NCBI GenBank assembly: GCA_963815455.1
Contig: CAWFGO010000001.1
Span: 1,344,001 to 1,408,000 of the forward strand
Direction: 5' to 3'
DNA: 64,000 bases
DNA from: an uncultured Verrucomicrobiae bacterium
GTDB lineage: Bacteria; Verrucomicrobiota; Verrucomicrobiia; Chthoniobacterales; UBA10450
The position numbers and the translations under genes were made by a program. Below, in pieces: positions 1 through 64,000 of the stretch (its first letter is position 1; each line of letters opens with the position of its first letter). Below the pieces are notes generated by a model, which worked only from the letters and a program-made list of their open reading frames with translations, was not told the DNA's origin and did not search any database.

Positions 1-83
1 ACGGTGGGATTCTCCTTATTCATGGTGCGACGTCCGTGTACACAATCGACTTCCGCATTTGCGGCCCAACTCTTCTATTAATG

Positions 84-1124
84 TTATGACGGCGCGACGT
101 TCAGAACGACACGGCCGTTTACTTTGCCTTCTTTCAGCCGGCTGAAAACCTCGTTAATTGACTCGAGCGGAAGCTGCTCGATCGTCGCCTTCACCTTGCC
201 CTGGGCAGCGAAGCCGATCGCTTCCTCAAGATCTTTTCTCGTCCCAACGATCGAACCTCGAAGCGTGTAGCGACTTAGCACCACATCGAAAATGGAGACC
301 GGAAATTCGCCGGGAGGTAGTCCAACCAGCACGCATGTCCCGTGGCGACGGAGCATGCCGATAGCCTGTTTAAATGCGATGGGCGACACCGCAGTGACGA
401 GAACACCGTGAGCTCCGCCGGTTTGTTCCTGAATTTGCCGGGCTGGATCTGCGGAGCTGGCGTCCACCGTAATCTCGGCGCCGAGCTTGCGAGCTAATTC
501 CAGCTTCGGCTCTCCAACATCGACAGCGGCCACACGAAATCCCATCGCCGTGGCGTACTGAAGAGCGACATGACCTAAACCGCCGACACCTGAAATCACG
601 ACCCATTCTCCGGGACGCGCCTCGGTTTCTTTCAGACCTTTGTAGGTCGTGACGCCCGCGCATAGGATTGGGCCAGCATCGACAAATGAGAGTTGATCGG
701 GAATTCTGCCGAGGAAATCTGCCTGAGCGAGCGCGTACTCAGCGAAGCTTCCGTTTACTGAATAACCCGAGTTCTGCTGCGCCTTGCAGAGTGTTTCCCA
801 ACCGGAAAGACAGAATTCGCAATGACCACAAGCACTATGCAACCAGGCGATGCCGACCCGATCTCCTTCTTTCAAGTGGGTGACGCCCGGTCCAAGCTTC
901 ACCACCACACCCGCGCCTTCATGTCCGGGAATAAATGGCGGAGTAGGTTTCACCGGCCAATCACCGTCGGCGGCATGTAAGTCGGTATGACATACACCTG
1001 TGGCGATGATCTTTACTAAGGCTTGTCCAGGTCCGGGTGAAGGAACAGGAACTTCGCGGAGTTGTAGAGGCTGGCGGAATTTCTCCACAACCGCCGCTCT
1101 CATTGTCTTAGGAATCGTTCTCAT
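84..1124 (-). CDS. adhP: Zinc-dependent alcohol dehydrogenase (AdhP type)
   Basis: 346 aa with [12 protein letters not shown], the structural-Zn CxxCxxC..C and GVGGLG Rossmann motif. Confidence 0.95.
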
Positions 1125-1168
1125 GATGTGCTCATAAACATGGTTGTCGTTGGTGCGAATTTACTCTT

Positions 1169-1212
1169 GGGCACACTCTACTTTGTGCCCGGCAGCAATT
1201 GCGAATTGCTGC
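1169..1212. promoter_or_regulatory. Two adjacent inverted repeats in the divergent adhP/MFS intergenic region
   Basis: GGGCACA-N8-TGTGCCC followed by GCAGCAATT-GCG-AATTGCTGC; function not known. Confidence 0.3.
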
Positions 1213-1326
1213 GCATTTCTTGCCGCGCCTGTGGGTTCACCGCGAAAAATCGCTGATTTGAAAATGCTGTTCAACGGCGCTCGTTAAGACCACACTTCCC
1301 GCGCTGGTGAAGAGTTCATTGGTGTC

Positions 1327-2535
1327 ATGAAGAAAGACCAAGCCGCACGAGCGGACTCGCCACTACCGACCAGGCGGCGCTTACCTATGGCGATATGGGC
1401 CCTCGGCCTGGGTTCGCTCTTGATGGATACATCATCAGAACTCGTCCACGCCCTTTCGCCGGTGCTTCTGGTTAACATGCTCGGCGCGTCGGTCGTGGCG
1501 GTTGGAATGATCGAGGGCGTGGCGGAAGGAGCCGCAGCCGTGGCCAAGGTGTTCGCCGGCGCAATCAGTGATTACTTCCGGCGGCGCAAGACACTGATCG
1601 TGCTCGGTTATGCGCTGGCCGCCTTAGCCAAGCCGCTCTTTCCGCTGGCTGCTTCTGCATCGTGGATTTTCGCGGCGCGATTTATCGATCGTATGAGCAA
1701 AGGTATCCGCGATGCGCCGCGCGACGCGTTGGTCGCGGACATCACTGCGCAAACGCAGCGCGGAGCAGCCTACGGTCTGCGACAGGCACTCGACTCAGTA
1801 GGTGCTGTGCTGGGACCGATCCTCGCCGTGCTCCTAATGCTTTACTTCTCGGGAGGAATCCGGGCGGCAATGTGGGTGGCCGTGATTCCAGCAGTAATGG
1901 CCGTGTTGGTGCTGGTCTTTCTCCTGCGTGAACCGGAGCAGAAGCAAGCTGTGACTCGCGAACCGCCGGATTGGGGAAAGGTAAGAGAGCTTTCGGGACG
2001 TTACTGGCTCATAGTAGCGGTGGGAGCAATCTTCACCGCCGCGCGTTTCAGTGATTCCTTCCTTGTCCTGCGTGCACGCGACATCGGGCTTTCCACGTCC
2101 TACGCACCTATTATTATGGTAGTGTTGAGCTGCGTCTACGCCGCCGGCTCTTACCCTGCAGGTGCGGCCTCGGATCGCATCCATCCCCGCACATTACTTC
2201 TCATAGGACTTGGTTTTCTTATCGCTGCTGACACTGTGCTAGCTGTAGGTCACTCAATCGTGCCTCTCTTTGCCGGCGGCATCTTGTGGGGCTTGCATCT
2301 GGCTTTCATCCAGGGCGTGTTCGCAAAGGTAGTGGCCGACTTCGTGCCGCTAGACCTGCGCGCCACTGGCTTTGGTATCTTCGATCTCGCGCGTGGCGTT
2401 GGATTCGTCATAGCCAACGTAGTTGCCGGATGGTGGTGGCGAACTTCCGGCCCGCCTGCGGCCTTCATCAGTGCTGCAGCTTTCGCCACCATTGCCGGCA
2501 TCGGGTTATCCGCTGTTACGCGCCACCGCAAATGA
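1327..2535 (+). CDS. MFS transporter
   Basis: 402 aa, about 12 hydrophobic segments, motif-A-like GAISDYFRRRK and DRMSKGIRDAPRDAL. Confidence 0.9.
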   Translation: MKKDQAARADSPLPTRRRLPMAIWALGLGSLLMDTSSELVHALSPVLLVNMLGASVVAVGMIEGVAEGAAAVAKVFAGAISDYFRRRKTLIVLGYALAALAKPLFPLAASASWIFAARFIDRMSKGIRDAPRDALVADITAQTQRGAAYGLRQALDSVGAVLGPILAVLLMLYFSGGIRAAMWVAVIPAVMAVLVLVFLLREPEQKQAVTREPPDWGKVRELSGRYWLIVAVGAIFTAARFSDSFLVLRARDIGLSTSYAPIIMVVLSCVYAAGSYPAGAASDRIHPRTLLLIGLGFLIAADTVLAVGHSIVPLFAGGILWGLHLAFIQGVFAKVVADFVPLDLRATGFGIFDLARGVGFVIANVVAGWWWRTSGPPAAFISAAAFATIAGIGLSAVTRHRK

Positions 2536-2616
2536 TCAGATCAGCAGATCGACCGCAGATACGATGACGCCGATTGCAGGAATGCGATCAAAGACTCATC
2601 GCGGTATGATGAAGGT

Positions 2617-5600
2617 TCATGCAGCGGGCGATTCCGGCCCCATGACGACACGTACCTCACGAGGCAACGCATCGTCACGTAAAGTTACTATCTTGTCGGC
2701 AACGGCAATTCCATCCACTTCCAACAGGGTCACACCGCGGGAACAGTGGCCGGGATTCTCGATCGCTATCCGATACAGGGTGTTCTGGTAACGGTAGCGC
2801 AATTGAAAGCCCGGCCAATCTTTGGGTATGACCGGATCGATCGTGAACGTGTCGCCGCGACGTTTGAATCCTAACACTTCCTCGAGCCAGACGCGATACG
2901 TCCAAGCCGCCGAACCTGAGTACCACGTCCAACCGCCGCGTCCAACATGGCTGGCTAACGAGTAAATATCACCGGCCATGACGTAAGGCTCCACCTTGTA
3001 CCGTTCGCGATCCTCGTCTTCCCGGGCACGCTCGACTGGATTTAGCATTCGCAAAAGTCGGTACTGCATTGTCGCCATCGCCTACGCGGGCAAAAGCCAT
3101 GGCAACCCAGGTAGCAGCATGAGTGTATTGGCCGCCGTTTTCCCGTACGCCGGGTGGATAACCCTTTATGTAACCAACGTCGGCGGTGGTTTTGTCGAAC
3201 GGTGGAGTGAAGAGCAGGATCAGCTTGTCGGCCTCGCGAATGAGATTCTCTTTGACTGATCGCAGCGCGATCTCTACGCGATCAGGGTTGGCGGCGTTGG
3301 AGATCGCGGCCCATGTTTGGGGAATCGAATCGATTCGGGCTTCTGTGTTTTCCCTTGATCCTAAAGGAGTGCCATCGTCAAAATACCCTCGACGATACCA
3401 CGCTCCGTCCCAGGCCTCCGCCTCAGTGGCCTTTGCGAGCCCGGCTGCGCGGGTGCGGCAAGCTTGGGCTTCCTCGTTCAGCTCGCGCGAGGTGAGCAGC
3501 TCGGCGAAATCTTCCAGCACACAAACCTCAAACCAGGCGAGCCAGACGCTCTCGCCTTTGCCGCCGAGCCCGACGCGGTTGAGACCGTCGTTCCAATCGC
3601 CGCTTCCGATCAGCGGCAAGCCATGCGGGCCGATGCTCGCAGAGCACGCGATGGCTCGACGGCAATGTTCGAGCAGCGAACCTCGGGTTTGGGAAACGGC
3701 CGGAATCGAAAGGCTTTCAATTTGTTGTTTCTCCAGCGGGTTGGCTTCGAGGAATGGAACCATCTGATCGAGAATCGCGGCGTCGCCCGTAGTGCGGACG
3801 TACTGCGCGGTGACAAAAGGAAGCCAGAGAAGATCGTCACTGATTCGGGTGCGAACGCCTGCGCCCGACTCAGGATGCCACCAGTGCTGGACATCGCCTT
3901 CCAAAAATTGTCGCGCGGCTGCGCGCAAAATGTGGTCACGCGCAAGGTCGGGCGCAGCATGCACGAGAGCCATGACATCTTGCAATTGATCGCGGAAGCC
4001 ATAGGCGCCGCTCGACTGATAAAGAGCTGTGCGACCCCAGACTCGGCAGCTAAGCGTCTGGTAAAGCAGCCAGCGGTTGAGCAGAAAGTTCGTGGAAAGC
4101 TCCGATGTTTCCACTTCGATCGTGCTCAGGATCCGGTCCCACCAGCGGCGGGTTTCCTGAAACGCAGCCTCGACGTTCGCGGGATCGCGGAACCGGTTCA
4201 CGAGTTCGCGCGCTTTTTCTTCGTCGTCCGCCTGTCCGAGGAGAAAAGTCAGTTCGACGGTGGACCTCGGTTCAATCTCGACCACGACCTGCACGGCGAC
4301 GCAAGGATCGAGGCCAGCGCCAACGTCACCGGTCAATCGTTCATGCTCCATCGCGGCTGGATCCCGCAGTGACCGGTTGCGCCCGATGAACACGGCGCGA
4401 TCACCGGTGAACGAAGCAGGCGCTGGAGTCGAAGTGGCAAAAGTGACGCATTCGCAAAATTCCGGATTGTAGGAATTGCGGGCAAACAGGCTCTGGCTCT
4501 GCAAATCCCATTTCGTAACGATATGCATGGCAGTTTCCTCCGGAGCGGATCCCAGAACGAGTGTGGCGTAGGAGGTGACGGTCAGCTTCCGACGGCGCGA
4601 CGAATTGTTGCGCAAGCGCAACCGCTGCAGGCGCACAGGCAATCCGCCGGCGTCATCCAGCGGCACGAAGGTGAGCAGCCGTTGTTCGATCGCGTGGCTG
4701 TTGTGTTCAAAGGTTGTGTAACCCTGACCATGGTGCGCGCGATAGGCGTCCTTCTCACGAATCGGCTGAGCTGTGGGCGACCAAGCGACGCCCATGTCAT
4801 CATCGCGGATATAAATGGCCGTTCCGGGCGGATCGGAGATCGGATCGTTGAACCACGGCGTGAGACGATCATTCTGGCTATTACGGCCCCAGATACATTC
4901 AGTCCCTGACTCGGAAACGAATGCGCCGAACTTCGGATTGGCCATGATGTTAATCCAAGGCAGCGGCGTTTGCCGGCCAGGCCCCAAATAGATAACGAAT
5001 TCTTTTCCGTCCTCGGTAAATCCGCCGCGACCGTTGAAGTATTTCAACTCCATGAAGGCTAGGGGCGCAGAGGGCTCTTCCTGGAACTGCCGGCCGGGCG
5101 CCAGCAGCGGCGGCTTTGCCGAAACGGGTGTAGTCGCGGCAAGTTGCTGGCGCAGCGTGCCGCGAGCTGCAACAAAAACCATCCGGGCAGCGGCCTGCAG
5201 CGCGCTCAACTCTTCTTTGGACATTTTAGTCGATAAATGGAGATAAACACCCCCGAGCTGATCCACTCCGGTCAGGTGCGCCTGCGCCTCAACCAGCTGG
5301 CGCAGGTGCGCGTTCAACGGCTCATCATAACTCGCCGGTTCCTCGTTCACGAGCACCAGATCGACCTTTAGGCCGCGCAGATTCCAAAACGTATATGCGG
5401 TCAAAATTTCCCGCACCACTTCGATGTCGCGGAGGTGACCGATCATAACGAGGACAATGGGCAGGTCCCCGGAAATTCCCAGTCGCCAGAGTGCCCGCTG
5501 GCCCTCGGTCCGGCGACTCAGGCGCGCGGGCGGCGGTCTCAGCCAGGCACGCGGGAAGACGATGAGACTCGCCAGCTGTTGAAACGTTTGGGCGTCGGCG

Positions 5601-8600
5601 GGGCGAATACGGAGCCGGCGCATCTCCAGTTGGGAATGGGTCCAGGCGGTTTCAAAAGCCCGCGCGCAAGTGTGAAACTGCGAATAACGCTCGGCCAGCG
5701 CGACCACCGCTTCGCGCGACGCCGCCACTACGGTAACGAGGGCAAACTGCAAGCGCTCGTTAGGCAGGATCGCGACGCGCCGGCGCAAACTGAAGATCGG
5801 GTCGAGCACGGTGCCGATGCTGTTCGTTAGGCTGTGGGTAATCGCTTCGGGATTTTCCAGCGTGCGGCCCCGGCCCAGGAATTTCGCGCGGTCGGTTTCA
5901 AACTCGGTCGAGTCGATAAAAGTGGAGGGCTCGGCGACCATGAGGTGCGCGGCCCAGATGGGCCGCTCGTCGGGCGCGCGAAGGCGGCGTCGAGCGACGA
6001 GCGCGTTACAATGCGGCAGCCATTCGGTTTCGATGAAGAGCTTGCTGAATGCGGGATGCGCGCGATCGGCCCGATGCGGCGCGAGCGCGAGCTCAAGATA
6101 GCTGGTCAACTCCAGCCGGCACGGTTTGGGCGAGGTATTCACCAAGGTGACGCGGCGGATTTCAGCGTCATCTTCCGCGGAGACGGCAATCTCCGTGATC
6201 GTCTCGCACGGTCCGCTCCTCCGCCGGAACTCCGCTTTATCCGGAGTAAAACTCCAGGTGTAACGGCGCTCGGGAGACCGCACTGGTTGATGGGTGTTGC
6301 TCCAGATCGTTCCGCTCTCCAGATCCCGGATATAACAAGCCGGCCCTGAAACGTCGCAGGTCGCATCGGCATGCCAGCGCGTTACGTCCAAGTCCAGCCA
6401 GCGCAATGAGCCGCCGCCGGAGTTCGTCACTGTGACGGAGCAAGTTCCATTGGAGAGGAGGTGGATGCGGGGCGAGGAGATGTCCGGTGTCTGCGCCACA
6501 ACCGTGGCGCCAACGGCCGGAATAGCCCGGAGCAGCGGCCGCTCTTCATGGACCTCGCGTGTCGTGGGCAAAATCTGTTCGGGGATATGCTCGTGCAAGA
6601 GCGGCTCAGTGGCGCGAACGCGCGGATCGGAATGGAATCGACGCCGCATCACATTGTCATGTAAAGCGTTGTCGTAGGCGAGAAGCGACATGCCATGGTG
6701 ATGCACCATGTAGCAGTGGATCGTAATGCCAGCCGCGCCCCCGGGTTCGGTCCGTCGCGAGTAATCCACCGCTTCGTAGTAGCCGTAGTCGCCGAGCAGC
6801 GCCGAGTCCGACCGAGTGGCGAGCTTCCGCAGATTCTTGACGGCGGCGGCCGGTTGCACGCCGAGAGCGAGCGCGGCCGCGTACGGCGCCACCACCAAAT
6901 CGTTTCCCTGCCCACGCTTCAACGCCAGCGCCGGCACGCCAAACGCCCGATACTGATAGACATTGTGCCGGTCGAGCGCGCTGAAAGCGGATTCCGAGAT
7001 GCCCCACGGCACGCCCTTTCGTTCGGCATAGGCAATCTGACAGCGCACGGCGTCCTGACAGGCGCGATCAAGTAGCGAATTCTCGTGCATCTGGGTAAAC
7101 AAGGCCGGCATCAAATATTCGAACATGGTCCCGCTCCAGGAGAGAAGCGGCAGCCGCCCGTAGGCCGAGCCGAAGGGGCGACTCAAAGCCCACCAATGTT
7201 CCACCGGCACGTCACCGCGCGCGATGGCCAGGAAGCTCGTTAGGCGCGCTTCGCTCGCGAGCAAATCGTAAAACGAGTTGTCGAGCCGGCGCTCTGCCAC
7301 CTGGTAGCCGATGGCAAAAATCCGCCGTTCCTTGTCGTAGAGAAATCGCAACGCCATACCGTTTTCCAGTTCCTGGCTGCGAGCGATTAATTCGTCCAAT
7401 TGCGCAAGCTGTTCCGAGGCGTTCCGGCGTGAACGCTCCACCTCGGTGACCAGACGATCGAGCCACTCGCGCACGGCGGGAGGAATCTCGGGTTGCTCCG
7501 CTCGACCATGGAAAGCAAGCAGGGGCACCAGTCCGGCGACGCCGTCGAGGGCAATATTGCGCAGCGAAAAGGTGGCAGCGAGTGCGTCACGCCGGGATTC
7601 ATGCGCGGCTTCGCCTAACGATCCCATTTGCGCGGGCGGCGTCATCAGGATTTCCACCGGTCCAAGATATTTGTCGATGACGCTGTTCCAGGACTCGACC
7701 TGCCTTGAAATTTGCCGGGCCCAATAAACACGCGGTTCGGTTTCCTCCCCCTGAAAGTGTCGTAGAAGATCCTGGGCCGGGTGTCGCGCCGCCCGTAAGC
7801 GGAGGATGACTTGCTGCAGATCAGCGGGCTCGTCCGCCGTCAATTCCGCGAGCTGACGAAACCCCGGAAGATCTGCTGTTGCGTTGAGCGAGGCAGCAAT
7901 TTGCCGGAGCACGCCAAGGGTGTCGCCTATTCCGCGCAATGCGCTCGCATCAAGAAGGGCGCGTGCGGCCAATTCATCGCAACTGGTCCTGAAAACGAGG
8001 AGGCTGGCGAGCAGATTGCCGCTGTCTACCGTCGAGACATACCGTGGACGCAACGGCTCGAGCGTTCTCAGGTCGTACCAATTAAAGAAATGACCTTCGA
8101 AACGCTCGAGCTTATCCAGGGTTTCCAGCGTGGCCAGACTGCGTGCCACCACGTCGTCGATTGTGACGTAACCAAAATCATTGGCCGCCACCGTCGCCAG
8201 CACCCAGAGCCCGATGTTCGTCGGTGAAGTACGCAGGAAAATTTCCCGCTTTGGTGTTTCCTGGACGTTGTCCGGTGGCAACCAGGAGGTTTGTGGTCCG
8301 ACAAAATCATCGAAGTATCTCCAGGTTCGTCGCGCGGCCATGCGCAGGAATCGGCGATCGCCCGCCGTCAAGATTCCGCCGCGCCAACTTTTCGCCGGGC
8401 GATCGATCACCATTACCGCCAGCGGAAAAAGGGCTGACAAAAGAAGGAACGGACCCATCGCCGCCATCGCCGCTGATCCGCGCCAGGCCGCGGCGATGAA
8501 AAGGAGCGCATAGACAACGAAAATCCAAAGCCGACCGAGAACAAAGCGCCATTGCTGATTCTTTGCGCGCTGGTGAGCGTCTTGTGCGGTCTCCCACTCA

Positions 8601-11600
8601 AGCATCAACCGATGCGATTTGATTCGCCGAAAAGCGACGCGAGCGATGGCATCGAGCGCCATGACCGCATAATCCGCCAGAAAAATAAATGCGAATACCG
8701 ACCGCAGCAGGCGGTCGCGCGGCTCGCGCCAGAACCTCGTCCCGGGCGCCGGCGGATGGAACAAGAGGCTGAGGAGAGAATCCAGGACCGGCCACAACAT
8801 CAGTCCCGCAATGAGTCCGCTCCACAGCAGCGGCGCGGGCGTGCAAAGCCAACCTGCCAGGAGGAGAGCCACGGTCGCCGGCGGAACCAGACTGCGGCGA
8901 AGATTGTCGAAGATCTTCCACCGATTGAAAGCGGAGAGCGGGTTGGGTTCAAGCCTGCCGCCGCCCACGGGCACGCGCGACTTCAGCCAGTCAATGATTT
9001 GCCAATCGCCGCGAATCCAGCGGTGTTGCCGATTCCACCATTCGATGTAACTGCTCGGAAAGACATCCAGCAGCTCGATATCCGTCGCGAGCCCGACGCG
9101 GACATAACTGCCTTCCAATAGATCGTGACTCAACAAGTGGGCCGTTGGAAATCGTTCGGACACCAGACGATGGAACGTCCGCAGTTCATAGATGCCTTTG
9201 CCGTGATAACTGCCTTCTCCGGTCAAGTCCTGGTATAGATCGGAGACGGCGTGCGTGTACGGATTGATTCCCCGCGGATCGGCAAAGATGCGTGAGAACC
9301 ATGTCGCCCTCGCGCTCGGCAGCGAGGCGCTAACGCTGGGCTGAATAATTGTGTAGCCGCGAATCACGCGGCGACCATCCGGCGAAAGGCGCGCTTGATT
9401 GAGCGGATGTGCCAGGGTTTCGACCAATCTCCGGGCGGTGTCGCGCAGTAACTGGGTATCAGCGTCCAGTGTGATGACAAACCGGATGCCCTCGAGCTGC
9501 GCGCGATCACCCGTCCAGAGAAACCGTTCCAGCTCGGGCGCGGATTCGCCAACAAGGAATCGATTGAGCTGCTCGAGCTTGCCGCGCTTCCGTTCCCAAC
9601 CGATCCAGCGTTGCTCACTCTCGCTCCACGATCGCCCGCGATGAAAAAGGAAAAAGCGCCCGGCTCCGTGGCGGCGATTCAATTCCTCGATCCCTCGGGC
9701 GACAATGTCGATGTACTCTGCGTCCTCCGGCATGATCTCAAGCGGCGCGTCAGCAAAATCGCTCAGGAGCGAAAAGCGCAGATTGGCATCCGTGTTTCCG
9801 AGGTAGCGAATTTCGAGGCGATTGAGTTCGTTCTGGATTGCTTCCGGAGTGGTTAACAACATCGGCACGACCACCAACGTGTGGCAATCATCGGGAATGC
9901 CTTCTTTTTCGAAGGACATTTTCGGCAAGACCTGAGGCGGCAGGAGCACGGTCACGAAATAATTCACCGCCAGCACTGCCAGCTCGCTCGCAGGCACGAG
10001 GAGCAGAAATGCGAACAGCCCGTGCGACAGCCAATGCATCGACCCGGCGAGGAAAACGAGAGGCGCTGCCACCATCGCCGCCGTCAGCAGGAAAACATTT
10101 CCAAGGTAGGCGCCCGCCGCGTGCGCGCGCAGCCATCGGCGAGAGAATTCCGCGAAGGGAACTCTGGCATTTGTTGCCCGCTCGAGCTCCGGTCGGCCCG
10201 CGTCGATCAAATAATAGCCGACGTGTCTCGCGACTTCGTTCTCCGCGGGCCTCGACAGCGCCAGCGCCGCGTCGATCGTTTTCTCCTCCGAACACTTTGA
10301 CCATCGAGCTATTTCCTCCACCGCGCTCCGGCACCGATCACGCGTCTCAAAATCCATGCCGGTATAAACTCCGGCGGGATCGCCCGCCAATTTGTTTTCG
10401 GCCCAGCTGAGCGATGGCAAAACATCCCGCCACTGGACGTGCGCAAGGCGGCGGCAACTACCGATCAGATTGGCCAGCGCCGTCTGCTGTACCGCCTGCC
10501 GCCTGTGTTCATGCTGAATGACTTCGGGCAGCGGTGCCCGGAGCGAGCGTTCCAGCCAGCCGCTTACAATCGGCAGCGTTGCCTCTTCATCGTAGAGATG
10601 CGCTACCAGTTCGCTCGCCAAATGCGCCGTCGGCTCCGGATACCGCTCTACCAGTTCCTCCATTGCTCTGAGCAAGCGGGGCGAACTGTGCCGCACGGCG
10701 GTAATGAACCGATTCGCCCAAAAATCAGCCTCTTCGCTCTGGCTCTGTTGTTGCTCGACTTGAATCGCGATCGTGCGCAGGCATTCGAGTAACTGCAGTC
10801 GCAACATCAGCGGCAGCGCCCACAGTTCTGCGATGTTCAGCGGTGCCGTCGCCTGAAAAGCGAGCAGAAACTTCTGGATGAACTCTAACTCCAACGCGCC
10901 GCCGCTTTCGGCTACTATTTGGGCGGCCAGCTGATAAACTCGCGGCAGTCCTGCCTCGGGACCACTGGCGATGAGAGGGAGCTCTCCGTACTGTTTTTGG
11001 GGGAGGCTCTCGCGCAGATCGGTCACCTGTTCCCGAATCAGATAGGCGTTGTCGAGCAGCCACTCTGCCGAAAGCGTGAAGGCATGGTGCACCTCGGTCG
11101 ACGTCGTGAGGCTGGCGTTTGCCCATTCCAGGGCGGCCTCCGTCTCGCCCAACCGACGCAGAAACGACGGCCCGCGCGGCTTGGCTTCCCGGCTAACCGC
11201 AAGCTCATGCGCAAGGTGCTCCGCGTTTTCCGCCAGCCGCTGACTCGAAGGCAGTTCGTGACCGAGCGGTCGCGCGCTCGACTTGAATCGAAAAGGTGGA
11301 GGCGGATGAAGAGCAAACGTGACGGGCGTCTCGCTCTCTACGTCGCGCAGAATCGCCAGGAGGCGTGACGTTTCGGTGGCTTTAACTTCAGCGAGCACCA
11401 TCGTTTCACCCGGGAGAATCGTGTTTGTGCAACGGGCCAGGCTCGCATCGTCAATGTGGCGCTCACGCAATCGAACAAGGAGCCAGCCAGCCAAAGCGCC
11501 AACCGCCATGCAGGCCGTCAAAACCAACGCAAGCTCGACCGGCCGGTAGTGGGTAACCATTTCGCGTTCCCGAAAAATGATTGCGCCAACGGCCAGGCTG

Positions 11601-11842
11601 AGGGCTGAAGTGGCCATCATTGCGCCAACCACCGAGATGCCGTGCTTGTTCACGCGCAGGCGACCCGCGGATGAAGAGTAGAGTGCCGCAGAGCGGCGAA
11701 ACCCTGCTCGGTGGAGATTTTTCAGCACCGCCCGGCCGATCTCGCCGCTCTGAAAGATTCCGACCACCAGCACCAGATCGTCTTTCGTCCGCGGAAATCT
11801 CATATCAAATTTTGGAGCAGTTAGGCAGCTAGGAAGTTGCAA
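2617..11842 (-). CDS. ndvB: Cyclic beta-1,2-glucan synthase/phosphorylase-like protein (NdvB/Cgs: GT84 + glucoamylase-like + GH94), split by one +1 frameshift near 3060
   Basis: ORFs 2969..11842 and 2617..3078 join at DNAV|RLLRMLNP. Motifs WERKRGKL, LDADT, SHDLLEG, RWIRGDWQ, YQSSGAYGFRDQLQD, GDWNDG, ENGGQYTH, GGWTWYSGSA. Confidence 0.88.
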
Positions 11843-11961
11843 GCTCTGTCTTCAAACTCGCTTAGTCTCTGTAGGGCGTCCACAATTCCAGAACACAAAG
11901 AACATGAGCTTCCCGATCCAATTAGCGTGAGCGTCAGACTCCGCCGCTCGCTAATCAAGGC

Positions 11962-12801
11962 TCAGACGCGGCGGCCAGGCAACTGCATGTTGCTCAACGC
12001 GGCGAGAGGCCGCGGCAAACCGCGTTCTCCTAACCACCGCCTGTGAGGCCGTACTCGTCGAACCATGCGAAGGCCAAACGCCTCGATCGCCTTGCTGCGA
12101 ATGTGCGCGATCGCGTCATCGACTGAATCCGTGACGTAGACCAAGTCGGAATCAGATGGTGCGATCGTTCCAGCTCTCACCATTTTGTCGATGAACGGGA
12201 TTAGTTCCCGCCAGTAATCAGTGCCCATGATCACAACTGGGAAGCTCCTGATTTTGCGGGTCTGAATCAGGGTGATCGCTTCGAACATTTCATCAAGCGT
12301 TCCCGCGCCACCGGGGAGAATGGCGAACGCGTAGGAATATTTTACCAACAGCGTTTTGCGGACAAAAAAGTAGTGCAGCGTGACGAAACGATCGAGATAC
12401 CCGTTTGGATGTTGCTCCATCGGTAACTCGATATTGCAACCGACCGAGCGTCCGCCGACTTCTTTGGCGCCGCGGTTCGCCGCTTCCATGATTCCGGGAC
12501 CGCCGCCGGTCATTACGGTGAAGCCCAGCTCCGCGATGGCTGCGCCCATCCTCCTGGCCAGCTCGTAGTATGGGCTGTCGATCTTAATTCGAGCGGAACC
12601 GAAAACAGTAACGCAAGGGCCGACGAAGTGTAGAACTCGGAAGCCGCGAAGAAAATCACGCATCACGCGAATGAGAATGATGAACTCGCGAAAACGCGAG
12701 CGCGGTCCTTCGAGGAAGATCTCGTCCGCGCGGCGTGCCGATCCAGTCGGAGATGGCGAATCTCCATTCGGCTCACCCGATGCGTTGTCTGACATGTGCA
12801 C
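11962..12801 (-). CDS. LOG family (TIGR00730) Rossmann-fold nucleotide phosphoribohydrolase
   Basis: VTVFGSAR, TGGGPGIMEAAN and PGGAGTLDE motifs. Confidence 0.9.
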   Translation of the reverse strand: MHMSDNASGEPNGDSPSPTGSARRADEIFLEGPRSRFREFIILIRVMRDFLRGFRVLHFVGPCVTVFGSARIKIDSPYYELARRMGAAIAELGFTVMTGGGPGIMEAANRGAKEVGGRSVGCNIELPMEQHPNGYLDRFVTLHYFFVRKTLLVKYSYAFAILPGGAGTLDEMFEAITLIQTRKIRSFPVVIMGTDYWRELIPFIDKMVRAGTIAPSDSDLVYVTDSVDDAIAHIRSKAIEAFGLRMVRRVRPHRRWLGERGLPRPLAALSNMQLPGRRV

Positions 12802-14825
12802 TATCTAGCCTCCAGCACGACTACGGAACGCGGTGCGACTTGATAATCGAGCGAATCTATCGGCTCCTCCACAATCTCTTGCCGGCTGGTGTCCACCATG
12901 CGTGTCCAGGCGCCCTCTTTGCCGTCCTGAATGTGGAAGAGTACCGGCTCCCAGAACGCATTGATCATCACGTAGAGGTCGGTCCCGCCGTGCAGACAAT
13001 AAGCCAGCGTGCGTGCCGCGAGATCGACCGGCCCTTTCGCGCCGTACCAATGCACATCCTCGCGCCAATAACGGCTGCGTGCGATCCACGGCCGGGCTTT
13101 GCGAAACGCAATCATGTATTGAAAGAACCGAAATACGTCCCGGTTTTTCTCGAGCAACGACCAATCGAGCCACGTCGCTTCGTTGTCCTGGTTGTACGGA
13201 TTGTTGTTCCCGCGTTGCGTGTTCAGAAACTCGTCGCCGGCGCAAAACATCGGCGTCCCGTTTGCCAGCATCAGCAGCGCGAAGAAGTTCTTCACCTGTT
13301 GGCGGCGTAACGCCAAGACTTCTGCGGATGCGCAGTCGTCACCTTCCCATCCGCAATTCCAACTTCGGTTGTCGGAGGGCCCGTCGCGATTTTCCTGGCG
13401 GTTCGCTTCATTATGTTTTTCGTTGTAGGAGACGAGGTCATACAGGCAAAAGCCGTCATGAGCAGTTACATAATTTACGCTCTGAAATGGCCGGCACACA
13501 TCGCCGGGACCATCCGGAAATAAATCGTCGCTGCCGTACAGACGCTGCATCAACGCCCCGACCATCCCGGCATCGCCTTTAACAAACGAGCGCAGATCAT
13601 CGCGGAATTGCCCGTTCCACTGTCTCCACGCCAGTCCGGGGAAACTCCGCCCCAGTTGGTAGGCATCGACATCCCACGCCTCCGCAACAAGACGGAGATC
13701 AAGCTGCAACGCTATCGCGCTAATCTCAGCGGCGATAGCAGGCGAATCCGTGTTGATGCTGCCGTCTTCATTGCGCGTAAACACCGACGCCAGGTCGAAA
13801 CGAAACCCGTCCACGCCCATTCGCTCACTCCAATGCTGCAAGCTGCGCAAGACGAGGGCGCGCACGCTTGGGTGCGCGCAGCGGGTCGTGTTTCCGCAGC
13901 CGCTGTGGTCTTGGTAACGTCCGCCTGAGCCTAACAAGTAATAGCTGCTATTGTCAATGCCGCGGTACGAATACATCGGCCCAGTTTCGTCGCCTTCGGC
14001 GGTGTGGTTGTAGACAACGTCCAGCCAAACTTCTATTCCCGCCTCATGAAACGCTCGGACCATCTGCCGAAACTCGGCGACCGCGTCGCGCACTGCGTAG
14101 CCTTGGTGCGGCGCGAGGAACCCCAGCGTCATGTAGCCCCAGTAATTGCCCTCCTGCGGATCGAACTGATGCACCGGCAATAACTCCACCACCGTGACAC
14201 CGAGCTCCTTTAAGTAAGGAATCTTCTCGATTAGTCCCAGAAACGTCCCGCGCTTCTCCTTTACCACACCTGAATTAGCGCGGGCGGTGAATCCTTTGAC
14301 GTGCAACTCATAAACGATCGTATCGTGCCTATGCCGCGGCGGCGGCCGCGTGCCCCAATCGAATTCCGCTTCCTCACGAGGCAACACTCCGAGCACGGCG
14401 CGCCCGTCGATCCGACCTGAATGCCTCGCCGCTTCGCGCGAGAAGTTAGGCGGGAAAAATAGCTCTTCGGCATAGGGATCGAACAAAATTTTCTCTGGGT
14501 CGAACCGATGTCCGTTTTTGGGATCCCACGGGCCTTGCACCTGATAACCATAGTACCGCGCCTGCGGTGCAGACTCCCGCTGCACGAGGCAGTGCCAGAT
14601 GCGCGCCGTTTTGTTTTTGAGAGGATTAAGTTGAAGCTGAAATACCGGCTCTAGGAAATCCGTCGCGTTGTACAGCAGCAACGTCACTCCAGTCGCGTGA
14701 CGCGAGTACAATGTGAAATTCCACGCCTGCTCGGTTTCCAGCCAGGTCGCGCCGGGCGGACCAATGCCGCCTTCATCATCCCACGATTCCACCGTGTGGA
14801 CGCGAGTTGAGCCACTCCCTTTCAT
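12801..14825 (-). CDS. glgX: Glycogen debranching enzyme / isoamylase (GH13)
   Basis: YELHVKGFT, NYWGY, DVVYNHT, GVDGFRFDLAS, AEAWD, TAHDGF. Confidence 0.93.
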   Translation of the reverse strand: MKGSGSTRVHTVESWDDEGGIGPPGATWLETEQAWNFTLYSRHATGVTLLLYNATDFLEPVFQLQLNPLKNKTARIWHCLVQRESAPQARYYGYQVQGPWDPKNGHRFDPEKILFDPYAEELFFPPNFSREAARHSGRIDGRAVLGVLPREEAEFDWGTRPPPRHRHDTIVYELHVKGFTARANSGVVKEKRGTFLGLIEKIPYLKELGVTVVELLPVHQFDPQEGNYWGYMTLGFLAPHQGYAVRDAVAEFRQMVRAFHEAGIEVWLDVVYNHTAEGDETGPMYSYRGIDNSSYYLLGSGGRYQDHSGCGNTTRCAHPSVRALVLRSLQHWSERMGVDGFRFDLASVFTRNEDGSINTDSPAIAAEISAIALQLDLRLVAEAWDVDAYQLGRSFPGLAWRQWNGQFRDDLRSFVKGDAGMVGALMQRLYGSDDLFPDGPGDVCRPFQSVNYVTAHDGFCLYDLVSYNEKHNEANRQENRDGPSDNRSWNCGWEGDDCASAEVLALRRQQVKNFFALLMLANGTPMFCAGDEFLNTQRGNNNPYNQDNEATWLDWSLLEKNRDVFRFFQYMIAFRKARPWIARSRYWREDVHWYGAKGPVDLAARTLAYCLHGGTDLYVMINAFWEPVLFHIQDGKEGAWTRMVDTSRQEIVEEPIDSLDYQVAPRSVVVLEAR

Positions 14826-14888
14826 AAAACGTTAGCAGAAAGTCTCAGAGAACGCATGATCTCACTCGCCTCTTTAATTCTCGTCTCT

Positions 14889-15791
14889 TTAGGTGGTGGA
14901 CGCCTCGAAGATACTCTGAATGGATTTGTCCAGCATGGCGTTGAACTCAGCATCGGATTGCTGAGCCGAGAGCCCTTCTGCAAGGGCTCGCGAAAAGCTC
15001 GCAACAACCCCATGATTCCGGCGCAAGCGGTTGTTGGCTTCTTCCCGCGAATAACCACCCGACAACGCAACCACCCTCAACACTTTGGGATGTTTGACGA
15101 AATCGGCGTAGAAGTTGTCTTGCTCGGGTAGGGTGAGCTTGAGCATCACCAACTGGCCCGCTGGCAGTTGGTTGAGTTTCTCGAGAATAGCTGCCTTAAG
15201 CAACCCTTCGGCTTTGGCCTTTTCCGGGCAGTGAATATCAACCTCCGGCTCGACGATCGGCACCAGTCCGGCGGCAATAATCTGCGCAGCCAGCTCGAAC
15301 TGCTGGTTCACGATGTCCTTGATCCCAGCTTCATTGGCTTGCTTGATAAACGAGCGCTCCTTGGTTCCGAAGATGCGCTTCCCTTTGCCTTTCTCGAGCA
15401 GCGCCGCCAGCGCGGGTATCGGCTTCATTAGCTGGACACCGTCCTTCTCGGTTTCGAGGCCCTTGTCTACTTTCAGGAACGGCACGACCCGTTTTACGTT
15501 CCAAAGATAGTCAGCTGTAGGTTGCCCCTGGATGTCCCTGTCCATCGTGTTCTCGAACAGGATGGCGCCAATGATCCGCTCTCCGGTAAAGCTGGGACTG
15601 GTAATCATGCGGGTGCGCATCTGGTGCACGATCACGTACATCTCCTCGTCGTTAGACCATGCATCTTCTTTGATTCCGTAAAGAGCCAGCGCCTTTGGCG
15701 TGCTGCCGCCGCTTTGATCCAGCGCTGCGATGAAGCCGGGATGCGTCCTCATCTTCTGCAGTTGTTGTTCGTTCAAGCCAATTGATTTCAT
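14889..15791 (-). CDS. fda: Class I fructose-bisphosphate aldolase (Staphylococcus Fda type)
   Basis: [50 protein letters not shown] upstream. Confidence 0.93.
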
Positions 15792-15822
15792 AATGCCTCC
15801 TTTGGTCTTCGAGATTGATAAA

Positions 15823-17409
15823 TCAGGTTGTTGATTGAGCTATCATGGACAAGAGCGGGCGTTTCGTTTGAGTTTGCCGCAGACGATTTGATTTTGTCGT
15901 CAGGTATCGGAGTGAGTGAAAATCAGCAGCTGCCAACAACTCTTCGGGGCAACGCCAGCTCCAGTTGCCTTCCGCGTGACCGGGAACGTTCATTCGAGCC
16001 TCTGCCCCGAGATTGAGAAGATCTTGTAAAGGAGCGATGGCAAGCGCAGCCGGAGACGACCACGCCAAACGCATCAAATCCCAGGCGACTTCGCGACTGT
16101 CACGCTCCGGTGAGTTGAGGTAACGCCACAAGTTCTGGCGCTGATCCGGAGGCAACCCTTCATACCATCCACGGCTTGTAGGATTGTCGTGCGTCCCGGT
16201 ATAAGCGACCATGTTTGAGAGGTAGTTGTGAGGGAGGTGCGGGTTATCCGAATGGCCGTCGAAGGCAAATTGCAACACACGGGTCCCAGGCACCTGAAAC
16301 TGATCGCGGAGCGCGTGAACGTCCGCCGTGATCAGACCTAAATCCTCAGCGATGAAAGGTAGTTGACCTAACTCTTTTTTCACCGCCTCGAAGAAATCAG
16401 CGCCCGGACCTGGCACCCACTGGCCGGTTTGGGCGGTAGGCGCTCCGGCCGGAACATGCCACGCCGCAGCGAAGGCGCGGAAGTGATCCAGACGAATCAC
16501 ATCTACGTGTGCGAGCAGAGCGCGCAAACGATCGATGCACCAACGATAGCCGGTTTGCCGGAGTGTCTCCCAGTTGTAGACCGGGTTGCCCCAGAGCTGG
16601 CCCTGGGCGCTGAAATAATCCGGAGGTACGCCAGCCATGAAGCGCGGCCTCCCTTGGTCGTCCAACAAGAATAACTCCGGATTGGCCCAAACGTCACTCG
16701 AGTCCGGAGAAACAAAAAAGGGCAGATCGCCGATCAGGCGCAAGCCTTTCGCTCTAGCATGTTTTTGAAGCCGTTCTCCTTGGCGAAACAAAAGGAATTG
16801 AGCGAAACAAACTTGATCGACTCGAGTTGCGAGATCACGCCGGGCCTGGGCCAAAACTTTCGGTGTGCGCCGGACCAACTCTATCGGCCACTCGACGTAG
16901 TAGGCGTCATTATACTGAAATTTCAGCGCTCGGAAGAGTGCGTAGTCTTCCAACCAGTGCGCCTGTTCGTGGCAAAATTGTTCAAAAACAACTCGTAACT
17001 CCGTGAATCCGCCTTTGCTAAAATTGGTCCAGGCTTTTTCGAGTAAACGGTGTTTGAACGGAATAACCGTGTTGTAATCGACGGAAGATTGAGAGACTGA
17101 GGGTCCCGCGCAGTCATCGGCGCATAACAAGCCGTCCTCGATGAGCCAGTCTGGACTGATCAGCAGACCGTTGCCGGCAAAGGATGAGAGCGATGAATAA
17201 GGAGAGTTTCCGTAACCGGTCGGGCCCAACGGCAATGCTTGCCACCAACTTTGGCCTGCGTCGGCAAGTTGATCGATCCATGCGATCGCGCCTGGTCCTA
17301 CGTCGCCAATCCCATAGGGCGAGGGCAACGAGATAACGTGCAGAAGCAAGCCGGAGGCACGGTAGGACGATGGAAATGGGGGGAGATTCGGATCGCTGTC
17401 GTTAGTCAT
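15823..17409 (-). CDS. malQ: 4-alpha-glucanotransferase (amylomaltase, GH77)
   Basis: GLLLHxx[39 protein letters not shown]. Confidence 0.95.
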
Positions 17410-19082
17410 TAGCGCACCTCCTGTTCCTGAAGAACCGAATCAGACGACTTGAGCGCTTCGGTCACAATTTCCTTAGCCTCGTGCACGATCGCGGCTAAAT
17501 GATTTTCATCTTTAAAGCTCTCCGCATAAATCTTGTAGATGTTCTCGGTGCCGGAAGGCCGTGCCGCAAACCAGCCATGATCGGTCACGACCTTCAGCCC
17601 GCCGATCGGGGCGCCGTTACCCGGAGCGGAGGTCAATTTGGCAGTGATCCGTTCGCCGGCCAGGATATCCGTGGCGACTGATTCGGGCGATAACTTTTGC
17701 AGCCGCGCCTTCTGATCAGGCGTCGCCGGCGCATCGATGCGCGTATAGTATGGCGTCCCGAACTCGGTTGTTAATTCCTGATATAGCTCGCCCGGGTCCT
17801 TGCCAGTGCGCGCCGTGATTTCCGCTGCCAGTAAATCCATGATCGGGCCGTCTTTGTCGGTCGTCCAAACGCTGCCGTCCTTCCGGAGAAAGCTTGCGCC
17901 CGCGCTTTCCTCGCCGCCAAAACAAAGCGAGCCACCGAACAATCCCCGCACGAACCACTTGAAGCCCACCGGCACTTCACAAAGCGAGCGCCCCAGCTTA
18001 CCCACCACACGATCAATCATGCTGCTGCTGACCAAGGTCTTACCGACTGCGACGTGAGCTGGCCAGTTAGGCCGATGCATCAGCAAATAGCGGATGCCGA
18101 CAGCGAGGTAGTGATTCGGGTTCATCAAACCGGACGAAGGTGTGACAATACCGTGGCGATCGGCGTCCGGATCGTTGGCGAACGCAATGTCGTATCGGTT
18201 CTTGAGGTCTACGAGACGCGCCATGGCATACGGACTCGACGGATCCATGCGAATCTGACCGTCATGATCGACCGTCATGAACGAGAAGGTCGGATCCAGC
18301 CTCCGGTTCACGACCGCGATCTCTATATTATAGACAGCGTTGATCGGCTCCCAGTAGGGTAAGCTCGACCCGCCGAGGGGATCGACCGCCAACTTTAGGC
18401 CAGCGCTGCGAATCGCGTCCATGTCGATGATGTTTCTCAGATCCTCGACGTAGGGCAGGACAAAATCTTGGTGGTGGGTCGTGTTTGCTTTGATTGCGGC
18501 GGCAAACGATACGCGTTTAATACCGGACGCGTCTCGCAACAGTTCATTGGCGCGGTCTTCAACCCATCGTGTGACATCGGTATCAGCCGGGCCACCGTTG
18601 GGCGGATTGTACTTGAAGCCCCCGTCCGCCGGCGGGTTGTGCGAAGGTGTGATAACAATGCCGTCGGCGAGGTGCTTTTTACGATCCCGATTATAAACGA
18701 GGATGGCTCGCGAGATGACTGGCGTCGGCGTGAAGCCGTTGTCTTTCTGGATGATGGTCTCCACTTCGTTGGCCGCCAGCACCTCTAGGGCGGTGCGTTG
18801 GGCCGGCCCGGACATCGCGTGAGTGTCCTTGCCCATGAAAAGTGGGCCATCGTAGTTCCGGGTGCGCCGGTAATCACAAATGGCCTGTGTGATGGCCAGA
18901 ATATGTGATTCGGTGAATGATCCGTTCAGCGGCGAGCCGCGATGTCCGCTGGTGCCGAAGCTTACCAGTTGATTCCAATTTCCCAAGTCGGGGCGACGCT
19001 CGTAATACTCGCGTTCAAGCCGACTCGGATCTATCAGCAGCTCTTTGGGAGCCGGTTTGCCTGCAACTGGGGAAACTGGCAT
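17409..19082 (-). CDS. pgm: Phosphoglucomutase (alpha-D-glucose-1,6-bisphosphate dependent)
   Basis: [39 protein letters not shown] upstream of the ATG at 19082. Confidence 0.95.
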
Positions 19083-19113
19083 GGGTCTCAATCCTCCTTC
19101 TCACCTGTGGAGA

Positions 19114-21630
19114 CTAGGAAACCGGGCACGCCTTTGCATTCCAAATGTCGGCCGCATATTGCGCAATCGTTCGGTCGCTCGAGAATTTTCCTGAGCCAGC
19201 CACATTCAAGATCGCCTTACGAGACCATCCCGCCGAGTCGGCGTAGAGGTCGCATAGCTGCCGGTCCGCTTCCAGATAGGACTTGAGATCCGCCAAATGC
19301 ATGTAGTGATCGCCGTTAGTCAGAAGCGCATCCCGCAGTGGAGCAAAGATGCCCGGCTCATTGCGGTTGAAGTAGTCGGAGAAAATCAGGTCCAACGCCG
19401 CGCGGGTCTCCGGGTCGTTATCGTAATGCCACTGCGGCTTGTACCAGCCGCGATTTGCGGCCACCTGTTCCGCCGTCAGGCCGAACAGGAAGAAATTTTC
19501 CTCGCCCGCTTCTTCTGCCATCTCGATGGTTGCACCATCGCGCGTGCCGATCGTCAAAGCGCCGTTCATCATGAATTTCATGTTGCTCGTGCCACTGGCT
19601 TCGTAGCCGGCGGTGGAAATCTGATTGGAGACATCAGCGGCAGGAATCAGCCGCTCCGCCATGGAAACACAGTAATCGGGCAGAAACAAAACCTTGAGCC
19701 GTCCGCGGATCGTCGGGTCGCGATCGATCGTGTCGGCGAGATTGTTGATGAACTTGATGATGACTTTGGCCAGGTGATAAGCAGGCGCCGCTTTGCCTGC
19801 GAAGAAGAAAGTTCGCGGCGCCATCTCGAGATTGGGATTCTCGCGCAGCCGATTATATAGGACCACAATCCGGAGCGCGTTCAGTAGTTGGCGCTTGTAT
19901 TCATGTATGCGCTTGATCTGGCAATCAAAGATGCTGTCCGGGTCTACCGTTTCTCCACTGGTTTGCTTCAGCCAATCAGCAAATGAGAGTTTGGCGTCGC
20001 GTTTAGCCTTGCGAAAACCTTCAAGTAATGCGTGATCACCGGCCAGTGGCTTGAGCTTTTTCAACTCGCTCAGATCGGTAATCCAGCCGTCGCCGATCGC
20101 ATCGCTTATTGTTCGCGAGAGCGCTGGATTCGCCATCAGCAGCCAGCGGCGCGGTGTGACGCCATTGGTCTTGTTGCTGAAACGCTCAGGAAACAACTCG
20201 GCCAGGTCCCTGACCGTCATCGTACGCAGCAACTCGGAATGAATCGCGGCGACGCCATTGGTGCTATGCGAGCCGACGATGGCGAGGTTAGCCATCCGAA
20301 TCTTGCGTTGGGCGCCTTCCTCGATGAGGCTTACGCGCTGAACTCGCCCCTCGTCTCCGGGAAACCGCGTTCGAACTTCATCAATCAGGCGGCGATTGAT
20401 TTCGTAGATAATCTCGAGATGACGCGGCAGCATGTCGGCAAACCATGCCAGCGGCCATTTCTCAAGAGCTTCGGGCAGTAACGTGTGATTGGTGTAGGCC
20501 AAGGTCCTTCGCGTAAGGTCCCAAGCCTCATCCCAACCGAGATGTGCTTCGTCGAGTAAAATCCGCATCAACTCCGGCACGGCCATGGTCGGGTGCGTGT
20601 CGTTAAGCTGAATAGCAACTTTGTCCGGTAGTTTGCTCCAGTCGTTGTTAGTCCTGCGGAAGCGGCGCACTAGGTCGGCCAGCGAGCAAGCGACGAGAAA
20701 ATATTCCTGCACGAAACGCAATCCCTGACCCATGCTTGTGGTGTCGTCGGGATACAGCACCCGGGTCAGGGATTCGGCCTCGAGTGTCTCCGCCAGTGCT
20801 CCGACGAAATCGCCGCTGCTGAATTCTTGAAAATTAAAGTAATCGTGTGCTGCCGCGGCCCAAAGGCGGAGAGTATTAATGGTCTTGCCCCCATAGCCCA
20901 CTACCGGGCGATCGAATGGAATGCCGATCAGAGCGGACGGCTGATTGAGCACAACGCGCAAGCTCCCGCCGTGCACCTCGAACGAGCAGTTAAGCGGGAC
21001 ACTGACCGTCTCGTTTTGGCGGCAGACTTCCCAAGGGTCCGGGCGACGGAGCCAATTATCTGGAACTTCGTGTTGCGCGCCATGTTCAATGGTTTGCCTG
21101 AACATCCCGTATTCGTAGCGGAGTCCATAACCCACAGCCGGGATCTTCATCGTGGCCATCGAATCGAGGAAACAGGCCGCCAGACGCCCCAGTCCCCCAT
21201 TGCCCAATCCCGCGTCGGGCTCCTGTTCCAGTAACTCGTACCAATCGAGCTTTTTTTCCTGAACGAGTTGTCTAGTGACTTCGTCAAGGAGGAGGTTCGT
21301 GACATTGTTAGCCAACGAACGACCGATAAGAAATTCCATCGAGAGATAGTAAACGCGCTTGGGGTCGTTGCGTTCATAGGTCTTCTCGGTGCGAATCCAT
21401 CGTTGCGAAAGGACATCACGCATGGAATGAGCGACGGCTTCGAAGCGCTCTCGAGCGCCGATATCGGCCGCTTCCATAACATTATCAAAGATGAGGTGGC
21501 GCTCATAAAGAGCTTCGTCCGTTCCGGCGAACTGAACCGGCCCGCATCCGTATTGCTCAATGAGCTTCGATAACTCTTTGGATTCCGTTAGGCTTGCGGA
21601 AGCCCGCTTGTCTTCGATTAACGTTTCCAT
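19114..21630 (-). CDS. glgP: Glycogen/starch phosphorylase (GT35)
   Basis: GLGNGGLGRLAACF, QLNDTHP, KRIHEYKRQ, EASGTSNMK; AAAGGA RBS before the ATG at 21630. Confidence 0.95.
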   Translation of the reverse strand: METLIEDKRASASLTESKELSKLIEQYGCGPVQFAGTDEALYERHLIFDNVMEAADIGARERFEAVAHSMRDVLSQRWIRTEKTYERNDPKRVYYLSMEFLIGRSLANNVTNLLLDEVTRQLVQEKKLDWYELLEQEPDAGLGNGGLGRLAACFLDSMATMKIPAVGYGLRYEYGMFRQTIEHGAQHEVPDNWLRRPDPWEVCRQNETVSVPLNCSFEVHGGSLRVVLNQPSALIGIPFDRPVVGYGGKTINTLRLWAAAAHDYFNFQEFSSGDFVGALAETLEAESLTRVLYPDDTTSMGQGLRFVQEYFLVACSLADLVRRFRRTNNDWSKLPDKVAIQLNDTHPTMAVPELMRILLDEAHLGWDEAWDLTRRTLAYTNHTLLPEALEKWPLAWFADMLPRHLEIIYEINRRLIDEVRTRFPGDEGRVQRVSLIEEGAQRKIRMANLAIVGSHSTNGVAAIHSELLRTMTVRDLAELFPERFSNKTNGVTPRRWLLMANPALSRTISDAIGDGWITDLSELKKLKPLAGDHALLEGFRKAKRDAKLSFADWLKQTSGETVDPDSIFDCQIKRIHEYKRQLLNALRIVVLYNRLRENPNLEMAPRTFFFAGKAAPAYHLAKVIIKFINNLADTIDRDPTIRGRLKVLFLPDYCVSMAERLIPAADVSNQISTAGYEASGTSNMKFMMNGALTIGTRDGATIEMAEEAGEENFFLFGLTAEQVAANRGWYKPQWHYDNDPETRAALDLIFSDYFNRNEPGIFAPLRDALLTNGDHYMHLADLKSYLEADRQLCDLYADSAGWSRKAILNVAGSGKFSSDRTIAQYAADIWNAKACPVS

Positions 21631-21706
21631 CACAGTTGTTCCTTTCTGAGTCTCGGTTTTGGGCACCGTCTGATCTGTCAGTGACATGGCGTGATTCACC
21701 GACTGC

Positions 21707-24275
21707 TTAGACATTGTCGCCTTCCGTCGAGCTTCTCCGTTTCGTTCCCGCAGTCGCCTGGCCCCATTGCCAGTCGGTGATCTCGGGCATGTCTTCGCCG
21801 TACCTGGCAATATACTGCTTGTGTTCGAGTAACTTGTCGCAAATCGCTTGTTTGGCGTAGGCCGCGCGCGCCCCTAGTTGCGGCAACCGATCGATCACAT
21901 CGCCGACAAGATGGAATCGATCGAGATCGTTCCTCACTACCATGTCAAACGGTGTGCTCGTGGTGCCTTCTTCCTTATAGCCACGGACATGCAGATTCTT
22001 GTGATTCGTACGCCGGTAGGTTAATCGATGAATCAACCACGGATAGCCGTGGAAGGCGAAGACGATGGGTTTGTCTTTGGTAAAGAGCGCATTGAAGTCC
22101 TGGTCCGATAGGCCATGCGGATGCTCGCTCTGCGGTTGCAGTTTCATCAAGTCGACGACGTTGATGACGCGGACCTTCAGCGCAGGAAGATGCTGGCGGA
22201 AGAGATCTACGGCAGCCAGCGTTTCCAGCGTCGGTACATCCCCGCAACAGGCCATCACGACGTCTGGTTCTCCTTCTTTGTCATTGCTCGCCCATTCCCA
22301 GATTCCGATGCCAGCCGTGCAATGTTTGACCGCCTGGTCCATCGTCAACCACTGAGGAGCGGGCTGTTTGCCTGCGACCACGACGTTGACATAGTTGCGG
22401 CTGCGCAGGCAGTGATCGGTCACAGAAAGGAGCGTGTTCGCGTCCGGCGGAAGATAAACGCGAACGACCTCTGCTTTCTTGTTTACTACGTGATCGATGA
22501 ACCCGGGGTCCTGGTGGCTGAATCCATTGTGATCCTGTCGCCAGACGTGGGACGACAACAGATAATTGAGCGAGGCGATCGGGCGCCGCCAAGGTATCTC
22601 ATGACACACCTTCAGCCACTTCGCATGCTGATTGAACATCGAGTCGATGATGTGGATAAACGCTTCGTAGCAGGAAAAAAAACCGTGCCGGCCGGTTAAC
22701 AGGTATCCTTCCAGCCATCCCTGGCACTGGTGTTCGCTGAGCATTTCCATCACCCTACCGTCCGGGGCCAAATGGTCGTCGGTACGGGTAGCGCTCCGCC
22801 ATCCAGGCGCGATTGGTGACTTCCATTGCATCCTGCCACCGGTTTGAGTTGTTCTCGTCCGGACTAAACAAACGGAAGTTTCGACTCTCCATGTTCAGCT
22901 TCATCGTGTCTCGCAGGAATTTCCCCATCACGCGGGTGGACTCGGCCGTGATCGCGCCGGGCTTTGTCACCTTCACGGCGTAGTCACAGAAGTCCGGAAG
23001 GCGCAGGTCTCTGAGTAGAACGCCGCCGTTGGCGTGTGGATTGGCGCTCATGCGACGGTTCCCCTTCGGCGGCAATTCGGCGAGTTCGAGTTTCAACCGT
23101 CCGGTTTTGTCGAACAGTTCCTCTGGCTTATAACTCTTCATCCATTTTTCGAGGATCTTTATGTGGGCCGGCTTTTCGTGCATCTCGCCCATTGGCACCT
23201 GGTGGCTCCGCCAGTAGTCCTCGGTCCGTTTCCCGTCAATCTCCTTCGGACAGGTCCATCCTTTGGGTGAACGGAGAATGATCATTGGCCAGAGCGGTCG
23301 TTTCTTGCCGCCGCTACGGCTGGCCTCGGCCTTGATGCGGTGAATATCTTCGAGGATCTTGTCGAGCGTCGAAGCCATCAGTTGATGCATCTTCTCCGGA
23401 TCACTGCCTTCAACAAAATAGGGCGTGTAGCCGTAGCCGCGGAAAAGCTGATCCAACTCTTGATGACTGATGCGGGCCAGCACGGTCGGATTGGCAATCT
23501 TGTATCCGTTCAGGTGCAGGATCGGGAGCACCACGCCGTCAGTTAGGGGATTAAGAAACTTGTTGGAATGCCAGGAGGTCGCCAGCGGGCCGGTTTCCGC
23601 CTCACCGTCGCCGACCACACAAGCCACGATTAAGTCGGGGTTGTCGTAGGCAGCCCCGTAGGCGTGCGAAACGGAGTAACCCAATTCACCTCCTTCGTGA
23701 ATGGATCCCGGAGTCTCGGGTGCCACATGGCTGGGAATGCCACCTGGGAATGAGAACTGGGTGAACAGCCGCTTCATTCCCTCTTCGTCCTGTGCGATGT
23801 TCGGATAGACCTCGGAGTAGGTTCCTTCCATATAGGCATTGGCGACGATGCCGGGACCGCCGTGGCCGGGACCGATAATGTAGATCATGTTGAGATCCCG
23901 TTGCTTGATCACTCGATTCAAATGGGCATAGATGAAATTCAACCCAGGAGTGGTCCCCCAATGACCGAGCAGGCGGGGTTTAACGTGCTCCTTCTTCAAC
24001 GGCTTTTTCAGCAGGGGATTGTCATATAGGTAAATCTGCCCCACCGAAAGGTAGTTCGCCGCCCGCCAGTAGGCGTCGATCTTGTCCAACTCGTCGCGAC
24101 TGAGCGGCGCACCCTTAACGGAGCGAGCGGTGTCGTAGGCGGAGATCGCTTCATCGTTAGGGACTTCCTTTTTGGAACTGCGTAGGGCGCGCTTGACCAT
24201 CGACTTTCTAGCGCGGCGATCAGAGCGTGCTGCGTTACGGGCTTCTTTTTTAATCTTAATAGTAGGTGTTATCAT
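21707..24275 (-). CDS. xfp: Xylulose-5-P/fructose-6-P phosphoketolase, split by one +1 frameshift near 22781
   Basis: ORFs 22755..24275 ([22 protein letters not shown]) and 21707..22831 ([24 protein letters not shown]) join at [13 protein letters not shown]. Confidence 0.92.
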
Positions 24276-24313
24276 TTGATGCTCCCTTCACCGGAGTTTG
24301 CCTGTTGGTTCAT
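24272..24313 (-). CDS. Putative 13-aa leader peptide [13 protein letters not shown] coupled to xfp
   Basis: ATG lies at the conserved +33 position of promoter motif copy 1; its TGA overlaps the xfp ATG (ATGA). Confidence 0.35.
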
Positions 24314-24346
24314 TAATATTTCCCGAGTTTGCAGGCGGACATTTCG
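24311..24346 (-). promoter_or_regulatory. Putative ECF promoter, copy 1 (upstream of xfp operon)
   Basis: CGAAAT-GTCCGCCTGCAAACT-CGGGAAATATTA-ATG. Confidence 0.7.
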
Positions 24347-24495
24347 GGAAAGGTTGCAGTTTCGGCTGAGCGCCGTCTCACGAACTGCGTCATATAAGAT
24401 ATAGAGAGGGGGTCGGAAGGTGTTCGTTGGCCGCGCGCCAGTAGGCATCCCATCTTGCCCAGCAACCCGGGCACAGGAACTCCAGTCTGATTTTC

Positions 24496-25692
24496 TCATG
24501 ACGCTTTTCCTTTCAGAAGACGGCAAACGCTTTTTGCCATTATCAATTCTTCATCGGTGCGGATGACCCGCACAGACACCCGACTTCCGCTCTTCGAAAT
24601 TACCTCCGCGTTCGCCGCGTTTGGTTGTTGATCGAGTTCGATTCCGAGAAATCCAAGGCCTTCGCAGATGCGGGCGCGAATCGCCGGCGCGTTTTCCCCG
24701 ATCCCGCCGGTAAACGTGAGCGTGTCGAGTCCTCCGAGCGCAGCGGCGAACGCCCCGATCCATTTTTTGACCTGATAACAGAACAGCGTCACCGCATCCT
24801 CGGCGCGTGGGTCGTTGGCTTCACGCGCGAGCAAGTCGCGCATATCCGAGCTCGTCTCCGAAATACCTAACAATCCAGATTGCCGGTTAATCATGGTGTG
24901 AAATTGTTCCGCAGTCATCTGCTCGGTCTGCGCGAAAAATCCAACCAGGCCCGGATCGAGGTCGCCTGAACGCGTGCTCATCGGCAACCCTGCGGCCGGA
25001 GTGAACGCCATACTTGTGTCGACGGGCTGACCGTCACGCACCGCGGCGAGACTCGCGCCATTGCCGAGATGAGCGAGGATCACACGACCGTCCATCCGCG
25101 GCTGCGTCATGAGGTATTTGTAAGATAAGCCGTGAAAGCCGTAACGCCGCACACCTTTCGCCTCGTAACGACGCGGAATCGGCAGCAATTTTGCCACGCG
25201 CGGCATCGCGCTGTGAAACGCGGTGTCGAAACAAGCGATTTGTGGCGTGCCCGGAAGTTTCGCCGTCAAACATTCCATGAGCGCGATCTCAGCGGGCAGA
25301 TGCTCGGGATCGAACGCCCTAATACGCCGTAATTCAGTCAGCATCGCATTATCGACACGTTGCGGCTTCTCATAACGCGGGCCTCCGTGAACTACGCGAT
25401 GGCCAACGGCATTGAAGCTGGCTTTCGGAGTTGTTGTCGAAAGGCGCTCCAGCAAATGTTCCAATCCTGCGATGTGGTCGATCGCCGGGATTTCCGCTCG
25501 CTCCGTTTCCTGGCTGTCGATCTTCGTTAACGTGAACGACGCTTTCGACGATCCGATACGGTCAATGTTGCCGGTGAATGTTCGAATCAACTTCGCGCTG
25601 ATGCTGAACACGGCAAACCTCAGACTCGACGAGCCGGCATTTAGAACCAGCACTAACCTTGCTGCTGGATCATTGCTCGTTTGATTGCTCAC
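24496..25692 (-). CDS. ackA: Acetate kinase
   Basis: LNAGSSSL, GHRVVHGG, FDTAFH, YGFHGLSY, HLGNGAS, TGGIGEN, TDEE. Confidence 0.95.
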   Translation of the reverse strand: MSNQTSNDPAARLVLVLNAGSSSLRFAVFSISAKLIRTFTGNIDRIGSSKASFTLTKIDSQETERAEIPAIDHIAGLEHLLERLSTTTPKASFNAVGHRVVHGGPRYEKPQRVDNAMLTELRRIRAFDPEHLPAEIALMECLTAKLPGTPQIACFDTAFHSAMPRVAKLLPIPRRYEAKGVRRYGFHGLSYKYLMTQPRMDGRVILAHLGNGASLAAVRDGQPVDTSMAFTPAAGLPMSTRSGDLDPGLVGFFAQTEQMTAEQFHTMINRQSGLLGISETSSDMRDLLAREANDPRAEDAVTLFCYQVKKWIGAFAAALGGLDTLTFTGGIGENAPAIRARICEGLGFLGIELDQQPNAANAEVISKSGSRVSVRVIRTDEELIMAKSVCRLLKGKAS

Positions 25693-25720
25693 GGTCGCAG
25701 TTATCTACGTGATCGACACG

Positions 25721-26323
25721 TCAGCGGTTACTCAAACGGGACCGCGCGGAAGATTTCTTAGCGCTTGTTTGTATCCGTCGCAGTGGCGTCGTTGCATTCG
25801 AGAAACTGTCGCGCGCAGTCGAAAACGACGGCACGACAACCACCGGGCACCGCGCATGTCGCACCGTGCCTTCCGCGACACTGCCAATCACCGCGCGGCG
25901 AAAACCAGTCCGGCCGTGCGTCGAGATAATGATCAAATCAACCTGTTCTTTGGCGGCAGCCTCATAGATCGCGGCCGGACAGTATCCAGCAACCGCAGAT
26001 GTATCGACCGGAACACCATCGAAATCGACCCCCTTGAGGAAAGCGCGCATCTGATCACGAGATCGGCGCCACGCTGCTAGGGTGTAGTCCGACGAATTGT
26101 AATCGCCGTAGCCACTCGTCATCATAACGGGGCCGAGATCGGCTATGTGCAGGACAACGATCCGCGCACCAACTTCCTTGGCGAATCTCACCGCATACGT
26201 TAGACCTGCCAGGGAACAGTCCGAGAAGTCGACCGGAACCAAAATGTTACGAATAAGTCGATGCTGTGCGTGGTCGCGCAAAGTAGATGAGGTTTGCGGA
26301 GCTGTGAGCAGCACTTTTTTCAT
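25721..26323 (-). CDS. Universal stress protein
   Basis: ILVPVDFS...STHGRTG...[29 protein letters not shown]. Confidence 0.92.
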
Positions 26324-26480
26324 AACGCCTCCTTTTTAGTTTAGCCTACCTCCCTCGGTTGCGCGCGAAAGCCTTCGCTTGCGTTTTACCAGGCAAAAAT
26401 TGCGCGAGGATCTGGAGGATGAGATCGGAAGATTACTCTCAGGAACAATGTGATCTGTTTCGTGTGGGTGCATTGGTTGA

Positions 26481-26515
26481 CACTCTATTTCCCGAGTTTA
26501 AAGCACACCATTTCA
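26481..26515 (-). promoter_or_regulatory. Putative ECF promoter, copy 2 (upstream of usp-ackA)
   Basis: TGAAAT-GGTGTGCTTTAAACT-CGGGAAATAGA-GTG. Confidence 0.75.
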
Positions 26516-26582
26516 GAGAAATTTCGCAGCGCGGGATCAAGCTCCTCGCGAGCTTAGGCTCTTCGCTTCTTCCTTCACCGGG

Positions 26583-27032
26583 CTACTGCAAAGCTGCGTG
26601 CATCGACATCAGTTCGCTCCGGCAGGCTTCGCTAAATGCCTTGAGCGGATCATCGCCTTCGTCGTGCACGCGCCGGTGCAATTCTTCGAGCGAAACATTC
26701 GGCGCGAAATATTGCTCCACGATGAATGTGACGACCGCTTGCGCCTGCGCGAGCACCGCCTCCGAGGCGCAAAGCCGGATGCGGTTGAGCGAGGCATAGA
26801 TCGACAACAGCCTGCCCGATTTGTCGAGATTCTGCTCGAGCGAATGCATCACATGCTTCGAGCATTCGTCGATGAATTCGCCGTAAAGGGCTTCGCGTTT
26901 CTTAACCTCGGCGCGCACTTCCTCGCGCTTATTCAACGTTCTTTGCGTGACTCAGGCTGTCGCTACGCTTGCTGAGCCGCCCAACAGTGACCCGAAGAGA
27001 CCTGACCGGGCCGTAACGATTGCGGCGTTCAT
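26583..27032 (-). pseudogene. Hypothetical protein interrupted by an in-frame TGA at 26952-26954
   Basis: ATG at 27032 gives MNAAIVTARSGLFGSLLGGSASVATA*VTQRTLNKREE..., continuous with the 117-aa ORF; TGG>TGA is the simplest explanation. Confidence 0.6.
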
Positions 27033-27034
27033 GG

Positions 27035-27241
27035 CTAGGATCGCTGCGAAGCGTAAATTAGCTCCTTCGAGGCAACGGTGACCGGCTTAGCAGCAGGTGG
27101 CACCGTCTTCTCTGCCCCACCCGACTTGCGTCCGGTCCCGAGCCGTTCCACCACATAAAACGTTACCGGAACTAGAAAGATCGCGATTCCGGGGGCCTCG
27201 AGCATTCCGCCGATGACGGTTGAGCCTAAGACGCGGCGGGC
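27035..27241 (-). pseudogene. C-terminal remnant of an AcrB-type RND permease
   Basis: ARRVLGSTVIGGMLEAPGIAIFLVPVTFYVVERL resembles RND TM12; the rest of the gene is absent. Confidence 0.7.
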
Positions 27242-27341
27242 AACCGCACAACAAGACCGATTTGCGCATAGACATCGTTCTCCATGTGGGCAGCCACAGC
27301 GTGGCAAAAGTGCATGGCTGCTGTGCATTAGAACTTTCACA

Positions 27342-27755
27342 TCAGGCGGCGGCGGTTAATGCGGGAAGGTTCTCTTCGATGATTCGGATCAATTCCCGGC
27401 TAGTTACCGGCTTGGCTACGATCCGATGCCCATCAATGCGACGTCCTTCCTTTGCTTCTTCCGGTGTGACAAGCGCAGTAACGAACACGATCGGTACTCG
27501 GCGCAACCTCCAGTCGGCACCAAGCTCAGTCGCGATCTCGGCGCCGTCCAGGTCAGGCATGATTAGATCGAGAAGAATAAGATCGGGCTGGAAGCTACGC
27601 GCTGTCTCCAGGACGCGACGTGCATCGTTCTCCTCCCGCACGTGGTAGTGTGCGGTGCGTTCCAGAAGGCGCCGCGCGGTGCGCGTGAAGGCTGGGTTAT
27701 TATCCACAAGGAGGACTCGCGGACGTGTGTTACTTACTTCCGAAATTGTGTTCAT
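27342..27755 (-). CDS. Single-domain response regulator
   Basis: VLLVDNN, PDLILLDLIMPDLDG, PIVFVTA, AKP. Confidence 0.88.
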   Translation of the reverse strand: MNTISEVSNTRPRVLLVDNNPAFTRTARRLLERTAHYHVREENDARRVLETARSFQPDLILLDLIMPDLDGAEIATELGADWRLRRVPIVFVTALVTPEEAKEGRRIDGHRIVAKPVTSRELIRIIEENLPALTAAA

Positions 27756-27955
27756 ATTGGTTGACTCAGGCAGGTTGGCGCGCGTCCAGCGGTAAGCGCG
27801 CAAAGACCAGCCGCAGCTTCCGCTGCCGGTAACCCGAGATGGTTTCTAGTCCGTTTTGCCATTCGGCCATTAGTTTTCCGACCCGCGCCGGCCTGGCTGA
27901 GCGTTTTGCCGGACGAAACTACCTGAGTTCTATTCGCTTCAATTGTGCGGTTCAT
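27752..27955 (-). CDS. Small hypothetical protein (67 aa)
   Basis: Fills the gap exactly: starts 12 nt after the upstream stop and overlaps the receiver gene start by ATGA. Confidence 0.45.
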   Translation of the reverse strand: MNRTIEANRTQVVSSGKTLSQAGAGRKTNGRMAKRTRNHLGLPAAEAAAGLCALTAGRAPTCLSQPI

Positions 27956-27966
27956 AAGGCTGTGAC

Positions 27967-28350
27967 TTAGCAGGCATACTCAGCACCTGGGTTTCGCCCG
28001 CTGGCAAAGAGCTGAGTAAGCGAAGTCTGCAGCCGGCTTACCACTCGCCCGCAGCGGCGCATTCGATAGCGGAAGATGCCTAACGAGTGGTCGCCGATCA
28101 GTTCCTGGCGCAGGTGCGCCGGCGCGACGTCCATCAGCTGGCAAACATTCACGAATGAAAATGGCCAGGTAAAATCGTCGGACATGACCCATTGATAGGC
28201 ATCGAGATAGAGTTCGCGTTCGGCGCCGCTCCTGCCGCGATGGAACCGGCGCAAATCTTTTTTCGCCTGTTGCAGAATACCGGCAGCCAGCTCCTGGTGG
28301 TTTGTCTTTGATGGATAAAGGTCGGTCGCGTTCATCTTATTGATTGACAC
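27967..28350 (-). CDS. Hypothetical protein (MNATDLYPSK...WPFSFVNVC)
   Basis: Starts at motif copy 3 (GTG 28350 or in-frame ATG 28335); N-terminus paralogous to 35032..35262. Confidence 0.7.
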   Translation of the reverse strand: MSINKMNATDLYPSKTNHQELAAGILQQAKKDLRRFHRGRSGAERELYLDAYQWVMSDDFTWPFSFVNVCQLMDVAPAHLRQELIGDHSLGIFRYRMRRCGRVVSRLQTSLTQLFASGRNPGAEYAC

Positions 28351-28404
28351 CTTTATATCCCGAGTTTGCCAACAGACATTTCAGGAGACTTGTGATTTTT
28401 TGCG
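28265..28404 (-). repeat. About 140-bp diverged duplication (promoter plus first ~25 codons); partner at 35177..35316
   Basis: Colinear similarity, e.g. TTGTCTTTGATGGATAAAGGTCGGTCGC vs TTGTCTTGGATGGATAAAAGTCTGTCGC, and ACAGACATTTCAGGA in both. Confidence 0.85.
28348..28383 (-). promoter_or_regulatory. Putative ECF promoter, copy 3
   Basis: TGAAAT-GTCTGTTGGCAAACT-CGGGATATAAAG-GTG. Confidence 0.75.
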
Positions 28405-28495
28405 GTGGCGACGCCGCACGCAAATCTGGCAGGCTGTCGCCAACGGTGCCGTCGAGATCGAACACGAGCGCGGCTTGCTGCATTGAACCACCGTG

Positions 28496-28768
28496 TTACA
28501 ACAGCGGCCAAAACATCGCGAGCAGTAGCAGAATAATCACTGCGCTAAATGCCACTACCGGCCAGTTGTTCTTTGGCTTTGATGCGGCTTCGATATCGCT
28601 TAATAAACGGATCGTGGCCGGATGGTCATCGAAGATCAGGACGCGACGAATGGGCGCTGTTCCTTCACTTACTCCATCCTCGCGCGAAACGAATACAAAG
28701 ACGCGCGTGCGCGTCGTGCCTAACGAGTCGCGCGTTGTTCGAAACGGCCGTTGATCTGCGGCGCGCAT
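28496..28768 (-). CDS. Small membrane protein with a receiver-like beta1 segment and C-terminal TM
   Basis: RRVLIFDDHPATIRLL followed by hydrophobic WPVVAFSAVIILLLLAMFWPLL. Confidence 0.55.
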   Translation of the reverse strand: MRAADQRPFRTTRDSLGTTRTRVFVFVSREDGVSEGTAPIRRVLIFDDHPATIRLLSDIEAASKPKNNWPVVAFSAVIILLLLAMFWPLL

Positions 28769-28799
28769 AGTTAAAGTGAGACGCTGCGGAGTTGCATGA

Positions 28800-28835
28800 C
28801 ATCTCTATCTCACGACTTCGAAGCGCTACCTTTCA
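28800..28835 (-). promoter_or_regulatory. Putative ECF promoter, copy 4
   Basis: TGAAAG-GTAGCGCTTCGAAGT-CGTGAGATAGAG-ATG. Confidence 0.65.
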
Positions 28836-28922
28836 GCGAAATGAGTATTTCCTCTGTCGCGGCCGGTCGTTAATGATCACGCACGGCTTGCGAGACAAAA
28901 GATTGTAGTGGGTCAGTCTGAA

Positions 28923-29170
28923 TCAGAGCTCGAAAATCATTACCGCCATGAGGATGACGGCGTGAATCCAGACGAGCACCACCATTGCCAGACGGAGGTT
29001 CGCTGACGCATACGTGTCGCCCTCGACGCCTTTGTAGCCGAAGAGCATTTTCCGGCGCCGAAAGACGTGAATGCCTGCACCGATGAGGAGCAATTCCAAG
29101 AGGCCGAAGAACACCTTTAGAGCAACTGCGAACCGGCTCCTGAGCGCGCTATTGCAAGAATCTCGTTCAT
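28923..29170 (-). CDS. Small 2-TM membrane protein (5' end probably frameshifted)
   Basis: TM-RRRKMLF-loop-TM in ORF 28923..29114; an out-of-frame ATG sits at 29170. Confidence 0.55.
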
Positions 29171-29206
29171 TAGTTTAGCGGGGTAATGCCATGATCTTGT
29201 TGTTCG

Positions 29207-29473
29207 TCACGCGGACCAGATTGCGAAGAGGGTGGCGAGCGAAACCAGCATCAATACTCCCCAGACGATGAGGACAAGCTCCACGCGGATGTGCCGAACG
29301 CCATGACCGTCTTGATACTCAGCCAGCTCCGGATCGCGCTCGAATAGTTGACCGCGGCGGCGATGAATCCAGAAACCGACGCCGGCGAAAATGAGAACGG
29401 CGATGATGCTGATGACGCGGAGGGCAGGCAGACCGGCAGCGTCGAGAGTCGCAAATAGGTGAAGAGCTTGCAT
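29207..29473 (-). CDS. Small 2-TM membrane protein
   Basis: 88 aa, TM-RRRGQLF-loop-TM; starts 10 nt after the RND permease stop. Confidence 0.7.
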   Translation of the reverse strand: MQALHLFATLDAAGLPALRVISIIAVLIFAGVGFWIHRRRGQLFERDPELAEYQDGHGVRHIRVELVLIVWGVLMLVSLATLFAIWSA

Positions 29474-29482
29474 GATCTTAGG

Positions 29483-32400
29483 TTAACTGGCGACTGGCAC
29501 CGGCCCTGGTGCGCTAGTCGGAGTGGTCCGTTCTCCGTCTTCCCGGATTTTGAACCACTTGATGTAGAGCGATGGCAGCGCGATCAATGTCAACAATGTG
29601 GCCACTGCGAGACCGCCCATGATGGCGTAGGCCATGGGGCCCCAGAAGACGGTCGGCGCGATCGGCGCCATGCCCAGGATCATGGCCTGTGCGGTCAGGG
29701 TGATTGGACGGAAACGCACCAGGGAAGCTTCGACAACGGCATCCCAACCCCCGCGTCCCGCCGCTTTCTCGACTTCGATCTGGTCAACCATGATGACCGA
29801 GTTTCGGACGATCATGCCGATCAGCGCGACGGTGCCCAGCATCGCGACGAACCCCATCGGGCTTTGCGTGACCAACAGCGCAAGGACAACACCGATCACG
29901 CCAAGGGGCGCGACGCTGCAGACCAGGAACAGGCGGCTGAAACTCTGCATCTGGAACATCAGAACGGTAATCATCAGCACGACCACGATCGGGAAGACGG
30001 CGAGGACGGAGTTCTGTCCCTTCGCGCTTTCCTCGACGCTGCCGCCCTCGACGATCTTGTAGCCGACCGGCAGTTGCCGCTTCAGCTCGGAGACTTTTTG
30101 GGCAAGGCCCGCCACGGCGGTCGCTGGCAGCACGCCATCCCTGGGCTCGGCTTGAACGGTCAAGGTGGGCAGCCGGTCGCGGCGCCAGATGAGAGGCAAA
30201 TCCTGTTCGTACTCGACCTTGGCGAGCTCGCTCAATGGCACCGACCGTCCGTTCGAAAGTGGAATCTTCAGGGTCCGGATCGTCTCCAGCGACATGCGTT
30301 CATCCGCCTGGGCTCGCACTACCACGTCAATGAGGTAGATGCTGTCGCGCACCTGGGTTGACGTGATGCCAGAGACGGCGGCGTTGATCATCTGGGCGAC
30401 GGCCGCCGAGCTGAGCCCCAATTGCCTCGCCTCATCCTGGTTGACGCGGATCCGGAGCTTTCGGATCGGGTCCATCCAGTTGAAGCTAACTCTTTGGATG
30501 TCGGGGCTCGCCCCCACGATCCCGGCCAGTTTGTCGGCAAGTTCACGCACCTGATGCGGATCGCCGCCGCTGACCCGATACTGAACCGGCCAGCCCACCG
30601 GCGGCCCCAGCTCGAGCGGGAAAACCCGGCCGACCGCCTCGGGGAACTTTTCCTGAAGCGCAGACTGAAGTCGTTGCTTGACCTGGTCCCGCACCTTCAG
30701 GCTCTTGGTGACAATGATGGTTTGGGCGAAGAAATCGTTTTGGAGCTGCACATCGAGCGGCAGGTAGAATCGAATTGCGCCGCGCCCAACGTAGGAACTC
30801 CAGTGGTCGATATCGGGGTCGCTACGGAGGATTTCGTCGAGCTTTTGCGAGGCCGTATCCGTGGCATAAATCGAGGCGTCGTGCCTCAGGCGCAGATCGA
30901 GCACGAGTTCCGGCCGGTCCGACGCGGGGAAGAACTGGCTGGGCACAAACCGCGCCAGCCAGAGCGACACGCCGAAAATCGCGATCGTCACCGCCAGCGT
31001 CACTTTGGCGTGACGCATGGTAAAGAGCAGCAGGCGCCGATAAACACTGAGCACGCGCCCGCCACCTTCGTGGTGGCCCTTGCCTTCGCCCTCCTGCTTG
31101 GGGGGCTTTAAGAGCATCGTCCCAATCAGCGGCGTGAAGAGCGCGGCGACGACCCAGGAGGTGAGAACGGCGATCACCACGACCGCGAAGAGCGTGAAGG
31201 TGTATTCGCCCGCCGAACTCTTGGCGAACCCGACCGGCACGAAGCCGAGCGCTATCACCAAGGTGCCGGTGAGCCTCGGATAAGCGGTGGAGGCATAAGC
31301 AAAGATCCCCGCTTTGATCCTGTCCCAGCCATGATCCACCTTGGAGACCATGGCCTCGATGGTGATCATCGCGTCATCGACCAGCAGCCCCAGCGCGATG
31401 ATGAGCGCCCCGAGCGAGATGCGCTGCAAGTCGATCCCGCAGATCTGCATGACGATAAAAACAATGGCCAGCACGAGCGGGATGGAGGCCGCCACCACCA
31501 GGCCCGGCCGCAGGCCCAGATTCAGGAAGCTGATGACGAGAACGATCGCGATCGCCTCCCACAGCGCCTTCATGAATTCGTTCACCGCTTCTTCCACTAC
31601 CTTCGGCTGATTGGAGACCAGGAAGGTCTCGATGCCGACGGGCAGGTCCGCTTTGAGCTCCTCCATCACGTGTTCCAGGTTTTTTTCCAACGCGAGGATG
31701 TCGCCGCCGGTGCGCATCGAGAGCGCCACGCCGATGGCGTCCTTGCCGTTGACGCGGAATTTCGGCTGCGGCGGGTCGGCGTAGCCGCGCGTGATCGTGG
31801 CGATGTCGCCCAGCCTCAGCATCTTGCCGCCGAAGACGAAGTTGACCTGCTGCAAGTCCTTTTCGGATTCAAACCGTCCGGTCACATCGACGAGCACGGC
31901 CTCGTTTTTCGTCTGGATCACGCCGGAGGGAACCACGGCGTTCTGGGTGACGAGCGCCTGGATCAGTTGCATGCGGTCCATGCCGAGTTCGGCGAGGCGG
32001 TGCGTGGAGAACTCGACGTAGATCCGCTCGTCCTGGGTGCCCAGGAATTCGGCTTTGGAGACATCTTTCACTCGAAGCAGACGCGAGCGCGCCTCTTCCG
32101 CGTAATCGCGCAATTCCCGGTGACTGAAACCGTCCGCCGTGAAGCCATAGATGATCCCGTAGGTGTCGCCGAATTCGTCGTTAAAAAACGGCCCGACGAT
32201 TCCTTGCGGGAGCGTCTGCCGGATATCGCCGACTTTCTTGCGGACCTGATACCAAAGGTCCGGCACATCCTTCTTAGCGGTAGACTCGAGAAGATAGACA
32301 AAGACGGTGGACGTCCCGGCGACGGTATAGCTCTTCAAATAGTAAAGATTGGGCGTGTCTTGCAGCTTCTTCTCGATGCGGTCGGTCACCTGCTGCATGG

Positions 32401-32584
32401 TCTCGTCCTGGGTCGCGCCCGGCCAGAGCGTCACGACCACCATCGTTTTGACCGTGAATTCGGGGTCTTCATTGCGCCCCAAGTGGAGATACGCCGAGAC
32501 CCCAGCCACCAGGCAGACGATCATGAAGTAGATGACGAGCGCCTTGTGGCGGATCGCCAATTCGGTCAGATTGACGCCTTTCAT
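29483..32584 (-). CDS. RND efflux permease (AcrB/AcrD/AcrF family, MexK/TriC-like)
   Basis: 1033 aa; GPFFNDEFGD, GLLVDDAMITIE, RFRPI. Confidence 0.93.
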   Translation of the reverse strand: MKGVNLTELAIRHKALVIYFMIVCLVAGVSAYLHLGRNEDPEFTVKTMVVVTLWPGATQDETMQQVTDRIEKKLQDTPNLYYLKSYTVAGTSTVFVYLLESTAKKDVPDLWYQVRKKVGDIRQTLPQGIVGPFFNDEFGDTYGIIYGFTADGFSHRELRDYAEEARSRLLRVKDVSKAEFLGTQDERIYVEFSTHRLAELGMDRMQLIQALVTQNAVVPSGVIQTKNEAVLVDVTGRFESEKDLQQVNFVFGGKMLRLGDIATITRGYADPPQPKFRVNGKDAIGVALSMRTGGDILALEKNLEHVMEELKADLPVGIETFLVSNQPKVVEEAVNEFMKALWEAIAIVLVISFLNLGLRPGLVVAASIPLVLAIVFIVMQICGIDLQRISLGALIIALGLLVDDAMITIEAMVSKVDHGWDRIKAGIFAYASTAYPRLTGTLVIALGFVPVGFAKSSAGEYTFTLFAVVVIAVLTSWVVAALFTPLIGTMLLKPPKQEGEGKGHHEGGGRVLSVYRRLLLFTMRHAKVTLAVTIAIFGVSLWLARFVPSQFFPASDRPELVLDLRLRHDASIYATDTASQKLDEILRSDPDIDHWSSYVGRGAIRFYLPLDVQLQNDFFAQTIIVTKSLKVRDQVKQRLQSALQEKFPEAVGRVFPLELGPPVGWPVQYRVSGGDPHQVRELADKLAGIVGASPDIQRVSFNWMDPIRKLRIRVNQDEARQLGLSSAAVAQMINAAVSGITSTQVRDSIYLIDVVVRAQADERMSLETIRTLKIPLSNGRSVPLSELAKVEYEQDLPLIWRRDRLPTLTVQAEPRDGVLPATAVAGLAQKVSELKRQLPVGYKIVEGGSVEESAKGQNSVLAVFPIVVVLMITVLMFQMQSFSRLFLVCSVAPLGVIGVVLALLVTQSPMGFVAMLGTVALIGMIVRNSVIMVDQIEVEKAAGRGGWDAVVEASLVRFRPITLTAQAMILGMAPIAPTVFWGPMAYAIMGGLAVATLLTLIALPSLYIKWFKIREDGERTTPTSAPGPVPVAS

Positions 32585-33694
32585 TATTCGCCTCCCAACA
32601 GCTTTACGGTTTGACCGTCGTAGAGTTCCTGCACCCCGGCGGTCACCACCCTTTCGCCGGAATTCAGCCCGTCCGTCACGATGACAGAGTCCGGCGCATG
32701 GCGCGCAATGACGATTTCCCGCCGGTGCACGCGCTGATCCTTTGCATCGACCACCCAGACCGCGGGCTTGCTTTCGATCATCGTCAGCGCTGAAGAAGGA
32801 ATTTCGATCACCGAGTCGCCCTTCAATTTCAGGCGCCCGAGGACCGTCGCCCCCAGAAGCATTCCCGAGGGCGGATCGGTGAGTTCGACTTTGACCTGGT
32901 AGTTGCGTGTTACCGGATCGGCCTGCGGCGATATTTCACGGACCTTGCCGTCCACCTTGATCTCTGGATGGTCCGCGAGCCAAACCTCACCTTGCGCACC
33001 TAACGAGAGGCCGTCGCGCATGGCCTGGGCGGGCACGTCGAAAACGGCATCGCGCCCGGTTTGCTGCGCCACCTGCAGGACCATCTTGCCCGCGGGCACG
33101 ACCTCGCCCACCTCGGCCCCTTTTTCCGTGATAACGCCGGCGGCATCGGACTTGAGTTCCGTGTAACTCAACTGTTCTTCGGCCGATTTCAGTTTGGCTT
33201 GCGCCGCATCCAACTGCGCTTGCGACGTCTTTAGCTGGCGCAAGGCGCTATCGTATTCATTGGGGGAGATAACCAACTCGGTAAGCAACTTCTTCTGACG
33301 CCGTTCAAATGCCTCCGATTGGTCCAGCGTGGCTCTCGCGGCGGCAACGTCGGCGTGCGCGGAGTCCCGGGCGTTTCGTTCGACTTCGGCATCCAGCAGC
33401 GCCACCGTCTGCCCGGCTTCGACCTTGTCGCCGACGCCCAGTTTTCTTTCGATGACTCCTCCCGGCGATCCGGAAGGCGAGATTGACCTCGTTGCGCGCG
33501 CGCAGATGGCCGGACACGACCTTTGGGTCCCCGACCTGACGTTTTTCAACAACGACCGAGCGGACCGGGCGGACCACCGGCGGCGGCTCGGTTTTCTTTT
33601 TGCATGCGCCCAATGCCAGAAGCGCGAGGGCCATTGGGATGGCAAGGCGTCCGAGGCCGAACAATGGGGGACAAATGGAATTCAGAATTTTCAT
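32584..33694 (-). CDS. RND periplasmic adaptor (MFP) lipoprotein, +1 frameshift near 33458
   Basis: ORF 33305..33694 has lipobox LALGAC and VRPVRS...LAFRIAG; it continues in ORF 32584..33645 (VIERKLGVGD...ISPQADPVTR). Confidence 0.85.
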
Positions 33695-33852
33695 GAGCGT
33701 CTACAGGTTTCGGTTGTGTGGATGCGGATTTCCGCAAAGAGCAAAAAGCCGCAGTTCTGGAGCGTGCAGGAAACCCGTCGTGTCGCTGGCACGCAGCGGG
33801 TCGCGGGCGAGGCCCGGAAAAGGTGAATCGTCAGCGCCTTGGAGCATCGTTT

Positions 33853-34218
33853 TCATGTTTTTGCTCCAATTTTCGCGCCGGACCGAAATAGCTCGAGAGC
33901 TTGTGTCATCTGGCGTTTGTTTTGCTCGGTCAGCGGCCCGCTGCCGCTGCCGGGGATGACCCAGAAACCAAAGTCGTGGTCATGACAGTAGAAAACTTCG
34001 ATGTTTTGTTGCGGAACCGCATGGTAGAAGCTGGAGTGCGGATGGTCGGCCATTAGGCGCAGGAACTCCTCCCGCCAGGGATCACCGACGAACTCATCCT
34101 CATGCTCCTTCGCGATCTTCCTTAGTTCTTCGATGCTGATGCTTCGCAAAGACTCTAGGATGTGTTTTCGCCGCTCTTCATGGAGGGTTTCAATATTTAC
34201 GAATTCATCGAATGGCAT
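33853..34218 (-). CDS. Hypothetical protein (121 aa)
   Basis: Strong AAAGGAGG RBS; globular composition. Confidence 0.75.
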   Translation of the reverse strand: MPFDEFVNIETLHEERRKHILESLRSISIEELRKIAKEHEDEFVGDPWREEFLRLMADHPHSSFYHAVPQQNIEVFYCHDHDFGFWVIPGSGSGPLTEQNKRQMTQALELFRSGAKIGAKT

Positions 34219-34233
34219 AACGACTACCTCCTT

Positions 34234-34434
34234 TCACGATTGGTTGCAGTAGGCACATTGGTTCGCATCAAGAGGGAGACGCGCGAGAACCAGACGCAGC
34301 TTGCGCTGCTCATATCCCGCAAGCGTTTGCGGCCCACTCTGCCATTGCGCCACTAGCTTGGCGGTTCGGCCTGGCTCGAGTCCTCGCGCGGAGCCTATCA
34401 TCCACGGAGTGCCCGGTTCAATTATTTTGTTCAT
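34234..34434 (-). CDS. Small hypothetical protein (66 aa, MNKIIEPG...CAYCNQS)
   Basis: GAAAGGAAG RBS; paralogous to the C-half of 35032..35262. Confidence 0.6.
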   Translation of the reverse strand: MNKIIEPGTPWMIGSARGLEPGRTAKLVAQWQSGPQTLAGYEQRKLRLVLARLPLDANQCAYCNQS

Positions 34435-34444
34435 GACTTCCTTT

Positions 34445-34726
34445 CTATTGCTGAAGAAACGATGACTCGCGGAAGGCTGTTTGTGAAAGACCATGTTTCT
34501 TGTCTCGGTATGCCTGGCAGGCATGGTGCGCCTGTGCGCTTTGGAACTGTGACGTGTGTCTCAGTAGCTCTTCGAACCGGGACTCGTACGCATCGCAGAG
34601 GGGAGAATCGCCATTCGGTTGGACCCAATCCGGATGCTGTGCGCGGAGCGCATCGTGCATCTCGCGCTGAAGCTCGGCGTAGGCCGGAACTTCAGTCGCG
34701 GCAGTTGAGCAATGGACCGTGTTCAT
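34445..34726 (-). CDS. Small hypothetical protein (93 aa, ELQREMHDALRAQHPDWVQPNGDSPLCDAYESRF)
   Basis: ATG 2 nt after the upstream stop; tight operon packing. Confidence 0.65.
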   Translation of the reverse strand: MNTVHCSTAATEVPAYAELQREMHDALRAQHPDWVQPNGDSPLCDAYESRFEELLRHTSQFQSAQAHHACQAYRDKKHGLSQTAFRESSFLQQ

Positions 34727-34728
34727 CT

Positions 34729-34938
34729 TTAACCCCAGACGTTCTCGCGCGGCGGAGGCGGATTGAAGATCTGATTCCAACCGCGATCAGAGTTGAAGAT
34801 CGACATGTTGAGGACCAGCATCGGGTCGCCGGACCGCCTGGCGGCGACAGCCCGTTCAACCGAGGCGAGGCGCCGCAACGAAACAGGCACATGAACAGGC
34901 TGAGCGATATTACGGTGACTGGAATTTAACGTTTTAAT
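34729..34938 (-). CDS. Small hypothetical protein (~69 aa) with non-canonical ATT/ATC start
   Basis: AAAGGAG RBS at 34948-34954 followed by ATC-ATT-AAA-ACG and an open frame ending ...FNPPPPRENVWG* 2 nt before the next ATG. Confidence 0.45.
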   Translation of the reverse strand: MKTLNSSHRNIAQPVHVPVSLRRLASVERAVAARRSGDPMLVLNMSIFNSDRGWNQIFNPPPPRENVWG

Positions 34939-35031
34939 GATGGTCGTCTCCTTTCGTTAGGCTCTCCGGCGTTGAAGCCGAACAGCCCGAGAACTAAAAT
35001 CCAAAAGATCGACGTCGTGATCATGTCCGTA

Positions 35032-35262
35032 TTACTGGTTAACTGTTAAAACTGCCGAGGCGGGAGAATGGGCGAACGTTAAATGCAGTTTCCACTGCGC
35101 TTGTCCCGACATCGTCTCAATCCCGCGCTGCCATTGGCCGATTAACTTCGCGCCCGCTGACAACTGACATGGGGCGGCCTGTTTGAGAACATCAGCAGCC
35201 ATCTCCCGATGGCTTGTCTTGGATGGATAAAAGTCTGTCGCATTCATATTATTCTCTGACAC
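35032..35262 (-). CDS. Small chimeric hypothetical protein
   Basis: N-half resembles 27967..28350 and C-half resembles 34234..34434; starts at motif copy 5. Confidence 0.55.
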   Translation of the reverse strand: MSENNMNATDFYPSKTSHREMAADVLKQAAPCQLSAGAKLIGQWQRGIETMSGQAQWKLHLTFAHSPASAVLTVNQ

Positions 35263-35295
35263 CTCTATCTTCCGAGTTTGCTGACAGACATTTCA
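35260..35295 (-). promoter_or_regulatory. Putative ECF promoter, copy 5
   Basis: TGAAAT-GTCTGTCAGCAAACT-CGGAAGATAGAG-GTG. Confidence 0.75.
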
Positions 35296-35389
35296 GGAAA
35301 TCTTGCGATTTTGCTGAGCGACAGACGGCTATCGCTATAGGTAGGTTTCATCTCGTACGGCGCTACTGTTTTGGTTTTAAGTGTGGTGT

Positions 35390-35608
35390 TCATGGCCATC
35401 TCATTTCATTTCGTTGCTGGATAAAGGACAGTTCGTTCGCCGGTAAGCTCTTTTGAAAGACTTCGTTTCTTCCCTTGGCAAACCTGGAGAGCATGCTTCG
35501 TCGAACCCTAACGATCGTGCTTCGCCTGTTGAAAACACCGCCGTCCGCGGCGTTGCAGCTTGGTTCGTAATGGTAGGTGCAGGTAGGATTCATACTATTT
35601 TGTAACAC
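35390..35608 (-). CDS. Small hypothetical protein (MNPTCTYHYEP...)
   Basis: Starts at motif copy 6 with the same GTG-N12-ATG layout as copies 3 and 5. Confidence 0.5.
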   Translation of the reverse strand: MLQNSMNPTCTYHYEPSCNAADGGVFNRRSTIVRVRRSMLSRFAKGRNEVFQKSLPANELSFIQQRNEMRWP

Positions 35609-35641
35609 CTCTATTTCCCGAGTTTGGCGAATGACATTTCA
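35606..35641 (-). promoter_or_regulatory. Putative ECF promoter, copy 6 (~125 bp downstream of the kinase stop)
   Basis: TGAAAT-GTCATTCGCCAAACT-CGGGAAATAGAG-GTG. Confidence 0.75.
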
Positions 35642-35765
35642 GGAAACGTGAATTTTTTTGCGCGCTCCCGTTTCGCGCAGTTACGCGCGCGCACGAGAGC
35701 TCCGTAACGAGCAGCGCGCGTAGCAGCAGCGCATCGGGTCCAGACTTGGAAGTCTGCGCTACGAC

Positions 35766-38564
35766 TTAGTAGCGAACCGGCGGCGGATTCTTCAGCAGTT
35801 CTTCAAACCTTGGGTCCTTGCGTAAAGGATCCCAGTAAGGTGAGTATCGAAGTTCGCCTGGGTGAATTCCGCCCGGCACTTCGAGCAGGTGCGGAAGCGC
35901 GTCAATCGCAGCATCGACTTCACCCAATTGTGCCAGAGCTTTTGCGCGAAAAGCTTCGGCGATTGGCTTGAGCAGAGCGTCGTTCTCGTACTCGGCAACA
36001 CCTAGCCTCGCCTGCCCGTGCGCATTTGCTTTGTCGCCGAGCCCGGCATACGCCGCGGCAAGCTCGAGCCTCGCTCCGAGAATCGGCGGAGCGGGGAGAA
36101 CACCCCCAGGCGCAACGTCCTGAATGACGCCCTCGAACGTGACACGCGCTTCCTCATTTCGGCCCGCCCAGAGCTGACAATATCCCTGAAGCACGAGGGC
36201 AAAGATGTCCTGGGTGTCGAGCGCTTGTCCAGGACCGGGAGAGGTTGTTGCCTTCTTAGCCCAGAAGATTGCTTCGTCGAAGTTACGTTCTAACAACGCC
36301 TGATCCACGCGATGTATAAGAACCGTTTTGTCGGTAGAATCCTTGGAGATACGGGCAAGCACTTTGGCGGCTTTATCTAACCGGCCTTCCTGTTGGTATT
36401 GCTCAGCCTTGAGTGCGATAACGAACTCATCCTTGGGCGAAATCTCCAGGGCGCGGTCATATGCAGCTTGTGCCTCTGCCGCTCGGCCTAACGGCCAAAA
36501 TATATCGTTGGCAACATTGGTCCAAAGCCGGGCATTGCGTGGGTCAAGCTCGATTGCCCGCGCCAGATGAGCTTCTGCTTTTCTCCAACGACCGAGGCGA
36601 CGCTCCGCGTAAGCCGTGTATTCGCTAACCAGCGCGCTATTGGGCAAACGTTTTTCAGCTTCGCGATAGGCTTCCAGCGCCGCCGCGGGATCGTCCAACA
36701 CTCGGTAGCGATACGTGCCTTGGGCCAGCCATGCTTCGCCCAGTTCTGGGGCCAGTGCGATCGCGCGATCTGCAGTCTCCTTAACTGCCGCCGCTGAATT
36801 CACGTTCGGATCGACGCCGTGGTAGTAGAGGAAACTCCGAACAACGCTGAGTCTGGCCCAGGCTAGGGCAAAATTCGGGTCGAGTTGGACGGCTTCCGCA
36901 TAAGTCTTGGCAGCGTCCTCAAAGGAGTTGCCACCGGGTTGACTTTGCTCGATACCAACGCCACGCAGATAAGCATTGTAAGAAGCCGTAATCGCCGTCG
37001 GACGTTGCGTGCTAATCCTTTGCACGAGCTTCGCATCCAGTTGCTGTGCGATCGAATTGGCTACGTCGGTTTCGACGGCAAAAACATCATCGAGCTTGCG
37101 GTCGTAACTGCTGGCCCAGAGGTGAGCGTTGGTGCGTGTGTCGATCAGCTGCACATTCACGCGGACCTTGTCGGCTGACCTTTGCAGCGATCCTTCTAAT
37201 ACTCTCCCGACGCTAAGTTGCCGACCGACGGTTCTTAGATCGACAGGTCTGCTCTGGTAGCTCTCCGTGGACGTGCGCGCGATGACCTTCAGGTCAGCCA
37301 GACCGGCGAGCTTGGTCAGAATTTCATCCTGAATACCGATCGCGAGAAATCGATCTTCTGCGTTGGAACTAAGATTTTCGAATGGAAGAACCGCGATTGC
37401 TCGATCCAGCCCGGAGGCCGATGCCCTACGTTGAAAGAGGAGATTGGCGAGAAAGAGGAAAGCGAGTGCAAGCGCGAGTCCTACTGAGACAAGAACGGCG
37501 CGTTTCCGCCGCCGGCGGGCAGCGGGCTCGAAACGGATATGACACCGGTGAATGCTTGTCAGCAACTCGCGCGCGGTTTGCGGTCGCTTTGCTGGATCGA
37601 CAGCTAACACTGACTTCAACAACGTCACGCATCCGAGCGGGATATGCACATTCTTCAGCTGCTTCAACGGAAGCGGCTCGGCTTGCTTTGCCCGAACTTC
37701 CTCGATCGAGCGGCCGGCGAAAGGCATTTGCCCGGTAAGGAGGTACCAAAAGGTCACGCCTAACGAGTAAACGTCAGAGCGTGTGTCGATCGGTTGCTGA
37801 CCCGATTCATCGAATTGCTCCGGACTAGCGAAGGCAGGAGTTCCGATGAAACCAGCTTGCGTTCGATAGGCCGTCTCGGTTTGTGCAGCGATCACTTTTG
37901 CGATGCCGTAATCGATTATCTTAACCAACAGCTGATCGCCTGCATGCGACTCGATCATCAAGTTCGATGGTTTTAGATCACGATGGATAACTCCACATTC
38001 CTCTCCGGCGGCCAGGCCGCGCGCCGTTTGTTCCACTACTTCAAGAGCGAGGCTCAAAGGAAGTGGCCCGTCGCGTTGCACTCGCCCTTCGAGCGTTTCA
38101 CCATGGACAAGCTCCATCGCATAAAAGCATTCCCCATCCTGCTCGCCGTAATACATGACTCGCGCAACATTTGGGTGATGAATCTGCGCGGCCGCCCGGG
38201 CTTCGCGCAGGAATCGGGCACGAGCAGCAGGATCTTCCGCCAACTTTCGACTGATGACTTTAAGAGCGACCGTTGAATTGAGAATGGTGTCGCGCGCGCG
38301 ATATGTAACCGCCATTGCCCCAGAGCCGAGTATGACCGGATAACCGTCAGGATTTACTTCGACCTCGAAATGAGCGTAGCGCAACGGACCGAGTCTGGCT
38401 TGATTGCCGTCGCTTGGCCGCTCGACTTCGTGATCCTCGGCCAGAAAGCCAAAGCTAACCAGGCAACGCACACATTCGCCATCAGGACCCGGGTGGGTGA
38501 TTGATCGTCCACAGCGCGCGCAAACTCCTGCGCCAATTCCTTGCTGAGGCGCTACGACATTCAT
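35766..38564 (-). CDS. Hanks-type Ser/Thr kinase: CxxC..CxxC, kinase, TM, TolB-like domain, TPRs
   Basis: GSGAMA, VALK, HRDLKPSN, IIDYG, GTPAFASPEQ; TM after RRRRKR; AIAVLPFENLS; repeated A..LDP/LAP TPR units. Confidence 0.93.
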   Translation of the reverse strand: MNVVAPQQGIGAGVCARCGRSITHPGPDGECVRCLVSFGFLAEDHEVERPSDGNQARLGPLRYAHFEVEVNPDGYPVILGSGAMAVTYRARDTILNSTVALKVISRKLAEDPAARARFLREARAAAQIHHPNVARVMYYGEQDGECFYAMELVHGETLEGRVQRDGPLPLSLALEVVEQTARGLAAGEECGVIHRDLKPSNLMIESHAGDQLLVKIIDYGIAKVIAAQTETAYRTQAGFIGTPAFASPEQFDESGQQPIDTRSDVYSLGVTFWYLLTGQMPFAGRSIEEVRAKQAEPLPLKQLKNVHIPLGCVTLLKSVLAVDPAKRPQTARELLTSIHRCHIRFEPAARRRRKRAVLVSVGLALALAFLFLANLLFQRRASASGLDRAIAVLPFENLSSNAEDRFLAIGIQDEILTKLAGLADLKVIARTSTESYQSRPVDLRTVGRQLSVGRVLEGSLQRSADKVRVNVQLIDTRTNAHLWASSYDRKLDDVFAVETDVANSIAQQLDAKLVQRISTQRPTAITASYNAYLRGVGIEQSQPGGNSFEDAAKTYAEAVQLDPNFALAWARLSVVRSFLYYHGVDPNVNSAAAVKETADRAIALAPELGEAWLAQGTYRYRVLDDPAAALEAYREAEKRLPNSALVSEYTAYAERRLGRWRKAEAHLARAIELDPRNARLWTNVANDIFWPLGRAAEAQAAYDRALEISPKDEFVIALKAEQYQQEGRLDKAAKVLARISKDSTDKTVLIHRVDQALLERNFDEAIFWAKKATTSPGPGQALDTQDIFALVLQGYCQLWAGRNEEARVTFEGVIQDVAPGGVLPAPPILGARLELAAAYAGLGDKANAHGQARLGVAEYENDALLKPIAEAFRAKALAQLGEVDAAIDALPHLLEVPGGIHPGELRYSPYWDPLRKDPRFEELLKNPPPVRY

Positions 38565-39322
38565 GCCGTGAGAATCCGGTAAACGTAATGCAGCTCGTCA
38601 TCGATGTCCTTCGGATCGGAAACCGTGCTCGCCACTTCGGCCCGCAAGGCATGCCGATAGGTTTGGCGCAATCGCGAAAGTGAGACTCGGAAATTCTCAA
38701 CCGACGTGCCGAGTCGTTTCGCCACTTCCTCCTGATTCGGCGCCGTCGCTGTTCCACCGGCCACGAACGGCCTTAGCTCATCGACCCACTCCCGTTTGCC
38801 CTCGGCGGCGAACCTGTCGCGCACGTTCTTCCACGCGCGTGTCACGACACTGGAAGCCCACGCCAGATCGTATGAGCTGACATCGCTCAAATGAGCAGTC
38901 GCGTTCATCGCAGCCTCGGCATCGATCAGTTGATCGTCAAACGACACAATCTGACGCCCGCCGCCTCGTTTCATCGCGCTCATGCGCTCACGCTGCTTGA
39001 GCAGGAAATTTTGCAACGAGCCGAGCAGAAAGGTGCGGAGCCGTCCCTTTTCGCGATCGGCGCGGCTCAATGTCTTCTGTTTGAGTAAATGCTCGAAGAA
39101 ACCCTGGACCAGGTCTTGCGCGTCGGCGGGGGAATAGCCGCGGCGCCGAATGAATGTGTAAAGCGGCGGCCAATACATTTCACTAAACACGGCGAGCGCT
39201 TTCCGCGCCGACTCATCAGCCTCGGCCCTGCCAGCCTGCAACACGACGGTCCAGTGCGTCGTCTGGAACGGCGCTCCACCTTCTTGCAGCGTGCCCGGGA
39301 TCGGTTTCGTAAAACTCCGCAA
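38561..39322 (-). CDS. ECF sigma-70 factor of the PVC kinase-associated type
   Basis: FQTTHWTVV, YWPPLY, DAQDLVQGFF, GRLRTFL, KRGGG, sigma4 EEVAKRLGTS...SRLR; ATGA overlap with the kinase. Confidence 0.88.
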   Translation of the reverse strand: MRSFTKPIPGTLQEGGAPFQTTHWTVVLQAGRAEADESARKALAVFSEMYWPPLYTFIRRRGYSPADAQDLVQGFFEHLLKQKTLSRADREKGRLRTFLLGSLQNFLLKQRERMSAMKRGGGRQIVSFDDQLIDAEAAMNATAHLSDVSSYDLAWASSVVTRAWKNVRDRFAAEGKREWVDELRPFVAGGTATAPNQEEVAKRLGTSVENFRVSLSRLRQTYRHALRAEVASTVSDPKDIDDELHYVYRILTA

Positions 39323-39580
39323 ACTATGAATAAACCGAGACGCTTTTGCGAGACAAAAGCAATCCGCTTGGCGCCTTCGGCTATTCCGGTTCAGGAGTTG
39401 GTCACCGTCTAAATGGATCTGCGGTCTAAACGTTGCTAATTTTCTTCGTCGATCTCAAGTTCGCTGCTGCGGCTTCTATCGCCATCAATTGCGGACTACT
39501 GGTGAATCCGCTCCAATGCGAGAGCGAAGAGCCGATCGCTGTTGCGTATGTGGCGTGACCGGTATTCGCGGATTTTATCT

Positions 39581-39613
39581 GGCAGTCTCTGTTTTGCGAC
39601 GGAGAAGACTGCC
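39581..39613. repeat. Stable intergenic hairpin (REP-like)
   Basis: GGCAGTCT...AGACTGCC outer stem with an inner stem using G:U pairs. Confidence 0.45.
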
Positions 39614-39879
39614 GTCTCAAGGCCATGCTCTCAAAATCCTTCGGCCGCGTCGCCCGAGATCGGAGCCAAGACTCAAAGCGGATCAATCCGCCGCCTCACC
39701 CGGCGTCAATCAGGGGCGCAGAGGTGCCCGCCTTGATGAATGGGCTTGCCTCTTCGAAGGGAATGCGGACAGTGCGCTACGGAATCCACACGTTGTGCCC
39801 GTTTTTGTCTGAGGGATACAAAAGGGGGATACAATGGCCGAAAAAAGTGAATGAGAATGGAAGGTTTTCCCTCGTAAAT

Positions 39880-39955
39880 GCCGGCATAGCTCAGTTGGTA
39901 GAGCAGCTGATTTGTAATCAGCAGGTCGTCGGTTCGAATCCGACTGCCGGCTCCA
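39880..39955 (+). tRNA. tRNA-Thr(TGT)
   Basis: 76 nt; acceptor GCCGGCA/TGCCGGC, anticodon arm GCTGA-TTTGTAA-TCAGC, GGTTCGAATC T-arm, encoded CCA. Confidence 0.97.
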
Positions 39956-40016
39956 TTACAAGCCCTTTTCCATCAGTGGATTGCTGAGCAAAAGCGCTCG
40001 GCATCAGCGAAAATCA

Positions 40017-41960
40017 CTACCGCACATTAAGGATTCTGACTGGTGCGTGTTTGTGGTTCTTGCCCACTTTGTAATCTGTTCCAGGGACCAGAGTCAGGTT
40101 GGCTTTCTCAGGCCTCTCATTTATGCTGTCGGTCAGCGCGTGCAGGGTCACAGTGGCGGAGGCCTCACCGGCTGGAATCGTGATCTGACCGGGAGTTCCA
40201 CTTAGGGTGTAATCGACTCCTAACTGGGCATTGCCATTCATGGAGTATTGCACGGTCGCTGCTGCATGGTTAACCGGCGAAGCAGAGAAAGTGAAGGTAG
40301 CATCCTGACCTTCGCTAATGCTACTGGGCGACACTTGCACTGCGACTACTGGGGTTGCGCTGGGCCCAGCTGTCGGGGTCGGTGTGGGGGTGGGGGTCGG
40401 TGTTGGTGTTGGCGTCGGCGCAATAACCGTGATGGTTGTGCAACTATGCTGATTATCCACATCCGCGCAGGCCGTGCCCGACGAGGTGCCGGTCGAAGTA
40501 AAGGTCGAGCCGTCAGCGCCCGCCGTGACCGTGCCACTGGTCGGGAACATTGTGCCATTCGTCGCGCTGTAGGCGACGGGAATGTTGGGCAGCAGGCCCG
40601 GAACCGCGTCTGAGTTTGTCGTCATGTCCACGTCGAAAATGGACGAGCCCAATGCAGGGATGGGATCAGGCGTGGCCGCAACCAGGAGAACCATCCACGG
40701 ATTGAAGTCCACTGTCCCGGTGGCGCTGTCGCAGCCGGCAAAGCCCGGTCCAGCGTTGCAACCCCACCAATTGTTCTCGGCATTGAGGCTGTCGATTCCG
40801 CCGTTATTCACGCCACTCGTGTTGCCTGCGATCCTGTTGAAATGGACGTTCACGTTGACGTTTGACATACCCGCCGCGACCGCGAATGCCGCCGTCGTGT
40901 TGCCGGTAATGGTCGAACGAGTGACGGTCAAGTTTGGCGAGCCCATGGCCGGCCCGATGTCCTGGATGGCAATGCCGACACCGCCGGCGCTGATGACGTT
41001 GCCCGCATTGATCGTGACAACCGGATCATTCGCGCCGGTGAACATCGCGAGCGCGACGCCCGTACTGCAATCCGTGATCGTGTTGCTGTTGAGAATTGCC
41101 TGCGTCCCCGGGTCATCCCATACGCTCATGCCGGCCGAGTCTGAACCGTCACTCGAAGCCACTCCTCTGTTCCCTGAGATCTGGTTGTTGGAAATTGTGA
41201 AATTCCCGCCGTACTCAATATCAAAGGCGTAGTCCAGCCAGTTACCGGCGCCTTTGCCGGTGTAGGTATTGCCGCTCAAGGTGCCGGTGCCGGTGTCATC
41301 AACCAAAACACCGTACCGTCCCATGTTGTCGAAGGTGGAATTCGTTACGTCCACAACGCCTGAGCCGATCCTGACGCCACCGCCGCTGTAGGCGGGGCCG
41401 CTCGCTTCGTATTGGATATGGGTAAACTTGACGGAGTTGACGCTGCCGCTGCCGTTGTACCGCACCGCCTGGTAGGTCTTACGGCCGGTCCCATCCAGCA
41501 TTACATCACTTAAGTTAAAGATCACGCCGGGTTGGACCACGAACCAACCTTTGGCGTCGCCGACTGTACCCGTATCCTGGGCAGGCTGTATGATCGTGGT
41601 GACGTTATTCGCACCGATGATGCTGAGATTCTTATTTATCACGATCTGGCCAATTTCCAGGTACGTTCCTGCCGCTACCTGAACCGTTCCCTCAGCTGCG
41701 ACGCCATTTATGCCCTCCTGAACAGTGGCGAACGAGTCGCAGCCGAATTGTGTGGCTGGCCCCGAGCCGTCGGGATCTGTGCCAATTGGGGTTCCGGCCC
41801 ACATATAGTTAACGTAGACTGTGCTGGGCGCCGCCGTGCATACCGCTAGAGGCGTCGACGCGAACGGCCCGCGTGCCATTGTTGTGATTCCGCCGACGGT
41901 GAAAACCGTGGCAAAGAGAGCCACGAGACTTCGAATTGGTGTTTTATGAATATTCTTCAT
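40017..41960 (-). CDS. Secreted right-handed beta-helix protein with Ig-like region, Pro-Thr linker and C-terminal Calx-beta-like domain
   Basis: Signal-like N-terminus, TVQEGIN..GTVQVAAGTY, Asn/Gly/Thr-rich repeats, NAENNWWG, (PT)n, G.DYTLSG...ITIPAG. Confidence 0.8.
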   Translation of the reverse strand: MKNIHKTPIRSLVALFATVFTVGGITTMARGPFASTPLAVCTAAPSTVYVNYMWAGTPIGTDPDGSGPATQFGCDSFATVQEGINGVAAEGTVQVAAGTYLEIGQIVINKNLSIIGANNVTTIIQPAQDTGTVGDAKGWFVVQPGVIFNLSDVMLDGTGRKTYQAVRYNGSGSVNSVKFTHIQYEASGPAYSGGGVRIGSGVVDVTNSTFDNMGRYGVLVDDTGTGTLSGNTYTGKGAGNWLDYAFDIEYGGNFTISNNQISGNRGVASSDGSDSAGMSVWDDPGTQAILNSNTITDCSTGVALAMFTGANDPVVTINAGNVISAGGVGIAIQDIGPAMGSPNLTVTRSTITGNTTAAFAVAAGMSNVNVNVHFNRIAGNTSGVNNGGIDSLNAENNWWGCNAGPGFAGCDSATGTVDFNPWMVLLVAATPDPIPALGSSIFDVDMTTNSDAVPGLLPNIPVAYSATNGTMFPTSGTVTAGADGSTFTSTGTSSGTACADVDNQHSCTTITVIAPTPTPTPTPTPTPTPTAGPSATPVVAVQVSPSSISEGQDATFTFSASPVNHAAATVQYSMNGNAQLGVDYTLSGTPGQITIPAGEASATVTLHALTDSINERPEKANLTLVPGTDYKVGKNHKHAPVRILNVR

Positions 41961-42199
41961 TTTCTTTATTCTTGTAGCTATTGAGGAGCGGCATTGATGC
42001 TCGACGGGCACCGGAGAATGCGCATTTTCGTTTGTGGAAAGTACGAGAGACTCGGGCGATCAGACGCCCGCAATCTCAGATCGCGCCAATTCGCTCCATG
42101 CGGTACCGCCCAGGTCGAGAGTACGAAATGAGCTACGGCGACCGGCTCGGGTCGCAAGTCACGCTACTGCAGACGTCGCCAGAGATCGGTGGTTAAAGA

Positions 42200-42601
42200 T
42201 CAAGAGCAAGGACCAACCTGCGCGAGAATTGTGCGCAGCTGGTGGAAGTCCACCGGCTTGGTGAGATGGAAATCGAAGCCAGCTTCCTTGCTTCGGCTGA
42301 TGTCCTCCTTCTTGTCCAATCCAGTAAGAGCTATGCCTTTGACCGGCTGTTTTCGTTTGGCCTGAGTGATCACCTCGTAGCCGTTTCCATCTGGCAAGTT
42401 AATGTCGCTCAAGACGACATCGAATTCCTTCGACTCGACAATCTCCAGCGCGCGGTGCGCGCCATCGGCCAATGAAATCTCGTGACCAAAATGATGGAGC
42501 AGGTGGCCCATTACTCGCAACGTGTCGGCGTGATCTTCGACCACCAAAATTCGCAAGCTCCTGCTCAGCGGAGGCAAAACTTCTGTTGGATCGTCGCTCA
42601 T
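42200..42601 (-). CDS. Single-domain response regulator
   Basis: ILVVEDH, LSDINLPDGNG, ALTG, HLTKPV. Confidence 0.88.
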   Translation of the reverse strand: MSDDPTEVLPPLSRSLRILVVEDHADTLRVMGHLLHHFGHEISLADGAHRALEIVESKEFDVVLSDINLPDGNGYEVITQAKRKQPVKGIALTGLDKKEDISRSKEAGFDFHLTKPVDFHQLRTILAQVGPCS

Positions 42602-42795
42602 TTTTTCAGAGCAAACACCGGAATGCGGCCCTGATCTAACGTGGTTGTTCCGTGAATCGGCAGAGGATTTGGTGGCCGGATAAATTGCCAAATCGAAATG
42701 ACCGCGCTCAAAGTAAGGAGCGCGCAAAGCACGGTTTCCATGATGCTTCGACCATTGTCTTTCGAACGAACCAAAAGCATATAGGTGGAGCGCAT
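42598..42795 (-). CDS. Small single-TM hypothetical protein
   Basis: MRSTYMLLVRS...TVLCALLTLSAVISIWQF; ATGA overlap with the receiver gene. Confidence 0.5.
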   Translation of the reverse strand: MRSTYMLLVRSKDNGRSIMETVLCALLTLSAVISIWQFIRPPNPLPIHGTTTLDQGRIPVFALKK

Positions 42796-42998
42796 GACGT
42801 TCGAATGCAGCAAGTCCCTGGCCTTGTTCCATACGATGAGGATGCGGTAAATACGCATTGCAGGCTGCGGTAAACGCCTATTACCGCGGGGACCGTCGGG
42901 GCCATTTCGGCGGGCGTGCACGCGCTTTGCACACCATTAGTGATCGAAAGACTGATTGAGAAATGCAATCGGAACTACAAACGAGGAAAGTGATTCGG

Positions 42999-43542
42999 CT
43001 ACAACGGAACGGAGAGGCGGCTGCGCAATTCGTCGACTTCGAGCAAGGCTTTCTCCAGCTCTTTGACCCGATTGGCCAACGACTCCTGCAGATTGAGAAT
43101 GCGAAGGCCGACGTGGACGCGCGCAAGCAATTCGTCCTTATCGAACGGCTTCACCAGATAGTCATCCGCCCCGTTTTCAAGCCCTTCCACCAGACTTTCT
43201 TTGAAAGCACGCGCCGTAAGCAAAATGATGTGCGCCGGCTTACCAATCTCTCGAATGCGCCGGCAAACTTCCAAGCCATCCATCCCGGGCATCATCCAAT
43301 CGAGAATCACTACCGCCGGGCCCTGCTCGGCACGGATAGCTGCCATCGCTTCGTGCCCGTCCTGCGTCACGACACTTCGAAAACCCCATTTGCTCACGAG
43401 GGTCGAAATCACGTCGCGTGAGACCGGATCGTCTTCTGCGATGATGATTGGTATTGTGCCGATATCGCCTTCTGCGGAAGCCTGCGCCGCTCCGCTGCGC
43501 GATTCGATACCAGATCCCCACGACGGCGTGAATTTTATCCAT
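42999..43542 (-). CDS. Response regulator (receiver + coiled coil); 5' end out of frame
   Basis: PIIIAEDD lies in frame upstream of the called GTG; ILDWMMPGMDG, DDYLVKP. ATG at 43542 fits with one +1 indel. Confidence 0.75.
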
Positions 43543-43578
43543 TTGGGATCGGCTTGAAACGAGGTCCTGCCCGTAGCG

Positions 43579-44844
43579 CTAACGAATGACCAACGCGGGA
43601 TGACTCTGCGTTTGATTGTGCGCTGCCTGCAAACCTTCTTCCGCGTGAGTGCGGTCCGTGGTCGGAAGCAAGTGGGTCTTCTCTTTGAACAACCAGGTCA
43701 ACGCTTTGACCGCTAATTCGACCGAGAGGAATGGTTTCGCGATGAAATCGTTGCCGCCAGATAAACGCGATTGTGCCCGACTCTCGAAATCAGAATGGGC
43801 CGTGATGAAGACCACCGGCGTGGCGCAATTCGTGGCCATCTTCCGGATTTTGGCGCAAAGATCCAAGCCGCTTCGTCCCGGCATTTCGACGTCTAGAAAT
43901 ATGAGATCGAAATGACTTCTGGCGGCGAGATCTTCCGCTGCGATCGGGTCCTCCACGCTCGTCACGCACACGTTGGCTTTCTCGAGCGCAGCGCAGGTCG
44001 CCTCACGCGAAACAATTTCGTCGTCCACCACCAGAATCGCCGGCGTGTCCGGCGATTCTCTCTCAGATAACGATGCGCGATCGAACAGGAACGCCAATAA
44101 GTCCAATGCCTGCGCGAGAGTTCGGGTGACAGACGGAGAAATTTTTGCCGGCTTCGTGCAAATTTGAAAGAGAAGCGCCTCCAAGGCCGCGGCCAGTTGC
44201 GCGATTTTACCAAAGCCGGCAACGCCCGCCGCTCCGGCGAGCAAACGCGCTTGCCGGTACATTGCGCGAAGTTCGATTAAACGCAGGTTTTCGGTGCTGC
44301 CGTTAACGAACGCGTGATGGCCATTGCGCAGTTTCAGAATCTTGTAGGGGGTGTCGCCGAGAAAATCCGCGACCAGTTTGCTTTGGAATTCTTTCTCAAA
44401 CTCTGCCGAAGCGGTTGCCGGCGGCGGCGTGCTGTCGCCGGCCGGTTGACCTGCTGCGAACACATCGTGCACGATCCCCATCATTTGCCCCGGTGTGCAT
44501 TCCGCTCTTTTGATGCACCGAGTGGCACCTTCGGCTGAAGCAGCCTGCATCAGTCCCGGAGCATATGCATTCGTCAAAACAATGACGGGCAGAGTCTCCC
44601 CTCGAGGCTGGTTGCGAAGCGTTTTGAGAACTTCCACCCCGTTCATTCCAGGCAAGGACAAGTCGAGAATGACGAGATCGAATGACTGTTCCGCGAGTTT
44701 GTACAGGGCCATCTCGCCGTCGCTGGCCAGATCGACATCGTAGCGTTCGCTCTGAAATTTTCTCTGATAAATGTCGGCCACCGCGGCGTCGTCCTCGATG
44801 ATAAGCACCTTTCTTGGTTTAGTAGGATTAAAAATTCTCTTCAT
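43579..44844 (-). CDS. REC-Hpt-like-REC signalling protein
   Basis: VLIIEDD...LDLSLPG; helical LAGAAGVAGFGKIAQLAAALE; ILVVDDE...LDVEMPG...IAKP. Confidence 0.85.
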   Translation of the reverse strand: MKRIFNPTKPRKVLIIEDDAAVADIYQRKFQSERYDVDLASDGEMALYKLAEQSFDLVILDLSLPGMNGVEVLKTLRNQPRGETLPVIVLTNAYAPGLMQAASAEGATRCIKRAECTPGQMMGIVHDVFAAGQPAGDSTPPPATASAEFEKEFQSKLVADFLGDTPYKILKLRNGHHAFVNGSTENLRLIELRAMYRQARLLAGAAGVAGFGKIAQLAAALEALLFQICTKPAKISPSVTRTLAQALDLLAFLFDRASLSERESPDTPAILVVDDEIVSREATCAALEKANVCVTSVEDPIAAEDLAARSHFDLIFLDVEMPGRSGLDLCAKIRKMATNCATPVVFITAHSDFESRAQSRLSGGNDFIAKPFLSVELAVKALTWLFKEKTHLLPTTDRTHAEEGLQAAHNQTQSHPALVIR

Positions 44845-45335
44845 GGAATTATGAGTCTTGCACCAAGAATTTTTCGCGGATGCGAGGACGGTGTCTTCTC
44901 CACCAAATGATGAGCGATCTCGATCTTCAAGGCGTTCAGGGAAGATAGGATATCGGCGACGAAGCAGATCATGGCACCCAACACAAACAAAACGCTCAGT
45001 CCGAAGGTGAAAAGCACTGCCGTCTCCATCTTTGCTCCGGCGAAAACCAGAACGAACAGCAAGACAATCATCAAACAGCAAGCAAAAATGCTGGCGATAA
45101 TGAAGACAATCGAGGCGCGAAGCAATTTTGCTCGTCGAAAGAGTATGATCAATTGGTGAAGATCGCGGGTAGGGTGGGCTTGATCTTCATCCAGCGCTGA
45201 GACCAGGGCACGAGCGCGGTCGATTACGCGTCCCAGTCGGTTTGTAATGGAGAGCAGCAACAGACCAACGCCCGATATGATGGCAACGGGCGAGATCGAG
45301 AGCTGAAGGAGACGGGTAAAAGACTCAGTGTCCAC
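44841..45335 (-). CDS. DUF2721-like membrane protein
   Basis: SISPVAIISGVGLLLLSITNRLGRVIDRAR plus two further TMs. Confidence 0.8.
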   Translation of the reverse strand: MDTESFTRLLQLSISPVAIISGVGLLLLSITNRLGRVIDRARALVSALDEDQAHPTRDLHQLIILFRRAKLLRASIVFIIASIFACCLMIVLLFVLVFAGAKMETAVLFTFGLSVLFVLGAMICFVADILSSLNALKIEIAHHLVEKTPSSHPRKILGARLIIP

Positions 45336-45413
45336 GCGATGAATCGTCAGGCATTGAGTAGCCGTCAATATGCCTCGTGCCCGACGGAAACTACGGATTC
45401 GCCGCCGCGCCAA

Positions 45414-45557
45414 CTACGCAGCGGTCGTATTCATCGCAGCAGGAACACGAGACTCCGCGTTCAATTTCGCGATTTCTTTCTGGAGACACTGCGGGCAGAA
45501 ACCATGGCTGAATCCCGATCCGGTTTGCTGCTCGATGTAGGTCTCGAACTGCTGCCC
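45414..45557 (-). pseudogene. Orphan remnant of an SHGxCPxC signalling C-terminal domain
   Basis: Frame reads GQQFETYIEQQTGSGFSHGFCPQCLQKE..., with an in-frame TAA just upstream and no start codon. Confidence 0.55.
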
Positions 45558-45629
45558 CCGGCTTTAATGGCGAGATTTCGAGCTCGAATGGCGTTGAAGA
45601 ACTGCGCTCTTAAAAATTTTCAACACGAG

Positions 45630-48600
45630 TCACTTGGATGTCGTCGCCCCGCTCAAAGCATCGCGCACAGTGGTAAGCAAACTTTGTTTATCGTAAGGCT
45701 TCGCCAGAAAACTGGAGACGGCCAACCCTTGCAGCTCTGAAACACGGACGTCTTCCTGGCCGGTCGAGGCGATGAAGGTCATGTCGGGCTTGATGTGTTT
45801 TATCGCGCGGATCAACGCCACGCCGTCCATGTACGGCATTGAGATGTCAGTCAGCACTGCGTCTATCGGTTGTTTCGCTTGTGCGATGATGGCCAGCGCC
45901 TCCGGTCCGTCTTTCGCGCAGACAGCATGGTAATTGTGTTGGTCCAGGATCATTTGCGTAGTGCGAAGAATCCCCGGCTCATCATCAACCACCAGAATTT
46001 GTTCGGCATGTCCATTCAACCGCTCGAACGCCAACTTCGACGGGCGAGCGACTGCGGCGGAGGCATCAGCCGGCAGGAAAACCTGAAAGGTAGTTCCACT
46101 TCCAATCTCGCTCTCGACCGAGATAAAGCCGCCATGGCTTTTTGCGATTCCCAGCGCTGTGGAAAGCCCGAGCCCAGTGCCCTTGCCAAGTTCTTTGGTT
46201 GTGAAAAACGGATCGAAGATTTTATTGATCACAGCGTGCGACATACCGCAGCCTGTATCGCTCACGCGCAACAGCACATACGAACCTGGTTTGGCACCGG
46301 GTGTCATGGAAGCATACTGCTCGTCCACCTCAAAGCTTTTGGCCTCAATTACAAGGGAGCCACCATTGGGCATGGCATCGCGGCCGTTGACGGAAAGATT
46401 TAACAATACTTGATGGAGTTGTGTGGGATCTCCCATGATTGGGCAGAGATCTTCCGGATAGCGACCGGTGATCGAGATTGCCTTAGGAAAAGTCTTCTGG
46501 GCGATCTCGGTAATCTCCTGAACGAGATGACCGGCATTGAGTAAGACGCGCTCTCCCTCGACTCCACGCGCGAAAGTGAGCACCTGCTTGACTATGCTGG
46601 CCCCGCGGCGCGCGCTTTCTTCGATCATGGAAACCAATGGGGCATTGTCTCTCTCCGGTCTGTTCTCACTCAGCATCTCGGAGCACATCAAAATCGGAGA
46701 AAGAATATTATTTAAATCATGGGCCACGCCGCTCGCGAGTGTTCCAATACTCTCGAGGCGTTGCGCACGGAGGAGCTGTATCTCGAGTTTTTTCTGTTCG
46801 GTGATGTCGGTGTTAATCCCGAGGATCGCGCGCGGAGAGCCGTCGTCATTTCGAATGAGGGTGATGCGAGCGTCGACAATTACTTCACGGCCATTCTTGG
46901 CCCGACGTTTTATCTCCCCGCGAAATTCGCTGCTCGTAACCAGCTGTTCTAGCAGCGCCTCGCGAGCGTTCGGCTCGGCGAAAATCAGTTCATGGATTGG
47001 TCGCCCCATAGCTTCGTCGGCGCTCCACCCATAAAGGGATTCTGCTCCTGCATTCCAGAAGGTCACTCGCTGATCGGAAAAATTCCGGATGATAATGGCG
47101 TCGTGGGCGCGGCCAATAATGTCAGCCTGCTCCCGCAGGCGCTCCTCTGTCCGCTTCCGCCCAGTGATGTCGTTGATCAGCACCACTCTCGCGCGTCGTC
47201 CGAGCCAGGTCAGGTCTTGCGAACTGATTTCCACATCAATCATCGTCCTGTCTTTCCGGCAATGTCGCCATTGGATCGGACTCTTCGCGTCGCCAGTTTT
47301 TCCCGACAGGTCATCCATCAGAGCGGGGATATCTTCAGTAGGGCGAATGTCCTTGATGGTCATTGCCAGAAATTCGTCTTGCGAATAGCCGTAGTGTCGG
47401 ACTGCGGCCGCGTTCACGGCCAGAAACGCAAGCGTTTCGAGATCGTAAACCCACATCGGGCTGGGATTGCTTTCAAATAAGGCTCGATACCGCTCTTCAC
47501 TTGCCCGCATCACCTCTTCCGCATTTTTGCGGTCGGTAATATCGCGCGAAACCGTGTGGAAGATGTCAACTTCTCCGTTGGCGGCTTTGCGGGCCAGCAA
47601 TGCCATCAAGATTGGGACCTCACTACCGTTCCGGTGCAGAAGCGCGCCCTCACCCTCCCATAAGCCGTCGCGTAGAGCCGCGGGCAAGATGACTTCGGCA
47701 ATTCGTTTGTTCATCCAGGCCGGATGCACATCGCTAATCTTGAGCTTGCCTAGGTCCTCGTGTTCCCCAATTCCGCACATCGTCCGTCCGTGCTTGTTGA
47801 TGTATTGGATTTGCGTGGTTCTACGATCGGCGAAGCCAATAAAGTCCGGGCTCGCCTCAACGATGGCAGCCAACCGATCGCGTTGCACTTCCGCCAGTTT
47901 GCGCTCGGTAATGTCGGTCCACACGCCCACCATTTCGACCGCTTGCCCGGTCCCATCGCGAATAATCTGACTCGTATCCTCGAGCCAGTGGTATGTCCCG
48001 TTTTTGTGGCGAAGACGATATTCCATGGAATAGCCGTCTTCTCCCTTGAGCGATTTGGCCAGGACGCTTACGACACGGTCGCGGTCGTCAGGATGTAAAC
48101 TCTCTAGCCACCAGTCGTATCGCGCGGATTCGGCGACGGTGAATCCGAGCATTCGTTGAATGTTTTCGCTGACAAAGACCGGAGTCGCGCGCTCGCCTTC
48201 GATACGCAGCGAGTAGATGACGGCCGGGGTATTGGCGAGTACCTGACGCAATTCTTCATTAAGCTTTCGAATTTCACTTTCCGCGCGTTTCCGCTTCGTA
48301 ATCTCGGTGCGAATCGCAACGTACTGGCGAGGTTTCCCATCCTTGTCCAGAAACGGAACAATGGTCGCATCGACCCAATAGAAGGAACCGTCCTTGGCTT
48401 TGTTTTTGATTTCACCTTTCCAAACTTTTCCGTGCGTGATGGTGGTCCAAAGGTCACGGATGAACTCCTTGGGATGATAGTCTGAGTTAATGATGCGATG
48501 GTCCTGACCCAACAACTCTTCGCGTGAATACTTGGAGATGGCGCAGAACTTGTCGTTGACGTAGGTGATTTTTCCCTGCGGGTCGGTGATAGCCACGATG

Positions 48601-49935
48601 GCGTGTTCATCCAGCGCGGCCTTCAAGTCGCAAATTTCTTTGAAGGAATCTTTTAGTTGATCTTCGGTTCTCTTGCGCTCGGTGATGTCCAGATACGTAC
48701 CGACCACGCCGGTGATCTCCCCCGTGAAACTGCGCGATGGGATCTTGCTTGTAAGAATCGTGACGATATTCCCTTCGGGCGTCGTCAGGGGTTCTTCGAT
48801 GAGAAGCTTGGAGCCTCCGCTCTCGATGACTTCGCGGTCATCGCCACGATACAGTTCCGCCTGATCACGCCAGCCCATCTGGTAATCATCTTTCCCGATG
48901 ACTTCCTTCGGATCGGCAAATCCGGCATCGCGCGCGAAGGCCATGTTACAGCCCAGGTAAACGAGATTCTTGTCTTTCCAGAATACCCGCGCGGGTATCG
49001 CATTAATTATACCTTCGATGATCTGCTGTGATGCACGCAGCGCCTCTTCCGCTCGCATTCGCTCGGTATTTTCCGCCTGCAACGATTCATTGATGTTTGC
49101 CAGTTCAGCGGTGCGCTCTCCGACTCGCACCTCCAGTCCCGCATGGGCCTGGCGGAGACTTTCCTCCGCCTCTGCGCGTTGCCGGAAGCTATCCAACAAT
49201 TGGGCGCGCCATCCTCGCACTCCGCGCGCTACCGAAATCCACGCCAGAAGCGATACTCCGCAGACAGCCAGAGCACCGATTAGTGAGAGCCAATCAATAA
49301 GTTGGTCGTCTCGCAAATGCTCATCAAATTCGCGCCTGATTTGGCCGGTGAATGACGCTATGCCTCCCGCGTAAATCTGTTTCTGGGTTTCATACTCGGG
49401 ACTGACCAACACAGCTTGCGCCTCCTCCTTGCGGCCGGCGCGAACCAACGCAAAGGCGCGGTTTTCCATTTCCACCAACCTGATATTCGCCGCGTTTGTC
49501 TTGGTCGGCGGCTTTGATGTTGGAGAAGTTGGTCTCAGTTTTTGTTGTTTCCTTGATTGCGGCATCTAGTTGCGGTTCGAAATGGCGATAACGCTCTTCC
49601 CACCGCGAATCTCCCATGGCCGCCGCCATGCGCGCGGACATCGTCAACACTTCATCCAGATGGGTGATGACGCCTCGGAGTTCCTCGACTCGCGACAGGC
49701 CTGTGAGCTCTTTCGCATCGCGACGCGCATCGAAGATAATCCAGCCAAACCCGGCGAAAGCCACGACCGTCAGGAGACAAGCAAGGGTTAGAAGCCCGAT
49801 CGGAAAACGGATGGCCGTTATCGCATCACCGCGGGCGACGTTTTGTTGGGATGACAATCGTTCTTTTTTCGAATGATCTCCCGCGGCGATAACCTTGGAG
49901 ACGTCGTGCGCCTTCGTTCTGGAGACAGATTTCAC
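45630..49935 (-). CDS. Membrane multi-PAS hybrid histidine kinase (2 TM, 6 PAS, HisKA, HATPase, REC), +1 frameshift near 49507
   Basis: ORFs 49390..49935 and 45630..49565 join at [36 protein letters not shown]. Confidence 0.88.
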
Positions 49936-52900
49936 TTTGGCGTGGCTGCCAGAGCGTGGCGCAAAGTCTGGAGCAGTTTGCCGGTGTCGTAAGGTTTGGT
50001 CAGAAGACCAGCAATGCCTAGCGCTTCGAGCTCCGAGTCGTTCGCTCCTTCGCCTTGTCCAGTCGACGCGATGATTGAGACATCCGGCTTCATTTTCTTA
50101 AGCGCGCGGGCCAGGACCATGCCATCCATGAACGGCATGGAAAGGTCCGTGAGCACAAGGCGGATGGATTGCATCTGTTGCGCAAAAATGGCGAGGGCCT
50201 CCGGTCCGTCGCTGGCAGAAATCACGCGATAATTATTTTTCTCAAGAATCATTTTCGTGATGCGAGCGATGCTCTCCTCATCGTCCACAACGAGGATGAG
50301 TTCACCGTTCCCTTGAAGAGGCCCGAGTGGAGCTTTCGCCTTTTGAAGCTCCTCATCACTAGTCGCGGCGGGTAAGCACACCTTGAATGTGGTTCCCTCG
50401 CCGATCTCGCTGTAGACGGAAAGGAACCCGCCATGGCTTTTGACAATCCCCAACGCAGTTGAAAGTCCCAAGCCGGTGCCTTTGCCGACTGCCTTGGTCG
50501 TAAAAAAAGGATCGAAAATTCTGTCGACTGTGGCGCGGCACATTCCGGCACCTGTGTCGCTGACGTTAAACAAAACATGCGGGCCAACTGTCGCGTCCGG
50601 CACCATTGCCGCGTATCCGTCATCAACGTCGACATTCTCCGCCGCGACGACGAGCGAGCCACCATCGGGCATGGAATCGCGCGCGTTGACACAAAGATTG
50701 AGCAAGACCTGATGCAATTGGGTTGGATCCCCTTTAATCGACCAAAGATCTTCCGGGCAGCGGCTTTTGATTTCGATCGCTTTCGGAAACGTCTTTCGCG
50801 CGATGTCGACCACTTCCTCAATGAGATGACGGGGATTAAGGGTGACGCGTTGACCTTCGATCCCACGCGCGAAGGTCAAAACTTGTTTAACAATTCCCTC
50901 ACCCCGCCGCGCGCTCCCTGCGATCATGGAAATGAGTGGAGCCTGGCCTTCCTCCGTTTTCTCGTCGCCAAGCATCTCGGCACACATCAAGATCGGAGTC
51001 AAAACGTTGTTCAAGTCGTGGGCCACACCGCTGGCCAGGGTGCCGATGCTTTCCAGGCGCTGGGAGCGAAGCAACTGCACTTCCAGCTTTTTTTGCTCGG
51101 TGATGTCCGTGTTGATACTCACGACAGAACGCGGAATACCCTCCGGGTCCCGCACGATTGTGGACCGCGCATCGACAAGGAGCTCCCGGCCACCTTTAGT
51201 AATTTGCCTGAGCTCGCCGTGAAATTCCCCGGTAGAGATGAGAATTCTTAGCGGCCCTTCTCGGTCATTTAAATCCGCGTAGAGCAATTCAGCGGTTGGC
51301 TTGCCGATCGCTTCGTCCGCGCTCCAGCCGTATAAGCGCTCCGCCCCCTTGTTCCAAAGAATGATCCGCTGATCTTCGAAGTTGCGGATAATGATGGCGT
51401 CGTGAGCACGATCGATGATGTCCGCCTGCTCGCGTAAGCGCACTTCCGCGCTCTTTCGCTCGGTAACGTCGATTCCGGTGACGATTCGAGCGGCAGTTCC
51501 TTCCCACACAACCGGTCCCGAATAAACCTCCACCAGAATCACCGATCCATCTTTCTTCCTGTGTCGAAATTGGCCGCTGAAATGTGCCGGTGACCCTGAA
51601 GATGTGACTGACTTCATTAAGTCCGGCGCATCTTCGGCTCGACGCAAATCAGTCAGTGTCAATTTCACAAATTCTTTGCGCGAGTAACCGTATTGTTGAA
51701 TCGCCGCTTCGTTCACGGCCAAAATCTGCAGACTCTTCGCATCGAAAACCCACATCGAATTCGGATTGGTTTCGAAAAGCAGTCGATACTGCTCCGCCTG
51801 CAACTGTTGGCGCGCGTCGGCCACGAACTGTTCGGTAATATCCCTGAACGTGACAATGCTGCCGGTGATTTGGCCCCTTTCCTCCTTGATCGGGGCGGTG
51901 ACATAATCGACCCGAAAAGAACTCCCGTCCTTCCGCCAAAAGACATCATTGGTTACACGCTGGGTTGCCGGGGCACGCATATCTGCGTGAATCGAACGCG
52001 ATCCATTGGAAGAACTGCTCCCGTCACTCTTGCCGTGATGAATAATGGAATGGGCCGGCTTGCCCAGAAGTTCGTCGCTTGTCCACCCGAGCAAGTTCGC
52101 GCCTTTCGGGTTAATGAAATTTATGTTCCCGTCAGAATCGAGGCCATAAATCCCTTCGCCTGCGCAATTGAGAATTAATTTCGACTGACGCTGTAAGTCG
52201 TTAAGTGTTTTTTCGGCGCACTTCCGTTCGGTGATGTCTGTCCATACGCCCACCGCTTCCGTAGCCCGACCGTTGGATCCATGAATCATGCGATTATTGT
52301 CTTCAATCCAATGGTAGCTGCCGTCCTTGTGCCGGATCCGATATTCCATCGAGTAGCCATCTCCGGTCAGCGACTTAGCCAGAACATCCAGAACCCGCTC
52401 CCGATCTTCAGGATGCAGACTATCCAGCCACCATTCGTACCGGGTAGATTCCGCCACTCTAAACCCAAGGAGACGCTCGATATTATCGCTAACTACTACC
52501 GGCGTGATCGTTTGGCCGTCGATTTTCAGTCTGTAAATCACCGCCGGGCTATGGGCCAACAACTGGCGCAACTCCCTGTGCGCGATCTCCAGCTGCTCGT
52601 TTTTTTCCTCGAGCTTTGATACGAGCCGCTCACTGTATTCCTCCATCACGTCGGATTGGGGAATCGTGCCTATCGAACGGACGGTATGTTCTTTGCCCGT
52701 AACCCGATGCAGAGCGCCAATGATTTTCTCCGCCGGTGCTGGCTTGAGCAAGAACAGATCCGCTCCCACGTCGAAAGAGAGTCTCTCATCGCTCGGGGAA
52801 GTGTAGGTAGCTGTATAGTGGATAAACGGCACATGCTTGAACGCTTTGCGTTTTCTCACTTCAGAGCAGAGCCGATAGCCGTCCATTCTCGGCATTAGGA

Positions 52901-53054
52901 TGTCAGAGATAACGGCATCGGCGCCGTGCGATTCGAGAAGTTGCAATGCCTCTACGCCGTCGGCCGCGTCCGCCACTGTGTGGCCTTCGGCTTCCAGCGT
53001 AGCGTGCAGGAGCTTCAGGTTGATCGGCTGATCATCGACAATTAGGATGTTCAT
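49932..53054 (-). CDS. Hybrid histidine kinase REC-4xPAS-HisKA-HATPase-REC
   Basis: ILIVDD; four PAS units ending DITE/DVTE; GVAHDLNN; GTGLGL; C-terminal receiver. Confidence 0.93.
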   Translation of the reverse strand: MNILIVDDQPINLKLLHATLEAEGHTVADAADGVEALQLLESHGADAVISDILMPRMDGYRLCSEVRKRKAFKHVPFIHYTATYTSPSDERLSFDVGADLFLLKPAPAEKIIGALHRVTGKEHTVRSIGTIPQSDVMEEYSERLVSKLEEKNEQLEIAHRELRQLLAHSPAVIYRLKIDGQTITPVVVSDNIERLLGFRVAESTRYEWWLDSLHPEDRERVLDVLAKSLTGDGYSMEYRIRHKDGSYHWIEDNNRMIHGSNGRATEAVGVWTDITERKCAEKTLNDLQRQSKLILNCAGEGIYGLDSDGNINFINPKGANLLGWTSDELLGKPAHSIIHHGKSDGSSSSNGSRSIHADMRAPATQRVTNDVFWRKDGSSFRVDYVTAPIKEERGQITGSIVTFRDITEQFVADARQQLQAEQYRLLFETNPNSMWVFDAKSLQILAVNEAAIQQYGYSRKEFVKLTLTDLRRAEDAPDLMKSVTSSGSPAHFSGQFRHRKKDGSVILVEVYSGPVVWEGTAARIVTGIDVTERKSAEVRLREQADIIDRAHDAIIIRNFEDQRIILWNKGAERLYGWSADEAIGKPTAELLYADLNDREGPLRILISTGEFHGELRQITKGGRELLVDARSTIVRDPEGIPRSVVSINTDITEQKKLEVQLLRSQRLESIGTLASGVAHDLNNVLTPILMCAEMLGDEKTEEGQAPLISMIAGSARRGEGIVKQVLTFARGIEGQRVTLNPRHLIEEVVDIARKTFPKAIEIKSRCPEDLWSIKGDPTQLHQVLLNLCVNARDSMPDGGSLVVAAENVDVDDGYAAMVPDATVGPHVLFNVSDTGAGMCRATVDRIFDPFFTTKAVGKGTGLGLSTALGIVKSHGGFLSVYSEIGEGTTFKVCLPAATSDEELQKAKAPLGPLQGNGELILVVDDEESIARITKMILEKNNYRVISASDGPEALAIFAQQMQSIRLVLTDLSMPFMDGMVLARALKKMKPDVSIIASTGQGEGANDSELEALGIAGLLTKPYDTGKLLQTLRHALAATPK

Positions 53055-53071
53055 GCGAGGCGAGACTTGGT

Positions 53072-53437
53072 TCAGGCTCTTGCCGCAGCGGTCGCGACTT
53101 GTTGCGGAAGTGTGCGTGTATCGACCGGCTTAAGAATGAACGCATCGCAGCCCGCGGCGAATGCTTCGGCCTCGGAGAAGATTTCCACTGCTGCAGTGAT
53201 GGCGACGATCGGAATCGCCTGCGTCTCCGGATCGTTCTTCAATATTCGCGCGAGATTGAGTCCGTCCATGCCCGGGAGTTTGAGGTCGAGCAAAATAACG
53301 TCGGGCTGATTAGCTTTAACTTCTTCCGCAGCCTGCTCGGCTGAGCCATTGCAATGGACGCGATGGCCGCTAAAGCTTAAGACCGCGCTCAGGAGCTTCA
53401 TGTCGGTAGGATCGTCTTCGACAAGGAGGATGTTCAT
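53072..53437 (-). CDS. Single-domain response regulator (DivK-like)
   Basis: ILLVEDD, LDLKLPGMDG, AITA, ILKP. Confidence 0.9.
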   Translation of the reverse strand: MNILLVEDDPTDMKLLSAVLSFSGHRVHCNGSAEQAAEEVKANQPDVILLDLKLPGMDGLNLARILKNDPETQAIPIVAITAAVEIFSEAEAFAAGCDAFILKPVDTRTLPQQVATAAARA

Positions 53438-53835
53438 GGTGTGTTCGCTTTGGATTTGGCGGCGGTAGCCAGGATTTCTGCCACTTGGCCGGGAAACCTG
53501 CGGGTTTCAATGGGTTTGGTGATGTAGCTGTAACAACCCGCTTCACGCGCCTTATCTTCATCGCCTTTCATGGCGAAGGCGGTGAGCGCGACAATGGGAA
53601 TATGCTGATAGGAAGGATTGGCCTTGAGCAGGCGGGTTAGGGTCAGCCCATCCATCCCGGGCATTTGAATGTCCATTAGAATGAGGTCGGGTTGTGTGTG
53701 TTTGAGAACCTCCTGCGCTTCATCGGCGTCGCGGGCGCGAGCAATCGTATGGCCTTCACATTCCAGCACCTCCGCCGCGAGTTTCAGGTTCGTGGGGTTG
53801 TCGTCCACGATGAGAACCGTCGCTGATGGGCTCAT
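53434..53835 (-). CDS. Single-domain response regulator (DivK-like)
   Basis: VLIVDDN, MDIQMPGMDG, ALTAFAMKGD, YITKP. Confidence 0.92.
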   Translation of the reverse strand: MSPSATVLIVDDNPTNLKLAAEVLECEGHTIARARDADEAQEVLKHTQPDLILMDIQMPGMDGLTLTRLLKANPSYQHIPIVALTAFAMKGDEDKAREAGCYSYITKPIETRRFPGQVAEILATAAKSKANTP

Positions 53836-56099
53836 GCGATTTTCCTTTCGCTTACCCGCGGCAGAATCACGATAAAAGTGCTGCCTTTACCCGGTTCACT
53901 CTGCACTTCAATCGTGCCCTGCTGGAACTTCACGATCTTTTTCGTTAGCGCCAAGCCAAGGCCGGTGCCCTGATGGCTTCGGGCGAGGCCGGTATCGAGC
54001 TGCCGAAATTCGGTGAAAAGCTTGGCCAAATCCTCAGGCTCGATGCCGATGCCGGTGTCCTGGACTTGCAACCGCAAGTGCGTCTCGTCGCAGAGATCAG
54101 CGACGATATTCACGCGACCACCTTCGTCGGTGAATTTTACAGCGTTCGATAAGAGATTAAACAGGACTTGTTTCAGCTTCCGTCTGTCGAGCGTGACTTC
54201 ATCGGCCGAAGGGGCGATCTCGCTGTTAATTGCGACTTTTTTCTGTTGCGCCATCGGCCCAACGACTGAGCAGACTTCTTTGATGGCTTTGCCCACCGAG
54301 AACGCCTCCGGGCGCAGGTCCATTTTGCCCGCCTCGACTTTAGCGAGGTCGAGCACATCGTTAATGAGTTGAAGCAAATGCCGGCCACTATCGAAGATGT
54401 CGGTCACGTATTCCTTTTGCTTCGGCGTGAGCGTGCCCGTCTTTCCGTCAATTAGGAATTCGGAGAATCCAATAATTCCATTGAGCGGCGTGCGCAGCTC
54501 ATGACTCATATTGGCAAGAAACTCCGACTTCATTTGATCGGCCGATTCCGCCTGTTCTTTGGCTGATTGAAGTTCGATAGTGCGCTCGGCCACGCGCTGC
54601 TCGAGGCCAGCGTTCAGGCTGCGAATCTCCTCCTCGGCTCGCTTGCGTTCGGTGATATCGGTGCGAATGGCCACGTATTGCCGCGGTTTGCCATCTTCGC
54701 CGAGGAAAGGGAGGATGGTTGCGTCGACCCAATAGTTGGAGCCATCCTTCGCGCGGTTCTTAATCTCGCCATGCCAGACGTCGCCACGCGCAATCGTCGT
54801 CCACAGGTCGCGCATAAATTGCTTCGAGTGATAGCCCGAATTGATGATGCGGTGATCCTGGCCCAAGAGTTCTTCGCGAGAATATTTGGAGATCGTGCAG
54901 AACTTGTCGTTCACGTAGGTGATCTTTCCCTGCGGATTGGTCATCGCGACAATGGCGTGCTCGTCCAGCGCCGCCTTCAAGTCGCCGATTTCCTTGAACG
55001 AAGTTTTTAACTGATCTTCGGTTCGCTTGAGCTTGGTGATGTCGCGCGCCATTTTCGACACACCGATGATCGTGCCAGTAGCATCCTTGATTGGTGAGGC
55101 CGTGATCGAGACATTAATCATTTCCCCGCTCTTGGTTTGCCGCAACGATTCAAAGTGCACCACACTTTCACCACGCTTGATCTTCGCTAGAAGTTGATTC
55201 TCCTCATCCCGGAGGTCATTTGGAATCAGCCGCAAAATGGAGGTCCCCACCATTTCGCCGGCGGCATAGCCGAAGATTGTTTCAGCGCCTTTGTTCCAGC
55301 TCGTGACGATGCTGTTCAAATCTTTTCCAATGATCGCTTCATTCGAAGATTCTATAATCGCCGCCAGCCGGCTTGTGGCTCTTTCCGCCAGTTTGCGTTC
55401 GGTGATGTCGCGGACGTTACATTGGATGAGACGCTTTGTGCCCACGAGATAGGCGTTGCTGATGAACTCGACCTCCACCCGCCGCCCATCCTTCGTTTCC
55501 AAGGGCAGGCCTTCGCAACGAGGACGGTCTTCGCGTTGCAACTCGGCGAACGCCACTTTGGAAGCAGCGCTGCCTTTGAATGGACCGATCTCCCAGAGCT
55601 TTCTTCCCAGAAATTCTTCCTGCGAATAGCCGAGCAACTCTTTCATGACTGGATTGGCGTCGACCACCTGCCCGGTCTCGGCATCGAGAATGAGAATGCC
55701 GTCCTGCGCTGTTTCAAATAGCCGCCGATAACGAAGTTCGGAAGAGAGGATCGCCTCCACACTCCGAGCCTCAGCCTCTTCCGTTCTCATCTCCGCTTGC
55801 TCGGTCCGCGTTTTAGCCTGTTCTGTCCGCGTCTCGGCCTGTTCTGTCCGCGTCTCGGCTTTCTCCGTTCGCGTATTAGCTTGTTCGGTCCGCGTGTTGG
55901 CCTGCTCCGTCCGGGTATTGGCCTCGTCCGTCCGCGTATTGGCTTGGTCGACGCGCGTCTCAGCCTGCTCAATCAGCGTGTCCTGTCCGGGAACGTCTTG
56001 ATTCTCCTTTATTTTGTCCTCATCACCAACCACAGTTCGGCCCGGACCCTTGGCCGGCGATGACTTCGAGGGATTCTTATTAGTAAATATGGTGGACAC
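53832..56099 (-). CDS. Cytoplasmic 3xPAS histidine kinase with N-terminal heptad repeats
   Basis: FLANMSHELRTPL, NLLSNAVKF, DTGIGI, GTGLGL. Confidence 0.92.
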   Translation of the reverse strand: MSTIFTNKNPSKSSPAKGPGRTVVGDEDKIKENQDVPGQDTLIEQAETRVDQANTRTDEANTRTEQANTRTEQANTRTEKAETRTEQAETRTEQAKTRTEQAEMRTEEAEARSVEAILSSELRYRRLFETAQDGILILDAETGQVVDANPVMKELLGYSQEEFLGRKLWEIGPFKGSAASKVAFAELQREDRPRCEGLPLETKDGRRVEVEFISNAYLVGTKRLIQCNVRDITERKLAERATSRLAAIIESSNEAIIGKDLNSIVTSWNKGAETIFGYAAGEMVGTSILRLIPNDLRDEENQLLAKIKRGESVVHFESLRQTKSGEMINVSITASPIKDATGTIIGVSKMARDITKLKRTEDQLKTSFKEIGDLKAALDEHAIVAMTNPQGKITYVNDKFCTISKYSREELLGQDHRIINSGYHSKQFMRDLWTTIARGDVWHGEIKNRAKDGSNYWVDATILPFLGEDGKPRQYVAIRTDITERKRAEEEIRSLNAGLEQRVAERTIELQSAKEQAESADQMKSEFLANMSHELRTPLNGIIGFSEFLIDGKTGTLTPKQKEYVTDIFDSGRHLLQLINDVLDLAKVEAGKMDLRPEAFSVGKAIKEVCSVVGPMAQQKKVAINSEIAPSADEVTLDRRKLKQVLFNLLSNAVKFTDEGGRVNIVADLCDETHLRLQVQDTGIGIEPEDLAKLFTEFRQLDTGLARSHQGTGLGLALTKKIVKFQQGTIEVQSEPGKGSTFIVILPRVSERKIA
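55761..55970 (-). repeat. Ten 21-bp in-frame tandem repeats (EQANTRT-like)
   Basis: EQAETRV DQANTRT DEANTRT EQANTRT EQANTRT EKAETRT EQAETRT EQAKTRT EQAEMRT EEAEARS. Confidence 0.9.
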
Positions 56100-56337
56100 G
56101 GATACTTAAATGAATTGCGTTTTTCCCTATACGCGCCAGGGATCCACCTCCTTTGCGCTTGCTCCTTACTTGAGCAGCGGCCGTGCGCCGAGCGGGTGCG
56201 GATATTACGCATTTCTGCTACGAGAAAAGCCGCAACAGCGGACCGTAAATCCTCTCTTAGTATCGCCCAGGATGCGACCTAACCGATCGTTCAACGGAGG
56301 AAGGGATTGTCTTGTTAGGTAGAAACTGCTATCCGCG

Positions 56338-58191
56338 CTAAGCTCCCAGCTCAACTGCTCCCGCTAATTGAAGTCTCGCTGAGACATCCAATGCCGCTTT
56401 CGACTCTACGTTGGGAGCAATTTGTTGAAGCACATGCTGAAGTTGTTCGAAATTAATCGGTTTGACCAAGTGGGCCAGGAAACCTGCCTGCTGTGTCCTG
56501 GCGCGATCTTCCGCCATGCCGTATCCGCTAAGAGCAACGCCGCGCAGGCCATATTGCTTAGCCAAGTGCCGCATCAAATCGATCCCGCTCCCGTCCGGAA
56601 GCCCGAGATCGCTGATGACCAAATCAAACGAATTGGTGGACGCCAACAGAAGAGCCCCTTTCACCGTACAAGCGGTAAGCACATTATGGCCGTGCCGGCA
56701 AAGGAGACGCGCGAGCACCGACATCGTCGGCTCATGATCTTCAATCACGAGCAGGCGCAGATGCTGCGATTTGGTCGCACCGTTCTGAGAGCTCGCATTG
56801 TCCAACACCTGCGAACTTGGAAATGGTAACACCGTGGCAAGTTGGACGGTAAATAACGCTCCCAGCCCTGGGCCGGCGCTCTCGGCGCGAATGGTTCCGC
56901 CGTGCAACTCCATGATCGCTTTTGAAATCGATAACCCGAGCCCTAATCCACCGGGACCTTGAGGTCCTGGCGTATCTCCCTGTCCAAAGACGCGAAAAAT
57001 AACGGGCAACATCTGCGGATCGATCCCTGCGCCCGTGTCTTGCACCGTAACGGCGAATTGGCCCGGTGCGGGATTGGCGGTGCGCACGATGACTCGTCCA
57101 CCCGTCGGTGTAAACTTGATGGCGTTTTTCATTACATTCCAAAAGACCTGATGGAGTCGCGCCTCATCGCCACCGACATGGTGTTCGCTCGCCGTCAAAT
57201 CAAACTGCAAATGGATGGACTTCTGCCGCGCGTCGCTGCCTACGATCTGTTCGGTGTGTAAGAGCAATGAATGAACATCGACCGGTCCCGATTGGACCAG
57301 TTGAAACTTACCGTTAGCAATCCTGGTGTGATCGAGCAAGTCATCGATCAGTCGAGCTTCGAGCTCGACATTGCGCCGAATCATGGCCAGTTGTTCACGA
57401 AACTCCGGTTCGATTGCGCCTTCCTGTTCCAGAGCAGACACACATAGCAGCACCGGGGTCAGCGGCGTTCGCAACTCATGCGAGAGAGTGGCCAGGAAGT
57501 TGTCTTTGGCGCGGTTGGCCTGCTCGGCTTCTTCCCTGGCGCTCCGAGCCTCTGCGTGCACGAAAAGCGACTCCGTTACCATCCGCTCGCGTTCCGCGAC
57601 TTCGGTCTGTAATCTGACGTTAAGCTCTTCGAGCTCGCAAACCTTGTGGGCCAGTTTGTCGGTAACAACACGCAGATGACTGCTAGTAAACTCCGGCTCC
57701 GAAAACGGACCGCTCGCGCGGAATGGTGAGGCAAGCGCCTCCTCCACAACCTTGAGAACTTCTGCCGACTTGACCGGTTTGACAAAGATGTGGCGGACGC
57801 CACACGCTTTGGCGAGCTTCCGCGATTCTTCTTCGATGTAACTGGCTGTATAAAAAACTACCGTCGTATGCGCGATCTTGCGATCGAGGCGCAACTCGTC
57901 GCACGAATTCGTAGCCATCCATCTTCGGCATGAGAATGTCGACAATGACAAGGTCGGGATTTTCGATCGCGCACCATTTTTAGCGCTTGCGCGTCCGCTG
58001 TCCGCCTCGAGCAAGCGATGGCCGGAGTGCGCCAGCAGCGCAAAGAGAACTCGCCGTTCGATCGCCCAATCATCGACGATGAGAATTGTTCTTACCTTTG
58101 TCTTGGCGGGCGCTTCTTCGGCGCGGCCGTCGATGTTTCTTTTGTCGGAATTCCTTGGACAGGCTCTTTTCCTGGCGGGAAATTTTGTCAT
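56338..58191 (-). CDS. Hybrid histidine kinase REC-HisKA-HATPase-REC with three compensating +1 indels in the N-terminal REC
   Basis: ATLSHELRTPL, NAIKFT, GLGLGL; REC segments AQALKMVR and PDLVIVDILMPKMDGYEF lie in the other two frames at ~57900-58000. Confidence 0.8.
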   Translation of the reverse strand: MTKFPARKRACPRNSDKRNIDGRAEEAPAKTKVRTILIVDDWAIERRVLFALLAHSGHRLLEADSGRASAKNGARSKIPTLSLSTFSCRRWMATNSCDELRLDRKIAHTTVVFYTASYIEEESRKLAKACGVRHIFVKPVKSAEVLKVVEEALASPFRASGPFSEPEFTSSHLRVVTDKLAHKVCELEELNVRLQTEVAERERMVTESLFVHAEARSAREEAEQANRAKDNFLATLSHELRTPLTPVLLCVSALEQEGAIEPEFREQLAMIRRNVELEARLIDDLLDHTRIANGKFQLVQSGPVDVHSLLLHTEQIVGSDARQKSIHLQFDLTASEHHVGGDEARLHQVFWNVMKNAIKFTPTGGRVIVRTANPAPGQFAVTVQDTGAGIDPQMLPVIFRVFGQGDTPGPQGPGGLGLGLSISKAIMELHGGTIRAESAGPGLGALFTVQLATVLPFPSSQVLDNASSQNGATKSQHLRLLVIEDHEPTMSVLARLLCRHGHNVLTACTVKGALLLASTNSFDLVISDLGLPDGSGIDLMRHLAKQYGLRGVALSGYGMAEDRARTQQAGFLAHLVKPINFEQLQHVLQQIAPNVESKAALDVSARLQLAGAVELGA

Positions 58192-58313
58192 GCGGCATAA
58201 CCGAAAAAAGACGCAGTCGGCCGTTGAGGAAATACTGGCATCGTCGCCCGCAAGAATCACGGAGGATGCCAGCGATCGCGCGATTGAAGCGTCGACCTGA
58301 ATTGCGTATTCAA

Positions 58314-58342
58314 GTGAGGTGAGGAATTCGTTCTTACCTCAC
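58314..58342. promoter_or_regulatory. Intergenic inverted repeat
   Basis: GTGAGGTGAGGA-ATTCG-TTCTTACCTCAC. Confidence 0.35.
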
Positions 58343-58464
58343 GGCTTGCGCTGATTTCAAGGGAAGAATCACTCAACCGGGCTCCCAGACTTGCGCGCAG
58401 TCAACGGGCGATTTACTCACAGCTTGAATACGATTGCGCGTCCAAATCAGCCAGTCGGTTCAAG

Positions 58465-59119
58465 TCAGGCTCGACAATGTTATTGCGGATTGCGTAGCGA
58501 ACCAGTGCGGCGAGGGAGTCCAGGCCGAGCTTGCGCATGAGGGTTGCCCGGTGAGTTTCAGCCGTGCGGATGCTGATGCCCGAGGGAATTGGCGACCTCT
58601 TTGTTGCTCTCCACCTTGGCAAGGAGGCGCACCACTTCTCTTTCGCGTTCCGTCAAGGTATGTTCCTGCCCGTTTTGCTTTTTCCCTGAAGAAGAGGAGA
58701 GAAATTTTGCGAAAAGAATCTGCGAAATTGCGGGTGTGAAAAACGCCTTATGTTCGCTGAGCGATTTGATCGCCGCCACCAGATGCCGCCCGGCATCAGA
58801 TTTTTGGATATAGCTCTTCGCTCCGGCATCGAATAAGTTGCTCGATCATCTCCTCCGCGTGGTAGGCACTAAAGATCACGACTTCTGTATCTGGCAGGGC
58901 GCGCTTGATCTGGCGCAGAGCCTCCAGCCCGTCCAGCTCCGGCATGGTCAGATCCAAAACAACACTTCGGGCTTTAGTTTCTTGGCGGTCTCGACCACTT
59001 CCTCGCCGTTTGTGGCGGTGCCGCAGACTTGCCATCCAGGCTCATGCTCGATCAATGCCCGCACTCCCTTCCGCATTACCTCATGATCGTCGGCGACAAG
59101 AATTCTCAGTGGACGGCAT
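58465..59119 (-). pseudogene. NarL/FixJ-family response regulator, multiply frameshifted (probably sequencing error)
   Basis: Fragments LRILVADDH, VLDLTMPELDG, LTEREREVV, ISIRTAETHRATLMRKL across different frames. Confidence 0.8.
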
Positions 59120-59120
59120 T

Positions 59121-61137
59121 TTATTTTTCCGCGGTCGTTGTGCAGCACGCGATCAATCGCGCGCAGCAATGTTTCCCGAGAATAAGGCTTGTTCAGAAAT
59201 CCCTGCACCCCGATCTCAGGCAACTCGCCCGGGTTGTAATCGCTATCCCGCGCGCCGGAGACAATGATCTTTGCCTTGGCGCCCATCTTGCGCAGCGTTC
59301 GCGCGAGCACCAGGCCACTCATGATCGGCATGACCACGTCGGTCAGCACCACATCGATCTTCTTCGATTGTCGCACAAAAAGGGCGAGGGCGGACGGACC
59401 GTCTTCCGCCACAAGAACTTTGTAGCCACTCTTGGAAAGAACGGCCATGGCTACCTCTCGAATTGCCGGTTCGTCATCCACAATGAGGATGGTTTCGCCG
59501 TGACCGGTCGGAACCTCCATTTGCGCCTTGGTCTCGTCAGCTTGAAAACGCCCGGCGAGGATGGCAGAAGAACACGGAAAGTCGTACTGTTGGCAGTACT
59601 GGAAACAGTAATGACTCCCCCATGACTCCTGACAATGCCAAGCGCGCTCGAAAGCCCGAGTCCGGTACCTTTGCCAGGTTCTTTTGTGGTAAAGAAAGGA
59701 TCGAAAATCTTGTCGACAAACTGCCGCGGAATTCCGGGGCCAGTATCGATGACGCTGATCAGGATGTGAGGGCCTGGCTTAACGCCTGGCCTCATCGACG
59801 GCGGATTGTTCGTCGACGTCGAAATTTTCGGCAGCCAGCAACAGAGTTCCCCCTTCGGGCATGGCATCGCGTGCATTGAGACACAGGTTGAGCAACACCT
59901 GGTGCAGTTGCGTTGGGTCCGCCTCCACCAGCCGCAGGTCCTCCGCGTAACTCGTCCGCACCTCTACCGTCTTCGGGAAAGTCTGTTTCGCGATCTTCGC
60001 GATTTCTTCGATGCAGGTGAATTGGTTGCAAAAGAACCCGGTCGCCGCGCGCACCCCGGCAAAGGCGAGGACCTGTCTGACGATATCGGCCCCGCGCTGC
60101 GCGGATGATTCGATAGCGTTCAGAAATTTCTCTTTCCTCCGGGGACGGGTCGCCGCGCAGCATTGGCGCCACCATCAAGATTGGCACCAGGACATTGTTC
60201 AGATCGTGGGCCACCCCGCTGGCCAACGTTCCAATGCTTTCCAAGCGTTGCGTGCGCAGCAAGTGCTTCTCTAACTTTTTCCGCTCTGTGATGTCGGTGT
60301 TGATCCCGAGCACCGCCTGCGGCGTGCCATTGTCGTCTCGAATGAGGGTCACGCGAGCATCGACCACCACTTCAGATCCATCTTTGGTGCGGTGCTTGAC
60401 GCTCACCATGGAATTCGCCGGTCGAAAGCAACTGTTCGATCTGCAACCGCCGTCGCTTGATTCGTCGTAAATCAACTCACCCAGCGGCCGCCCGATCGCT
60501 TCACTCGCCTCCAGCCGTAGAGACGCTCCGCGCCGCTGTTCCAAACGGTGACGACGATCACTGCCGAAATCGCGCATGATAATGGCGTCCTGGGCGCGCT
60601 CGATAATATCGGCTTGCTCACGCAAGCGTTGCTCAGTTCGCTTTCGCTCCGTAATGTCGGTCCACACCCCCACCATTTGTTGCGGTCTGCCCGCTGCGTC
60701 GCGCACGACACGGCTATTATCTTGCACCCAATGATAACTCCCATCCTTGTGCCGAATCCGGTATTCCATCGCATAGCCACCGGTCTCTGAACGCTTCGGT
60801 CAGCACGCCTAACGGCTCGATCACGATCCTCCGGATGCAAGCTCTCCAGCCACCACTCATATGGTCATCGACTCGGCCGCAGTGAATCCAAGTAAACGCT
60901 CAATATTTTCGCTCACCAGGATTGGAACGATGTTCTTCCCTCTATTCTAAGGACGTAAAGAACCGCCGGGGTGTGGGCGAGCAGATGGTGCAGCTGTTGA
61001 TGCGCAGCCCCGGGTTCGCCGGCATCTCGCCAACCCTTTGGGTTCCGAACTCCTCCCTCGAAGTCTGAGGAGCTGGCGCGATCAAGACTGGATCGCTGAG
61101 GTATCCTCTCTATCTCAATAGGAGGAGCGGCGCACAA
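59121..61137 (-). pseudogene. 2xPAS hybrid histidine kinase, multiply frameshifted; paralog of 49932..53054
   Basis: Fragments [70 protein letters not shown]. Confidence 0.8.
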
Positions 61138-61187
61138 CTGGGGAGAAGCTAGTGTTCGTGTTTCGCGTACTCGTACAAGAATGAACC

Positions 61188-61244
61188 GGAAAATCCTTAG
61201 CGCGCCATAAGGAAAATCCTCGGAACGAGTTAGGTAGAATTACC
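61188..61244. promoter_or_regulatory. Candidate LuxR/NarL-family operator array
   Basis: GGAAAATCCT at 61188 and 61211, then GGTAGAATTACC at 61233 (22-23 bp period). Confidence 0.4.
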
Positions 61245-61267
61245 GAGCGCGACAAATCCCGATTTTT

Positions 61268-61930
61268 TCATTTAACGGGACCTTCTCCCGGCACCAGCCC
61301 GGCACGCATCGCGTAGCGAACTAAACCCGGCAGATCGCGGATACGCAATTTTCTCATTAGTTGCAAACGATGCGCGTCGACCGTTTTGCCGCTTAACCCG
61401 AGAGAAAATGCGATCTCTTTGGTACTATTGCCTTCAGCCATTAATTGCAGGATCTCGCGTTGTCTCGGCGTTAGGTTTTTCATGCCTCCATGGTTCCCGT
61501 CGATGCGCGCGAGATAATTTTCGATCGTCCGCCTGGAAATTTGCGGGCTAAAATACGTTTCTCCCTTCCTGACCGCGCGAATCGCCCGTTCCAAGTCAGC
61601 GAGCGACGCGTCTTTGATCAAATAACCCCGTGCCCCCGCCCGAAGAGCCTGCACGACATATTCTTCATTCGCGTACATGGAGAGGATAATGACTTGCGTG
61701 TTTGGAAACTCCTTGCGAATGCGGATACAGGCTTCCAAGCCGTTCAAACGCGGCATGGCCACATCCATTAACACCACGTCAGGCCGATGTTTTCTGAGCA
61801 TCTTGATGGCTTCACGGCCATCACCGCCTTCAGCTACGACCTTAAACGATGGAATTTTCTCCAGGAGCGAGCGAAAACCGGCGCGGACCAGCCGATGATC
61901 ATCGGCCAGGAGGATGCGCGTTTTTTTCAC
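61268..61930 (-). CDS. NarL/FixJ-family response regulator
   Basis: ILLADDH, MDVAMP, LTPRQREIL...KTVDAHR. Confidence 0.93.
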   Translation of the reverse strand: MKKTRILLADDHRLVRAGFRSLLEKIPSFKVVAEGGDGREAIKMLRKHRPDVVLMDVAMPRLNGLEACIRIRKEFPNTQVIILSMYANEEYVVQALRAGARGYLIKDASLADLERAIRAVRKGETYFSPQISRRTIENYLARIDGNHGGMKNLTPRQREILQLMAEGNSTKEIAFSLGLSGKTVDAHRLQLMRKLRIRDLPGLVRYAMRAGLVPGEGPVK

Positions 61931-62055
61931 GAGAGCCTGCCAAACTTAAACCGCTGAAATGCTTACAACTTTCACAAGAGGATAGTTGACCGCGCGGGTT
62001 GTCACCGGCAATAGGGAAAAACCTTACATCGGCGGTCTCCCACCCACCTGAATAT

Positions 62056-62709
62056 CTAGCGCTCGGCCGAGACCAATCCGCTGCGAATCGCATATCGTAC
62101 CAGGCCGGGAACGTCGTGGAGGTTCAATCGTTCCATTAATTGCAGTCGATGTGACTCGACCGTCTTAACGCTGATCTCCAGATCCGCGGCTACCTCTTTT
62201 GTGTTTTTTCCCTCGGCAATTAGTTGCAAAATCTCGCGTTGTCGCGAGGTCAGCTTTTCGAGCGGGCTGACTGGTCCGCCGACACGCTGCAAATAATCGT
62301 CGAGCACCGTGCGAGAAATGGAGGGGCTGAGATAAACCTTGCCTTGAATCACTGAATTGATGGCCAGCTTTAAATCAGTGGTCGCCGAATCCTTGAGCAG
62401 ATAACCGGCAGCCCCACTGCGCAGCGCCCGGATGACATATTCTTCATTCGCGTGCGCCGAAAGAATGATCACTTTCACCCCCGGGAAATCTTTCGTGATT
62501 CGCGGCAGCGCCTCTAACCCCCCCAGCCCGGTCATGGCGATATCCATCAAAACAAGATTTGGCAGTCTCGATTTCACCATTTCGACCGCTTCTCGCCCCG
62601 TGCTCGCTTCACCGACCACTTCGACATTTGGAATCTTCTCGATTAATGCCCGGATACCAGAACGGACGAGAATGTGATCGTCCGCGAGAAGCACACCGAT
62701 TGCATTCAT
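62056..62709 (-). CDS. NarL/FixJ-family response regulator
   Basis: VLLADDH, MDIAM, LTSRQREIL...KTVESHR. Confidence 0.93.
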   Translation of the reverse strand: MNAIGVLLADDHILVRSGIRALIEKIPNVEVVGEASTGREAVEMVKSRLPNLVLMDIAMTGLGGLEALPRITKDFPGVKVIILSAHANEEYVIRALRSGAAGYLLKDSATTDLKLAINSVIQGKVYLSPSISRTVLDDYLQRVGGPVSPLEKLTSRQREILQLIAEGKNTKEVAADLEISVKTVESHRLQLMERLNLHDVPGLVRYAIRSGLVSAER

Positions 62710-64000
62710 TCTTTGGAATGACGGCCCTGGCCATCGGGCCGGGATATCAACGGCAGAAATACTTCAAGTGTTGTTCCTTTGTTTGGCGACGAGATAATCT
62801 TGGCTTGCCCGCCGACCAGAGCGGCGCGCTCTCTCATTCCGATCAGACCAAGCTCCGCTGCTTGCCCTCGGACCAACTCGACATCGAAGCCGATGCCGTC
62901 ATCTCGAATGAAAAGCCTCAATTTCTCGTTCTCGCACCGAAGATCGACATCGATTTGCGTCGCATTCGCATGGCGCACCGCGTTGGTGATCCCTTCCTGC
63001 GCAATACGGAAACACGTCGTCTGGACTTCCGGATCGAGGTTCTCCGGCATATTCTCCGCCGAAAAACTCACTGCGACCGACGCGCGCCGTCCCTGTTCAT
63101 GAAGCAACGAACGGAGCGCGGGAACTAACCCCAAGTCGTCCAGCATCGAAGGGCGCAAATCCAATGAAATTTGTCGGACCTGGCCAAGCAAACGGTCGAG
63201 AATCGCCGTGGTTTCCTGCAGTCGCGCAACGGTGGCCCTATCCCCGTTAGCTATGACTGATTGCAGATTGAGTTTAGCCGCCGTCAGCGCCTGGCCAATC
63301 TCGTCGTGCAACTCCCGCGCAAGGTGACGACGTTCTTCCTCCTGAACTTTAAACAAGCGGCGCGAGAGAAACCGCAGTTGATGATTCGCCGTGTTCAGGG
63401 CTTCTTTCGCCTTCTTGCTTGCGGTCACTTCCACAGCGATAACACCGACCGCTTCCGGCTGGCCATGTCTCCCAACAATCGGGAACAGCGATTCCATCCA
63501 GTACCCGGTGACGCCTGGCTTCCGCGGCGTTTCGCCGTTCAGTTCGATGTCCAAAATCGGCTCTCCCGTGGCGAGTACCCGCTCGAGCAGCGGCGTGATT
63601 ACGGGGCTAAACGAGGGCAAGACTTCTTGAATCGTCCTGCCCAGATGTTCCTTCGCCGGCAGCCCATTCATGCCGGCCAGGGTATCGTTGATCTGAGCAT
63701 AGCGCAGTTTCTCATCAAGAATGCACAAGCCCGCCGTGGCGCCGGCGAAGAAGGAATTCAACCGTCGTTCTCGCAGCGCGACCTGGCGCTCCAGCTCCTT
63801 GCGCTCGGTAACGTCGCGGGCCACACAAAAAAACATCGGTTGTCCGGCAATTCGCACGCCCGTCGCGCACACCTCCACGTCGAAGACTGAGGAGTTATCT
63901 TTGCAACGGTGTCGCGTTTCAAAGACTACGCTTTTGTCAACTAGGGTGAGCAGGCTTTCTTGCAATTGTTTACGCGTCCATTGCGCATCCCAGTCTGCCA
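62706..64000 (-). CDS. PAS sensor histidine kinase, HisKA_3 (NarX/UhpB type); 5' end outside the window
   Basis: EEERRHLARELHDEIGQ, LRPSMLDDLGL, QEGITNAVRHA, DDGIGF, GLIGMRER. Confidence 0.92.
   Translation of the reverse strand, partial: ADWDAQWTRKQLQESLLTLVDKSVVFETRHRCKDNSSVFDVEVCATGVRIAGQPMFFCVARDVTERKELERQVALRERRLNSFFAGATAGLCILDEKLRYAQINDTLAGMNGLPAKEHLGRTIQEVLPSFSPVITPLLERVLATGEPILDIELNGETPRKPGVTGYWMESLFPIVGRHGQPEAVGVIAVEVTASKKAKEALNTANHQLRFLSRRLFKVQEEERRHLARELHDEIGQALTAAKLNLQSVIANGDRATVARLQETTAILDRLLGQVRQISLDLRPSMLDDLGLVPALRSLLHEQGRRASVAVSFSAENMPENLDPEVQTTCFRIAQEGITNAVRHANATQIDVDLRCENEKLRLFIRDDGIGFDVELVRGQAAELGLIGMRERAALVGGQAKIISSPNKGTTLEVFLPLISRPDGQGRHSKE

Follow-up and report, generated by a model that had tools for sequence, protein, structure and literature searches.

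In Vibrio parahaemolyticus, the ECF sigma factor EcfP works without an anti-sigma factor and is encoded directly before the Hanks kinase PknT. EcfP (group ECF43) carries STTA in place of DAED, and phosphorylation there switches it on (PMC8999054, section 3.4). Likewise, EcfK of Xanthomonas citri lies beside its kinase PknS, whose catalytic domain is at the N-terminus and whose TPRs are at the C-terminus, with one membrane helix; EcfK, with QATE and a conserved Thr51, controls nearby genes and a type VI secretion system (PMC13147305). Within the PVC superphylum, the groups ECF59, ECF61, ECF62 and ECF217 have an adjoining kinase and no anti-sigma factor and are described as 100% Planctomycetes (PMC7826278). 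The supplement of that paper calls the ECF61 promoter 'not conserved' and gives only 'TC in -35' for ECF59. Promoters of the SigW/SigX type (ECF30, ECF116) read TGAAAC ... CGTC (PMC7826278), and their sigma factors use anti-sigma factors. ECF sigma factors described as local regulators have few promoters near the sigma gene, and their -13 base follows the residue equivalent to Asn84 of RpoE (PMC7776599).

The locus studied here lies in a window of 64,000 nucleotides (the whole stretch of DNA analysed) from an uncultured Verrucomicrobiae bacterium. Its sigma gene, too, directly precedes a Hanks kinase with TPRs and a membrane helix (the helix read by eye), as in ECF43, and no anti-sigma gene was seen by it. 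Unlike EcfP, the sigma factor has DAQD and no Sigma70_ECF Pfam match, and it comes from another phylum; further ECF43 features, a region 2.2 without DxxD and with a phosphorylatable Thr (QTTA/STTA), the Sigma70_ECF domain and restriction to Proteobacteria, were not found, carriers here being mostly titled Verrucomicrobiota. The genes predicted to be controlled nearby encode small proteins, efflux and carbon/redox functions, unlike the targets of EcfK. The planctomycete groups are set apart by their description as planctomycete-only, and ECF283, from Proteobacteria and with a predicted CCTT / AG promoter, fits in neither respect. The -35 box is nearly that of SigW/SigX-type promoters, from which the motif differs by T for C at the sixth base and by a G-rich -10 box, GGGARATA. 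Unlike in the local regulators of PMC7776599, the promoters lie mostly downstream of the kinase and not upstream of the sigma gene, and searches upstream of sigma genes would therefore miss those of the type with Lys at sigma residue 109 (Lys109). A kinase-linked ECF sigma factor with few nearby promoters is a known design. We found no paper on this motif or sigma subfamily in a search mainly of openly available literature, and the subfamily was not found among the kinase-linked groups described in PMC7826278. On the sequence evidence below, the motif and sigma pair appears to be a well-supported new variant of this control.

The sigma-kinase operon and the six motif copies

The sigma gene product P0001 matches Pfam Sigma70_r2 (E 1.1e-4) and TIGR02937 (E 4.3e-9), both below cut-off, and Sigma70_r2 is present in its Atlas neighbours; Sigma70_ECF was absent at E 0.01. 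Its model fits best to region 2 of E. coli sigmaE (Z 8.7, rmsd 3.1, 92 residues) and aligns with region 4 (Z 5.6, rmsd 3.3, 71 aa). According to the model, P0001 would thus consist of regions 2 and 4 only, as expected of ECF (group 4) sigma factors. Foldseek returned nothing at E <= 0.001, its top matches being mostly ECF sigma factors, and the sigma alignment, run as a profile against solved structures, gave 0 matches at E 0.1. The kinase P0002 comprises a kinase domain, a hydrophobic stretch at about 355-380, read as the single membrane helix, a weak FlgO/TolB-like region and TPR repeats. Its start overlaps the sigma stop by 4 bp (Table 1).

The pattern of the original prediction matches six times in the window without mismatch, each time downstream of the operon and on the minus strand. 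Allowing one mismatch, or using the looser GAAA-N14..18-CGnnAnATA, recovers the same six copies, and none of 100 dinucleotide shuffles of the window gives any match. The forecast distance of about 125 bp between the kinase stop and the first copy also proved accurate. Autoregulation was sought, and no same-strand site lies upstream of the sigma gene within the window. With a matrix built from 54 non-window sites (the search matrix having originally been seeded from the window's own), the six sites score 38-55 bits in the 3.6-Mb genome and the next 19.8; the copies are thus unique in the genome. The conserved block is longer than first described and spans about positions -4 to +38.

Table 1. 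Features of the locus; promoters and their starts are predictions
Feature	Position	Strand	Remarks
ECF-type sigma factor P0001, 253 aa	38561..39322	-	weak sequence profiles; model alignment to sigmaE
Hanks-type Ser/Thr kinase P0002, 932 aa	35766..38564	-	Pkinase E 4.7e-43, TPR families, FlgO E 0.006
Promoter copy 1	35612..35641	-	predicted start 35606; 124 bp after kinase stop
ORF behind copy 1	35390-35593	-	no homologue found
Promoter copy 2	35266..35295	-	predicted start 35260; heads small ORFs, probably efflux pair
Small ORF	35032..35262	-	first 24 codons copy 122-aa protein (71%), then diverge
Three small conserved ORFs	34445-34780, 34234-34524, 33853-34218	-	without Pfam match
Membrane-fusion protein	32584-33645	-	domain match
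AcrB-type RND transporter	29483-32584	-	domain match
Two small hydrophobic ORFs after RND gene	28923..29473	-	
Promoter copy 3	28806..28835	-	predicted start 28800; heads conserved 90-aa ORF (28496-28768)
Promoter copy 4	28354..28383	-	predicted start 28348
122-aa helical protein P0003	27967..28335	-	no known family; commonest gene near such promoters
Stand-alone receiver-domain protein	27342..27803	-	PF00072 E 1.9e-20
Promoter copy 5	26486..26515	-	predicted start 26481; 162 bp before usp
usp	25721-26323	-	domain match
ackA	24496-25692	-	domain match
Promoter copy 6	24317..24346	-	predicted start 24311; 41 bp before xfp
Phosphoketolase xfp	21707..24275	-	two overlapping frames here; continuous in L014
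glgP, pgm, malQ, class I fba, glgX, LOG-family gene	11962..21810	-	domain matches

The consensus is TGAAAT-N16-GGGARATA. TGAAAT (positions 1-6) would be the -35 box and GGGARATA (positions 23-30), exactly 16 nt further on, the -10 box; in SigW promoters a 16-nt register leads from the -35 to the -10 box. A pyrimidine-purine step is expected at a transcription start site, and in the non-window sites position 35 is a pyrimidine in 50/54 and position 36 a purine in 52/54; transcription would begin at about position 36. The coordinates originally given for the copies fall 5-6 nt beyond the 3' end of each core and coincide with these predicted starts.

Sigma holoenzyme would fire the six promoters within 11.3 kb and drive the small proteins, the RND pair, the receiver protein, usp-ackA and xfp-glgP-pgm-malQ-fba-glgX; the genes at 11962..21810 probably continue the xfp transcript, judging from short gaps. 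Under energy or redox stress, such a regulon would channel glycogen towards acetate and ATP. In this assembly xfp is broken by a frameshift. Copy 6 has a near-identical counterpart, also before xfp, in locus L044, as copy 5 has in L045, and the membrane-fusion/RND pair recurs at 8/18 long Lys109 loci. The ORF behind copy 1 had no tblastn match in any related locus examined, and the ORF at 35032..35262 is probably a deletion derivative of the 122-aa protein gene. For the 122-aa protein itself, 55 homologues are unnamed or hypothetical, no Pfam family occurs among its Atlas matches, and no solved chain reached Z >= 8 among 48,161; a predicted complex with the sigma factor scored 0.04 against a mark of 0.32.

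Motif and sigma factor across genomes

Within this family of genomes the sigma subfamily is frequent (63/211 at E <= 1e-68). Concerning co-occurrence with orthologous sigma-kinase pairs, a check proposed with the original prediction, 29 of the 31 Lys109 loci that extend 3.7 kb or more downstream carry a site there, and in 25 the first one lies 59-143 bp past the kinase stop. The motif matches 55 times at one spacing and 0-1 times at each of four offsets of 1-2 nt; the motif is bipartite with rigid spacing, as ECF promoters are. Matches are strongly strand-biased (105 forward vs 3 reverse in 992 kb). The strict pattern matched 6/60 relatives; in G012 and G060 it was present and no linked gene was found in the fetched DNA. 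A motif-first scan of 185,579 genomes gave 23 stretches, 16 of them titled Verrucomicrobiota; the fetched DNA of 12 encodes a sigma homologue. Four of the 23 (L047, L050, L054, L056) score low or not at all with the matrix and lack a linked gene, and they were set aside as chance matches. A pattern one base longer, which does not count as a test of the motif, matches 12/301 genomes and has no match in G000; one of its matches looks like a genuine site whose spacer is longer.

Sister sigma factors keep the upstream box and have an altered downstream box, and all sites of one locus carry the box type of that locus's sigma factor. In related soil bacteria, when sites are called with a matrix that ignores positions 20-25, base 23 is G at 35/37 loci with Lys109, T at 31/33 with Asn109 and C at 10/10 with Asp109; none of the other 253 sigma columns shares as much mutual information with this base as residue 109 does (1.20 of 1.49 bits, 253 columns in all). 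When residues 92-120 are left out of the tree, 7 changes are counted for residue 109 and 11 for the joint state, the latter no more than for the base alone. Well-supported branches hold 1 (K/G), 3 (D/C) and 3 (N/T) independent contrasts, never in the opposite direction, which taken alone are not significant (p 0.25-1). Base 23, at -13, is predicted to be read by Lys109, which lies in region 2.4. A structural offset of 25 places this residue at RpoE Asn84; hhalign (probability 17%) instead inserts a gap of 4 residues, so that Asn105 is matched to Asn84. In the structural register, which the hhalign pairing contradicts, the Asn84-equivalent residue would set the -13 base here as well. The direction agrees with the RpoE Asn84 code measured in PMC7776599, whose Dataset S3 has Lys favouring G at -13 (GA 0.19, GG 0.18), Asp favouring C (CG 0.62; CT 0.012) and Asn with the highest TG of any residue (0.19), yet CG as its top choice (0.40). 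Asp-class sites show CT, whereas that assay strongly favours CG. A pairing of residue 101 with base 25 is a lead only: T accompanies Ala, Thr, Arg or His in 11/11 loci and Gly101 in 15/67, and residue 101 is outside the top eight columns for this base by mutual information.

The -35 side behaves differently from the published assay, in which Arg at the Arg171 equivalent favours C (0.88) over T (0.10) (PMC7776599). Arg212, the equivalent here, is invariant and the base is T in most sites, so that it does not appear to select C at -31; the box is the same whether residue 213 is Val or Thr. The published -35 code seems not to carry over to these promoters.

Targets differ between genomes, with redox and fermentation genes recurring. 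The idea of a local regulon is strongly supported for this genome, where the motif outlines a nearby set of targets, and gives way between genomes, where that set is not fixed; nor is 'local' universal: a sister lineage has the same cargo with sites, and there the only close sigma factor is encoded about 350 kb away.

Competing explanations and kinase gating

Because sites co-occur with the sigma-kinase pair, keep one spacing and have a base 23 that follows residue 109, the motif is very probably the promoter of the adjacent sigma factor; this central claim of the original prediction is strongly supported, the strand bias included. The sites are AT-rich and stand just before genes, as housekeeping sigma70 promoters of the lineage would; that they are such promoters is scarcely credible, since none of the six was among 5 sigma70-like sites in 24000-39900, only six sites occur in 3.6 Mb and few relatives carry the strict pattern. 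It is very improbable that the motif is an operator bound by some other product of the locus, for instance the 122-aa protein as a dimer, and that the sigma factor is just a linked neighbour. The motif does hold an imperfect inverted repeat, TTTCCYGA-N17-TCGGGAAA, perfect over 8 bp in one window copy, and the 122-aa gene lies near sites in 52/81 loci, represents the largest cluster of first-downstream ORFs (55/128) and encodes a fold like that of uncharacterised phage proteins (E 3e-4). Yet the gene is missing from the fetched DNA of the other 29 loci, the repeat averages 4.8/8 in Lys109 sites and 3.3/8 in Asn and Asp sites, and an operator would explain neither the common orientation nor a base that tracks a sigma residue. 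L093-L095, where the sigma2 of this sigma factor is joined to a sister sigma4, retain the GGG box and 3-5 sites each without the 122-aa gene in the fetched DNA.

The copies were originally held to be promoters rather than copied repeats. Their spacers diverge as expected; three of the six nevertheless lie in copied segments. Those at 28383 and 35295 share a 136-bp, 82% duplication extending into the downstream ORF, and that at 35641 shares 59-74 bp (77-83%) with both. Such segments, a gene order permuted between loci (L044+L049) and the few independent contrasts would fit passengers of local duplications, or the ends of a mobile or recombination unit, with covariation due to shared ancestry. 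We consider this very improbable: the sites head unrelated genes (xfp, usp, a short-chain dehydrogenase, hydrolases, DJ-1) behind divergent spacers, each locus has one box type, in G377 this cargo has nine TTG sites, which fit the Asn109 sigma factor there, and the covariation runs in the direction of an outside experimental code.

Given a sigma factor that reads the motif, the kinase is proposed to sense a signal through its TPR part and to set sigma activity. This is the weakest step of the scheme and only somewhat favoured. A kinase domain lies within 2.6 kb of the sigma gene in 90/92 loci, and 81 of these 90 kinases have both tested catalytic motifs. Both acidic residues of DxxD are kept in 140/141 sigma factors, and because DxxD is intact, gating probably does not work as in EcfP, where phosphorylation makes up for an absent negative charge; the likeliest alternative would be that T11, T21, T22 and T25, threonines near the N-terminus that are almost invariant, are phosphorylated. 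There is a considerable, if minority, chance that the kinase does not control the sigma factor by phosphorylating it and instead acts on another target, e.g. a regulon protein, or serves as a membrane anti-sigma factor, an alternative that competes with the gating step only. The intact DxxD speaks for it, as do the suggestion in section 3.4 of PMC8999054 that kinase-linked groups with DxxD may work differently, and L093 and L094, which keep 4-5 sites though their kinase has lost most of its sensor part. The adjacent kinases, most with both tested catalytic motifs, the near-invariant Thr/Ser of the sigma factor and the lack of any anti-sigma gene in view argue against it, and EcfK retains one acidic residue and is still phosphorylated.

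A verrucomicrobial sigma subfamily

More speculatively, and with considerable doubt, the unclassified verrucomicrobial subfamily might form a three-part module of sigma factor, TPR kinase and 122-aa protein that is gated otherwise than EcfP, through the N-terminal threonines or with the small protein as feedback. Single substitutions at residue 109, among Lys, Asn and Asp, might have re-coded its -10 box repeatedly and so given paralogues of the same cell targets of their own, with one glycogen/fermentation cargo re-wired between codes.

A concrete promoter, predicted starts and single-residue specificity predictions are now given for a kinase-linked sigma subfamily. For a specificity code that has come until now from mutants and bulk statistics, the subfamily provides a test in nature. 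Moreover, PMC8999054 leaves open how kinase-linked ECFs outside ECF43 are controlled, and because its DxxD is intact, this subfamily offers a direct way into that control.

The six sites and their co-occurrence with the sigma factor

As originally observed, the window holds six exact matches to the pattern, every one of them on the minus strand; none of 100 shuffles matched. The motif, TGAAAT-N16-GGGARATA, is numbered from the T of TGAAAT (position 1), base 23 being the first G of the downstream box. A matrix built from the six copies scores them at 48.7-62.0 against 16.7 for the best site elsewhere in the 3.6-Mb genome, a comparison biased by scoring the matrix on its own training sites. With a matrix derived from 54 sites in other genomes, conserved at positions -4 to 9, 17-19, 21-30 and 35-36, the window sites stand alone in the genome scan (38-55 bits; next two 19.8 and 12.9). 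The original description of the copies as promoter-like rather than copied repeats needs restriction, since three lie in duplicated DNA: the sites ending at 28383 and 35295 share one 136-bp, 82% duplication reaching into the following ORF, and site 35641 resembles both at 77-83% over 59-74 bp. The six copies are therefore only partly independent of one another.

Co-occurrence of motif and sigma, proposed originally as a check, was borne out from both sides. The strict pattern, run across 185,579 genomes, gave 23 stretches, 16 of them titled Verrucomicrobiota, Candidatus Udaeobacter among them; we take these Verrucomicrobiota to be Chthoniobacterales. Of the 23, twelve carry a sigma homologue in the retrieved DNA and three have kinase sequence only. 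One shares its contig with a sigma locus, three come from short contigs or contig ends that lack a sigma gene, and four look like chance matches. Motif-bearing records titled Alphaproteobacteria and Pyrinomonadaceae (loci L041, L048, L057; sigma 76-79% identical in L041 and L057) may reflect either transfer or mis-binning.

Starting from the sigma, we pooled the window with 79 metagenome loci, the 23 loci from the motif scan and a further 60 regions chosen for downstream length out of lists of 78 and 40 further sigma hits, giving 151 sigma-bearing loci (142 once identical proteins were removed). Loci were sorted by sigma residue 109, in region 2.4, which is Lys in the focal sigma. A site is present in 29 of the 31 Lys109 loci having at least 3.7 kb downstream; of the other two, L092 has a truncated kinase and L069 has its site upstream instead. 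In 25 of the 31, the first site lies 59-143 bp past the kinase stop. Box spacing is rigid (55 matches in one register, 0-1 each at offsets of 1-2 nt), and hits number 105 on the sigma strand versus 3 on the opposite strand (992 kb).

Base 23 and sigma residue 109

Sister sigmas (52-68% identity) retain TGAAAT and the register, with bases 23-25 changed. A second scan used a matrix that ignores positions 20-25. In the 80 loci with a site scoring 18 bits or more, after removal of two frameshifted sigmas, the best site has G at base 23 in 35/37 Lys109 loci, T in 31/33 Asn109 loci and C in 10/10 Asp109 loci. The two Lys109 loci that deviate do so at upstream sites, both on short contigs; in Lys109 loci every one of the 66 downstream sites carries G. 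Mutual information with base 23 peaks at residue 109 (1.20 of 1.49 bits; 253 columns, 75 loci), and the sigmas of L093-L095, combining a focal region 2 with a sister-clade region 4, retain the GGG box. A quick tree was built from 75 of the 80 rows, leaving out five short ones and residues 92-120; it shows 7 changes of residue 109 and 11 each of base 23 and of the pair. Since well-supported branches yield only 1, 3 and 3 independent contrasts, never in the opposite direction (p 0.25-1), the tree by itself is no proof of co-evolution. The window's own genome (G000, 90% complete) has two weak TTG-type sites (G000:C3:27237 and C3:36937) beside LysR and efflux genes, and yet no close Asn109-type sigma was found in it.

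The residue at the Asn84 position of RpoE determines bases -13 and -12 (PMC7776599). Structural alignments, of which ranges alone are visible, put Lys109 at the predicted Asn84 equivalent, since their offset is 25 at the ends (117 to 92; 118 to 93), past the unbroken helix 95-113; hhalign (probability 17%) agrees on offset 25 at Thr97 but, after a gap, matches Asn105 to Asn84. In the assay data covered (PMC7776599 Dataset S3), Lys at this position prefers GA (0.19) and GG (0.18), Asp prefers CG (0.62; CT 0.012), and for Asn the values are 0.40 for CG and 0.19 for TG, the latter higher than with any other residue. Taken as -13, base 23 fits these assay values for G and C and in part for T; a misfit is the T at -12 of Asp109 sites, disfavoured there (CT 0.012). 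This assignment would place +1 at position 36. Position 35 is a pyrimidine in 50/54 sites and position 36 a purine in 52/54, and pyrimidine-purine is the usual start-site pattern. The -35 evidence counts against agreement with the published code: Arg212 aligns to RpoE Arg171, so C is expected at -31, where T is observed, and the box is constant whatever residues 213-214 are.

Probable target genes and their surroundings

Window sites precede small ORFs, an MFP-RND pair (no adjoining outer-membrane factor gene identified), a receiver protein, usp-ackA, xfp, glgP, pgm, malQ, fba and glgX. Across loci, a following ORF was assigned for 128/134 sites. The largest first-ORF cluster (55 members, possibly fused by single-linkage clustering) is represented by a helical 122-aa protein, whose gene a direct search finds in 52/81 site-bearing loci. 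Among 31 cluster representatives scanned, with an automatic ORF choice that may skip a short first gene, 10 had no family match; further first genes encode peroxiredoxin-, thioredoxin-, DJ-1- and glyoxalase-family proteins, NDH-2, malic enzyme, a TPP enzyme, dehydrogenases and PPK2. From these names, we infer a redox, acid or fermentation role. Eighteen long Lys109 loci contain the kinase 17 times, the 122-aa gene 14, RND 8, ackA 4 and xfp 3 times; near-identical sites lie before xfp in L044 and at the usp-type position in L045.

In five whole genomes selected for having a Lys109 sigma, all 10 matches to the pattern fall no more than 16 kb from that sigma. A local arrangement is not universal, as seen in genome G377 (6% contamination). 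There, nine TTG-type sites at C8:476-520 kb lie amid the 122-aa gene, a receiver gene, glgP, pgm, malQ, fba and glgX, and the sole close sigma, of Asn109 type, is at C8:127 kb; thus one cargo can be wired to a different code, at a distance from the sigma. In genus g10 the site is mostly 1.1-1.3 kb upstream of the Asn109 sigma, preceding the 122-aa gene. L044 and L049 (one contig) carry an ackA-xfp-glgP-pgm-malQ-glgX-adh block upstream of the sigma, the window order being permuted, so read-through into the sigma could mean positive feedback.

The split xfp of the window is either an assembly error or a pseudogene; frameshifts also occur at several related loci. The element abutting the sigma start codon, conserved in many orthologues, is possibly a housekeeping promoter of a leaderless message. 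No GC shift was found across the region. Neither the three diverged short ORFs (Pfam) nor the 117-aa ORF, often a neighbour of the module in related loci, has a family. The 2957-aa protein, terminal in a co-oriented carbohydrate block, resembles a cyclic beta-1,2-glucan synthase.

Features of the window and their positions
Feature	Position	Strand	Remark
2957-aa protein	2969-11842		glucoamylase-like and GH94 domains
xfp frame break	22755-22831	-	two overlapping frames; L014 orthologue (94-96% identical) uninterrupted
Site copy	24317-24346	-	zero mismatches
Site copy	26486-26515	-	zero mismatches
117-aa ORF	26583-26936		second copy G000:C1:1331541-1331841
Short ORF family	27756-27876, 34239-34359, about 35060-35150		conserved tryptophan, KLxL-type end
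122-aa protein	27967-28335	-	
Site copy	28354-28383	-	zero mismatches
Site copy	28806-28835	-	zero mismatches
MFP-RND pair	29483-33645		
Site copy	35266-35295	-	zero mismatches
Site copy	35612-35641	-	zero mismatches
Kinase	35766-38564	-	kinase domain, hydrophobic stretch (membrane helix by eye), TPRs
Sigma factor	38561-39322	-	Pfam and TIGR scores under cut-off
Conserved element	39322-39370		T-run, TCGCAAA, TATAAT-like box
tRNA-Thr(TGT)	39880-39955		divergent from sigma
Dense gene cluster	42200-63965		beyond tRNA; hybrid PAS histidine kinases, response regulators

Control of the sigma and relation to known systems

The sigma model (pLDDT 73) best matches E. coli sigmaE region 2 on -10 DNA (Z 8.7, rmsd 3.1, 92 residues) and also aligns to sigmaE region 4 (Z 5.6). 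Downstream of the sigma, 90/92 loci encode a kinase domain, 81 of them with both tested motifs, and no anti-sigma gene is evident. The TolB-like/TPR part of the kinase is largely missing in L092, L093 and L094, of which the last two have 4-5 sites each and L092 none. Region 2.2 is acidic at both DxxD positions in 140/141 sigmas; in ECF43, as described in PMC8999054 and PMC13147305, these acidic residues are swapped for phosphorylatable Thr. Each of eight positions (T11, T21, T22, T25, T97, S127, T233, S235) holds Ser or Thr in 97% or more of 122 sigmas; these are candidate phosphosites, some possibly structural. It is plausible that the kinase gates sigma activity. Two more distant sigma-kinase pairs in the window's genome (40% and 44%) have no strong site beside them in the whole-genome scan with the 54-site matrix.

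EcfP/PknT and EcfK/PknS are alike in layout; two features of ECF43 are absent from the focal sigma; and ECF59, 61, 62, 217, 267 and 283 differ in described taxa (PMC7826278 and its supplement), being set apart by descriptions rather than group profiles. No paper on the motif was found in mostly open-access literature, with large promoter datasets covered in part. The feature is real, and comparison of loci makes it very probable that the motif is the promoter of the focal sigma. Local ECF regulons are common; the comparative support for this motif-sigma link is unusually specific.
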